Shown here: piece by piece, positions 1-43,944 of the stretch
Position numbering within the stretch: position 1 is the stretch's first letter
How the letters are laid out: each line of letters begins with the position of its first letter
Virus record (IMG/VR): IMGVR_UViG_3300049926_000057
Coordinates: 1 to 43,944 of that record
Strand: one strand, 5' to 3'
Length of the DNA stretch: 43,944 nucleotides
DNA from: a virus
Taxonomy: Duplodnaviria; Caudoviricetes
The notes under the pieces: generated by a model
Seen by the model: the letters and a program-made list of their open reading frames with translations, nothing else
What the model was told of the DNA's origin: nothing
Database searches by the model: none
Translations under genes and position numbers: made by a program

Positions 1-1494
1 TCCACGCGCAACATCAATACCAGCGCACCGCTGACAGGTGGCGGCGACCTTTCGGCTGATCGCACGCTGGCCTGCCCGACATGTGCGACGACGACGAACG
101 GCGGGGCGCTCTCGGCGACTGCACCGGTGACGATCAGCGCTGCTGGTGTGGTTGCTTGCGCAACCTGCTCGACGACGTCTGGCGCATGGTCGAACACGCG
201 GTTGGCAAAGACGGCAGCCTACACGGTATTGACAGGCGATTCCGGTGACACACTGGCCCTCGGGGGAAGCGCTTTCTTCCCGCTGACCTTCAACGCTCCG
301 TCCGGGTATCCAGCGACTGCTGCGTTCATGGTGACGAATGAAGATACCTCTTTCGGAAAACTTATAGTTCCGCAGTTTGCGACGTCGGCTACCTCCTTCA
401 CGATCGGCGCCGGCTCGAAGGCATTCACCACAGCCTCCGGTCTTCCGATCACGGCCTACGTCGCCGCCAGCTCGGCTCGGCGTTATCGCATCTACTCCTT
501 GGCCAACCCCGCTAACTTCATGTCGGGGACGGTGACCAGCTATGTCACAACGACGCTAACAATCAACGTTGACACCGTTGGCGGCAGTGGCACCTTCACT
601 GATTGGCAGATCGCGCCTGAAATCCGGTTGTGGCCGGGGCAGAGTCGCATGATCTATAATCAAAACAATGTCTGGATCATCGACGACGCCACGCGATGGA
701 AACTCTCGGCCGAGACTGAAATCTGTGCCGACGCCAGCGCTGGTAGCGATAGCAACGACGGGCTTGGTGTCGGCACACGCTGTTTTAAGACGATCCAGTT
801 CGCCACCAACGTGATCTATCAGGACTGGGACGCCAACAACTTCCCGCCTGACATCGGCATCTACGCGAGTCCCACTGAAGCCGTGGCGATGCAGGGGCAA
901 ATCACCGGGTATAATTTCATCCGGTATCGCACGCGCGCGGCCAATACGTGGACCAGCACTTCGGCGTGCATCACGGTCAGTGACAACGCCGAGGCAATCC
1001 TCGATGCCACGTTTGGGTTTACGCAGACGTGGACATGCAACACCAGTAACACAGCAAACACAGGGGCGATCTTCGGCCACCAGCTTATGGTGTTCGATGT
1101 CAGCGGTGCCCACAATTGGAAGTCGGGAGGCACGAATGACAGCTTCATGTTCCTGGACGGCGAAGGGCGCGCGACCATTTCGGGATCGGGTGCTGGAATT
1201 ATTCTTGGCGCGGCCGGCGCGTCATCCGGGTTTGCCTACGTCACCTGCAACTATCACTGTGCCGGCGTGACGACCGGCGGAACGGTTTCGTGGGGTGGCA
1301 CGATCGCGCTTGCTGCGTTCTATGTGGCAAAGGCCGGGAGTGTGATCGACCACAGCGCAAATCCAACGGGCACGCCCGGCACCATCGGCGTCGCTCTTTC
1401 TCTTGGAAACTCGGCCATTCGCCTGAACGGCCTCACTCCACCCGGTGGCACGCCGACGGCGGTGTTCCAGGGCGTCTGTGCGACGACCTGCTGA
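1..1494 (+). CDS. 3' part of a large Cys/Thr/Gly-rich fibre/spike-like protein that begins at 42950 and wraps the end overlap
   Basis: Frame is open from base 1 (STRNINTSAPLTGGGDLSADRTLAC...) and matches the frame from ATG 42950. It contains KTAAYTV...D.G and SDSNDGL...FKTIQ.A motifs typical of phage fibre/spike beta-rich domains. Confidence 0.75.
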   Translation, partial: STRNINTSAPLTGGGDLSADRTLACPTCATTTNGGALSATAPVTISAAGVVACATCSTTSGAWSNTRLAKTAAYTVLTGDSGDTLALGGSAFFPLTFNAPSGYPATAAFMVTNEDTSFGKLIVPQFATSATSFTIGAGSKAFTTASGLPITAYVAASSARRYRIYSLANPANFMSGTVTSYVTTTLTINVDTVGGSGTFTDWQIAPEIRLWPGQSRMIYNQNNVWIIDDATRWKLSAETEICADASAGSDSNDGLGVGTRCFKTIQFATNVIYQDWDANNFPPDIGIYASPTEAVAMQGQITGYNFIRYRTRAANTWTSTSACITVSDNAEAILDATFGFTQTWTCNTSNTANTGAIFGHQLMVFDVSGAHNWKSGGTNDSFMFLDGEGRATISGSGAGIILGAAGASSGFAYVTCNYHCAGVTTGGTVSWGGTIALAAFYVAKAGSVIDHSANPTGTPGTIGVALSLGNSAIRLNGLTPPGGTPTAVFQGVCATTC

Positions 1495-1635
1495 TTATCG
1501 CTTCTCTTCGCGCTTCAGAAAAAAGAGCAAGACTGCCATTGCCAGCACGGTGATTAAAAACGCCGAAGTGAGCCATGGGACATCGCCTCTCAGAATCGAG
1601 TCCCCGGCTCTCACCGCCCATTCCTGCTGATCCAT
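1495..1635 (-). CDS. Small antisense membrane protein (46 aa)
   Basis: MDQQEW...WLTSAFLITVLAMAVLLFFLKREEKR has one TM segment followed by a basic tail. GGGGGA lies 6 nt upstream of the ATG. Confidence 0.45.
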   Translation of the reverse strand: MDQQEWAVRAGDSILRGDVPWLTSAFLITVLAMAVLLFFLKREEKR

Positions 1636-1739
1636 CAAAGATCCCCCGAAAGGCCGTGATCCTACGCCCTCCCGATCCGGCTGTGAAGATGTCGGCCTGC
1701 AACTAATTCGACCGCCTGGTACCGGCAACCGACGCCCGG

Positions 1740-1768
1740 TTTACAGACCCTCCCCCGCGCGCTATACA
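1740..1768 (+). promoter_or_regulatory. Putative sigma70-type promoter upstream of the lysis cluster
   Basis: TTTACA (1740-1745), 17 nt spacer, TATACA (1763-1768), in an intergenic gap. Confidence 0.45.
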
Positions 1769-1796
1769 CTTGTTGTCCTACGACTAGGGGTCTCCC

Positions 1797-2093
1797 ATGA
1801 ACCAGACGCAGTTTCAGACCACTGTGGCGCCGCTCGTCGCGGCTGTTGCGGGCTTTTTGGCAGGCAAAGGCGTCTTCGGGTTTGATGTCGGAACGTGGAT
1901 CACGGTTCTCGGCGGGGTCGGTACGATCGGTGCCGCGGTGTGGGGTGGTCTCGCCGCGCGCAAGACAGCCCTCGCCAGCACGCTCGGCAACTACCATGAC
2001 ACCACTGTCGTGACCGACAAGGCGACAGCCGACGCCCTTCCCACCAACAGCAGCGTTGTTTCCAACACGGAAGTCAGGGTGGTCAACAAATGA
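1797..2093 (+). CDS. Putative holin-like membrane protein
   Basis: 98 aa with two hydrophobic segments and a polar C-terminus; first gene of a cluster of envelope proteins. Confidence 0.55.
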   Translation: MNQTQFQTTVAPLVAAVAGFLAGKGVFGFDVGTWITVLGGVGTIGAAVWGGLAARKTALASTLGNYHDTTVVTDKATADALPTNSSVVSNTEVRVVNK

Positions 2094-2488
2094 AGCGCCT
2101 ATTTGCACTGCTCCTGCTCGCGCCGCTGATCGGCGGCTGCGCGGAGTTCAACCGCCTCTACGACGCAGCGACTGGGGCGAGCGTCTCCCCCGCCGCGGTT
2201 CTGGTCGCCGGCAACAGCTTCGACGCAGTCGAACGTACCGCGACGAACTACATCAACTTCTGCACGGCGAACCGCGCCAACCCCGCTTGTGCGAACTTCG
2301 TCACCATTCGTGGCAAGCTGGCACCGGCGGTGCGCGCGGGGCGAGATGCGCGAAACAACCTTGAAGCCTTCATGAAGGCCAATCCCGGGGTGCTCGGTCC
2401 CGCCGGGCTCTACAACGCCTTGCAGGTGGCGGTGCAGACCCTGCAGGACGTCATGACCCAGTACCATATTACCGGAGGTACCCAGTGA
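2090..2488 (+). CDS. Lipoprotein (possible spanin-like lysis component)
   Basis: MKRLFALLLLAPLIGG-C signal peptide with a lipobox-like Cys. ATGA overlap with the upstream gene. Confidence 0.65.
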   Translation: MKRLFALLLLAPLIGGCAEFNRLYDAATGASVSPAAVLVAGNSFDAVERTATNYINFCTANRANPACANFVTIRGKLAPAVRAGRDARNNLEAFMKANPGVLGPAGLYNALQVAVQTLQDVMTQYHITGGTQ

Positions 2489-2862
2489 GCTCGATCGTCA
2501 CGCTGCTGCTGACCCTGGTCGGGCAGCTCCTCCCCGCGGTCGGCGCAAGCACGCCGGCTATCCAGACCATCGTCAACGCCCTGGTTGCGACCGTCCCTGC
2601 CCTGTTTCAGGAGGCCGCGGACCTGGTCCCGATCGCGAAGAACATCATCGCGGCGTTGAAGGCCAACCCGGCGACGACCCAGGCGCAGATGGTCATCCTT
2701 AACGACCTTGATGCGCAGTGCGACGCGGCATTCGAGGATGCCCTTGCCAAGTCCATCGCGAGTGATCCGCCGCTCGCGGGGGTGTTTGCCAAGCCGGTCG
2801 CGAGCGACACGCTGGACAACACCACGGGCAACCCCATTTGGCCGACCAGAACGTCGGGCTGA
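2485..2862 (+). CDS. Hypothetical protein with hydrophobic N-terminus
   Basis: GGAGG RBS, GTGA overlap with the upstream gene, helical composition. Confidence 0.65.
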   Translation: MSSIVTLLLTLVGQLLPAVGASTPAIQTIVNALVATVPALFQEAADLVPIAKNIIAALKANPATTQAQMVILNDLDAQCDAAFEDALAKSIASDPPLAGVFAKPVASDTLDNTTGNPIWPTRTSG

Positions 2863-2878
2863 GCCCTGAAGGACGCCA

Positions 2879-3190
2879 ATGTCTTTCAACCCGACGCTAG
2901 ACATCGGCGACATCTTTAAGTTCGCTGGCATGCTGCTGACCGCGCTTTGGTTCATCTCGAAAATGTCGGGACGCCTGGACATGGTGACAGCGGAGATCAA
3001 GGCTTTGAAAGACAACGTCGCGGCGCAAAGCCAGCAAATGGCGAAGTTTGCCGAGGCCCTTATCGAGATCGCCCGGCAAGACGAACGCTTGGACGCGCTG
3101 GACCGGCGCTTGGAGGACCTCAGCAGGGGTCAGGGCTTTAAGGAGCGAGACGTCAACGGCGAGTACATGCGCGCCGGCAAAGTCCGTTAA
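2879..3190 (+). CDS. Membrane-anchored coiled-coil protein (lysis-associated?)
   Basis: N-terminal TM segment followed by a heptad-rich region. AAGGA RBS. Confidence 0.6.
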   Translation: MSFNPTLDIGDIFKFAGMLLTALWFISKMSGRLDMVTAEIKALKDNVAAQSQQMAKFAEALIEIARQDERLDALDRRLEDLSRGQGFKERDVNGEYMRAGKVR

Positions 3191-3193
3191 GCG

Positions 3194-3673
3194 ATGCGCC
3201 TCCTTGTCGCGATCGCAGTGCTTTGCGCGCTTTTTGTCGCGCCCGCTCATGCGCGGAGAGCAGCGGTGTCCCCCGAGTGCAACGTCACCATGCCCTGCGA
3301 CTTCTCGTATTCTGCGCCGGCGGCGCAAAAACACTCCCGCGTCCCAGTGCGATCTGCGCCAGCGGCGCAGGAACGGGTTGTCCAGCATCCCGCCGGATGT
3401 CCTGCAACGTCCTTCTGCGGCTGTGGTGCGGCCGTTCGTATTTTCGGTAGGCCCGTCCGGGACTTATGGCTTGCCGCGAACTGGTTTAGCTTCCCGCGCG
3501 CCGCGCCTGCGCCCGGCATGGTCGCGGTCCGGCGACACCACGTCTTTGTGCTGGAGCAGCAGGTGCGCGGAGACCAGTGGCTGACCTATGACGCCAACTC
3601 CGGTCGACACCTCACCCGGGTGCATGTGCGCTCGATCGAGGGGTACACGATCGTAAACCCCCGGCCAAGTTGA
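3194..3673 (+). CDS. Signal-peptide-bearing CHAP/NlpC-P60-like cysteine peptidase (candidate endolysin)
   Basis: Signal peptide ending PAHA. FCGC...WLAANW...HHVFV...DANSG gives the Cys-His-polar order of papain-like cell-wall hydrolases. Confidence 0.6.
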   Translation: MRLLVAIAVLCALFVAPAHARRAAVSPECNVTMPCDFSYSAPAAQKHSRVPVRSAPAAQERVVQHPAGCPATSFCGCGAAVRIFGRPVRDLWLAANWFSFPRAAPAPGMVAVRRHHVFVLEQQVRGDQWLTYDANSGRHLTRVHVRSIEGYTIVNPRPS

Positions 3674-3697
3674 CACTTTACAGGAACAAGCTATTGT
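3670..3697 (+). promoter_or_regulatory. Putative sigma70-type promoter for the scaffold/capsid operon
   Basis: TTGACA (3670-3675), 16 nt spacer, TATTGT (3692-3697); followed by the short hairpin TAGTCCA-cgtaa-TGGACTA. Confidence 0.5.
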
Positions 3698-3792
3698 CCT
3701 GCCTACACGACTAGTCCACGTAATGGACTACACGACTTGTGACCCGTAAGGCACTACCGACTGGTGGCCGTAAGCCCACTGAGGAGAGCACG

Positions 3793-4584
3793 ATGAAGAA
3801 CCGCTGGCTGACAAGTACACGCATCGCATATGCGCCTCCGGGTGAAGGGGGAAGCGACGAGGACCTGCACGATGACGAAGTCGAAAACCTCGAAGATGGC
3901 GAACTCGAAGAAGGCGACGACGAAGCCGATGATGCCGCCAAACAAGATGAAGGACAAGCCGACGGCGAAGAAGGCGGCGACGAGGAAGTAGTCGCCAAAA
4001 AGCCGGGGCGCGGCGAATCGCGCTTCCAGAAACTGGCGAACGAAGCTCGCGAAGCCCGCGAGCACGCGTCGAGGGTCGAGCGAGAGCTCAACGATTTCAA
4101 GGCCGAGCAGTCCCGCAGGGCTGCAACGGTCGAAAAGAAGGAACCCACTGCGGAGGAGATGGCGCTCTGGAGCACGGAGCAGATCATCGACTACAAGCTG
4201 CAGAAGGCGACCGGCGCGTTCAGCCAGAACCTCCAGCAGTTGCAGTGGAATACGCAGGAGGCCAACGACAAGGCTGCTTTCGAGCGCCTGCAGTTGTCCG
4301 ACCCGCGGGCCAAGAAGTACGCGGCTGAAGTCGAGACACGTCTCGCTGGCATCCGCAAGCAAGGACAGAACGTCGACCGCGAGGCGCTCTTGAAGTTCAT
4401 CATCGGCGAGAAGGTCTTTCAGGGCGGCGGCAAGGCGGCTGCCAAGCAGAAGAAGGACGGCGAGGCGCAGATCCGTCGCCAGAGGACCAACCCGTCCGGC
4501 GGTGGCAGCGACGTTCGCGGTGGCCGCACGCAGGACAGCGAAGCAGAGGCGCGGCGCAAGCGTCTTGAGAACGTAACGTTTTAA
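3793..4584 (+). CDS. Capsid scaffolding protein
   Basis: Acidic N-terminus and coiled-coil body; directly upstream of the capsid gene. GAGGAG RBS before ATG 3793. Confidence 0.75.
   Translation: MKNRWLTSTRIAYAPPGEGGSDEDLHDDEVENLEDGELEEGDDEADDAAKQDEGQADGEEGGDEEVVAKKPGRGESRFQKLANEAREAREHASRVERELNDFKAEQSRRAATVEKKEPTAEEMALWSTEQIIDYKLQKATGAFSQNLQQLQWNTQEANDKAAFERLQLSDPRAKKYAAEVETRLAGIRKQGQNVDREALLKFIIGEKVFQGGGKAAAKQKKDGEAQIRRQRTNPSGGGSDVRGGRTQDSEAEARRKRLENVTF
3872..3991 (+). CDS. Candidate overprinted Lys-rich 39-aa peptide (+1 frame of scaffold)
   Basis: MTKSKTSKMANSKKATTKPMMPPNKMKDKPTAKKAATRK. GAGGA lies 8 nt upstream. Scaffold Glu codons in the overlap are almost all GAA. Confidence 0.45.
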   Translation: MTKSKTSKMANSKKATTKPMMPPNKMKDKPTAKKAATRK

Positions 4585-4623
4585 GCGCGGCCGTGGGGCC
4601 GTGCATCTTGAAGGAGAGACGCA

Positions 4624-5979
4624 GTGCCCACCAACACGGCAGCCGGCTTTTCAGCCGACATCGAAGCCTATATTGCGGACGAAACTCTCCCTCTCGCGCG
4701 TCGCCAGCTGGTCGCTTATCAGTTCGGCGACCCGCTGACCCTCCCCAAGGGTCGGGGCACCACCTACACCGCGACGCGCTACAACCGCGTCCCCCTGCCC
4801 TTCGCGCCGCTCTCGGAAGGCATCCCGCCGATCGGCGAGACCATGACCATCGGCCAGGTCAGCGCCACCGCCCAACAGTGGGGCGACAAGATCACGATCA
4901 CCGACGTCGCCGAGCTCACCATCAAGCACCCGCTGGTCAGCAAGGCGAAAGAGCTGCTCGGCCTGCAGATCGGTGAAACGCTCGACCGCAACGTGTTTGT
5001 CAACTTGATGGCTGGGTCGCAGGTTAACTACGTCAACACCCGAGGCTCTCGCGCCTCCCTCGTGGCCGGCGACGTCCTCAACCCGCACGAGATCAACCGC
5101 ATCGTTGGCACCCTCTTCACGCTCGGCGCGCCCCGCTACATGGGCGACGAGATGACCGACACCAAGCTGAAGGCCGATGCCGGCGGCGCCAAGGCGTCCA
5201 GCAACCCGCGCTCCATGCCGCATTACGTCAGCATCCTGCACCCCCTGGTCGTGCAGGACATGCGGGAGAACCCGACCGTCGTCACCGCATGGTCGTACAG
5301 CGACATCAACCGGCTGTACAACTACGAGCTTGGCGAGTGGGGCGGGGTGAGGTTCTGCTTCTCCAACATGGTGCCCTCGTTCACCGGGTTCACCAACGCG
5401 GCGAACGGCACCACCTACGCTCCGGGTTCGGCCGGCGCGCTCGCGACCAACAACTACTTCATTGTGGTCACGGGGTCGGACTCGCAGAACCAGTACGAGA
5501 GCCAGATCTATGCGGCGTCCGGTGCGCAGGCGGTTGTCGGCCCGAACGGGTCGGTCACGGTGCACACCCCGTCGACTGCGGGCTTCACCTACAATGTCTA
5601 CATCGGCACCACGTCCTCGCCGGCCAACCTCGGTCTGTCGACGGCGGGGCCGACGACAGGCCCGCTCGCAGGCCAGGCGGTGCAGCTGCCGCCCAACACC
5701 AACGTCGTGATCACGGGCCTTGGCGTCGCGCAGACGCCGCCCGCGGCCCCGGCTTCGACCATCACGGTCTATCCGAGCTTCGTGATCGGCCGCGGCGCCT
5801 ACGGGCAGGTCTCGCTCGACGATGTCAAGATCACGATGCTGATGGGCGCGGACAAGTCCGATCCGCTCAATCAGCTTCGTGTCGTGGGCTGGAAGGTCTT
5901 CTACGGTACGATCATCGAGAACCAGCAGTTCTTCGCCCGTATCGAGAGCACCTCGGCCTTCAGCGCTTCCTTCGGCTAA
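4624..5979 (+). CDS. Major capsid protein, N4-gp56-like family, with an internal beta-rich insertion
   Basis: QFG..LTLPKGRG, LSEGIPP, ELGEWGGVRF and DKSDPLNQ..VVGWK motifs. AAGGAG RBS. Confidence 0.9.
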   Translation: MPTNTAAGFSADIEAYIADETLPLARRQLVAYQFGDPLTLPKGRGTTYTATRYNRVPLPFAPLSEGIPPIGETMTIGQVSATAQQWGDKITITDVAELTIKHPLVSKAKELLGLQIGETLDRNVFVNLMAGSQVNYVNTRGSRASLVAGDVLNPHEINRIVGTLFTLGAPRYMGDEMTDTKLKADAGGAKASSNPRSMPHYVSILHPLVVQDMRENPTVVTAWSYSDINRLYNYELGEWGGVRFCFSNMVPSFTGFTNAANGTTYAPGSAGALATNNYFIVVTGSDSQNQYESQIYAASGAQAVVGPNGSVTVHTPSTAGFTYNVYIGTTSSPANLGLSTAGPTTGPLAGQAVQLPPNTNVVITGLGVAQTPPAAPASTITVYPSFVIGRGAYGQVSLDDVKITMLMGADKSDPLNQLRVVGWKVFYGTIIENQQFFARIESTSAFSASFG

Positions 5980-5991
5980 CAGGGGAGCCTG

Positions 5992-6285
5992 ATGGCTACT
6001 TCAACCTTCGGCACGACCGCAAACAACTCGCTGACGGCCCTGTTGACTTCGCGCAACATGGCCGCGGCGGATATCGCGGCGATTGCCAACGCGATCAAGG
6101 ACGACCTCAACCCGGCGCACCCGATCGCGCCGGGGACGTTTTCATCGATCAATCAGCTTTATGTCCCGAACCGGGGCATCCTGCAGATCCTGCCCGGCGA
6201 CTTCGTTGGAGTGGATTCACAGGGATGGCCGATCCTGGTATCGGCCAACTCGATCGCGCTTTCGAGCTGGGTCCACGTCCCATAG
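5992..6285 (+). CDS. Hypothetical virion-associated protein
   Basis: GGGGAG RBS; immediately follows the capsid gene. Confidence 0.7.
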   Translation: MATSTFGTTANNSLTALLTSRNMAAADIAAIANAIKDDLNPAHPIAPGTFSSINQLYVPNRGILQILPGDFVGVDSQGWPILVSANSIALSSWVHVP

Positions 6286-6298
6286 AGGAGCCTACAGA

Positions 6299-6619
6299 AT
6301 GCCCTACCGCCTTCGTTACACGTGCTACGTCGACTGGGTCGGCCCGGGCCAAGGGTTCATGACCGCTGCGCCAACGCCGCTGCAAGGCAATGTCGGTGGC
6401 AACCCGAACGGGGCACAGACGCAGGAGTTCCTCAACGCTTCGCCTGTGATCGCGGCGGGCTCGACCACTTTCACGCAGCCGACAGGCGGCGCGGCTGTGG
6501 CCGGCGCCTTGGCGGCCGGCGATATCACCGCGATGCTGGCCAGCATGTCGGCCGACCTGAGCACGCAGATCAACGCGCAGCTGGGGCGGTTGCAGTCGTG
6601 GGTCGTGGGGAATCCGTAA
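6299..6619 (+). CDS. Hypothetical virion-associated protein
   Basis: GAGGAG RBS before MPYRLRY; fills the gap exactly. Confidence 0.7.
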   Translation: MPYRLRYTCYVDWVGPGQGFMTAAPTPLQGNVGGNPNGAQTQEFLNASPVIAAGSTTFTQPTGGAAVAGALAAGDITAMLASMSADLSTQINAQLGRLQSWVVGNP

Positions 6620-7021
6620 ATGGCCAAGAAACCCCGTCCGCCGCTCAATGACGACGGCATCGACCCGGAGATCATGAAGCAGGCGCGAGAGCGCGCGATT
6701 CGCAAGAAGGCGGACATGCTCGCCGCGCGCGAGCTCGGGATCGCCGACGATGGCGACGACGTCATCAAGGGGCCGATCCCGATCAAGGACGAGAAGAAGT
6801 TCAAGATCACGCTCGACCTTGCGCCGCACTCCAGCCGTCTGATCATCGACTCCGTGCACTATCTGCACGGTGGCACCTACACCGTCGGCCAGCGCCTTTA
6901 CGACACCATGCGTGAGATGATCCATCGCGGCTGGGAGCATCAGCGCGAGATCGACGGCAAGGACGGAAACATGTACCGGGAAAAGAGCAACATCCGGCTA
7001 TCACCTGCAGACGCTGCATAG
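6620..7021 (+). CDS. Hypothetical protein
   Basis: Abuts the upstream stop (TAAATG); typical codon usage. Confidence 0.7.
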   Translation: MAKKPRPPLNDDGIDPEIMKQARERAIRKKADMLAARELGIADDGDDVIKGPIPIKDEKKFKITLDLAPHSSRLIIDSVHYLHGGTYTVGQRLYDTMREMIHRGWEHQREIDGKDGNMYREKSNIRLSPADAA

Positions 7022-7029
7022 AGGGGCAT

Positions 7030-7461
7030 ATGAAGGACAAGGTTGCGCCGGGCGAGCCGGCGATCGGGTTTTCTATCGACTGTAAGATCAACGACCGACG
7101 TGCCATGGTCATCCAGACTTACCTACCGCTCGACGCACATCCGACGTTGATCAATACGCTGCTCGATCGCCTGCTGGTCGCCGCGGACCGGCAGGAGGTT
7201 CGGTACCGCCTGAAGGACATGCGTCTTCTGCTGGAGAAGGCGCAGCTTGAATTGCCGATGCACGAGAAGGCGCTTGTCGAGTTCGAGGAAAGCGTCGTTC
7301 GACGGCACAAGGAAAGCGGTCGTCGCTCGGACTTTCAGTGGAAGGGCAACGACGAGACCAACCGCGACAACAAGCTCCAGAGCGTGGCCATGGCCCGTGT
7401 GAGCATCGAGCGGATCAAGAAGGGCATCGCGGAGGCCGAGGCCGAATTGAAAGGCGACTGA
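7030..7461 (+). CDS. Hypothetical coiled-coil protein
   Basis: GAGGGG RBS; helical charged C-terminal half. Confidence 0.7.
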   Translation: MKDKVAPGEPAIGFSIDCKINDRRAMVIQTYLPLDAHPTLINTLLDRLLVAADRQEVRYRLKDMRLLLEKAQLELPMHEKALVEFEESVVRRHKESGRRSDFQWKGNDETNRDNKLQSVAMARVSIERIKKGIAEAEAELKGD

Positions 7462-7464
7462 GAC

Positions 7465-8202
7465 ATGCCTCTGCAGGCCCAGCAAATCGTCAGCCTAGCC
7501 CTGCAGATCGCCAAGGCCCCCGGTTACACGGCACAGGCTGGCCAGCTCTTGAACTCGATCCTTTCGGAGCTGTGCCAGACCTACGACCTGGTCGTCATCC
7601 GGCAGAACTTCACGTTCACCTTCAACACCGCGGCATCGGGCCTCGGCTACGCGCCGGGCTGCGGTCCTAATCCGATGCCCGCGGACTACCTGCGCGCGCC
7701 GAAAGGTGGGCACTTCTACAACATTTCCGGCACGATCTACAAAATGATCAACGTCGAACAGGCCGAGTTCGACGCCTTCGTGCAGTCGCCGGGGCAGAAC
7801 TCTTACCCCGAGCGGTTCTATGTCGACATGTCGGTGTCGCCTCCGAACCTCTATGTCTGGTACCCAGCGGCGGGGGCCTACGCCGCGACGGTGCGTTATT
7901 TCAGGCAGATGCCGGACATCGCGACGCCCGAGGCATCCACCACGGTGCCGTGGTTTCCGAACCAGAACTACCTGATCCGTCGGCTCGCGGGCGAGGTGAT
8001 GTCGATTACCGACGACGACCGCGCGCCGGGGTACCTGAGTGACGACGACAAGCAGTACCCGCAAGGCGCTGGCGTCATTCTGCGCAAGTACTTGACCATG
8101 CAGGACGACCCCGATGGGCGCGTGAAGACCGTGCAGCTCGACCCCAGGCGGTTCGGGACGTCGTCCTCCGGGCTCAAGAACACCAAGCAAGTTGGTTGGT
8201 GA
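7465..8202 (+). CDS. Head-tail adaptor / tail tubular protein A-like
   Basis: Size, position, helical N-terminus and a P.DYL...P..FY....LYVW.P pattern fit podovirus adaptors. Confidence 0.7.
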   Translation: MPLQAQQIVSLALQIAKAPGYTAQAGQLLNSILSELCQTYDLVVIRQNFTFTFNTAASGLGYAPGCGPNPMPADYLRAPKGGHFYNISGTIYKMINVEQAEFDAFVQSPGQNSYPERFYVDMSVSPPNLYVWYPAAGAYAATVRYFRQMPDIATPEASTTVPWFPNQNYLIRRLAGEVMSITDDDRAPGYLSDDDKQYPQGAGVILRKYLTMQDDPDGRVKTVQLDPRRFGTSSSGLKNTKQVGW

Positions 8203-9833
8203 TGGCGATCCGTAGGGCGCAGCCGATGTCTCTCTCCCCCGCGGGGGTGTCGGACACGCTCGACGGGACGAACGTGTTCCCCGGCGCGATGGCGGCGCTC
8301 ACCAACCTGATCCCCGACCTCGCCACACCCAACCTGTGGGCGCCGCGGCCGGCGTCGATCAGCTTGACGTCGTTCGGCGGGTTCACGATACCGGGGTTCA
8401 TCTCGGTCTTCGCGGTGCTCGGCAACTTCGTCTTTGGCATGGTCGCCAGCGGTCGCAACGCAGGACACGACGAGCCGTTCTGTTTCAACCTGCTCACCAA
8501 CACGTTCGTCACGGTTACCGGCATCACCAACGCCAACACCCCGCTCAGTCCGCTTGCAACTGGCGCATGGGAAGCGCCGACGATGGCGCTGGTCGGCACC
8601 AAGATGGTGGTAACGCACCCTGGTTTCACGCTGGGTGGTGGTGTGCTGTTCGGCTGGTTCGACGTCAGCAACCTTGCCGCGCCGACATGGAGCGGCGGCA
8701 ACACCACGACCAACGCCCTGCCCGCGCGCCCGAGCGCGGTGGCACAGTTCGGGGGCCGGGCCTACTACATCGTCAACCCGCCGACCGGACAGCCCGCCAC
8801 GTACTTCACGGATGTGCTGGCCGCGACGGTCATCACCAACGCCACGCAGATTTTGACTTATGGGGATAGTCTGCAGCTGACGGCGCTCGCCGGCCTGCCG
8901 CTTGCCAACCAACTCGGGGGCATCATCCAGTCGCTGATGGTGTTCAAGGCCGGCAACGTGTTCCAGGTCACCGGGGATTTCGCGCTCAACACGCTTGCGG
9001 TCAACGCGCTCAACGTCGCGACCGGCACTGTGTCGCAGCTGGGCATCACGACAACGCCAAAGGGACTGGCGTTCAACTCTCCCGACGGTATCCGGCTGAT
9101 CGACTTCAACGCGCGCATCTCCGATCCGATCGGGATGTACGGCGCTGGCGTCAACCGCCCCTTCGTGTTCGCGGTGCAGCCGACGCGCGTGGTGCTGACC
9201 TGCAACGCCAACCTGCTGCGCGTGACGACACAGAACTCTCTCAAGGTTGGGTCGCCGTTCGAGGAATATTGGTACGACATGACCAAGAACAACTGGTCAG
9301 GACCGCACACCTTCCCGCCGTCGAACGCGGACATCTACAACGGATCGTTTATCATCGCCGCGCAAGGCGTCAACGCGCAGCTGTTTCGGAGCGACGTGAC
9401 GATTCAACCGAGCAGCACGTTCATCGAGAACGGCCAGCAGATGTCGATCGCGTGGAAGACGGCGATCCTGCCCGACACCAAGGAGATGAATGAGATCGCG
9501 CTCAATGAGCACACCATCAACATGGTGCTCGACTCGCAAGGCTCGACTTACAACGTGCAGGCTCTCGGCGTGAACGGCGCACTGCTCGGCAGCATCAACC
9601 TGTTGCCTCCGGTCTTCCAGCCGTTGTGGGGCGCCTTCAACTGGGGCGCGGCGAACTGGGGATCGTCGAACACGGGGCTTGCCCCGATTCAATTGCCATG
9701 GGCGGCGCCGCTGGTGTTCCGAAAGGCGCAGATCCAGCTCACGGGGAACAGCTTCCTCACGTTCAGGATCGGCGACATGTTCATGCGCTACCAGAAACTC
9801 GGTTATCTCCAGCAGACACTCACGGGAGCCTGA
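8202..9833 (+). CDS. Tail nozzle / tail tubular protein B-like (P22 gp10 / T7 gp12 functional class)
   Basis: About 540 aa, beta-rich, directly after the adaptor. LWG.FNWG.ANWG motif near the C-terminus. Confidence 0.7.
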   Translation: MAIRRAQPMSLSPAGVSDTLDGTNVFPGAMAALTNLIPDLATPNLWAPRPASISLTSFGGFTIPGFISVFAVLGNFVFGMVASGRNAGHDEPFCFNLLTNTFVTVTGITNANTPLSPLATGAWEAPTMALVGTKMVVTHPGFTLGGGVLFGWFDVSNLAAPTWSGGNTTTNALPARPSAVAQFGGRAYYIVNPPTGQPATYFTDVLAATVITNATQILTYGDSLQLTALAGLPLANQLGGIIQSLMVFKAGNVFQVTGDFALNTLAVNALNVATGTVSQLGITTTPKGLAFNSPDGIRLIDFNARISDPIGMYGAGVNRPFVFAVQPTRVVLTCNANLLRVTTQNSLKVGSPFEEYWYDMTKNNWSGPHTFPPSNADIYNGSFIIAAQGVNAQLFRSDVTIQPSSTFIENGQQMSIAWKTAILPDTKEMNEIALNEHTINMVLDSQGSTYNVQALGVNGALLGSINLLPPVFQPLWGAFNWGAANWGSSNTGLAPIQLPWAAPLVFRKAQIQLTGNSFLTFRIGDMFMRYQKLGYLQQTLTGA

Positions 9834-9835
9834 CG

Positions 9836-11140
9836 ATGCGAAAGACCCTAGCCCTCGTACTGTCGCTGCTGTGGGCGGCGCCCGCCGCGGCGCAGACCAT
9901 TATCGGCGCGTTGCCCTTCACGCTGCAGAATGGCTCGATTGCCGACGCCAACCAGGTGATGGCGGACTTCAACACGATCGTGGCCGCGGTGAACGCGAAC
10001 GCCGCGAACGCAGGCGCCAATAGCAACATCACGGCGCTGAACAATCTGACGACACCCCTGGTCTACACCAGCGGCGGCACCAGCAACTATATCGGCGGCA
10101 CTTCCGGCGGCTCGGCCAACGCGCAGACGATTGCTTCTCCGATCCCTTCCGGCTTCACCTTGGTGACTGGCAAGAGCGTTACCTTTCTCGCAGGGTTTAC
10201 CAACACGGGGCCGACGACCCTGAACGTCGCAGGTACTGGCGCGACCAACGTATTCAAGCCGAGCGGTTCCGGTCCTGTTGCTCTAAGTGGCGGGGAATTT
10301 ACGGCCGGCAATCTGGTCACAGCCACCTTTGATGGGACACAGTACCAAGTTACCACGCCTTCTCCGCAGACGCTGATTGCTCCCTGTACGGTGATCGACT
10401 GGGCGGGGGTAACGGCACCTTCCGGCTACCTGCTGCTGAACGGGCAGACGGCGTCGCGGACGACGTTCGCGGCGCTGTTTAGCTGCATCTCCGTTCAGGG
10501 TGTGGCTGCGACGACGACCAGCGGTAGTGCGTCCGTGGCGGTGCCTAATTCGGCTTTGTTCCAGATCGGATGGTCGGTCGGGGGCAATAATGTCACCTGC
10601 AACTCGACCGTCGCTACGATCCCCGATGGCGCGCATATCACAATCAGCGCTACGGCCGGGGCTTCAGGCGCCACCACTCTGACAATCGGTCCCTACGGTC
10701 AAGGGGACTGTAGTACGACTTTTTCAGTCGGTGATTTCAGAGGTCGTGCAACGGCGATGCGCGACACCAACGGCGCGGTGTTGACAGCCGCGACCTGCGC
10801 CAATCCGGCATCGATCGGGACCAATTGTGGCGCGCAGACTCAGACGCTCACCCTCGCGCAATTGCCCACGGGCATTACATCGTCGGGCAGCAATTCGATC
10901 ACGGTTGCGGCGGCCGGTGGTACTGGCATTCCAGCCACTAATTCGGCTGCCAGCATATCTGACGGGCTGGCAAGCGGATCAGCCGGAACAATTCATATCC
11001 CTGCTACATCCAACACATGGCACGGAGTCGACAGCCTAGCCGGCACCAACACCATTAACGTGACGTCGAATAACACCAGCGGCGCGGTGCACCCGATCCT
11101 GCCGCCCGTAGGACTCGTGGACAAGTATATCAAGTTCTGA
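9836..11140 (+). CDS. Tail fibre with tail-collar domain and N-terminal signal peptide
   Basis: MRKTLALVLSLLWAAPAAA-QT. DANQVMADFN anchoring motif. Collar motifs WAG.TAPSGYLLLNGQ..SRTTFAALF and GD.STTF...DFRGR, then TLTLAQLP. Confidence 0.8.
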   Translation: MRKTLALVLSLLWAAPAAAQTIIGALPFTLQNGSIADANQVMADFNTIVAAVNANAANAGANSNITALNNLTTPLVYTSGGTSNYIGGTSGGSANAQTIASPIPSGFTLVTGKSVTFLAGFTNTGPTTLNVAGTGATNVFKPSGSGPVALSGGEFTAGNLVTATFDGTQYQVTTPSPQTLIAPCTVIDWAGVTAPSGYLLLNGQTASRTTFAALFSCISVQGVAATTTSGSASVAVPNSALFQIGWSVGGNNVTCNSTVATIPDGAHITISATAGASGATTLTIGPYGQGDCSTTFSVGDFRGRATAMRDTNGAVLTAATCANPASIGTNCGAQTQTLTLAQLPTGITSSGSNSITVAAAGGTGIPATNSAASISDGLASGSAGTIHIPATSNTWHGVDSLAGTNTINVTSNNTSGAVHPILPPVGLVDKYIKF

Positions 11141-11184
11141 TACTTCTCGGCGGGAACAACCGCCCAACCCGGAGACTACAGGCC

Positions 11185-11793
11185 ATGCTTCGCAAGCTCT
11201 CAGCCGCCCTGGTAGCGGTCTTGTTGTCGACCAGTGTCTTCTTCGCTCCCGGAGTTGTGCGCGCTGCCAACGTGCCGATCCTCTCGGGACCTGGTTTCGC
11301 CGACGCCAGCCAGATCCTCGGCTCGCTCAACGCGCTGATCCAGTCGATCAACGCCACCGTCGAAGGCGCGATCGGCTCCAGTCCGGTCCAGGCGACCACC
11401 ACGGGCACGTCGCTGCAGACGCTGGGCACGGTCTCCGTGGCCGGCGGTGTTCTGGCCAACGCTGGCCAGGAGCTCCGGGTCAAGTGCTTCGGCTCGGGCA
11501 CCGCGACCGGCACCAACACCTTGACCGTTCAGGTCGGGTCTTCCACGGCCTTCGCTGTAGCGGGCGCTGCGACCACGGCAGGCGCTTTCGACGTCGACGT
11601 GCTGGTCATGAAGACCGGCTCCAACACCCAGCAGATACTGTCCAAGGGGCAGTTCAACGCGACCCTGACGGCGCAGACGATCGTTGCGGGTGCCAACAGC
11701 GATGTGAACGGGTTCAACATCATCTGTCAGGGCACCTCGACCACCACCGGTAACTTCACGCTCAACGGCATGGTCGTGGAGCAGGTCAAGTAA
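11185..11793 (+). CDS. Signal-peptide-bearing beta-rich protein (virion/fibre-associated?)
   Basis: MLRKLSAALVAVLLSTSVFFAPGVVRA-A. Thr/Gly-rich with two Cys. GGAG RBS. Confidence 0.7.
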   Translation: MLRKLSAALVAVLLSTSVFFAPGVVRAANVPILSGPGFADASQILGSLNALIQSINATVEGAIGSSPVQATTTGTSLQTLGTVSVAGGVLANAGQELRVKCFGSGTATGTNTLTVQVGSSTAFAVAGAATTAGAFDVDVLVMKTGSNTQQILSKGQFNATLTAQTIVAGANSDVNGFNIICQGTSTTTGNFTLNGMVVEQVK

Positions 11794-11803
11794 AGGAGCA
11801 ACC

Positions 11804-11959
11804 ATGAAGGGCGGCATTTTGAAGGACGGGCTGAAGAACAACAGCCCGAAGGCTTGCGACGCAAGCACCAAGCTTCCCACCACGACGAAGGTCGACAGTG
11901 ACGCAACCCGCAGCAGTGTTGGAAAAGCCACCAACAACATCGGGCCAAGAGAGGCCTAG
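11804..11959 (+). CDS. Small hypothetical protein (51 aa)
   Basis: Strong AAGGAG RBS before MKGGILKDGLKNNSPK...GPREA; absent from the supplied ORF track. Confidence 0.6.
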   Translation: MKGGILKDGLKNNSPKACDASTKLPTTTKVDSDATRSSVGKATNNIGPREA

Positions 11960-12434
11960 CCCTTCGAAGCTTGAGATTCGCTGGGAACGGTTTGGCCTTT
12001 TTGCGAACGAGCTCCCGCCCCTCTTCCTGAGGCATTGGCGGGAGATCGCGCTCAACCAGGACAAGGTTCCGCTCGATCCGAACTGGGACCGTTACTACGA
12101 GTACGACCTGCTCAACATCCTGCAGACCCTCACGGTGCGGTCGAACGGGGTTCTCGTGGGGTACGTGTTCATGCTGGTGCACCCACACCTCCACTACGCC
12201 TCCACGGTGTGGGCGCAGACGGACATCTTCTGGCTCGATCCGGCCTACAGGTCTGGCTGGACAGGCTACCGGATGTTCAAGGAGGTCGAGGCAGGCATGC
12301 GTCGTCTCGGAGTGAAAGTGGTCATGATCAACACCAAGCTGCACTTCGAGTCCGATCGCGGCACCATCGGCAAGCTGTTCGAACGCCTCGGCTACAAGGC
12401 CACGGAGACGATCTTCTCCAAGTTCATAGGGTGA
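11898..12434 (+). CDS. GNAT-family acetyltransferase-like protein
   Basis: LVGY...DIFWLDPAYRSGWTGYRMFKEVE...GV...GKLFERLGY matches GNAT motifs A and B. Start codon uncertain. Confidence 0.8.
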   Translation: MTQPAAVLEKPPTTSGQERPSPSKLEIRWERFGLFANELPPLFLRHWREIALNQDKVPLDPNWDRYYEYDLLNILQTLTVRSNGVLVGYVFMLVHPHLHYASTVWAQTDIFWLDPAYRSGWTGYRMFKEVEAGMRRLGVKVVMINTKLHFESDRGTIGKLFERLGYKATETIFSKFIG

Positions 12435-12437
12435 CCC

Positions 12438-12956
12438 ATGGCTGCTGGACGCGGACTGCTCGGAGCAATGAAGCTATTCGGATTCGACAAGCATCAGAAT
12501 CGTGATCCATGGGCAGGTGCTCCCCATTGGGCTCTCGAACTGCACGCAATGCTGAGCACCATTATCGAAAACCAGGAGTTTGAAATGTCACAAGCTGACG
12601 ACCTCAACAACGTCGTTACCTCGCTAGCGACGGCGTTCTCTGCCGAGCACGATGCTGTTCAGATCGAGATCACCGCCCTGCTCAATGCTCTCGCGACTAT
12701 CCCGCAGCCTGACCCGGCTACTTCCAAGGCCATCACCGATGCGGTGTCGAACATCACGGCGATCACCGGCAAGATGGCGACCGATGCAGCTGCCCTGACC
12801 GCCTCGGTTCCGGCGGCCACGACGGTGCCGCCTCCGGTGGTTACGCCCCCGATCAGCCCTCCGACCGCGGTCATCCCGACGATTGCCACGCCGCCCGTTA
12901 CCGATCCGGCCGCCATGCCACCGAGCACGCCGCCGGCCTCGGCTACGACCACCTGA
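12438..12956 (+). CDS. Hypothetical protein with Pro/Thr-rich tail (possible internal start at 12585)
   Basis: Open frame filling the gap; AGGAG RBS before the internal MSQADD. Confidence 0.6.
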   Translation: MAAGRGLLGAMKLFGFDKHQNRDPWAGAPHWALELHAMLSTIIENQEFEMSQADDLNNVVTSLATAFSAEHDAVQIEITALLNALATIPQPDPATSKAITDAVSNITAITGKMATDAAALTASVPAATTVPPPVVTPPISPPTAVIPTIATPPVTDPAAMPPSTPPASATTT

Positions 12957-12984
12957 ACCAACCTGACCCCTGAAAGGGTGACCT

Positions 12985-13938
12985 ATGGGTGCTGCACTCG
13001 GATTGATCGGCCCCATGATGAGCATCGGCGGCGCGTTGTTCGGCGGTGGCAGCACTGCGAACAACGTGCCGCAGGCCCCTCCCGTCTATCAGCCGACCGG
13101 ACAGGCTCAGGCCGATCAGAGCATCCAGTCAGGTATTCAGCACCAGCAGGGCGCGGTGCCGCAGGCTGATCAGGCGGTGCAGTACCTCTACAACAACCCC
13201 GGCGCGCCGGGGGCGATGTCGGGCGCCAACACCGCGGGCGCCATGGGGCAGGCCGCGGGGATGGGGCAGTTCCTGCAGGGCCAGAACCTGACCAACACTG
13301 GCAACAGTGTGGTGCCCTACGCCTACAGCGCGCTGAACGCCGGTTTCGACCCGCAGGGGCAGGTCTACAACCAGCAGTTCCAGCAGAACACCGACCAGAC
13401 TCGCGCGCTCATGGAGGCCCGTGGCATCGACTCGACGCCGTATGGCGCAGGTGTCGAGTCGCAGTCCAACATGAACTTCAACAACGCGTGGCTGCAGAAC
13501 ACGCTGGCGCGGCAGGGTCAAGGCGCGGCAACCGCAAACTCGCTGTTCGGCACACAGACGAACGACGTCACGCAGGGTCAAAACCTCTCAGGCATGGCGC
13601 CCGGCACGTTCATGCAGGGCGCCTCGATGCCCTACAACACCGCCCAGACCATCGGGACCAACCAGATCAACGCGCTCGGGCAGGGGCAGGGCATCCAGCA
13701 GACCCCGCTGCAAAACTGGATGCAGTACATGCAGCTCGGGCAAGGCGCCGCGGGCGTCGGCACCCAGCAGCAGCAGACCAACCTCAACCAGAACCAGATG
13801 GGGTGGAACCAGAACCAGCAGCTCGGGTCGAATCTCGGTGCCGGTATGCAGGGCCTCGCCAAAGGCTGGGGCAATTTCTCAACGCCCGGATGGGCGCAGG
13901 GCCCCGGTCCGTCTTCAGCGTCGGGGATTGCAATTTAA
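12985..13938 (+). CDS. Internal virion / DNA ejection protein (Gln/Gly/Asn-rich)
   Basis: Gly-rich hydrophobic N-terminus and Q/N/G-rich body, typical of podovirus pilot proteins. First of three such genes. Confidence 0.65.
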   Translation: MGAALGLIGPMMSIGGALFGGGSTANNVPQAPPVYQPTGQAQADQSIQSGIQHQQGAVPQADQAVQYLYNNPGAPGAMSGANTAGAMGQAAGMGQFLQGQNLTNTGNSVVPYAYSALNAGFDPQGQVYNQQFQQNTDQTRALMEARGIDSTPYGAGVESQSNMNFNNAWLQNTLARQGQGAATANSLFGTQTNDVTQGQNLSGMAPGTFMQGASMPYNTAQTIGTNQINALGQGQGIQQTPLQNWMQYMQLGQGAAGVGTQQQQTNLNQNQMGWNQNQQLGSNLGAGMQGLAKGWGNFSTPGWAQGPGPSSASGIAI

Positions 13939-15078
13939 ATGGTAAGCCTTGCTGGCCTATCTGCTGTCTATCCGGGCGAGCTCGCGGCCGAGGGCCAGAG
14001 CCAGCAGAACGACATGCGCAAGATGCAGCTCGACCAGGCGCAGGCCGAGGTCGCGGGCAAGGCTGCGCTCGGCAAGGTGTTCCAGCAGATGGTGCCCGGC
14101 GCTCAGGCCGGCGGACCGCCTCCCCCGCCGCAGCAGATGGGGCCACAGCCGCCTCCGCAGGGCCAGCCCCCACAACCGATGCAGCCGCCGCAACCGCCTC
14201 CACAAGGCATGCCCGGCCCGGCAGCGGGCGGTGCGCGTGGACCGCAAGCCGGCATGCCCGTCGGCGCTCCCCCCGGCGGCGCGCAGCCGCAAGGTGGCCC
14301 GCCCGGTGGAGGTGGTGGACAGCAGGGCATGGAGGGCCGGTTCGACCTGAAAACCGCGGCTGCCGCGATCGCCAAGGCCAACCCCGGCATCCAGCCGCGC
14401 GTGCTGGTCGAGGCGCTGACGGCCGCCCTGCCCTACCTCAACGCCGAGGCCAAGCAGGCTGTGGCCGAGATGCGCCAGCAGATGCAGCAGGAGAATCTCG
14501 GCCTGCGGCAGCAGTCGATCGAGCAGCGTGAGAATCAGTTCAACACCCGCGAGGAGCGGCTGCGCGACGAGGACAAGCAGAAGCAGGCGCGCTTCGACAC
14601 CAAGGAAGCCCGCCTGGAGGCGAAGCAGACGATCCAGCAGGACCAGAACGTGCAGAAGCTGGCGCTGCAGCAGAAGGGGCTGGAGCACAAGATCGCGGCC
14701 GGCGACAAGACCGCGACGATGAAAATGTGGCGCGACATCGCAGATGCCAAGCGCAAGGCCTCGCTCGCGGCGGCGTCGATCTATTCTGTCAACAACGGGA
14801 TGGACGACAAGCAGAAAGCCAAGCTCGCCAAGGAGGTCAACGACTCGGCCGAGGAGGAGATCTCCAACATGCGCAACATGCAGGGCTCCTCGACGCCGAC
14901 CGGCGGCACGGCGCCAGCTGGCGGTGGCAAGACCGACGCGCGCGCGGGTGACCAGCCCAAGCCGATCCCGCCCGAGATCCGCGGCCAGTTCGACGCGTTG
15001 CTCAAGGACCACCCGGAGCTCCGGGACAAGGCCATCGCCAAGATGAAGGCTGACGGGTACACCGTGGACGGTCTGTGA
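13939..15078 (+). CDS. Internal virion protein (Pro/Gln-rich, coiled coil)
   Basis: Position and composition. Confidence 0.65.
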   Translation: MVSLAGLSAVYPGELAAEGQSQQNDMRKMQLDQAQAEVAGKAALGKVFQQMVPGAQAGGPPPPPQQMGPQPPPQGQPPQPMQPPQPPPQGMPGPAAGGARGPQAGMPVGAPPGGAQPQGGPPGGGGGQQGMEGRFDLKTAAAAIAKANPGIQPRVLVEALTAALPYLNAEAKQAVAEMRQQMQQENLGLRQQSIEQRENQFNTREERLRDEDKQKQARFDTKEARLEAKQTIQQDQNVQKLALQQKGLEHKIAAGDKTATMKMWRDIADAKRKASLAAASIYSVNNGMDDKQKAKLAKEVNDSAEEEISNMRNMQGSSTPTGGTAPAGGGKTDARAGDQPKPIPPEIRGQFDALLKDHPELRDKAIAKMKADGYTVDGL

Positions 15079-18000
15079 TGGCCGATCCGCTCAAGGTCTT
15101 CACGGGGCTGCTCGACGCGATTGGGGAAGGCGCGCAAGCCGTCAAGCCCACGGCACCGCTGAAGGTCGCGAAGGCTGCCACCAAAGGATACTTCAGCGAC
15201 ATCGCAGGCGCGGGCAAGACCGGCGCGGACTACTTCGCCGACATCGTCAAGACCAAGCAGCAGGTGCCGAAGCCCCCTAAATCCCCACAGCTGCAGAAGT
15301 ACGAGGCACACTACGCCGCCCAGCAAGTAGCCAAGGCCTCGCCGGAGAAGTCCCTTGAGGAGCAGCTCAATGAGTTGATGGCGGACATCAAAAAAGCCCC
15401 GCCCGCCCCCGCAGCGCCCAAGCCCACCTTCGCGCAGCAGGCCACCCAGACCGCGCAGAAGCAAGCGCTCGCGCCCGGCTTACCGCCGACGGTCAAGCCG
15501 CTGACCATGCACCCCGATGTGCTCCCGGAAGCGCAGCGCCAGGCGGCGCGCGTCAAGGGCAACTATGTCACCGAAGCGTTCCGCGGGCTGACAGTGCACC
15601 CTGGTGGCGACTTCGCCGGCACGTTCAAAGGCAGCGAGATGTACTCGTCGGTCTCGACCAAGCTGGCCGACATGTACTCCAGCTATCTCTCCAGCCATCC
15701 AGGGGCGAAGCCGGGCCCCCATGCCTACAAGGACGGCGCGTCGGTGGCGCCGATGTACATCGACACGTCGGACTACCTTCACACCGATGCCCAAGGCAAG
15801 AAGTGGACTGTGTTCAACCCCGGCGCTATCGCGGACGCAAAGGCTCAGGGCAAGAAGGGCGTGGTGATCGACAACGTCTGGGACGAGCCAAGCAGCACGA
15901 AGTCGCTGGAGGGACCGCAGAAAATCTTCGTCACCTTCCCCGAGGGGCTCAGCACGGTGAAGTCGAAGTTCGCCGCGCGGTTCGACCCGAAGTCGAAGGA
16001 CATCTCGCGCTCGATCGCAGCCGTGGGCGTCGGCGGCGCGGCTGGCATGGTGGCCATGGCCCCGGGCGATGCCAAGGCCGGCGACGATCCGGCAGCCGAT
16101 GCTGGCGCTCCCGACAAAGACGCCGGGGCATCCGGCGGGTATTTCGACGACCTCCTGAAGCCCGAGAAGAAAGGCTCGATCTTTTTCCGCGACAAGGACG
16201 CCCCTGATGCGGTAGCGCCGTCCACGCATAGTGGGCTCGGCCGGGTCAAGGACATCCCCGGTGACGTCGGTGGCGTGTTCCAGGAGAGCGTTGATCAGTA
16301 CAAGGGCGGCAAGGCGGCGACCGGCGAGGCGTTCTCCAAGGAGGAGCTGCAGAAATACAGCGCCTACGAGGACGCCTATCGCAAGTGGGAAGACGGCGGC
16401 ATGAAGGGCGACCCGCCGCAGAACCCCGGCACCGGGCCGCTCAAGGCGCTGAAGGGCATCTCCGACGTGGCCGGCGGCGCGATCGGCGCGGTCACCAGCC
16501 CGATCATGGGCGCGTTCCGGTCGCTGGTCTCCAAGCCCGTGGAGGAGAAGACCGGGTTCAAGCACGAGTGGACCGAGGCCGTGGGCTCTCTGGTGATGCC
16601 GGTCACGGGGGTGTTCAAGTACGGCAGCGCGGCGCCGAAGGCGAAGGCCGTCATCGGCGAGGTCGGGACGTTTCTCAACAAGATCTTCAACCCGGAGAAG
16701 CTCGGCAAGGGCGATCGCGCGGAGACCCTGATCCGCAACTCGCTGGGCATCGCCGCGCGCGACACCGAGACCACCAAGGCCGCGTTCGACGAGTACTTCA
16801 AGACCATCAACGCCCTCGGCGACAACGACAAGGTCGCGCTGATCGGCTACATCGAGGGGCGCACCAAGGGCGCCACGATCGCCGACCCCGCCCTGCAGCC
16901 TGTGGCCGACACCATCAAGACGGCGGTGGACCAGCGCAAGTCCAAGCTGCAGGCGCTGCCTTCGACCCATCAGATGGCGTTCGTGGAGGACTACTACACC
17001 CACCAGTGGGAGAACCCGACCGCGGCGAAGGCCTTCACCAAGGACTGGTTCGCCAAACAGGGCACGGGCAAGAACCTGAAGAAGCGCTCGATCCCCACCA
17101 TCGCCGACGGCATGGCCGCGGGGCTCAAGCCGAAGACGCTCAACCCGTTGGAGACGATCACCGACTACGTCACCAACATGGACCGCTTCATCGCGCACAA
17201 CGCCATCATCGACGCCGGTCGCGCGGTCAAGGACGTCAAGTATTTCCGCAAACCCCAGGTGGCCGCGGCGCTCGGCATGGTCAAGCTCGAAGGTCGGCTC
17301 GCGCTGCGGCGGACGAAGTACGGCGACATGCAGGCCTATGCGCCGGCGGATTGGGCACGGGTCTACAACAACTCGATCGCGAAAGGGTGGCATCAATGGG
17401 AGACGGCGGGCCAGATCTACGACAAGCTCCAGACGGCGTCCAATTCCGTCACCGCGATGGAACTTGGGCTTTCGGGTTATCACCTGTTGACGATGGTGAA
17501 CGAAGGCTCGATCGCGTCTGTCGCGACTGCCGTGTCGCAGGCCGTCAGTGGTGTTGGTGCGCTTGCCCGCGGTGACATGGCGCTCGGCGCCAAGCTGCTG
17601 GCGGGCTCGGCCAAGACCGCGGTCACAGCGCCGTTCGCGCTAGGCGTGAAGCCGTTCATGGGCCACAAGGCGCAGCAGGTCTACCTCGGCAGGTCGACCG
17701 GCAGCGCACAGATGCGCAAGACCATGGACCTGCTGGAGGCCGGCGGCGGGCGCGCAGTCGGCACCAAGCACGCGGCCGACTATAAATTCTCGGCGGCAAA
17801 CTCCTACTTCACGTCGTTCAAGCGCGGCGAGCTCTTGGCCTCGCTCAAGGCCGACGCCTCGAAGGGCCCGCTGAAGTTCTTCGCCCGCCAGCTCGGGCGC
17901 ACCCTGCAGTCGTTCGCCCAGCCGCTGTTCGAGGTCTACATCCCGAAGATGAAGACCGGCGCGTTCCACGAGAACATGTCCGCGTGGCTGCAGGCCAACC

Positions 18001-18821
18001 CCGCGGCGAGCTACCCCGAGCAGGTCAAGATGGCCAAGAAGATCTGGGACTCGGTCGACAACCGCTTCGGCGAGGTGGTGCAGGACAATATCTTCTGGCA
18101 CACCATGCTGAAGCAGACCGCGCAGCTCGGCATGCGGTCGTACAGCTGGAACCTCGGCACGGTCAGGGAGATCGGCGGCGGTGCCAAAAGCGCGGTGACC
18201 AAGCCCAAGAGCCTCGGGCTGAAGGGCAGCGATTACGACCCCAAAACGGGCTACGTGGTGGCGCTGCCGATCACGGTGGCGATCACCAACGCGATGTACC
18301 AGTACGCCATGACCGGAAAGATGCCCGAGAGCCTTGACGACCTGGTGGCGCCGCGCACCGGTGGCGAGGTGCCGGGACTCGGCGGCCGTGGCCAGGTGGA
18401 GGAGCGCGCGCAGCTGCCGGGCTACCAGAAGGACGTGTTCGGCTGGTACAACGACTGGTACCAGGAGATGCTCAACAAGCGATCGTCGCTGATCAGCACG
18501 GTGGGTGAGGTGGCGGCGAACCGGGACTGGAAGAACGACCCGATCGCCAATCCCGAGCACAGCGCGCCCGAGTGGATGAAGGAGTACTTCCAGTACGCGG
18601 AGAAGTTCTTGCCGATCTCGGTCAAGCAGGGCATGCAGGGCGAGAAGAAGGGCTCCGCGCTCGGGCTGCAGTCGCTGCTCGGCATCCGGCCGTCACCCGC
18701 GCAGTTCACCGATCCGAAGGGGCTGGCGTCGCTCAAGAAGTACCAGGGAGAGCAGATCGACAAGAAGCGCAAGAAGGCCAGCGCACGACAGAAGCAGGTC
18801 TATGGCGGGCCGAGCGAATGA
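15078..18821 (+). CDS. Large internal virion (ejection) protein with ART-PolyVal-like N-terminal domain
   Basis: About 1247 aa, last structural gene. Contains FRG...MYSS...LA..Y...VAPMYI...GKKGVVIDNV.D...IFVTF...VKSKFAARFDP...DI. Confidence 0.7.
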   Translation: MADPLKVFTGLLDAIGEGAQAVKPTAPLKVAKAATKGYFSDIAGAGKTGADYFADIVKTKQQVPKPPKSPQLQKYEAHYAAQQVAKASPEKSLEEQLNELMADIKKAPPAPAAPKPTFAQQATQTAQKQALAPGLPPTVKPLTMHPDVLPEAQRQAARVKGNYVTEAFRGLTVHPGGDFAGTFKGSEMYSSVSTKLADMYSSYLSSHPGAKPGPHAYKDGASVAPMYIDTSDYLHTDAQGKKWTVFNPGAIADAKAQGKKGVVIDNVWDEPSSTKSLEGPQKIFVTFPEGLSTVKSKFAARFDPKSKDISRSIAAVGVGGAAGMVAMAPGDAKAGDDPAADAGAPDKDAGASGGYFDDLLKPEKKGSIFFRDKDAPDAVAPSTHSGLGRVKDIPGDVGGVFQESVDQYKGGKAATGEAFSKEELQKYSAYEDAYRKWEDGGMKGDPPQNPGTGPLKALKGISDVAGGAIGAVTSPIMGAFRSLVSKPVEEKTGFKHEWTEAVGSLVMPVTGVFKYGSAAPKAKAVIGEVGTFLNKIFNPEKLGKGDRAETLIRNSLGIAARDTETTKAAFDEYFKTINALGDNDKVALIGYIEGRTKGATIADPALQPVADTIKTAVDQRKSKLQALPSTHQMAFVEDYYTHQWENPTAAKAFTKDWFAKQGTGKNLKKRSIPTIADGMAAGLKPKTLNPLETITDYVTNMDRFIAHNAIIDAGRAVKDVKYFRKPQVAAALGMVKLEGRLALRRTKYGDMQAYAPADWARVYNNSIAKGWHQWETAGQIYDKLQTASNSVTAMELGLSGYHLLTMVNEGSIASVATAVSQAVSGVGALARGDMALGAKLLAGSAKTAVTAPFALGVKPFMGHKAQQVYLGRSTGSAQMRKTMDLLEAGGGRAVGTKHAADYKFSAANSYFTSFKRGELLASLKADASKGPLKFFARQLGRTLQSFAQPLFEVYIPKMKTGAFHENMSAWLQANPAASYPEQVKMAKKIWDSVDNRFGEVVQDNIFWHTMLKQTAQLGMRSYSWNLGTVREIGGGAKSAVTKPKSLGLKGSDYDPKTGYVVALPITVAITNAMYQYAMTGKMPESLDDLVAPRTGGEVPGLGGRGQVEERAQLPGYQKDVFGWYNDWYQEMLNKRSSLISTVGEVAANRDWKNDPIANPEHSAPEWMKEYFQYAEKFLPISVKQGMQGEKKGSALGLQSLLGIRPSPAQFTDPKGLASLKKYQGEQIDKKRKKASARQKQVYGGPSE

Positions 18822-20134
18822 AGCTGCTCCTGGTCGACCCGCAGGGGGCCTCGCTCGACATCGCCATGCGAGCGCACCGCGATGGCCACGACGTCAGGAT
18901 GGTGATTCGTGACACACCGAAAACAGTCAACATTGGAAAAGGCATTGTCCCGGTGGTGGATGGCACCGATCTGGCCCGACACCTACGATGGGCCGATCTG
19001 GTCGTTCTCGCCGACAACACCCGATGGCTCCAAGACGTGGACGCCTATCGCGCGGCCGGTGGTCTCGTGGTCGGGCCTTCGAAGGAAGCCGCGGACTGGG
19101 AACTTGACCGGGAAGTCGGCCAGCAGATCATGAAGAATGTCGGCATCGAGGTGCCGCCGTACCGCATCTTCAGCGACTATGATTCGGCCATCGCCTTCGT
19201 CAAGAAGGAGGATCGCCGGTTCGTCTCCAAGCCTTCGGGAGATGCCGACAAGGCACTCTCCTACGTCTCCAAGACCCCTGCCGATATGGTTTACATGCTG
19301 GAGCGCTGGAAGAAGTTCGGCAAGCTGAAGGGCGACTTCATCCTGCAGGACTTTAAGGCGGGCATTGAGATGGCCGTTGGTGGTTGGTGGGGGCCCGGCG
19401 GGTTCAACGAGGGCTGGTGCGAGAACTTCGAGTTCAAGAAGCTGATGAACAGCGACCTCGGCGTGGCCACCGGTGAGCAGGGCACGGTGCTCCGCTTCGT
19501 GCGCTCCTCCAAGCTGGCCAGGCGCCTGCTGACCCCCCTGCAGGAGGATCTGGAACGGATCGGCTATACCGGCTACATTGACGTCAACACCATCATCGAC
19601 GAGACCGGCAACATCTGGCCTCTCGAATTTACGATGCGTCCCGGCTGGCCCACCTTCAACATCCAGCAGGCGCTCAACGAAGGCGACACGGTCGAATGGC
19701 TCATGGAGCTGGCACAGGGACGCGATGCCCGGAATTTCTCGCTCGACCGCTTAGCGATCGGCGTCGTGCTGAGCATACCCGACTATCCCTACTCGCACAT
19801 CACGAGGAAGGAAGTGACGGGGATTCCGATCTACGGGATCAAGCCGGGGATGTGGCAGCACCTCCACCCCTGCGAGATGATGCTGGAGGTGGCGGCGAAC
19901 GACGTGGATGGGCGGATCGTCAACATGCCGATGCCCTGCACCGCAGGGGATTACGTGTTGGTAATGACCGCAACAGCCGACACCATCGGACAGGCCAAGG
20001 AAACAGTCTACCGACGTTTGAAACGCTTGGTGGTACCCAACTCCCCGATGTACCGGACCGACATCGGGGATCGGTTGAGCAAGCAGCTACCGCTCTTACA
20101 GAAGATGGGCTTCGCGTCAGGGATGACGTTCTAG
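18818..20134 (+). CDS. PurD/GARS-like ATP-grasp ligase (divergent)
   Basis: GPSKEAADWE, FVSKP, ILQDF..GIE, FKKLMNSDLGVATGEQG and LEFTMRPGWP align with the GARS ATP-grasp core. ATGA overlap with the upstream gene. Confidence 0.8.
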   Translation: MKLLLVDPQGASLDIAMRAHRDGHDVRMVIRDTPKTVNIGKGIVPVVDGTDLARHLRWADLVVLADNTRWLQDVDAYRAAGGLVVGPSKEAADWELDREVGQQIMKNVGIEVPPYRIFSDYDSAIAFVKKEDRRFVSKPSGDADKALSYVSKTPADMVYMLERWKKFGKLKGDFILQDFKAGIEMAVGGWWGPGGFNEGWCENFEFKKLMNSDLGVATGEQGTVLRFVRSSKLARRLLTPLQEDLERIGYTGYIDVNTIIDETGNIWPLEFTMRPGWPTFNIQQALNEGDTVEWLMELAQGRDARNFSLDRLAIGVVLSIPDYPYSHITRKEVTGIPIYGIKPGMWQHLHPCEMMLEVAANDVDGRIVNMPMPCTAGDYVLVMTATADTIGQAKETVYRRLKRLVVPNSPMYRTDIGDRLSKQLPLLQKMGFASGMTF

Positions 20135-20157
20135 ACCACGGCAAGCTTGACCGGCTG

Positions 20158-20394
20158 GTGGACATCTCGCTGCGCGAGCTCGAAGAGTTGCTGGAGATGC
20201 AGTGGGACCCGGACGACCCGAAGCTGAACGCCACCAAGCTGTCGGGCATTTCCGTGGTGTTAACCACGCAGACGAAAGTTGACGACACCCGGCTGCGCAA
20301 GCGGCAGACCGACATGATGCCACGCCTGCTGGAGATTCTGGCGCGGGAGGAGCGCAAGCTCCCGGTGCTGGATCTGGTGGCGAACCCAGCCTGA
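20158..20394 (+). CDS. Helical hypothetical protein (start uncertain; frame open from 19696)
   Basis: Protein-like C-terminal region with normal codon usage after the ATP-grasp stop. Confidence 0.55.
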   Translation: MDISLRELEELLEMQWDPDDPKLNATKLSGISVVLTTQTKVDDTRLRKRQTDMMPRLLEILAREERKLPVLDLVANPA

Positions 20395-20418
20395 CGAGAA
20401 CCTACGGGAAACGGGGCT

Positions 20419-20551
20419 GGCTAACCGGGCTGCCAAGAGGTTGATTTTGCTCTGGGTATAGTCCGCAGCCCGGGGAGCCATAAACTGTAATTGTGTAGTA
20501 ATATCAAGTGATTAGGATCTGCCAAGAAAAAGTTAGCCGTCGACGTTAGCC
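20419..20551. other. attP: core CAGCCCGGGGAGCCA (20466-20480) resembling a tRNA-Asn 3' end, two IHF boxes and GTTAGCC arm-like repeats
   Basis: Downstream of the integrase. WATCAANNNNTTR matches at 20502-20514 (+) and 20434-20446 (-). GTTAGCC at 20532 and 20545, inverted GGCTAAC at 20419. Confidence 0.75.
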
Positions 20552-21637
20552 AGTAGGTTCGCCATTCTTCTTGCGTCGCCAATTGACCAGCTTGTCCATG
20601 GCAGCCCTAGCCATAAGCTTTTGGCTGGCGGCCCGCGAATACAGCGCCGCGTGCGCAATGTTGTCGTGCCCGAGCATGTCCATGAGCTCGCGCGTCGTGG
20701 CGCCGTGCTCGGCAAGGGCTCTGCCCAGGGTCTTGCGAAGTCCGTGTAGCGTATAGCCGGGAAGGATGCCGGCAGCCTTCGTCCACCCCTGCATGCGCAT
20801 GCCCAGCGCCTTCGGGCTGAACGGTTTGCCCCATTGGGTCAGCACGACAAACTCGCGCTTGTCGAGATCCGGAATCGCGTCGAGTACCTCGCGCAAGTTC
20901 GGATGGATCGGAAGCTCAAGGGCTTTCAAGGTCTTTTGCTGGATGACGTTAGTGAAGGTGCTTTTGAGCTCGGAAGGTCGCATCTTGGTTATGTCTGCGC
21001 GCCTGTGCCCGAAGTAGAGGGCGAGCGCATAAACTAGGCGCGGCGTCGAGCCAATTGGCCACCGTGCCTCGAATTTGTCCAAAGCCTCATCTGGCCAAGA
21101 TGTGTAGCCCACATAATCAGGGTGGTAATCCAAGCGGTAAGTAGGGTCTACTTCCAGCCATTCCTGGTCAAGCGCAACGCCTACCAGTTTGCGAATCATC
21201 CGCAGGAGATCGGCCGCGGCATGCGGATGATCCGCTTTACGCACCAGAAGCATTTTGATGTGGCGTCGCTTCAGGTCCTGTACGTCCACGTCCTTGAACA
21301 GAAGCGACTGACCCTCGACCACGGGCATGGAGAGGAATCGCTCGATGCTCCGCGTCTGGACCAAGGTACTTGCGGGGCTTAATTCGCGCCACTTAGGGTC
21401 TTCAGTCTTCAACAACATCCAGCAGGCGTTTAGCGAGCGTGGCGAGACCGCATGCGGTAGACGATGAACGGTCGCGCGCTCGACTTCCCTGCCCTCCACG
21501 GCGGCCATATAGGCAGCTTCGAACTCAGGATGGCCGGGCGCATGTGGGAGCTGGATGGTCTTCTTGCCACGGCGGAAGCGCCAGCGGCGCTTGCCGTGGC
21601 GATCGAGGTAGGAGCTGGCGCCGGGGTGTTCGATCAT
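20546..21637 (-). CDS. int: Tyrosine integrase
   Basis: Catalytic R (GHRRAD), K (QKT), HGLR, LGH and Y residues; N-terminal arm-binding region DRHGKRRWRFRR. Confidence 0.93.
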   Translation of the reverse strand: MIEHPGASSYLDRHGKRRWRFRRGKKTIQLPHAPGHPEFEAAYMAAVEGREVERATVHRLPHAVSPRSLNACWMLLKTEDPKWRELSPASTLVQTRSIERFLSMPVVEGQSLLFKDVDVQDLKRRHIKMLLVRKADHPHAAADLLRMIRKLVGVALDQEWLEVDPTYRLDYHPDYVGYTSWPDEALDKFEARWPIGSTPRLVYALALYFGHRRADITKMRPSELKSTFTNVIQQKTLKALELPIHPNLREVLDAIPDLDKREFVVLTQWGKPFSPKALGMRMQGWTKAAGILPGYTLHGLRKTLGRALAEHGATTRELMDMLGHDNIAHAALYSRAASQKLMARAAMDKLVNWRRKKNGEPTG

Positions 21638-21643
21638 GTGATG

Positions 21644-21838
21644 TTAGCGCGGATAACAATCGATATCGATTCGCGCCTCCATGCCATGCGCATGAACAGC
21701 CAGTTTGTATCCCGGCTTGCAGTCGAACAAGAAATCGTCGTTACTTGTTTCCGTTATGACAAACTGGTGAGGATCTCCGCGAACGTTTACGTGGGTTACC
21801 GTGCTAATTGCGAGTATGGCTGAAAATAGCCAAGGCAT
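21644..21838 (-). CDS. Small protein with hydrophobic N-terminus and two Cys
   Basis: AGGAG RBS upstream; 64 aa. Confidence 0.5.
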   Translation of the reverse strand: MPWLFSAILAISTVTHVNVRGDPHQFVITETSNDDFLFDCKPGYKLAVHAHGMEARIDIDCYPR

Positions 21839-21955
21839 TCATCTCTCCTGCTTTAACTGCTGATCTCGTGTTAAGGCCAATAACCGGTATAAAAGTACTT
21901 CACCGCTCTCCACGCCCAAACATGGCTATCGTGTTGCATCATCTGCTGAGCAAAG

Positions 21956-22198
21956 CTACCCCGCCCCCATCATGCGGTCCAGCGGGTTCAAGCGCTGGTC
22001 GTCGGGCAGGTCGGTGAACGCAGCCTCGACCCGCAGCCGGTCCCAGATCACGCGACCGTCGACGCGCTTGGGTCGTGGCATGCGGCCGTCCGACACCATC
22101 TCGTCGAACTTGGTGACGCCGACACCGACATAGCGCGCGGCCTCGTCGCGGGACATGCCGCGCGGGGGGTACGCTATGCTGTCAGCGGTCGGTTTCAT
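21956..22198 (-). CDS. xis: Excisionase / AlpA-like HTH protein
   Basis: PRGMSRDEAARYVGVG.TKFDEMV.DGRMP.P...GRVIWD; upstream of int. Confidence 0.8.
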   Translation of the reverse strand: MKPTADSIAYPPRGMSRDEAARYVGVGVTKFDEMVSDGRMPRPKRVDGRVIWDRLRVEAAFTDLPDDQRLNPLDRMMGAG

Positions 22199-22209
22199 CT
22201 AACAACTCG

Positions 22210-22431
22210 TTAACGGAAACGGCCGCCGCAAAGACGCGCAATGTCGATTTCGGTCAAGATTGGCGGTAGCCGCAAAATCTCAATCGGGTCCGTGCAGTGC
22301 ACCATATACGTCACGCCGTCGTCGGTGACGACTTTCATCCAGTCACTTTCTGGCTTCCAGCCGCGCGCAATCCCGATCGGCTGACCATCCTCTTTCAGGA
22401 GCTTTACGCGACGACCGTTGATCGTGGCCAT
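22210..22431 (-). CDS. Hypothetical protein (73 aa)
   Basis: GGGA RBS before MATING. Confidence 0.55.
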   Translation of the reverse strand: MATINGRRVKLLKEDGQPIGIARGWKPESDWMKVVTDDGVTYMVHCTDPIEILRLPPILTEIDIARLCGGRFR

Positions 22432-22453
22432 ATCTGTTTTCCCTAAGTGGTGT

Positions 22454-22681
22454 TTACCGAGTGACGCTTTGTTCGTTACACTTGATTGCCTCGACAGTGC
22501 GCCCGTCAGCGATATCGCTGAAGATGGGAGAACCAAGTGCCGGTGATGCGCGCAAGCAGGCATCCCGCGTTTCGTAGAGACCGCCGCTCTGTCTCCAGTT
22601 GCAGGTTTTCTCCAGTAGCTCGCCGGTCATCGGCGCGCTGATCGTGACACACGAGTACAGAAAAAGCGAAAAGACGGTCAT
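22454..22681 (-). CDS. Small Cys-containing, probably exported protein
   Basis: Hydrophobic N-terminus; YETRDAC...C motif; AGGGA RBS. Confidence 0.55.
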   Translation of the reverse strand: MTVFSLFLYSCVTISAPMTGELLEKTCNWRQSGGLYETRDACLRASPALGSPIFSDIADGRTVEAIKCNEQSVTR

Positions 22682-22720
22682 TCTGTTTTTCCCTGTGCGG
22701 TCTTTAAAGAATCAGGCGAC

Positions 22721-22888
22721 TCACGAGGCCTTTTCACAAACAGCCTTGCCGCCGTACTCCTTGAACATCGGATGTTGCTCGATCACCTTGAGCACTTGCT
22801 GGCATGACTCGCGCGTCGGGTACTTCGACTTGTCAGGGTGCAGTACCTGACCGTTGACGACCACCGTGATCACCAGAATCCAATTCAT
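22721..22888 (-). CDS. Small Cys-containing, probably exported protein (55 aa)
   Basis: MNWILVITVVVNG...YPTRESC...C. ATGA overlap with the primase stop; AAGGAG RBS. Confidence 0.6.
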   Translation of the reverse strand: MNWILVITVVVNGQVLHPDKSKYPTRESCQQVLKVIEQHPMFKEYGGKAVCEKAS

Positions 22889-25800
22889 CTCTGCAACTCC
22901 TTGATCCGCTCCAGGCGGGTTTTGGTTGGTGATGGCGGCAGCGCCTCCTCCAGCGTGGCCACCACGCCCGACACCAGCGGGTTGGCCATGTTGATCGTGA
23001 GCACAGGCGTCTGCCCCGAGGCGAGATCCGTGCCCGCGCCCAGCGTGACCTTGCGCACCTCGCCCAGCACCACGCCTTGCTTCTTGAGCGTGTCGACGAA
23101 CCCGCGGATGTTGACGCCCGACTTGACCAGCCAGCGCTTCAGCGCCATCTCGGACAGGAACAGCCGCTTGTTCTCCACCTCGTAACGCACCAGCAGCTGG
23201 CGCGACGGCGCGCGCAGGATCGCCGAGCGGTGGCCGTGCTTGTACTCCGCGTTGACGATCAGCGTGTCGAGGAAGAACTCTGACAGCGCGGCAGCCAGCG
23301 CGGAGGACGAGTCGCTTGGCGCCGCGCCGCGGATCGAGCTCGCCCCTTCGGCCACGTAGTCGATCAGCCATCGGGTGATGCGTGACATCGAGAAGTCCAG
23401 CAGGCCCATCCCCTCCACGATCGTGCCGGCGGCAATGATCGACACCACCAGGCGCACCCAGAACCGATGCTTCTCCTCCAGGTGCGCGGCCTTGCGAACC
23501 TCGGCCGACCACTGCGGAATGTTGGCGCGTATCCACCCCACGATCTCGGGCTGCACCAGCTTCTTGATGTAGGCGTCGCCGGCAAAGCCGTGGTTGAAGT
23601 TCAGCTCGCGCCTGATCTCCTCGAAGTCCTCCTTCGCCATGTGCGCGGGCAGCGACGTCGTGAACTCCAGGATGCGCGCGGCCGGCGCATCCGAAGTATT
23701 CATGTTGGAGAGGATGTCGACGAGCGAGGCGTTCGACGCGGTGAGGAGGATCGTTTGCCATTCCGACTTGTTGATCTTGAGCCCGCCTTCGGCGGTGCCG
23801 CGGTCCTTGTCGGTGCCGTTGGTGAAAGTAAGCACGAACTCACGTATGAGCTCGGGATCTCGCTGGTGTAGCTCATCGAAGGTGCAGGGGAGATTGCCGA
23901 GAACACCAAGCTTGAGCCCCTTGGCCACGCGCGTGTCTGTCTCATCGAGTTTCAATCCTTTGTGCTGTCCCCAGATAGAAGCAGCGGCTTCAAGAGCCGT
24001 AGTTTTTCCAGAGGCTGTTCGATCAGAGACAAAAGAGACGATAGCGCCTCCTTCTCCTTCGGCGTGAAAGCGCATGAGAGGCGCTGCAAACCCGCAGAGA
24101 ACCGCAAGAGACTGGTGTTCAAGTCCTGCTGCAAACAGCTTATTAGCTGCTGCTTGCCATCGTTCGAGGGAGGCGCCTTTTTTGGTTTGCGCAGAGAGGT
24201 ACTGCGCGCGGTGTTCGAGGGTTGGCGATCCTGTAGCGGCTGTGACAGACGTGGAATTGTAGAGTCGCTTTCCCACGAGGAACGACGTTTCCCCGTCTTT
24301 CCATCCGAACTGGTCATAGCGCTTCTCCACGTCTTTCTCCCGATGCCAAAGGTCGATGGCGTTGCGCACGTACTTGCGCCAGAGCTCACCATCGTGAATC
24401 GTAACTCCGCGTTCGGCTAACTCCGTCGAGGCGTCGCGGCCGAGCGCTTGCCGCGCGGTGACGACGATGTCGCGCCACTCCGAGCGCGCTTTCTTTTCGC
24501 GGAAGACGAGGCCGTAGCGGCCTTCGTCGATTTCGGCCGTCTGGATCGCTTTGAGATAGATCGGGAACTCGCAGACGGTGTCGTAGATTGCGGCGCCGTT
24601 CTTGGACTCCCGGACGTGGACGAGCTTTCCTTCGCCGGTGTAGACGAAGTCTGCAGGTGCTGCAGGAAGGCGAGGTTCAGGCTCTCCAGCTGCAGGCGTA
24701 GCTGTGCCAGGGAAGATTGACTGCTGACCCCCATGCTGCGGAGCTGCTGCTGGAGCTGCTCCATGCGCTGTAGGAGCTTCACGTCCCAGCTGGATGGGGC
24801 TGGTGATTCGCCCCGAGTGCGGGCACCCGACGCATCCCGCTCGGTCCAGGCTTGCGAACTTGGCGCAGGTTGTTGGTCCGAAGCTTTCGAGGCGCTCAAG
24901 CTTTTCGTCAATTGCTCCATGCCACTCAGTATCTGACCACTCGTGAGCTCGATCATGGCCGTCAACGCAATGTGCCAGAACTCCGAGGGCGGCATGCCAG
25001 TGAGGCTCTGTAACCTGTCCGCGTCGCGTTTGTAGTGCAGCAATCTGTCGGCAACCGAGTGCAACTTCTCCTGCTCTTGCGGGTCGGTCTTGATAGAGTC
25101 CTCCGAGGAGGTCGGAACTGACCAAGGTGCGTGCAGCAGGCACGAAGGATGGTGATTGAACGACCGCGTCGAGTTGTCCTCGGCGCAAGTGCAGATCGGC
25201 TTTGACCGAACCCCGATCTTGTTGACCGCGCAGTTGTCCAGATGGGGTTCGTTCCCGTGTGCCCCGCAGTGGTAGCAACGTGTTTCCGGCATCTAAAAGC
25301 CTCTCAAAAAGTTGCAATGGGTAAGGACCGACCAGTGGTCCGGCGATGACTTCCTTCAGTCCGTTTTTGCGGTGGTGGGTGCCAGGCGTTCGGAGTACCG
25401 ACGATAGATCCGCAGTGCGAGTAGTGTCGACGTGAAGCCCGTGGTCAGCAAAAAGTTTAGCGAGCCCGGCCGCATATCGGCGCCACGTCTCAGGACCCAA
25501 CGGTGTGTCCAGCGGCCAATACAGATGAAGACCGTTACCCGAGCCAACGTATAGCGGCGCCGGCAGATCACGCGTTCGGCAGAAAGCTGCAACATGCTCG
25601 GCTCCAGTGGGCTGGTCCGGGTAACTCTTGCCTTCTCCGCAGTCGACATCTGCCCAAAGTGCTTGGGTACAGAGTACGTTGTGCTGGGTGCGTCCAAGGC
25701 GTCGCTGGCCTTGAGGGGTTCCCTTGGGGTCTTTGGCGTCAGACCGAAATGAGGAGCACGCATGGTAGACCGTCTTTCCCGAGGCATCGTGCTGCAGGAT

Positions 25801-25962
25801 GTAGAACGCCAGCTGCTCGACCGTGGCGAAGAGTTGATTCCACTTCCTCTCACCATGGACGACGTAGGCGCACTTAAACCCTTCTTGCGGTAGAACGCGC
25901 TTTAGGAACTCGACCGCTGCCTGCAGCCGTGCGGAGCTGTCGAATCCTTGCTGGCCGTTCAT
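22885..25962 (-). CDS. Primase-helicase: RepB/AEP-like primase, Cys cluster, DUF927 and P-loop helicase
   Basis: ALWADVD, SGNGLHLYW and VLRTPGT primase motifs; TCAKF...C.GC; QFGW; ASGKTT Walker A and FDE Walker B. Confidence 0.88.
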   Translation of the reverse strand: MNGQQGFDSSARLQAAVEFLKRVLPQEGFKCAYVVHGERKWNQLFATVEQLAFYILQHDASGKTVYHACSSFRSDAKDPKGTPQGQRRLGRTQHNVLCTQALWADVDCGEGKSYPDQPTGAEHVAAFCRTRDLPAPLYVGSGNGLHLYWPLDTPLGPETWRRYAAGLAKLFADHGLHVDTTRTADLSSVLRTPGTHHRKNGLKEVIAGPLVGPYPLQLFERLLDAGNTLLPLRGTRERTPSGQLRGQQDRGSVKADLHLRRGQLDAVVQSPSFVPAARTLVSSDLLGGLYQDRPARAGEVALGCRQIAALQTRRGQVTEPHWHAALGVLAHCVDGHDRAHEWSDTEWHGAIDEKLERLESFGPTTCAKFASLDRAGCVGCPHSGRITSPIQLGREAPTAHGAAPAAAPQHGGQQSIFPGTATPAAGEPEPRLPAAPADFVYTGEGKLVHVRESKNGAAIYDTVCEFPIYLKAIQTAEIDEGRYGLVFREKKARSEWRDIVVTARQALGRDASTELAERGVTIHDGELWRKYVRNAIDLWHREKDVEKRYDQFGWKDGETSFLVGKRLYNSTSVTAATGSPTLEHRAQYLSAQTKKGASLERWQAAANKLFAAGLEHQSLAVLCGFAAPLMRFHAEGEGGAIVSFVSDRTASGKTTALEAAASIWGQHKGLKLDETDTRVAKGLKLGVLGNLPCTFDELHQRDPELIREFVLTFTNGTDKDRGTAEGGLKINKSEWQTILLTASNASLVDILSNMNTSDAPAARILEFTTSLPAHMAKEDFEEIRRELNFNHGFAGDAYIKKLVQPEIVGWIRANIPQWSAEVRKAAHLEEKHRFWVRLVVSIIAAGTIVEGMGLLDFSMSRITRWLIDYVAEGASSIRGAAPSDSSSALAAALSEFFLDTLIVNAEYKHGHRSAILRAPSRQLLVRYEVENKRLFLSEMALKRWLVKSGVNIRGFVDTLKKQGVVLGEVRKVTLGAGTDLASGQTPVLTINMANPLVSGVVATLEEALPPSPTKTRLERIKELQR
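23952..24317 (-). CDS. Candidate overprinted gene (+1 frame of primase), Leu-rich helical C-terminus
   Basis: GGAG 7 nt before the ATG; coincides with an A/T-ending codon patch of the primase. Confidence 0.45.
   Translation of the reverse strand: MTSSDGKTGKRRSSWESDSTIPRLSQPLQDRQPSNTARSTSLRKPKKAPPSNDGKQQLISCLQQDLNTSLLRFSAGLQRLSCAFTPKEKEALSSLLSLIEQPLEKLRLLKPLLLSGDSTKD
24417..25292 (-). CDS. Candidate overprinted gene (+1 frame of primase), Cys/His N-terminus and coiled coil
   Basis: GAGAGG 7 nt before the ATG. CYHC...H...C...CTC...HH..C and LLQRMEQLQQQL...LRLQLESL. Confidence 0.6.
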   Translation of the reverse strand: MPETRCYHCGAHGNEPHLDNCAVNKIGVRSKPICTCAEDNSTRSFNHHPSCLLHAPWSVPTSSEDSIKTDPQEQEKLHSVADRLLHYKRDADRLQSLTGMPPSEFWHIALTAMIELTSGQILSGMEQLTKSLSASKASDQQPAPSSQAWTERDASGARTRGESPAPSSWDVKLLQRMEQLQQQLRSMGVSSQSSLAQLRLQLESLNLAFLQHLQTSSTPAKESSSTSGSPRTAPQSTTPSASSRSISKRSRRPKSTKAATASSSAKRKRARSGATSSSPRGKRSAATPRRS

Positions 25963-26176
25963 ATGAAGAGACCCCCCGGAGGTCTTCGAATTGTGTGATG
26001 CAGTGCTGCAGGAGTTTCAACGACACCTCTGCATCACGACCACCGTAACGGGGAGCGCGCTGGTCCACAATCCACGATCGCACGGTGGAGTACGGACGGT
26101 CGAACCAGTGCTGTAGGTCCGCAGTCGACAGGTCTCCCTGTCGCTGCAGCGCGAGTAGTCGCTTGATGAATGACAT
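25874..26176 (-). CDS. HTH-like DNA-binding protein
   Basis: LSTADLQHWFDRPYSTVRSWI resembles an HTH; AAGGGG RBS. Confidence 0.6.
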   Translation of the reverse strand: MSFIKRLLALQRQGDLSTADLQHWFDRPYSTVRSWIVDQRAPRYGGRDAEVSLKLLQHCITQFEDLRGVSSYERPARIRQLRTAAGSGRVPKARSTARRV

Positions 26177-26196
26177 CTCAGCCCCTTGGAAGTTGT

Positions 26197-27258
26197 CTAG
26201 CCCAGCCCGGGCAACGCGAACGCCTTCTGCAGCGCCGCGTTTACATCGTCGTTCGGAGGTTCCGCGTTCTGCACCATGCCGAAGTTCGTCTTGGGTTCTT
26301 CGGTACGTCGGAGGAACCCAGGGATGGCCATGCCGTCCTCAGCCGTGGGCGCTGGTGCGTCGGCGGGTTTGGGCTTGTTACGCGTCGCCTTTGGCTTCGA
26401 CGGCTCCTGCAGAGCCTGCTGCGCGACCTGCAGGGTCGGATTGTGCTCCTTGGTCTGGTACGTCCCGAGGTTCTGCTCGGCCGGCGGTGCCATGCGTTGC
26501 GGCGCCGGGCCCGCCAGCGCGCCACCGGTCTGCACAGGTGCTGCCAGCTGCCTATTCGGGTCGATCGCGACGTCGTCGCGCCCGGTGACCTGCGCGATCG
26601 CGTCCGTGGCGTAGACATGCTCGGAGCGATTGAAGGTATCCTCGTCCACCAGGCCGGCGGCGTTGAACTTGACCACCCCCTGCGACTCAAACTCCAGCCG
26701 CGTGATGACGTCCGGCGGCTCAGCCGCACGCCCGCCGAGGCTATTGGCCGACAGCGCCTTGACGTACTTCTGCAGGTTCTTCAGCGATGCCGGCGGTACC
26801 TTGAAAAAGTAAACGATCTCGTCGGCGTCGCCGGGCACGATGAAGGCCAGCTTCTTGCCCGATTGGCAGGCCGGGATACCGCGGCCGGTCATCTGCGACA
26901 CCGCCGAACCCCACTCCGCGTGCGGGCACACCGCACAAGTTGGTGACTGCGGCGTGGAGGACTGCCGGGACGGTCCGACACCGTTGTCAGACCAGCACAG
27001 CGGCGGGGTGTTGTCGCCCTTGCTGAACTTCTTGCTCGGATCATAGAAGATTCGCGAGACGTTGTTGTTGGAACCGAGGATGCAGACGTCGAGGTGGAAG
27101 GTCTGCACAGGCTTCTCGTTGCCCGAGGCGTCCACCAGGGTGAAGCGATTGTCGGTGATCGACAGGTGCGCCGGGATGCTCGACCCGATGCCACTGACCA
27201 TGTCTTCGGTCGTGGCACGGCTCTGGCGCTTGAGCAGGTAGGAGGGAAGTTGCGTCAT
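26197..27258 (-). CDS. Putative single-stranded DNA-binding / replication accessory protein
   Basis: CWS.NG..P...C..CP...WGS...G..C pattern and low-complexity tail, seen in proteins at this position in PolA/primase phages. AAGGA RBS. Confidence 0.55.
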   Translation of the reverse strand: MTQLPSYLLKRQSRATTEDMVSGIGSSIPAHLSITDNRFTLVDASGNEKPVQTFHLDVCILGSNNNVSRIFYDPSKKFSKGDNTPPLCWSDNGVGPSRQSSTPQSPTCAVCPHAEWGSAVSQMTGRGIPACQSGKKLAFIVPGDADEIVYFFKVPPASLKNLQKYVKALSANSLGGRAAEPPDVITRLEFESQGVVKFNAAGLVDEDTFNRSEHVYATDAIAQVTGRDDVAIDPNRQLAAPVQTGGALAGPAPQRMAPPAEQNLGTYQTKEHNPTLQVAQQALQEPSKPKATRNKPKPADAPAPTAEDGMAIPGFLRRTEEPKTNFGMVQNAEPPNDDVNAALQKAFALPGLG

Positions 27259-27270
27259 CGGTGGTGGTCC

Positions 27271-27684
27271 TTACTTCTTTGGCGAGTTGAAGATGGTCTT
27301 GCGAATCCACGCGGTCTCGACACCAGGAGGCGCGGCCTTGTACTTGTCCATGTACTCGGACACAGCCTCCTTGGAAACAGCCGCGGTGAGGAACTCCTCC
27401 CGCTGCGACTCGAAGATGAAGGCGAACCACGCCTCGCGGTCCGCGACCTTCAGGGACAAAGTCTTCTTGCGGTACATGGTGCCCTGCGGCGTGGCGAGCG
27501 AGGCCTTGGCGTCGTCGTCCCCGGCCAGCTCGTTGAGCACGCCCGCGCCCCAGTCCTCCAGCGCCTTCATGGCGTCGTGGTAGGGCTTCATCTCGGCGTC
27601 GAAGGCTTCCTGCTGCGCATCGATGAAGTTGCGCAGCTTGATGTACTGGCCGATGTAGTCGGCATGTGAGGGTTGTGCGTTCAT
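27271..27684 (-). CDS. Conserved phage hypothetical protein (coiled coil plus beta domain)
   Basis: GGAGG RBS, ATGA overlap with the helicase stop; YIKLR...T..GT.Y...V.D. Confidence 0.7.
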   Translation of the reverse strand: MNAQPSHADYIGQYIKLRNFIDAQQEAFDAEMKPYHDAMKALEDWGAGVLNELAGDDDAKASLATPQGTMYRKKTLSLKVADREAWFAFIFESQREEFLTAAVSKEAVSEYMDKYKAAPPGVETAWIRKTIFNSPKK

Positions 27685-29237
27685 TCCCAGCCTCCCTTGG
27701 CAAGAGCCAGCAGCGCCCCCTGAAGGGTCTCGTTGGCCTCCAGCCTCCTGTAAATCTCGGTCTCGACGCTTGTCGACGTCAGCTGCACGATCGTGGTCGC
27801 GTGCACCTGTCCGGGCCGATCGATCCGCTTGTTGGCTTGCAGATACAACTCAGTGGAGTCGATCGGCCCGAACCAGATGACGCATGTCGCCTGTGTCAGG
27901 GTCAGGCCATGCGCCATCGTCCGGGGGTGCGCAATCAGGACGCGCGGCTTCTCCTTTGCCATGAAGTCGGAGAGGGTCTGGTTCCTCTCCTTGTCGCTCG
28001 GACCACCGTCACTACTACCTCTTACTACACCACAAGAGTAGTCCGACAACTCCTCATGTAACATAGTTATGACACTTGTCAATGGTGCGAAAATGATAAT
28101 CTTCTCGGAGCACTGCTCCATGGCCTCGCGCAGCGCCTTGATTCGCGGCGCGGCGTCCATGTGCGTGATCCGTCTTCCCTCGCCGTACACAGCGCCACAG
28201 GAGATCTGGATCAGCTTCATCCGCAGCACAGCCTCGTTCTGCGCCGTGATCGGACCGCTCTTGGTCATCAGCACGTAGTCGCGCTTCAGCTCCTTGTAGG
28301 CCTTGGTCTGCGCAGGCGAGAGATCGACCTCGCGCCTTTGTGTCGTACAAGGAGGCAGATCAATACAATCGCTAATGGCAAATCGAACAGAAGGCTGTAG
28401 CAGACGATGAACTTCAGCATGCGCCCCGCTCCTTGGTTTCCAGATGAACTGGTTGAATCGCATCATGGTGCGGCTCTGGAACGAGGCGTAGGACTCCCCG
28501 CCGCAGTTGTTGACCAACTTGGCCAGGCCGTAGGCGTCGGTGGGCGCGTTCGGCGTCGGCGTGCCCGTCATCATCCATAGGTAATCGCGCGTCGCCAGCA
28601 GCTTGCGCGCCAGCGCGTGGCGCGACGTGGTGCGGTCCTTGTACATGCTCGCCTCATCGACGATCACCATCCGGATATCTGGACGCGCGGCGAGGTCGAG
28701 CTCCTTCTTAAGGACCTCTAGTCCCTCGGGGTTGATGATGTAGAAGTCGGCAGGCTTTGCCAGCAGGTCGACCCGCTTGCGCTTGTCACCGTGGAGCACA
28801 ACACAGGTACGGCGACCCAGGAAGCTGGCGAAGACGGCGTCGGACCAGACTCGACGGAGAGTGCTAAGCGGAGCAACAACAATGCAGCGTAGGCCGGGAT
28901 TTGTGCACATAACATGATCGGCCGCCCAAAGCGCTGCAAGCGTTTTACCGGTCCCCATGTCGCTAAGCACGAAAGCACGAGGATTAACAACCAGGAAGTT
29001 AGCAGTAATTCGCTGAGCTTCAAAAGGAGTGTATTTTCCGGGGTAATCATAGCCGTTCACCTCCAGCGGCGGCAGCGTGGGCATGCCGAGATAGCGCAGC
29101 ATTTGCAGATTGTAGGTCGAGGTGGGGACGGCGATGAACCCGTTGGAGAGGCGCGTCGCAGTCGGGATCATGCGCGCGACGTTGTCCGCGTCCGGCGTGT
29201 CATAGACCACGAGCTTGCGTTGCGGGTCATGCCACAT
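27681..29237 (-). CDS. SNF2-family (SF2) helicase
   Basis: DMGTGKT, DEAS, TGTP, HGLTLT and QANKRIDRPGQ motifs. Confidence 0.9.
   Translation of the reverse strand: MWHDPQRKLVVYDTPDADNVARMIPTATRLSNGFIAVPTSTYNLQMLRYLGMPTLPPLEVNGYDYPGKYTPFEAQRITANFLVVNPRAFVLSDMGTGKTLAALWAADHVMCTNPGLRCIVVAPLSTLRRVWSDAVFASFLGRRTCVVLHGDKRKRVDLLAKPADFYIINPEGLEVLKKELDLAARPDIRMVIVDEASMYKDRTTSRHALARKLLATRDYLWMMTGTPTPNAPTDAYGLAKLVNNCGGESYASFQSRTMMRFNQFIWKPRSGAHAEVHRLLQPSVRFAISDCIDLPPCTTQRREVDLSPAQTKAYKELKRDYVLMTKSGPITAQNEAVLRMKLIQISCGAVYGEGRRITHMDAAPRIKALREAMEQCSEKIIIFAPLTSVITMLHEELSDYSCGVVRGSSDGGPSDKERNQTLSDFMAKEKPRVLIAHPRTMAHGLTLTQATCVIWFGPIDSTELYLQANKRIDRPGQVHATTIVQLTSTSVETEIYRRLEANETLQGALLALAKGGWE
28055..28082 (-). 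promoter_or_regulatory. Possible internal promoter within the helicase gene
   Basis: Exact TTGACA, 16 nt spacer, TACATG, in an AT-rich patch with no meaningful +1 ORF; faces the SSB/primase genes. Confidence 0.35.
28286..28420 (-). CDS. Candidate overprinted 44-aa membrane peptide (+1 frame of helicase)
   Basis: MLKFIVCYSLLFDLPLAIVLICLLVRHK...; AAGGAG 8 nt upstream, built with a rare AGG codon. Confidence 0.55.
   Translation of the reverse strand: MLKFIVCYSLLFDLPLAIVLICLLVRHKGARSISRLRRPRPTRS
28718..29050 (-). CDS. Candidate overprinted membrane protein (+1 frame of helicase)
   Basis: GGAGGTG 7 nt before the ATG; two Leu-rich hydrophobic segments; A/T-ending codon patch. Confidence 0.55.
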   Translation of the reverse strand: MITPENTLLLKLSELLLTSWLLILVLSCLATWGPVKRLQRFGRPIMLCAQIPAYAALLLLRLALSVESGPTPSSPASWVAVPVLCSTVTSASGSTCWQSLPTSTSSTPRD

Positions 29238-29415
29238 CGGCGCGCGCGGTCCACAGTTTCTCGGAGACCTTGAAAGCGTCCGCGTAGTTTGCAAATCTTT
29301 TCGGGAGCACCACGCCATCAGACACGATGACGTAGAACTCCTCGATCATGTCGCCCGCGCCGCAGCCGGTTGGGCTGCTCGCCAGACGCATCAAGGCAAC
29401 ACCGTGCTGGATCAT
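29227..29415 (-). CDS. Hypothetical protein
   Basis: ATGA overlap with the VRR-NUC stop. Confidence 0.5.
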   Translation of the reverse strand: MIQHGVALMRLASSPTGCGAGDMIEEFYVIVSDGVVLPKRFANYADAFKVSEKLWTARADVA

Positions 29416-29708
29416 GGCAAAAGGACCTTTAGTAGGGACTTCGCGGTTTCAAAATCGTCGTAGGCGAACGCCAAACCACCAGCTGCAGCTACCTCCTTAA
29501 GGGTGTTCTTTTGAATCCCCGTGCAACCCGCCAGCGGCGATTTGTACTTCCCAGGCTTCTTGGCTTCCGCGGCGATGAATTGGCCACGAAAGCAGATCAG
29601 GTCATCGACGGTCCGCTTGCCGTAACCAGTCTGGACCGGCGAGAAGAAGTAAGCCCCCTGCTCCGTGAGCCACTTTCTGAACATGACCTTCAGGTCGGTC
29701 TCGGTCAC
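29412..29708 (-). CDS. VRR-NUC family nuclease
   Basis: TE.DL...G..TVDDLIC..GQFIAAEAKKPG...Q...AAGG. GTGA overlap. Confidence 0.8.
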   Translation of the reverse strand: MTETDLKVMFRKWLTEQGAYFFSPVQTGYGKRTVDDLICFRGQFIAAEAKKPGKYKSPLAGCTGIQKNTLKEVAAAGGLAFAYDDFETAKSLLKVLLP

Positions 29709-29947
29709 TGCAGCGTCGTCCTCTTGCCGTCGTTGGGCGTGAAGTTCAGGTCCTGTTCCGGCAGCATGTACGCCATGCCGTTGATTACATCGGCCGGGAA
29801 GTACAGGTAGCCGTTGTTGAAGTAGCCCGCCGAGCGCACCGACATGCACATGCCGGCAAAGTCGAACCCGTCGGGCAGGTCATCGATCCTGATCACGCCC
29901 CCGGTCTTGAAAAAGATCAGCAGGTGTCGCTTGCGGTCATCCGGCAT
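29705..29947 (-). CDS. Hypothetical protein
   Basis: GGGAG RBS; operon packing. Confidence 0.6.
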   Translation of the reverse strand: MPDDRKRHLLIFFKTGGVIRIDDLPDGFDFAGMCMSVRSAGYFNNGYLYFPADVINGMAYMLPEQDLNFTPNDGKRTTLQ

Positions 29948-30056
29948 TTGCCGCTCCCTTTGCGATTTTTTCTAGCGCCACTGCAATCCGACAGATGGCT
30001 GGCGAAACGAAAAACACTACGGCCACCATGATAAACCACAACGCGAGGTCACCCAT
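29937..30056 (-). CDS. Small membrane protein (39 aa)
   Basis: MGDLALWFIMVAVVFFVSPAICRIAVALEKIAK; GGAGG RBS. Confidence 0.55.
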   Translation of the reverse strand: MGDLALWFIMVAVVFFVSPAICRIAVALEKIAKGAANAG

Positions 30057-30729
30057 TCGCAGCCTCCCGGGCCAGTCGTTGCTTCACGCTGTTGTGCTCG
30101 CAGTCCATCACGTTGCACCAGCCACAGAGTGGGTTCGGCGTCTTCGGAAACGCCCCGTTGCCCGCCATGAATGCGATCTCGTCCATCTGCTCGTTCAGCT
30201 TCGACCAGGTGACGTGCGTGTCGCTCAGGTCGTGCTGCTTGCCGACGGCCTTGTCCTGCAGCCAGATGTAGTGCCCATAGATCGCAGTCACGGCCGGGTG
30301 TTTCGCCTGCAGCATCAGCGCGTGCAGCTTGAGCTCGGCCGGGTCTTCGCGCTTCTTGCCGGTCTTCCAGTCGAAAATCACCGCCGCGTTGCCGCGCATG
30401 GCCGCGACATCGGCATAGCCGCGCACATAGACGCGATCGTCGAAGAACCCGCACGGCTTGCCGTCCTGGTCGATCGCCAGCGGCATCTCGACCTGCGGGT
30501 TGTACTGGAACATCGGCGCCGCGAGTGGTCCGTACTCGCGAAAGTGGTCGGGAAGAACTTTCCCTGTGGACAAGTGTTTCAGCATCGCCTTGTGCAGGTC
30601 GATGCCGACTTGCTGCTTGTCGTCGGGCGCGAACTTCGGCAGGTCCTTGGCGATGTACATCCGATAGCCCTTGTGGGGGCAGTTGTCGAACGCCTGCAGC
30701 ATGGTGTGGGAGGCGACGGGGAGTTTCAT
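30049..30729 (-). CDS. PD-(D/E)XK (Cas4/RecB-like) exonuclease
   Basis: CP...G..LH...E...RGYAD...DWKTGK...C.WC...C pattern; AAGGAG RBS. Confidence 0.85.
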   Translation of the reverse strand: MKLPVASHTMLQAFDNCPHKGYRMYIAKDLPKFAPDDKQQVGIDLHKAMLKHLSTGKVLPDHFREYGPLAAPMFQYNPQVEMPLAIDQDGKPCGFFDDRVYVRGYADVAAMRGNAAVIFDWKTGKKREDPAELKLHALMLQAKHPAVTAIYGHYIWLQDKAVGKQHDLSDTHVTWSKLNEQMDEIAFMAGNGAFPKTPNPLCGWCNVMDCEHNSVKQRLAREAANG

Positions 30730-30911
30730 ATCAGCTCCTTCTCGCGCGCCAGCCACATGGGCAGCGTGCAAATTGTGGGCCTGAAGCTGATTTCAGCCTG
30801 CGACTTCGGTACCCACACTTCGCGGGCGCCGTCATTGATCAACCAAGCAGCCTTGGTCTCAGCCTTGATCTCGCAGGCGATGTCGACGAGGTCACTTTTC
30901 ATAGCGTTCAC
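30726..30911 (-). CDS. Small hypothetical protein
   Basis: ETKAAWL...WVPKSQ...LP.WLA.EK.L is a common small phage protein pattern. Confidence 0.65.
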   Translation of the reverse strand: MNAMKSDLVDIACEIKAETKAAWLINDGAREVWVPKSQAEISFRPTICTLPMWLAREKELI

Positions 30912-32763
30912 TCACTCCCCCCTCAGCAGCCAGTGGCAAGTTCGGCATCCAGACAGGTGGACGACACATCTCGGTAACCATAACCTCGTATGCCTGTTGT
31001 CCACTGTCAAGCGGTACAACTCCCACAAGTTCGTCATGAGTAGTGGTCGCGATCTTGATCCCGTACTTCACGATCCGGTTAGCGGCCTGACTGATCACCA
31101 TGCGCGCCATATACTGCACCACGTTCTCCACCAGCTTGGCGCCGTACATCTTGGTGGGGAAGCCACGGCGGGTCTTGACGCGCCACCCAGGCTCCAGCCA
31201 CGCGGGATCGTCCGCCGTGGGGTTGTGCCACTCCAGGCTGTCATAGATCAGCTCGGCGCAGCCGGGCAGACTGATTCGCCGCCTCCCCGTGGCCTCGTCG
31301 CAGCGCACCTGCAGCGGGCCCCAGTCGAAGTTGACGAAGTTCAGCATGCGCGAGAGCGCGACTTCCGCCTGCTGCCACAGCAGCTCTACGCGCTGGTGGC
31401 CACGACGATAAAACAGCTTCCAGTCCCGCGCGGTTTCGAGATCAATAATGACTGGCGGGCCATACGTGCCCAATCGCGCCGTCTTTTGGATCGTAGCGTC
31501 TCCAGCGCCAAATCCACACGACAGCTCGATCTGTTTACCCGTGCCACGTTCCGCTTTGTCCGCTCTAGTAATTGGTCGACCATAGATCGCTGTAGCGTTG
31601 ACGATGTAGGGGTCATAGCTGGAGTCCCCGGTTGCGTCCCATTGGCGGAACCTCTCGACAACATCGTCCTGCCCTGCGAACTCGTTGAGGATGCGGCACT
31701 CTATTTGCGAGGAGTCGACGACGACGAGGACTGCTCCCGGTGGAGCTTTAATAGCAGCGCGCAACTTCCCTCCACGTCGGAGGTTTTGCCAGTTAACGCC
31801 ATCTCCACCCGACCATCGGGTCGTATGCGCACCACAATATCGGAGATAGACAGGTGATCGCCCCCTTGAAGCCATCCATCCAAAGCGCTCCGCGCGCGTC
31901 TGGTCAATTGTCGACTTGATTCCAAGTCGCGCTGCGGCGAGAGCTTGAACTCTAGGGTTAACATCTTCTAACAACTCCTCCATGAACGGGTCGGTCTTGG
32001 CGAACGCGGGGATCGGACCGTTCTTCCCCGCCTTGTACTCGATCTCCACGCCTTCGGCTTCCAGGAGCGCGATGAAGGTCTCGTTCGAACCGATCTCCTT
32101 GGCGGTGGCGCCGAGCTCGGAGAGCAGCCCGACACGGCGCTTCTCCTCCTCGATCCAGATCTCGCCCAGGAGATCGATATCCGCTTCGAGTACGGGCTCC
32201 GTAAACATGCGGATGGTGGTGTCGATCACCTGGTATTCGTCCTGCGGGAACGGGTTCTCGTTGGACTGCGAGAGACGCTTGAAGATGTCGAGCGTCAGAG
32301 CACAATCATGTAGACAACCAGCGCCAAGACGCCCAAGCAGGTCCCGATCAAGGTCAGCAAAGCGCTTTCCACGAAACTCGTTATAGGGGACCGACTTGCC
32401 TTCAAGACCGAAATGCTGAGCCAGATTCCCAAGGCTGACAGAGAGATGTACGCCAAGTGCCAGCCGAGCCATGGAAAGCGTGTCATACCAGAACCTCGGT
32501 TTGATGCCGTAGTGGTGGGAAAGAATCAGTCCGTCGAATTGCGCGTGGTGGGCGAGCACTGCGGTGTCGGACCAGTCGATGCACTTCAGTCCGATCTCGA
32601 CTTCCGGTCCTTCGAGGAACGTCGATCGACCGGTCTCCACGAGATGCAGCCCACACCCCAGCGCCTCGAAGCGCGGGTCGCGCACGTAGGCCTCCGTGGT
32701 CATCTTTTTCAGCGTGTAGTCGTCGCTGAAGAACGTTTCGAAGTCCAAGACCATGAGGTTCAC
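30892..32763 (-). CDS. DNA polymerase family A with 3'-5' exonuclease domain
   Basis: LDFET and H.AQFD exo motifs; HTTRWSG...NWQNL; DSSQIECR (motif A); R..GK...L..GFG (motif B); HDE (motif C). Confidence 0.92.
   Translation of the reverse strand: MNLMVLDFETFFSDDYTLKKMTTEAYVRDPRFEALGCGLHLVETGRSTFLEGPEVEIGLKCIDWSDTAVLAHHAQFDGLILSHHYGIKPRFWYDTLSMARLALGVHLSVSLGNLAQHFGLEGKSVPYNEFRGKRFADLDRDLLGRLGAGCLHDCALTLDIFKRLSQSNENPFPQDEYQVIDTTIRMFTEPVLEADIDLLGEIWIEEEKRRVGLLSELGATAKEIGSNETFIALLEAEGVEIEYKAGKNGPIPAFAKTDPFMEELLEDVNPRVQALAAARLGIKSTIDQTRAERFGWMASRGRSPVYLRYCGAHTTRWSGGDGVNWQNLRRGGKLRAAIKAPPGAVLVVVDSSQIECRILNEFAGQDDVVERFRQWDATGDSSYDPYIVNATAIYGRPITRADKAERGTGKQIELSCGFGAGDATIQKTARLGTYGPPVIIDLETARDWKLFYRRGHQRVELLWQQAEVALSRMLNFVNFDWGPLQVRCDEATGRRRISLPGCAELIYDSLEWHNPTADDPAWLEPGWRVKTRRGFPTKMYGAKLVENVVQYMARMVISQAANRIVKYGIKIATTTHDELVGVVPLDSGQQAYEVMVTEMCRPPVWMPNLPLAAEGGVSERYEK
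31701..31964 (-). CDS. Candidate overprinted 87-aa protein (+1 frame of polymerase)
   Basis: GGAGGAG upstream; globular-looking sequence; A/T-ending codon patch. Confidence 0.5.
   Translation of the reverse strand: MLTLEFKLSPQRDLESSRQLTRRARSALDGWLQGGDHLSISDIVVRIRPDGRVEMALTGKTSDVEGSCALLLKLHREQSSSSSTPRK
32295..32486 (-). CDS. Candidate overprinted two-TM membrane protein (+1 frame of polymerase)
   Basis: GAGG 7 nt before the ATG; two hydrophobic helices; the ORF coincides with the codon patch. Confidence 0.55.
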   Translation of the reverse strand: MTRFPWLGWHLAYISLSALGIWLSISVLKASRSPITSFVESALLTLIGTCLGVLALVVYMIVL

Positions 32764-32844
32764 TTAGTATCTCCGCAGCACGACGAACCAGAACGCCCAC
32801 GCGACAAAGGCGCTCAGCACGATGATGTTCACGAAAGTTTGCAT
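32764..32844 (-). CDS. Membrane micro-peptide (26 aa)
   Basis: MQTFVNIIVLSAFVAWAFWFVVLRRY fills the gap directly before the polymerase start. Confidence 0.45.
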   Translation of the reverse strand: MQTFVNIIVLSAFVAWAFWFVVLRRY

Positions 32845-32846
32845 CG

Positions 32847-33068
32847 CTACATCCCGATCGCGTTCAACGCGCCCAGCACGTCCGTGCTTTCGATCTGGCC
32901 GTAGGCAAACACGGCCAGGTCCCACATGATGGCCTCGTCCTGCCGCGTCGCACGGTCGAACCGGTAGCCTTCGGGCACATGGAGGCCGATCAGGTCGGCA
33001 AAGCCACGCGCCAGCGCGTTGGCGTCGTCAACGATATCCTGCGCGTCGCGTGTCTCGATGCCTCTCAT
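32847..33068 (-). CDS. Hypothetical protein (73 aa)
   Basis: GGGAG RBS; ATGA overlap. Confidence 0.6.
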   Translation of the reverse strand: MRGIETRDAQDIVDDANALARGFADLIGLHVPEGYRFDRATRQDEAIMWDLAVFAYGQIESTDVLGALNAIGM

Positions 33069-33460
33069 GTCATGCTCCCGGGCAGGAAGCACCGGACCAC
33101 GGGCATGCCGTTGACGTAGTAGGGCCACACCAGCGTGCGGCCATCCCTGTTCGGTTCCTCGATCACCGCGTTGTCGGGGACGTCCACCCACTGGCCCTCC
33201 AGCCGCACGCGGTAGTGACATGCGGAGGTGCCCTGCCCTGGAGAGATCTCCACAAACCTGCAAACCGTGTCCCAGTCCGCGTCACTCACGCGCGTGGCGT
33301 CGCCACCATCGCAGCATGCGGCCTTGCCCTTGCTCTGCAGCGCCTTGAACCAGCTGTCGAGCGCGGGCCGGTCGTGGTCATGGGCCGCAGCCGGCGTCGT
33401 CGTCATCAGGAGGATACGCAACGTCAACCGTAGGCACACCTTCCGCGTCATCGCGTTCAT
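33065..33460 (-). CDS. Exported Cys-rich protein
   Basis: Signal-like ...TTTPAAA-H; WF..L.S...CCDG.D...W.DVP..AVI..PN..G...VW...CF.PG; AGGAG RBS. Confidence 0.7.
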   Translation of the reverse strand: MNAMTRKVCLRLTLRILLMTTTPAAAHDHDRPALDSWFKALQSKGKAACCDGGDATRVSDADWDTVCRFVEISPGQGTSACHYRVRLEGQWVDVPDNAVIEEPNRDGRTLVWPYYVNGMPVVRCFLPGSMT

Positions 33461-33501
33461 TATCAGTCGTCTCCTTGTCCTCGGCTTCATCCAGGAAGGC
33501 G

Positions 33502-33861
33502 TCAGGATCGCGCACGCTTTTCTTCCATCGCCGCTGCATAAACAGCTTTCTCGCGCGCTCCCCAGTGGTCGCAATAGCACTTGTTGGGGCACTCGCATCG
33601 CGGAGACGACCACTCGTCGCCACACATCGGGAGTGGCTTGTCATAGTGCAGCAGGCGCGTGATTGACGGCGGGCTGTACCAGTTGGGAGTCATCGACGGG
33701 GTTGGTCGCATATGCAGCCGTCGGTTCTTCGCCCGGATCGCCTCCAGCACCGCTTCACCGTGGGCTTTGCGGTCGTCGCCGCGCCGCAGCTTGGCGACCT
33801 TGGCGCCGAGATCAGGGTACTCAGGGTACCAACGCATATTGTGCCAATAAAACCCCTTCAT
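33502..33861 (-). CDS. Hypothetical protein with C-terminal Cys cluster
   Basis: GGGGAG RBS; ATGA overlap. Confidence 0.5.
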   Translation of the reverse strand: MKGFYWHNMRWYPEYPDLGAKVAKLRRGDDRKAHGEAVLEAIRAKNRRLHMRPTPSMTPNWYSPPSITRLLHYDKPLPMCGDEWSSPRCECPNKCYCDHWGAREKAVYAAAMEEKRARS

Positions 33862-34082
33862 GCTCCCCCCGCCCTCTGCTTGTTCAGCTCCTTGGCCAGC
33901 AGCATCGCCCCGGTCTCCTTGTCAGGCACCGTGACGATGTGGCCTCCCCCCTCCAGGTACCACACGTTCTGCGGCGGGCCGGAGAACCCGATGTGGATCG
34001 GGTAGTCGGCCGGGCACATGAGTCGGTACAAGGAAGGCGATAGCACTTCCCACCTGAGGTTGGCAAGTACAACAACTTTCAT
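33858..34082 (-). CDS. Hypothetical protein
   Basis: GGGGAG RBS; ATGA overlap. Confidence 0.6.
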   Translation of the reverse strand: MKVVVLANLRWEVLSPSLYRLMCPADYPIHIGFSGPPQNVWYLEGGGHIVTVPDKETGAMLLAKELNKQRAGGA

Positions 34083-34267
34083 GACTCAGTACTCCCCCAG
34101 TTGATACCTTCCTTGCCGTAGACGTCAACAATTCTGACGTCGGTTTCACCGCGACCCTGCATCCACTTGACGCACGGCGCGCACACGCCATAACCAGCGT
34201 CTTGGTTCCAGTGCTGCCGCCACGTACCCGCATAGCGCCCACAACAGGCACAAATGAGCCGTTTCAC
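34079..34267 (-). CDS. Small Zn-finger-like protein
   Basis: C.CCG...C..C; GAGGAGG RBS before the GTG. Confidence 0.6.
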   Translation of the reverse strand: MKRLICACCGRYAGTWRQHWNQDAGYGVCAPCVKWMQGRGETDVRIVDVYGKEGINWGSTES

Positions 34268-34575
34268 TGGTCGTCCTCCTCGTTGTCCCACAACTCCGCG
34301 TCGTCGTCCTCTGCCCACTTGGCCGGAACGACTATTTGCTCCTCCTGCAGCGCCTTGTGGAACTGCACGGCAACCAGCGGCATGGGCTCCTTGGCATAGG
34401 CCGGCTTGATCGCCAGTAGCCTCGCGCCGATCTCGTCGGGTATGCCCTGCTTGAGCCTGCCGCGCTCCATCTTGTTGATGGTGACACGGGACAGGCCAAG
34501 CGCGTCGGCGAGCTCCTGCTGGGACAGGCCCAGCCGCTTGCGCACGGCCTTGAAGACTTTGGGGTCAATGGCCAT
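34264..34575 (-). CDS. XRE-family HTH transcriptional regulator
   Basis: RKRLGLSQQELADALGLSRVTINKMERG; acidic tail. Confidence 0.88.
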   Translation of the reverse strand: MAIDPKVFKAVRKRLGLSQQELADALGLSRVTINKMERGRLKQGIPDEIGARLLAIKPAYAKEPMPLVAVQFHKALQEEQIVVPAKWAEDDDAELWDNEEDDQ

Positions 34576-34771
34576 CACGCACCTTCCAGCCCACGCCGAC
34601 GTGTTCCTCGCAGCACTCGAACACAACTCCGGTCATGCCGTCGTTGGCGTTTGCGTCGTGCAGCTTCCACCACTGCGTTGACGCGACGCGCCATGAAACC
34701 GGGTTTTTGCAGCCGTGCCGCATACAGCGGTGCGCACATGTTTCCTTGATCCGTTGCTTTTGCAGCGCCAT
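34565..34771 (-). CDS. Small Cys/His-rich protein
   Basis: GAGGAGG RBS; C....C and CC..H. Confidence 0.55.
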   Translation of the reverse strand: MALQKQRIKETCAHRCMRHGCKNPVSWRVASTQWWKLHDANANDGMTGVVFECCEEHVGVGWKVRDGH

Positions 34772-34854
34772 TGAAGTGCCTCCTCGGTTGCCTCTGACGC
34801 CTCAAGGCGGGTGAGGGTTGCCCCTGCCCGCCGTGAAGTCCGTGTTGTGGGCGC

Positions 34855-35874
34855 CTATGCGGCGACCAGCACCTTGTCCTTGATCCTCGGCATCAGGAGC
34901 TCGACCGCTTGCGCCTTGATCTGCGCGCCGCTGCCAAACTGCGCCGTTGCGAACGTGGCCTCGTCGCCCGTCGAGGTGCGGTCGTGGTCGACGTAGCGCG
35001 TGATCGCATTCAAGGCTGCCCAGGCGGACTGCGAGGGCGCGCCCTCGCCAACGGACGTCTGATAGGCCCGGTTGACGTCCTTGAACTGGTTGAGCTTGCG
35101 GCTGGAGATGTCGGCCGGCTTGGCGTCCAGGGGGATGTCGAGACACTCCTTGAAGAACGCCGAGATCTCCTCCTTGGCCATCTCGTTCATGGCCAGCGCG
35201 TCGCCCATCGCCTTGTACGCGGTGAAGCCCTTGGCGATCTGGGCCAGCTCCTTGCCAACCCGGCCGGCGTCGAACTTCGTATTGTGGCGGGTGCGGACCA
35301 CGGCGCGGGTGTCGGCCAGTGCGACGTTGAGCGTGTTGTTGCACACGGTCCGCGTCATGGTGCCCTGGTTGATCGTGCTGCCCGACCCATCGAACGTAGT
35401 GGTCATCAGCACGCGCGCGGTGTGACGGTCGCCAGCGATCTCCAGCGGGTCGCGGTAGGTCGCCGTGGCCCAGATGATCTCGCCGTTCTTCAGCGAGCCC
35501 GCCACGTCCAGCTGGAAGCGGTCGTCGACGGCGATATAGCGGTCGAACCACTCCAGCACGTCGCGCGGCTGCACAGGCTGGTAGCGGTCAGAGACGTAGC
35601 CAAGCGGGTGGCCATTGTCGGAGCGGACCACGAAATTGCGCTCGGCCACCGGACGGAAGCGCTGGGCAGCGTCGATATGATCGAACGTCGGCCCCTCCAG
35701 AGAGGCGATGGCAGGCACCTTGACCGCTTCCCAGTCGAGGCCAGCGGCTTTCGACCAGGCGTCGATGTCCATGCCCGGCTGCATCTCCTGGCCAAGGCGG
35801 TGCCAGATGTCCTGGCGCGAGCCACGGAACGCCATGTTGGCGCGACCGTTCGTCATGTCGATATTGTGAGCCAC
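34855..35874 (-). CDS. DUF932-family protein
   Basis: MAHNID...WH.LG...AGLDW...LG.VS.RY.PVQ...AGSL..G...FDGS...R.VC.NTL...RH...W...NA.T.Y.DH; AGGAGG RBS before GTG 35874. Confidence 0.88.
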   Translation of the reverse strand: MAHNIDMTNGRANMAFRGSRQDIWHRLGQEMQPGMDIDAWSKAAGLDWEAVKVPAIASLEGPTFDHIDAAQRFRPVAERNFVVRSDNGHPLGYVSDRYQPVQPRDVLEWFDRYIAVDDRFQLDVAGSLKNGEIIWATATYRDPLEIAGDRHTARVLMTTTFDGSGSTINQGTMTRTVCNNTLNVALADTRAVVRTRHNTKFDAGRVGKELAQIAKGFTAYKAMGDALAMNEMAKEEISAFFKECLDIPLDAKPADISSRKLNQFKDVNRAYQTSVGEGAPSQSAWAALNAITRYVDHDRTSTGDEATFATAQFGSGAQIKAQAVELLMPRIKDKVLVAA

Positions 35875-35880
35875 TTGTAG

Positions 35881-35966
35881 TCCTCCTGTTGTGGTGACAG
35901 GAGGAATGTAAAGCATGGAGTGGTGAAGTGTAAAGAGTGGTTGTGGTAGGACTAGCACTCTTTACA
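35881..35966 (-). promoter_or_regulatory. Regulatory cluster: RBS-occluding hairpin, promoter-like TTTACA-18-TACATT and an 11-bp inverted repeat
   Basis: TCCTCCTGT/ACAGGAGGA (35881-35905); TGTAAAGAGTG (35929-35939) / CACTCTTTACA (35956-35966). Confidence 0.5.
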
Positions 35967-35982
35967 TATCACAGTGTCGTGA

Positions 35983-36228
35983 TCAGAAGGACTGATCATC
36001 AGGCGGATAAGGTTCGCCATAGCGCTTGGCCAGCTCGTCGTGCAGGCCTCGTGGGGTCTTGTACTTGCCGTTGCACCACTTGTTGACCGTGGCGAAGGTG
36101 ACTTCGAGCGCGCGGGCCAAATCGGCTTGCGTGAGACCGTGCAGATCCAGCCAGCAGCGAAGCTCGGCCGGCGTTATACGTCCGCGATGGGTCTTGAACT
36201 CATATTTTAGCTTGGAACGGTCAGCCAT
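35983..36228 (-). CDS. XRE/Cro-like HTH regulator
   Basis: GLTQADLARALEVTFATVNKWCNG; GGAGG RBS; first gene of the leftward arm. Confidence 0.82.
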   Translation of the reverse strand: MADRSKLKYEFKTHRGRITPAELRCWLDLHGLTQADLARALEVTFATVNKWCNGKYKTPRGLHDELAKRYGEPYPPDDQSF

Positions 36229-36369
36229 CGGTTGCCTCCAGTGGTGGTTATGGGAGGTGTCGTGATAGCTAAATGATAGGTAGTTGTCGAGTGGTTTTTT
36301 GACGACTACTAGAAGAAACGCGAAAAGCACAGTAGTTTCAATGGGAGGACTAGGAGTAGATTGCGGCGG

Positions 36370-36468
36370 ATAAGACCGTACCCTGTTTTGAAATTATAGG
36401 TATGTGTAAAGGTTTACAGTAAAGGGCGTGGTGTAAAGCTATAATTTCAAAACAGGGTACGGTCTTAT
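36370..36468. repeat. Perfect 30-bp inverted repeat with a 39-bp spacer in the divergent non-coding region
   Basis: ATAAGACCGTACCCTGTTTTGAAATTATAG (36370-36399) and its reverse complement (36439-36468). Confidence 0.95.
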
Positions 36469-36604
36469 TTTAGAGATAGTAATACTACTACTCCTCTCCT
36501 AAAATAAATAGTTAGTGTTTCCAGTGGGTTGCCCCCTTATCCTCGCGTGGTGGGTGAGCCTCCGGGCGGCCAGTGGTAATCGTGTAAGCGGAAACTACCT
36601 CGCG

Positions 36605-36671
36605 TCGCTACCAAGTTACCTCCAAACGCTCGTCCTACACCGGAATACCTATCATCGCTACGAAGTTACCT
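36605..36671 (+). repeat. 17-bp direct repeat pair TCGCTAC(C/G)AAGTTACCT, 50 bp apart
   Basis: Copies at 36605-36621 and 36655-36671 with one mismatch. Confidence 0.8.
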
Positions 36672-37047
36672 ACGCGCCCCGTGTAAAGGATGTAAAGGCT
36701 AACTCGGGGAAAATCGGGGGGCCGACCGGGGTTTTGGGATTTTATGCCCGGGTAAAACTACCGCGCGCAAAATTTAGGATTTTTGTCTCCCCTACTCCTC
36801 CCACGGAACCCCTTGCCCAATCCGCAGCAAGCCCCCTACAGTCCCTCCCGTGGTCGAGAGGTCTCGGTGCGTGCAGGCGCCGGTGGTCGCACTGGAGCCT
36901 CCCCAGGGCGATCTGCCTCTTGACCACACTTCTCGACTTGGGCATGGTGGACAGGTCCTGTCCCGGACAACAGCCCCCGCCCGCGGTTCCAGTCCCCCCG
37001 GTAAGCAACTGGGACCGCGGGCACCCACTCCTGCACGAGAGGTTCGC

Positions 37048-37389
37048 ATGATCAAACCCACTATCGGCCGCGTCGTCTGGTTCACGCCCTCCACCACCCC
37101 GAGCCCGGGCTTCGCCCACATTGACCCGGCGCAACCCTGTGCTGCCATGGTCACTCACGTCTGGTCCGACCGCATGGTCAACCTCGTGGTGTTCGACGCC
37201 AACGGCAACCCGCATGGCAAGACCAGCGTCGCGCTCCTCCAGGACGACGACCCGAAGTCGCCCCACGGCTATTTCTGCGAGTGGATGCCCTACCAGGTCG
37301 GGCAGGCGAAGAAGCACGAAGGCGACATTGAAGAGATCAAGCGCGCCGCGCAGGCGCGAGACGTCAGCCGCTACGAGGGAAACGGCTGA
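37048..37389 (+). CDS. Conserved phage hypothetical protein
   Basis: MIKPTIGRVVWF...AA.VT.V....VNL.VFD.NG...C.WMPYQ; GAGG RBS. Confidence 0.75.
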   Translation: MIKPTIGRVVWFTPSTTPSPGFAHIDPAQPCAAMVTHVWSDRMVNLVVFDANGNPHGKTSVALLQDDDPKSPHGYFCEWMPYQVGQAKKHEGDIEEIKRAAQARDVSRYEGNG

Positions 37390-37634
37390 TGCCCCAGGAC
37401 GACCCCGACTACACGGAAGCCGACGCCACCCGCCTCACCCTTGAGCATGACAAGCTCGTGGCGTCGCGCCCGACGTGGAGGATGGCGCCGCAGGGGTTCA
37501 CCACGAACGACTTCGCGCTGGCGATGCAGCCCGAGGGCGATGGCTACATGCTCGACATCAGGATTGGTCTGGAGCGGCGCCGGGTGCACTTCGACCCCGG
37601 TGGACGCATGACGAGAGTCAGGATTCTTACTTAG
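37389..37634 (+). CDS. Hypothetical protein
   Basis: TGATG overlap; GAGGGA RBS. Confidence 0.6.
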   Translation: MPQDDPDYTEADATRLTLEHDKLVASRPTWRMAPQGFTTNDFALAMQPEGDGYMLDIRIGLERRRVHFDPGGRMTRVRILT

Positions 37635-38034
37635 CTATCCGGTAGTAGGGCACGCCGTCGCGCTCCTCGCTCTCGACCGATAGTCCGAGCGTCTTCAGCT
37701 TGGTCACGAAGGACCGCACCCCGATGGTCTGCCATCCCGTCTTCTCGATCGCCTCCACCTCGGACATCCAGCCCTTCTGCAGCTGGGCGATCAGGAGATT
37801 GCGGATGTTGGGCTTGTCGGCGACACGGCGGACGCCGTCGCTCCTGCTGGACAGGCGGTTCTCAAGGCGCTCCAGCCGGCTCTCCAGCCGTGCCAGTCCT
37901 TGGAGGATCTGGAACGCGATCCCCTCGTTCATGACCTCGGTGAGAGGGGCTTCGCGCTTACCCAAGTTGATCTGGTCGGGATTACTCATGTACAGTTGCC
38001 TCTGGTCTGTGGGTGATACTGCGCTGCCGTACAT
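37627..38034 (-). CDS. DUF3489-like winged-helix protein with coiled coil (start may be 37989)
   Basis: TGWQ...VR.F...LK..GL.V.S.......YRI at the C-terminus. Confidence 0.65.
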   Translation of the reverse strand: MYGSAVSPTDQRQLYMSNPDQINLGKREAPLTEVMNEGIAFQILQGLARLESRLERLENRLSSRSDGVRRVADKPNIRNLLIAQLQKGWMSEVEAIEKTGWQTIGVRSFVTKLKTLGLSVESEERDGVPYYRIAK

Positions 38035-38098
38035 ATAGACCAGTTCGACAAGTATAGCAAGTTTGTTAAAAGGTTAACAAAATCAGAGAGGTAACGGG

Positions 38099-38299
38099 AT
38101 GCCGCAGTGGAACGACCTGACCAGTTCAAACCTGCGGCGGTGCTCCTACGACATCGAGACCGAGACGCTGCAGATCCAGTTCGTCTCGGGGAAGACCTAC
38201 AGCTATTCGGGAGTGCCGGCATCGGTCTATAACGGCCTGCTCGAAGCCTCCTCGGCGGGGCAGTACTTCGCGAGAGAGATCAAAGGGGTATACGAATGA
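38099..38299 (+). CDS. KTSC-domain protein
   Basis: SSNL....YD.....L.I.F..G..Y.Y.GVP..VY..L..A.S.G.YF...IK; GAGGT RBS. Confidence 0.88.
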   Translation: MPQWNDLTSSNLRRCSYDIETETLQIQFVSGKTYSYSGVPASVYNGLLEASSAGQYFAREIKGVYE

Positions 38300-38403
38300 G
38301 CTGGAACCTAATCATAGGTCTGCTGCTGGGTGCAGCCGCTGTGGCCGCGGTCGGTGGCGGGTGGTACTTCTGGCAGATGTGGAAAGCCACGTTCGGTGGC
38401 TGA
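38296..38403 (+). CDS. Membrane micro-protein (35 aa)
   Basis: MSWNLIIGLLLGAAAVAAVGGGWYFWQMWKATFGG; ATGA overlap with KTSC. Confidence 0.55.
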   Translation: MSWNLIIGLLLGAAAVAAVGGGWYFWQMWKATFGG

Positions 38404-40366
38404 GGAAGATCCGCGCGCCGAAACTATACTGCGCCTTGGGCGGAACAAGCGCCTGGCGCATGCTGCGCTGTTCGGTCACAGGCATCCGAACGTCACGCCC
38501 GCCCTGCACTACGAGATCATCGACCTCTGGCACTCCCCGCACCCGAAAGTCGAGGTGATGGCGTTCCGCGGCGCCGGCAAGAGCACGCTGTCGGAAGAAG
38601 CCGTGATCGTCGAGGCCTGCCTGCGGCAGTTCAAGAACGCCATCGTGCTGGGCTCGTCCTACGATCGCGCGGTCGAGCGCCTGACCTCGGTCAAGCACGA
38701 GTTCGAGACCAACCCGTTCATCGAGGAGCTGTTCGGCGACCTCGTCGGCAAGACGTGGAACGAAGGCGAGATAGTCCTGGCCAACGGCGTGAAGATTCAG
38801 GCCAAGGGCATTGAGCAGTCGATGCGCGGCACCAAGCACCTCGACCAGCGGCCGGACCGGCTGTTCGCCGACGACATCGAGGAGCAGGAGAACGTCGACA
38901 CCCCGGAAGCGCGCTTGAAGTTCCTGCGGCGGTTCATGAAGGTGGTGGTCCCTGCCCTCGCCCCGGAAGCCCACATCCGCGTGCTGGCGACCCCGCTCGA
39001 CCGGGAAGCGCTGGCGATGCAGCTGGCCAAGGACCAGGGCTGGGTCACGCGGGTGTTCCCGATCGAGACCATCGACGAGCTAGGGGAGCGCAAAGCAGCA
39101 TGGCCGGATCGCTACCCGCTGGAGTGGATCGACGCGACCAGGTCGGACTTCGAGCGGCTGGGCCTGCTGACCGAGTACAAGCAGGAGTACATGTGCGAGG
39201 CCGAAGACCCCGCCAGCAAGACCTTCACCGCGGACCTGTTTCGCGTCGAGCCGATCGTGCGGACCTGGCAGGGGACGTTCGCGTTCTTCGACCCGGCGCG
39301 CACCGTGAAGGCCACCTCCTCCACCACGGGCTGGGCGGTGTGGAGCTGGGTCAACAACCGGCTGATCGTGTGGGACAGCGGGGCGGCGCTCCTCAAGCCG
39401 GACGAGATCGTCAATCAAATTTTCGTGATAGACGAACAGTACTCGCCGGTCGAGATCGGCGTGGAGCGCGACGGCCTGGAGGAGTTCCTGCTGCAGCCGC
39501 TGCGGCAGGAGCAGTCCCGGCGCAACACCATCGTGCCGATCCGGGCTATGAAGGCCCCGGTGGGCAAGATGTCGTTCATCAAAGGGCTTCAGCCGTTTTT
39601 CAAGGCGCGCGAGATAGTCTTTGTTAAGCACATGCCAGAGTTGCAGGCGCAGCTGCTATCATTCCCAAGTGGTAGGATAGACGCGCCCAATGCGCTGGCA
39701 TACGCTCTCAAGATGCGGCCGGGGGCACCGGTCTACGAGGACTTCAATGTCGTCAATATTTTTGAAGACCTTGCAGTGGTGGCGAGAACGCCTGCGTGGC
39801 TCGCCCTCAACGCAACAACGGGGTGGACCACCGGAGTCCTCGTGCAGGCGGTTGAGGGAGTGTTGCATGTCGTCGCCGATTGGGTCCGAGAAGGTGATCC
39901 GGGTCAAGTGCTCGCTTCAATCGTGGCCGCTGCTGGGCTGGAGATCGGACGAACACCACTGCGAGTGGTCGCTGGGCCAATGCACTTCACTGGTCACGAC
40001 GCCGTGGGCCTTCGAGCGGCGGCCAATAAAGTTCCTGTTAGTCTCCGAACCGGCGCGGATCTCGCCACCGGTCAAGCCGAGATCCGAGCTCTCCTGAAGA
40101 CAACGTCGCGGGGGCAGCCGTCGTTGCGGGTCTCCACCAACGCCCGGTGGACGCTGAACGCCTTCGCCGGGGGGTACTGCCGGGACGTGCTGCGCACCGG
40201 TGAGCTGTCGGAGTTCACCAAGACGGGCCCCCACAAGGTCCTGATGGAGGGACTGGAGGCGTTCGCCGGACTGCTCCGGGGAGGCGTGGCGGGGGATGAT
40301 GACAGCGAGCGGAACTACGCCTATGCTGCCGACGGGCGCCGGTACCTGTCGGCGCGTGGGAACTAG
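38396..40366 (+). CDS. terL: Terminase large subunit with C-terminal extension
   Basis: FRGAGKST Walker A, LFADDIE Walker B, ATPL coupling motif, QEYM, FFDPA and FP.G..D nuclease motifs; upstream of the portal. Confidence 0.9.
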   Translation: MAEEDPRAETILRLGRNKRLAHAALFGHRHPNVTPALHYEIIDLWHSPHPKVEVMAFRGAGKSTLSEEAVIVEACLRQFKNAIVLGSSYDRAVERLTSVKHEFETNPFIEELFGDLVGKTWNEGEIVLANGVKIQAKGIEQSMRGTKHLDQRPDRLFADDIEEQENVDTPEARLKFLRRFMKVVVPALAPEAHIRVLATPLDREALAMQLAKDQGWVTRVFPIETIDELGERKAAWPDRYPLEWIDATRSDFERLGLLTEYKQEYMCEAEDPASKTFTADLFRVEPIVRTWQGTFAFFDPARTVKATSSTTGWAVWSWVNNRLIVWDSGAALLKPDEIVNQIFVIDEQYSPVEIGVERDGLEEFLLQPLRQEQSRRNTIVPIRAMKAPVGKMSFIKGLQPFFKAREIVFVKHMPELQAQLLSFPSGRIDAPNALAYALKMRPGAPVYEDFNVVNIFEDLAVVARTPAWLALNATTGWTTGVLVQAVEGVLHVVADWVREGDPGQVLASIVAAAGLEIGRTPLRVVAGPMHFTGHDAVGLRAAANKVPVSLRTGADLATGQAEIRALLKTTSRGQPSLRVSTNARWTLNAFAGGYCRDVLRTGELSEFTKTGPHKVLMEGLEAFAGLLRGGVAGDDDSERNYAYAADGRRYLSARGN

Positions 40367-40370
40367 TACA

Positions 40371-40493
40371 ATGGACCAAGTCGTTACAGTTGGAATGATC
40401 TTGAAGCCGGCGCTGGTCATCGTCGGTGTACTCCTAGCGCTGGGGGTCGTTGTCTGGATACTCTCAGTGGTCGCATCGGGCTTCGACCACTAA
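40371..40493 (+). CDS. Membrane micro-protein (40 aa)
   Basis: Single TM segment; fills the terL-portal gap and abuts the portal ATG. Confidence 0.55.
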   Translation: MDQVVTVGMILKPALVIVGVLLALGVVVWILSVVASGFDH

Positions 40494-42689
40494 ATGGCTG
40501 ACGACGTCCGCACAGAACCAAACGACGATGAAACTGAGGACCAGGCTGATGCTCGGGCCAAGGCGCTTGACCGCAAAGCGCTGGCGAAGCTCGACCGCGA
40601 CGAGGAACTGTCCACCAAGAAGTCGATCAACAAGGCCCTGCTCGACCTCTACAAGGACGTCGAGAAAGGGTTCGACGAGCAGCGCGGGCGCGCCGACCAG
40701 CAGATGGACGACTGGGACATCTTCAACTGCCAGCTCGGGCCTAAGCAGTTCTACAACGGCACCGCGCAGCTGTTCATGCCGATCGTGCGCAACGCGATCG
40801 AGGCGCGCAAGACGCGGTTCACCAACCAGATCTTTCCGACCTCGCAGCGCAACGTCGAGGTGATCTCGTCCGACGACATGTCGCCAAATGCGCTGGTGGC
40901 GCTGCTTGAGAACTACATCAAGAAAGCGCGGCTGCGCACCGAGGTGATGCCGGCCTTGATGAAGAACGGCGACGTCGAGGGGCAGTACAACATTTACGTC
41001 AGCTGGCGGAAGACATCGCGGCACGTCGTGCAACGCGTCAAGAAGCCGGTTGAGGTCGAGGAAGGTCTCGAAGATCCCGGCGAGACCGTCGACACGATCG
41101 AGAAGGAGACCCTGACGCATGGTGCGCCGAAGGTCGAGGTGATCGCGGACTCCGACGTCTTGATCCTGCCGCAGACGGCGGACTCGATTGATGAGGCGCT
41201 CGCGCAGGGTGGCAGTGTGACGATCCTGCGGCGATGGAGCAAAACCCAGATCCGTCGCATGATCAAGGAGAAGGACCTTGAAAAGAAAGCCGCTGAGAAG
41301 CTTCTCAAAACCATGTCCGACGACACGGGGGGCTCGCAGAAGCGCGACAAACCAAAAGAAATGGTGGACGCAGCTGGTGTCAAAAAGGACGGCCGAGGAA
41401 AATTCGCGCTTGTCTACGAGACATGGACCGTCCTCAACATCGACGGAGAGCGACGTCTATGTCGAACTTATCTCGGTGGGCCCGACAACGTACTTGGTGC
41501 TAAACGCAACCCGCTCTGGTCCGATCATCTTCCCCTTATTTCCTGCCCAGTTGCAAAAGTTCAAGGAGCTTTCAAAGGGCGATCTCAGATCGACCCCGTG
41601 CGGGACCTACAGTATCTTGCAAACGACACCATTAACGAAGCTGCGGATAGTGCAGCCTACGCCCTGATGCCGATCATCATGACCGACCCGATGAAGAACC
41701 CGCGGATCGGCAGCATGATCTTGTCGATGGCCGCGATCTGGGAAACCAATCCCAATGACACCAAGTTCGCGCAATTTCCCGAGCTGTGGAAGCAGGGACT
41801 GGAGATGGTTGCGACCATCAAGAGTGAAGTGTTCCAGACCCTCAGCGTCAACCCGGCTGCGATTACTCAGAGCAATTCTCTCAAGAAGCAAAACCAGGCG
41901 GAGGTGGCGCAGAACCAACAGGTTGACATTCTTACGACGGCGGACGCGGTCACGGTCGTCGAGGAAGGCATCCTGACGCCGATGCTCAATCGCATGATCG
42001 AGCTCGACCACCAGTACCGCGACGAGGAGATGACGGTCGCGCAGTATGGCGAGCTCGGGCATCGCGCCAACATGGAGAAGATCCCGCCGGTCCAGTTCAA
42101 CCGCCACTACCAGTTCCGCTGGCTTGGCGTCGAGAGCGCACGCAACGCGCAGATGATCCAGCAGCAGATCGCCGGCATGAACGTGATCCGCGGCATTCCG
42201 CCCGAGCAGCTCAACGGCTACAAGGTCAACCTGGTGCCGGTGATCGCGAAGTTCGTCGAGAACACGTTCGGCCCGCGGCTCGCGCCGCTGATCTTCATCT
42301 CCCCGGAGATGCAGATGCCAGTGCCGGTCAACGAGGAGAACATGTTGCTGTCGGAGGGCTACAAAGTCCCGACGCACGACATGGACGATGACGACCAGCA
42401 CATCCAGGCCCACATGATGGCGATGAAGCTCAACGAGGCGCAAGGCGGCGCCGGCAGCGCCAAGAAGTTTCAGGAGCACATCTTCCTGCACATGCAGCAG
42501 AAGGCGAAGAAGCAGCAGGCCGCGATGCAGCAACAGCAGGGAGCGCCGGGCATGCCCGGCGGCGCCGGCCCCGGTACTCCGGGCACTCCGCGCGCTGGCG
42601 CGCAGCCGGGCCAGTCGCGCGGCGGGCAAGGTCCGCCGGGGATGATTCACTCCGACCAGATGCCGGGTTCAATGCCGAGGAAAATGTAG
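40494..42689 (+). CDS. Portal protein (P22-like, with long Gln/Pro-rich tail)
   Basis: 731 aa after terL; G.S....V.DLQ...N...N...D pattern; D.H..H...H and Q/G/P-rich C-terminus. Confidence 0.85.
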   Translation: MADDVRTEPNDDETEDQADARAKALDRKALAKLDRDEELSTKKSINKALLDLYKDVEKGFDEQRGRADQQMDDWDIFNCQLGPKQFYNGTAQLFMPIVRNAIEARKTRFTNQIFPTSQRNVEVISSDDMSPNALVALLENYIKKARLRTEVMPALMKNGDVEGQYNIYVSWRKTSRHVVQRVKKPVEVEEGLEDPGETVDTIEKETLTHGAPKVEVIADSDVLILPQTADSIDEALAQGGSVTILRRWSKTQIRRMIKEKDLEKKAAEKLLKTMSDDTGGSQKRDKPKEMVDAAGVKKDGRGKFALVYETWTVLNIDGERRLCRTYLGGPDNVLGAKRNPLWSDHLPLISCPVAKVQGAFKGRSQIDPVRDLQYLANDTINEAADSAAYALMPIIMTDPMKNPRIGSMILSMAAIWETNPNDTKFAQFPELWKQGLEMVATIKSEVFQTLSVNPAAITQSNSLKKQNQAEVAQNQQVDILTTADAVTVVEEGILTPMLNRMIELDHQYRDEEMTVAQYGELGHRANMEKIPPVQFNRHYQFRWLGVESARNAQMIQQQIAGMNVIRGIPPEQLNGYKVNLVPVIAKFVENTFGPRLAPLIFISPEMQMPVPVNEENMLLSEGYKVPTHDMDDDDQHIQAHMMAMKLNEAQGGAGSAKKFQEHIFLHMQQKAKKQQAAMQQQQGAPGMPGGAGPGTPGTPRAGAQPGQSRGGQGPPGMIHSDQMPGSMPRKM
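41278..41667 (+). CDS. Candidate overprinted gene (+1 frame of portal)
   Basis: AAGGAG upstream of TTG; coincides with an A/T-ending codon patch; C-terminal half looks globular. Confidence 0.4.
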   Translation: MKRKPLRSFSKPCPTTRGARRSATNQKKWWTQLVSKRTAEENSRLSTRHGPSSTSTESDVYVELISVGPTTYLVLNATRSGPIIFPLFPAQLQKFKELSKGDLRSTPCGTYSILQTTPLTKLRIVQPTP

Positions 42690-42953
42690 ATGCACATGAC
42701 ATCAGGCTATCTGAATAGCCAGCTGAACATCGGCGCCGTGACGCAGGTGAAGGTCGGCCCCGGCAAGCTGGTCACGCTCGTGGTCAACGCGGGCGGCACG
42801 GCGACGATCAACGACGCCGCCACGACGGGCGCCGCAGCCGCGGCGAACCAGATCGCGGTTCTCACCGCGGGGTCGTACCAGATCATCTTCCCATTCATCA
42901 ATGGCCTCGTCGTCGCTTCGGCTGGCGCGGCATGTGCGGTGGCGTTCGAATGA
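42690..42953 (+). CDS. Small beta-rich virion-associated hypothetical protein
   Basis: Abuts the portal stop; VK.GPG.L..LVVN...F.NGLVV pattern. Confidence 0.7.
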   Translation: MHMTSGYLNSQLNIGAVTQVKVGPGKLVTLVVNAGGTATINDAATTGAAAAANQIAVLTAGSYQIIFPFINGLVVASAGAACAVAFE

Positions 42954-43944
42954 AAAAGATCCTCGCTCTCCTTTTCGCGCTGTTCGTTTCTCCCGCCGCG
43001 GCGCAGACCATCCCCTCGGGCTCGTGGGGCTCCATCAACTACTGGGGCGTCGGCGGCCTGTCGCAGGTCCTCAGCCCCGGTCTCGCCGGGCAGTGCCTGT
43101 ACACGCAAGGCGTCGGCAGCGCGCCGATCTGGGCGGCGTGCGCGGTGGGGTCGATGTCGAACCTGCCGTCGATCAACACCAACCAGTTCTACGGCAACGT
43201 CAGCGGCAGCTTCGCGCCGCCGGTCGGGGTCGACGTCAACACGATCCTGAACACGGTCGGCTACGACATCGCGCGCCCGCCTGCGGTCGAGTCGATCCTC
43301 TACAAGAGCAACGTCGGACCGGCGTTTAACTGGCAGACCTTGCCGCCGGGCACGACAGGTTCGCTACTGACGTCGGGCGGTCCAACGAACCCGCCATTCT
43401 GGGCGGCCAACGCGATCCAGGCGAACTTGTCCGGGGTGTGCACTACGGTCGGCGCGGTGCTCTATTTCGACACGCCTTCGCTGCAGTGGAAGTGCCTCAA
43501 CCCCGGCACGTCGGGGCAGCTGCTGCAGACTGGTGGCGCTGCCGGGAATCCTTCGTGGCTGACGGTCACGTTGGCGACGTTGGGCGGCGTTCCCTCCACG
43601 CGCAACATCAATACCAGCGCACCGCTGACAGGTGGCGGCGACCTTTCGGCTGATCGCACGCTGGCCTGCCCGACATGTGCGACGACGACGAACGGCGGGG
43701 CGCTCTCGGCGACTGCGCCCGAGACAATCAGCGCAGCAGGCGTCATTGCTTGTCCAACCTGCGCGACCACGACGAACGGCGGGGCACTCTCGGCAACAGC
43801 ACCGGAAACGATCAGCGCTGCCGGTGTAATCGCCTGCCCGACATGTGCGACGACGACGAACGGCGGGGCGCTCTCGGCGACTGCACCGGTGACGATCAGC
43901 GCTGCTGGTGTGGTTGCTTGCGCAACCTGCTCGACGACGTCTGG
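42950..43944 (+). CDS. 5' part of a signal-peptide-bearing fibre-like protein (continues at 183-1494; about 768 aa in total)
   Basis: MKKILALLFALFVSPAAA-QT; PGT.G..L.SGG...P.W repeats; no stop to the window end; missed by the ORF track. Confidence 0.8.
   Translation, partial: MKKILALLFALFVSPAAAQTIPSGSWGSINYWGVGGLSQVLSPGLAGQCLYTQGVGSAPIWAACAVGSMSNLPSINTNQFYGNVSGSFAPPVGVDVNTILNTVGYDIARPPAVESILYKSNVGPAFNWQTLPPGTTGSLLTSGGPTNPPFWAANAIQANLSGVCTTVGAVLYFDTPSLQWKCLNPGTSGQLLQTGGAAGNPSWLTVTLATLGGVPSTRNINTSAPLTGGGDLSADRTLACPTCATTTNGGALSATAPETISAAGVIACPTCATTTNGGALSATAPETISAAGVIACPTCATTTNGGALSATAPVTISAAGVVACATCSTTS
43664..43915 (+). repeat. Three tandem 84-bp in-frame repeats (ACPTCATTTNGGALSATAP[E/V]TISAAGV[I/V])
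   Basis: Units start at 43664, 43748 and 43832, with a partial fourth at 43916. Only one unit is present in the copy at the window start. Confidence 0.92.

Follow-up and report, generated by a model that had tools for sequence, protein, structure and literature searches.

The window, that is, the whole stretch of DNA analysed, is the 43,944-nt (43.9 kb) record IMGVR_UViG_3300049926_000057 of an uncultured tailed phage (Caudoviricetes). A megablast search of GenBank with positions 22000-43944 gave no match and no near relative, and the best protein identities to GenBank relatives are 27-45%. Because the relatives derived from GTDB are contigs in mixed MAGs, no host is assigned. On the plus strand lie a putative scaffold gene (3793..4584), with no family match and named from its position ahead of the capsid gene, an ATP-grasp / PurD-like gene (18818..20134; Pfam GARS_A and GARS_C under the curated cut-off), the terminase large subunit gene terL (38330..40366, likely start near 38411) and a portal / head-tail connector gene (40494..42689). 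The minus strand carries a primase-polymerase / DUF927 helicase fusion, called primase below (22885..25962), an SF2 DNA helicase (27681..29237, start approximate) and a family A DNA polymerase (30892..32763).

Across 13 genes, the wobble GC (GC3) of these host frames is 0.51 in patches covered by +1 ORFs (1014 codons) versus 0.86 elsewhere (6389 codons), the dips lying where a first-pass annotation of this DNA had placed them. That annotation also proposed that nearly every patch is a same-strand ORF offset by +1. Such ORFs match the dips in the primase, helicase, polymerase, terL and scaffold genes and, tentatively, in the portal gene; the correspondence fails in the ATP-grasp gene, whose candidate (18960..19133, plus strand) is closed in 2/2 near relatives and open in 3/15 homologues at 55-70% identity. 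Setting GC3 against the ORF boundaries had been suggested as a check; in the pooled ORFs, GC3 is about 0.7 ahead of the nested ATG, drops to 0.5 there and climbs again at the stop. In all, the evidence supports ten +1 ORFs, leaves the portal ORF tentative and does not support the one in the ATP-grasp gene; together with a -1-frame overlap described below, the apparently dual-coded span is about 3.9 kb, or about 9% of the genome. Shine-Dalgarno (SD)-like motifs are found 5-10 nt before most nested starts, as first noted, and AGG codons build them at three sites (28420, 32486 and 25292) instead of the two claimed.

A local synonymous shuffle preserving the host protein and the GC3 profile was used as the null. 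The window holds 9 low-GC3 ORFs with SD and ATG, against 4.3 ± 1.5 in 300 shuffles (maximum 8). Taken by itself, the window thus exceeds chance only moderately, and most of the evidence comes from the homologues. Stop depletion was counted in alignments of 30-56 homologues per gene, with regions and identity thresholds picked after inspection of the data. The +1 stops, observed/expected, are 2/38, 8/90 and 17/76 for the primase ORFs primA, primB and primC (n=30), 67/143 and 41/132 for the helicase patches (n=56), 34/57, 19/61 and 23/68 for the polymerase ORFs polA, polB and polC (n=40), and 28/77 for the terL ORF, terLA (n=49). Other frames and controls stay near expectation (e.g. primase 306/316, capsid 328/336), and these frame-specific counts exclude antisense frames as the cause of the dips. 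The expected pattern of +1 stops, depleted inside the patches and not in controls or distant relatives, is thus found: distant primases show 417/428, and the nested frame is narrower in distribution than its host frame, distant homologues being near the stop expectation. Family-level depletion is weak for the helicase ORF helB, the scaffold ORF and the portal ORF. The nested SD and ATG columns are conserved, against a background SD rate of 21% over 3715 +1 ATGs; primB, primC, helA (the other helicase ORF), helB, polB, terLA and the scaffold ORF conserve their own start and ribosome-binding site (RBS), which vary in primA, polA and polC.

Three nested ORFs follow one another in the primase gene. 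primA (25356..25856, minus strand, 166 aa) is supported with an uncertain start, an alternative SD start at 25595 giving 79 aa. Its synonymous ratio is 0.27 versus 0.68, and its C-terminal part is modelled as four beta strands (pLDDT 68-77 at residues 41-90). A small gene with a weak repressor-family match (25874..26176, minus strand; E 0.005) overlaps the primase start, its stop preceding the first nested ATG by 17 nt; an ATGA-type overlap occurs in 7/21 homologues. primB (24417..25292, minus strand, 291 aa) is strongly supported and has an N-terminal CxxC, predicted helices including a long coiled-coil-like one, and a Ser/Arg-rich tail. The CxxC, which coincides with a variable linker in the host protein, is present in 14/21 homologues versus 3/689, and out of sample in 28/145 versus 1/505. 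primC (23952..24317, minus strand, 121 aa, soluble) is supported with an unconstrained sequence (synonymous ratio 0.89 versus 0.68); its ATG is kept at 15/25 opportunities, 73% of them with an SD.

In the helicase gene, helA (28718..29050, minus strand, 110 aa) is a supported, fast-evolving ORF for a predicted membrane protein. It has the SD GGAGGTG and its ATG is present in 31/43; the frame is open and dipped in 17/19 homologues with SD and ATG versus 15/64 without. A hydrophobic segment is found in 30/30 called homologues, and the synonymous ratio is 0.83 versus 0.55. helB (28286..28420, minus strand, 44 aa), a predicted single-pass membrane peptide, has support from the near clade and from a small number of other homologues: its frame is open in 6/6 near relatives, and open and dipped in 9/10 homologues with SD and ATG versus 25/77 without, and family-wide stop depletion is absent (38/36). 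The polymerase gene again holds three supported ORFs on the minus strand. polA (32295..32486, 63 aa, two hydrophobic segments), with moderate support, is called in 10/37 homologues and hydrophobic in 10/10 of these. polB (31701..31964, 87 aa) retains its ATG in 19/28, 89% with an SD. polC (31386..31664, 92 aa, or 76 aa if read from 31616) has a variable start and is open and dipped in 21/25 homologues with SD and ATG versus 10/25 without. A further +1 ORF at the polymerase end (30912..31037, minus strand, 41 aa) is closed in 2/2 near relatives, has no SD and is rejected.

terLA (39867..40097, plus strand, 76 aa) is strongly supported, its conserved start at 39867 replacing the patch start near 39750 first given. 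The ATG is retained at 24/29 opportunities, with an SD in 24/24, the frame is open and dipped in 24/26 homologues with SD and ATG versus 6/27 without, and the synonymous ratio is 0.51 versus 0.73. The scaffold ORF (3872..3991, plus strand), also supported, would encode a basic peptide of 39 aa, rich in Lys and Met, over the stretch that in the host frame gives the acidic N-terminus of the scaffold. The GAA:GAG count in 12 homologues is 107:22 within the nested ORF versus 82:156 downstream; the synonymous ratio is 0.27 versus 0.55 in three near genomes, and family-wide stop depletion is weak (8/12). A link between this peptide and free-standing Lys/Met-rich genes of relatives was discarded, just the composition being common and the sole apparent nested copy being free-standing. 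The tentative portal ORF (41278..41667, plus strand, 129 aa) starts with TTG and is restricted to the near clade, where TTG and SD are kept in 4/5 genomes; its +1 stops are 2/12 in the near clade and 110/136 in the family, with no net constraint. Finally, the idea that the overlaps are +1 stands for the ten ORFs and misses a strongly supported -1 (+2) frame ORF in the ATP-grasp gene (19696..20394, plus strand, 232 aa). This ORF overlaps 146 ATP-grasp codons and ends in a free conserved domain; its +2 stops are 1/53 in 20 homologues, its ATG/GTG start falls in the same column in 19/20, and its synonymous ratio is 0.39 versus 0.75. In the Atlas, the matches of the free domain are limited to clusters without a name and one weak lead to a small terminase (0.86).

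Synonymous constraint, another proposed check whose absence the first reading had listed among the signs against it, gave a divided answer. Among the 3-5 near genomes that could be compared, primA, terLA and the scaffold ORF show it, primB is at the background ratio, and primC, helA, helB, polA, polB, polC and the portal ORF lack it. Six of the ten ORFs are thus without constraint, so most are kept open while their sequence is not conserved. An OLGenie-like NN/NS ratio is lower inside the ORF for terL only, and column-wise wobble conservation exceeds background for the primase and terL ORFs only. In phylogenetically independent pairs, terL, polB, polC and primC lean in the expected direction, none significantly, and helA shows no trend. 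The signs of purifying selection on the nested protein sequence are mixed: they appear in primA, terLA, the scaffold ORF, the primB motif and the -1 ORF, and not in the six others.

Searches of PHROGs, Pfam and the Atlas, and fold searches with AlphaFold models, gave no family or fold match that assigns a function to the nested products. Profile searches placed them in no meaningful PHROGs or Pfam family (one DUF7220 match at E 0.05 was disregarded), the Atlas gave no usable match for primB, and the models, with low pTM (0.32, 0.39), retrieved no fold at E<=0.001. In the loci that were fetched, every homologue of a nested product lies within the host gene; the database matches come without genomic context. 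The expectation that standard annotation misses these ORFs is mostly right, gene callers having annotated two of the nested frames on some public contigs. The prediction of about ten overprinted ORFs, three of them for predicted membrane proteins, is supported by the frame-specific stop depletion, the conserved SD and ATG and the GC3 steps. helA, helB and polA would share with embedded lysis proteins of the phiX174 E type that they are small, hydrophobic and in the +1 frame; wobble T-skew is confined to these hydrophobic ORFs (T 0.39-0.42, A 0.09-0.13), and their hydrophobicity is just modestly over that of within-codon-box permutations.

Open frames, conserved SD and ATG, GC3 steps and clade restriction are observed. 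Judged from these sequence comparisons, it is rather probable that about ten +1 frames in the primase, helicase, polymerase, terminase and scaffold genes are kept open and likely translated from their own RBS into small, mostly fast-evolving accessory proteins that likely arose by overprinting. Ribosomes would start internally on the host-gene mRNA, and initiation at primA may be coupled to the stop of the upstream small gene. Selection on the second codon position of the nested frame would keep the host wobble near 50% A/T, which would produce the dips, and the host frame would be ancestral.

Alternatively, the frames could be translated with selection acting mainly on translating itself, ribosome traffic tuning host-gene output or shielding the mRNA, and the products being mostly tolerated by-products. 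Most ORFs retain their start, their stop and their composition while the sequence itself changes, which agrees with this, as do the +1 identity of 40-53% where the host frame has 78-100% and the changing position of the hydrophobic segment between near relatives. The protein-level signals (the CxxC, the Lys bias, the T-skew in hydrophobic ORFs only, and the constraint on three ORFs, those of primA, terLA and the scaffold gene) argue against it, and it appears unlikely. It is also conceivable, but quite improbable, that recombination, RNA structure or promoter elements gave rise to the dips as a side effect, with open +1 frames following from host amino acids and composition. The ORFs arising in shuffles and the patches without constraint would fit, and two dips have a TTGACA and no conserved ORF: one near 28080 in the helicase gene, where a putative promoter-like -35 box (28077..28082, minus strand) lies in an AT-rich patch and is found in 6/7 relatives shown, and one near 31010 in the polymerase gene (31010-31005, inside the rejected ORF). 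However, +1 stops alone are depleted even though the null fixes host protein and local GC3, and the dips occupy the same columns even in homologues of about 40% identity. Moreover, 12 +1 stops occur among the 372 codons of low-GC3 windows taken from four other genes, contrary to the earlier caveat that any A/T-wobble patch gives a protein-like +1 frame. Programmed frameshifting from the host frame into alternative C-termini, with no separate genes, is the least probable of these: frameshifting can be stimulated by an internal SD, and the starts of primA and polC are variable, but +1 stops lie a few codons before the conserved Met in most homologues, and the terLA ATG persists where a synonymous change would abolish it.

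The architecture of separate nested genes, the preferred reading, has a known counterpart in T7, where 4.1 and 4.2 (in the primase-helicase), 19.2 and 19.3 (in terL) and 18.7 are all same-strand +1 and inside or mostly inside the host gene. Four of these five lie in replication or packaging genes, as in this phage, and four of five are annotated just as hypothetical. No nested product here matches a T7 product, and this phage has about ten such ORFs plus one -1 overlap instead of five, uses polymerase, helicase and scaffold genes too, and places three nested ORFs in series within one gene. The layer here would be a larger, clade-wide version of T7-type nesting. The Rz/Rz1 spanins (T7 18.5/18.7) share the +1 nesting and a membrane-associated product, the latter predicted here; however, the host genes are not spanins and the Cys motif of helA is lost in near relatives. 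The location of helA, helB and polA in replication genes would also argue against a lysis role. In the parts of the literature consulted, Microviridae (phiX174 E, K) and other small viruses are described as having overprinted de novo frames of narrow distribution with accessory products that gene callers miss (PMC8227390, PMC9865509). The de novo frame, narrow spread and accessory products are alike, but here the genome is that of a 44 kb tailed dsDNA phage. In the portion consulted of an annotation-based survey, DNA virus overlaps are mostly short, with a median of 15.6 nt (10.1101/2021.06.10.447953).

With the balance about even, the nested products would be proteins that interact with the host, are dispensable and are expressed along with the replication and packaging genes. 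They would comprise three peptides of the inner membrane, a helical protein that binds zinc and a small basic peptide that possibly binds DNA. A broader proposal, held tentatively and a little short of such a balance, is that the +1 frame of essential genes is a standing nursery, an operon inside an operon, in which a dozen translated genes come, go and diverge against a background of unchanging host proteins, so that fast-evolving host-interaction proteins are tied to undeletable genes; together with T7, this would point to a layer of the tailed-phage proteome that is general and escapes annotation. Overlap surveys in viruses depend on annotation, and the overlaps they report for dsDNA viruses are mostly short; in this 44 kb genome, from a widespread uncultured clade, about 9% appears dual-coded. 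GC3 dips combined with frame-specific stop depletion offer an inexpensive way to screen further high-GC phages, and presence and absence on the tree would form a natural series on which de novo gene birth could be tested. If the frames are translated, phage gene counts and core-gene dN/dS estimates would be wrong for such clades.

The main evidence that the layer of +1 ORFs nested in the core genes is a real feature is provided by homologues. The window phage is a whole contig of 43,944 bases (GC 62%) that encodes an integrase; the minus strand carries the replication module, and the plus strand the genes for packaging and structure. The GenBank phage collection yielded no close relative, and many uncultured relatives were found. 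For 13 host genes, homologues were retained if they spanned 45% or more of the protein and had no internal stop or N, and codon alignments were built after near-duplicates were dropped (for example, 92 primase rows, the window among them, remained of 114 candidates, 175 of 208 for helicase, and 60 of 88 for terL). The identity thresholds delimiting each family (primase 37%, helicase 50-55%, polymerase 45%, terL 47%) were chosen post hoc, and region boundaries were likewise set after inspection of the data.

With the host protein and local GC3 held fixed in the null, the +1 stops observed/expected were 2/38, 8/90, and 17/76 in the primase patches (30 sequences), 67/143 and 41/132 in the helicase (56 sequences), 34/57, 19/61, and 23/68 in the polymerase (40 sequences), and 28/77 in terL (49 sequences), counts that are not independent because the sequences are related. 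The +2 and antisense frames of the same patches show no clear depletion, their stops being near or above the expected level, and control regions show no clear depletion (primase 306/316, capsid 328/336). Also, distant homologues carry +1 stops about as expected (primase 417/428), and family-wide depletion is weak or absent for helB (28286..28420, minus strand; 38/36), the scaffold ORF (3872..3991, plus; 8/12), the portal ORF (41278..41667, plus, TTG start; 110/136), and the ATP-grasp +1 ORF (18960..19133, plus; 19/31).

Judged from the alignments, the starts of the nested ORFs are conserved. Taking as an opportunity each host nAY+G codon pair where synonymous choice permits ATG, an ATG is present in 24/29 cases at 39867 (terLA, 39867..40097, plus), all 24 with a Shine-Dalgarno (SD), 31/43 at 29050 (helA, 28718..29050, minus), 19/23 at 25292 (primB, 24417..25292, minus; two adjacent columns combined), 19/28 at 31964 (polB, 31701..31964, minus), and 15/25 at 24317 (primC, 23952..24317, minus); a comparable SD is found at just 21% of all 3715 +1 ATGs. 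Moreover, frames are open in homologues with SD and ATG versus those without in 24/26 versus 6/27 for terL, 17/19 versus 15/64 for helA, 26/30 versus 9/19 for polB, and 11/11 versus 8/18 for primC, this contrast being absent for primA (25356..25856, minus). Presence on trees is patchy, and in phylogenetically independent pairs four ORFs lean toward this link, none significantly, with no lean for helA. In 7/21 homologues (one elsewhere in position), the first ATG of primA and the first +2-frame stop share an ATGA, which suggests a putative coupling with the gene upstream; the window has 17 nt between the upstream stop and the first ATG, and an SD start is available at 25595.

The GC3 dips lie where the first-pass annotation had placed them, the wobble GC being 0.51 in 1014 patch codons versus 0.86 in 6389 other codons. 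Pooled GC3 is about 0.7 before the ATG and about 0.5 after it, and it climbs again at the stop, the latter edge being partly ascertainment-biased. The same annotation warned that any AT3 patch makes the +1 frame look protein-like; in low-GC3 windows of four other genes, among them those for the integrase, tail fibre, and endonuclease, the +1 frame is interrupted by 12 stops over 372 codons, and low GC3 alone is thus insufficient to open this frame. When synonymous codons were permuted inside 30-codon blocks, preserving the protein and GC3 profile, and SD strength was scored with an anti-SD motif, the shuffled sequences gave 4.3 ± 1.5 low-GC3 +1 ORFs with ATG and SD (maximum 8, 300 shuffles) versus 9 in the actual sequence; thus, the single genome is above chance, yet host sequence and composition could yield about half of the ORF count. 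In AT-rich dips of the helicase and polymerase, TTGACA boxes common to near relatives (28082-28077 and 31010-31005, both minus) are possible internal promoters; these two dips hold no conserved ORF.

At the protein level, the evidence is mixed. The anticipated synonymous constraint was seen, among 3-5 near genomes, as lowered synonymous divergence in primA (0.27 versus 0.68), terLA (0.51 versus 0.73), the scaffold ORF (0.27 versus 0.55), and the ATP-grasp -1 ORF (0.39 versus 0.75); there was no reduction in primB, primC, polA (32295..32486, minus), polB, polC (31386..31664, minus), or the portal ORF, and divergence was raised in helA (0.83) and helB (1.12), both versus 0.55. Two further constraint tests agree for terL and primase only. 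For the unconstrained ORFs, the main rival explanation is that the act of translation is under selection and the product is not. The predicted structures of nested products are weak models, none matching a known fold. As for product-level signals, primB starts inside the variable primase linker and carries a CxxC within its first 25 residues in 14/21 homologues versus 3/689 background windows, and out of sample in 28/145 database relatives versus 1/505 windows (none of the 145 from the alignment, 1/146 having been removed as a duplicate). The 215 clusters matched by a primB profile, which lack genomic context, probably represent the same frame in other genomes. Called homologues contain a hydrophobic segment in helA (30/30), polA (10/10), and helB (6/8), the only ORFs with T-skewed wobble, their hydrophobicity being in modest excess over within-box permutation. 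In the scaffold ORF, GAA (Lys in +1) is favoured, GAA:GAG being 107:22 inside versus 82:156 downstream.

The -1 ORF (19696-20394, plus) overlaps the final 146 codons of the ATP-grasp gene, with 1 stop versus 53 expected in 20 homologues and a start at the same column in 19/20; its free C-terminal domain gives a weak small-terminase-like lead. The ATP-grasp gene (18818-20134, plus) is PurD-like, with 55-94% identity in relatives, and lies downstream of internal-virion-like genes. Relatives hold two extra helicase +1 ORFs (for example, 4521-4784 and 5337-5633 of the locus L029) at columns corresponding to window 28840 and 28021, where the window has no separate ORFs; SD and ATG are kept, with ATG in 39/45 and 23/29 opportunities. 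Polymerase column 196 (6/40 homologues) and primase columns 724-757 give hints of more lineage-specific +1 ORFs with SD. A small hydrophobic ORF lies between terL and portal (40296-40493, plus), with possible +1-frame starts within the terL end. Free-standing Lys/Met-rich basic peptides with a strong SD and a common motif occur in relatives' loci (L029 ~11847, L066 ~16648, L037 ~3436, and L233 ~7800), 3 of 4 immediately downstream of primase; an identical scan found none in the window. Small membrane/lipoprotein-like genes cluster at 1797-3673 (plus), with no recognisable endolysin match, and a peptide unit repeated in a tail-like gene at both window ends (~43570-43944 and 1-130) suggests that the contig junction holds a tandem repeat or is terminally redundant.

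The annotation of T7 has five genes (4.1, 4.2, 18.7, 19.2, and 19.3) that lie wholly or largely within another gene, all +1 as computed here, and with this precedent the kind is already known. The window phage differs in scale, with 3,865 bases in 12 overlaps (a total that takes primA in its short form and includes the portal ORF, which is tentative), and also in its serial ORFs within one gene and turnover across the clade. A literature search covering mostly open-access papers listed none that describes the clade or a comparable layer in a tailed phage.

Open frames, conserved initiation signals, composition shifts aligned to boundaries, and restriction to the clade were observed directly. 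The nested ORFs would be translated by internal initiation on the host gene's mRNA and would have been overprinted on ancestral host frames, and the GC3 dips would result from selection acting at the second codon position of the nested ORFs. In the weakest step of this explanation, the products would fit accessory host-interaction proteins because they are small, diverge fast, are patchily present, and include membrane segments and a zinc-binding motif; PMC8227390 reports such a role for viral genes born de novo by overprinting.
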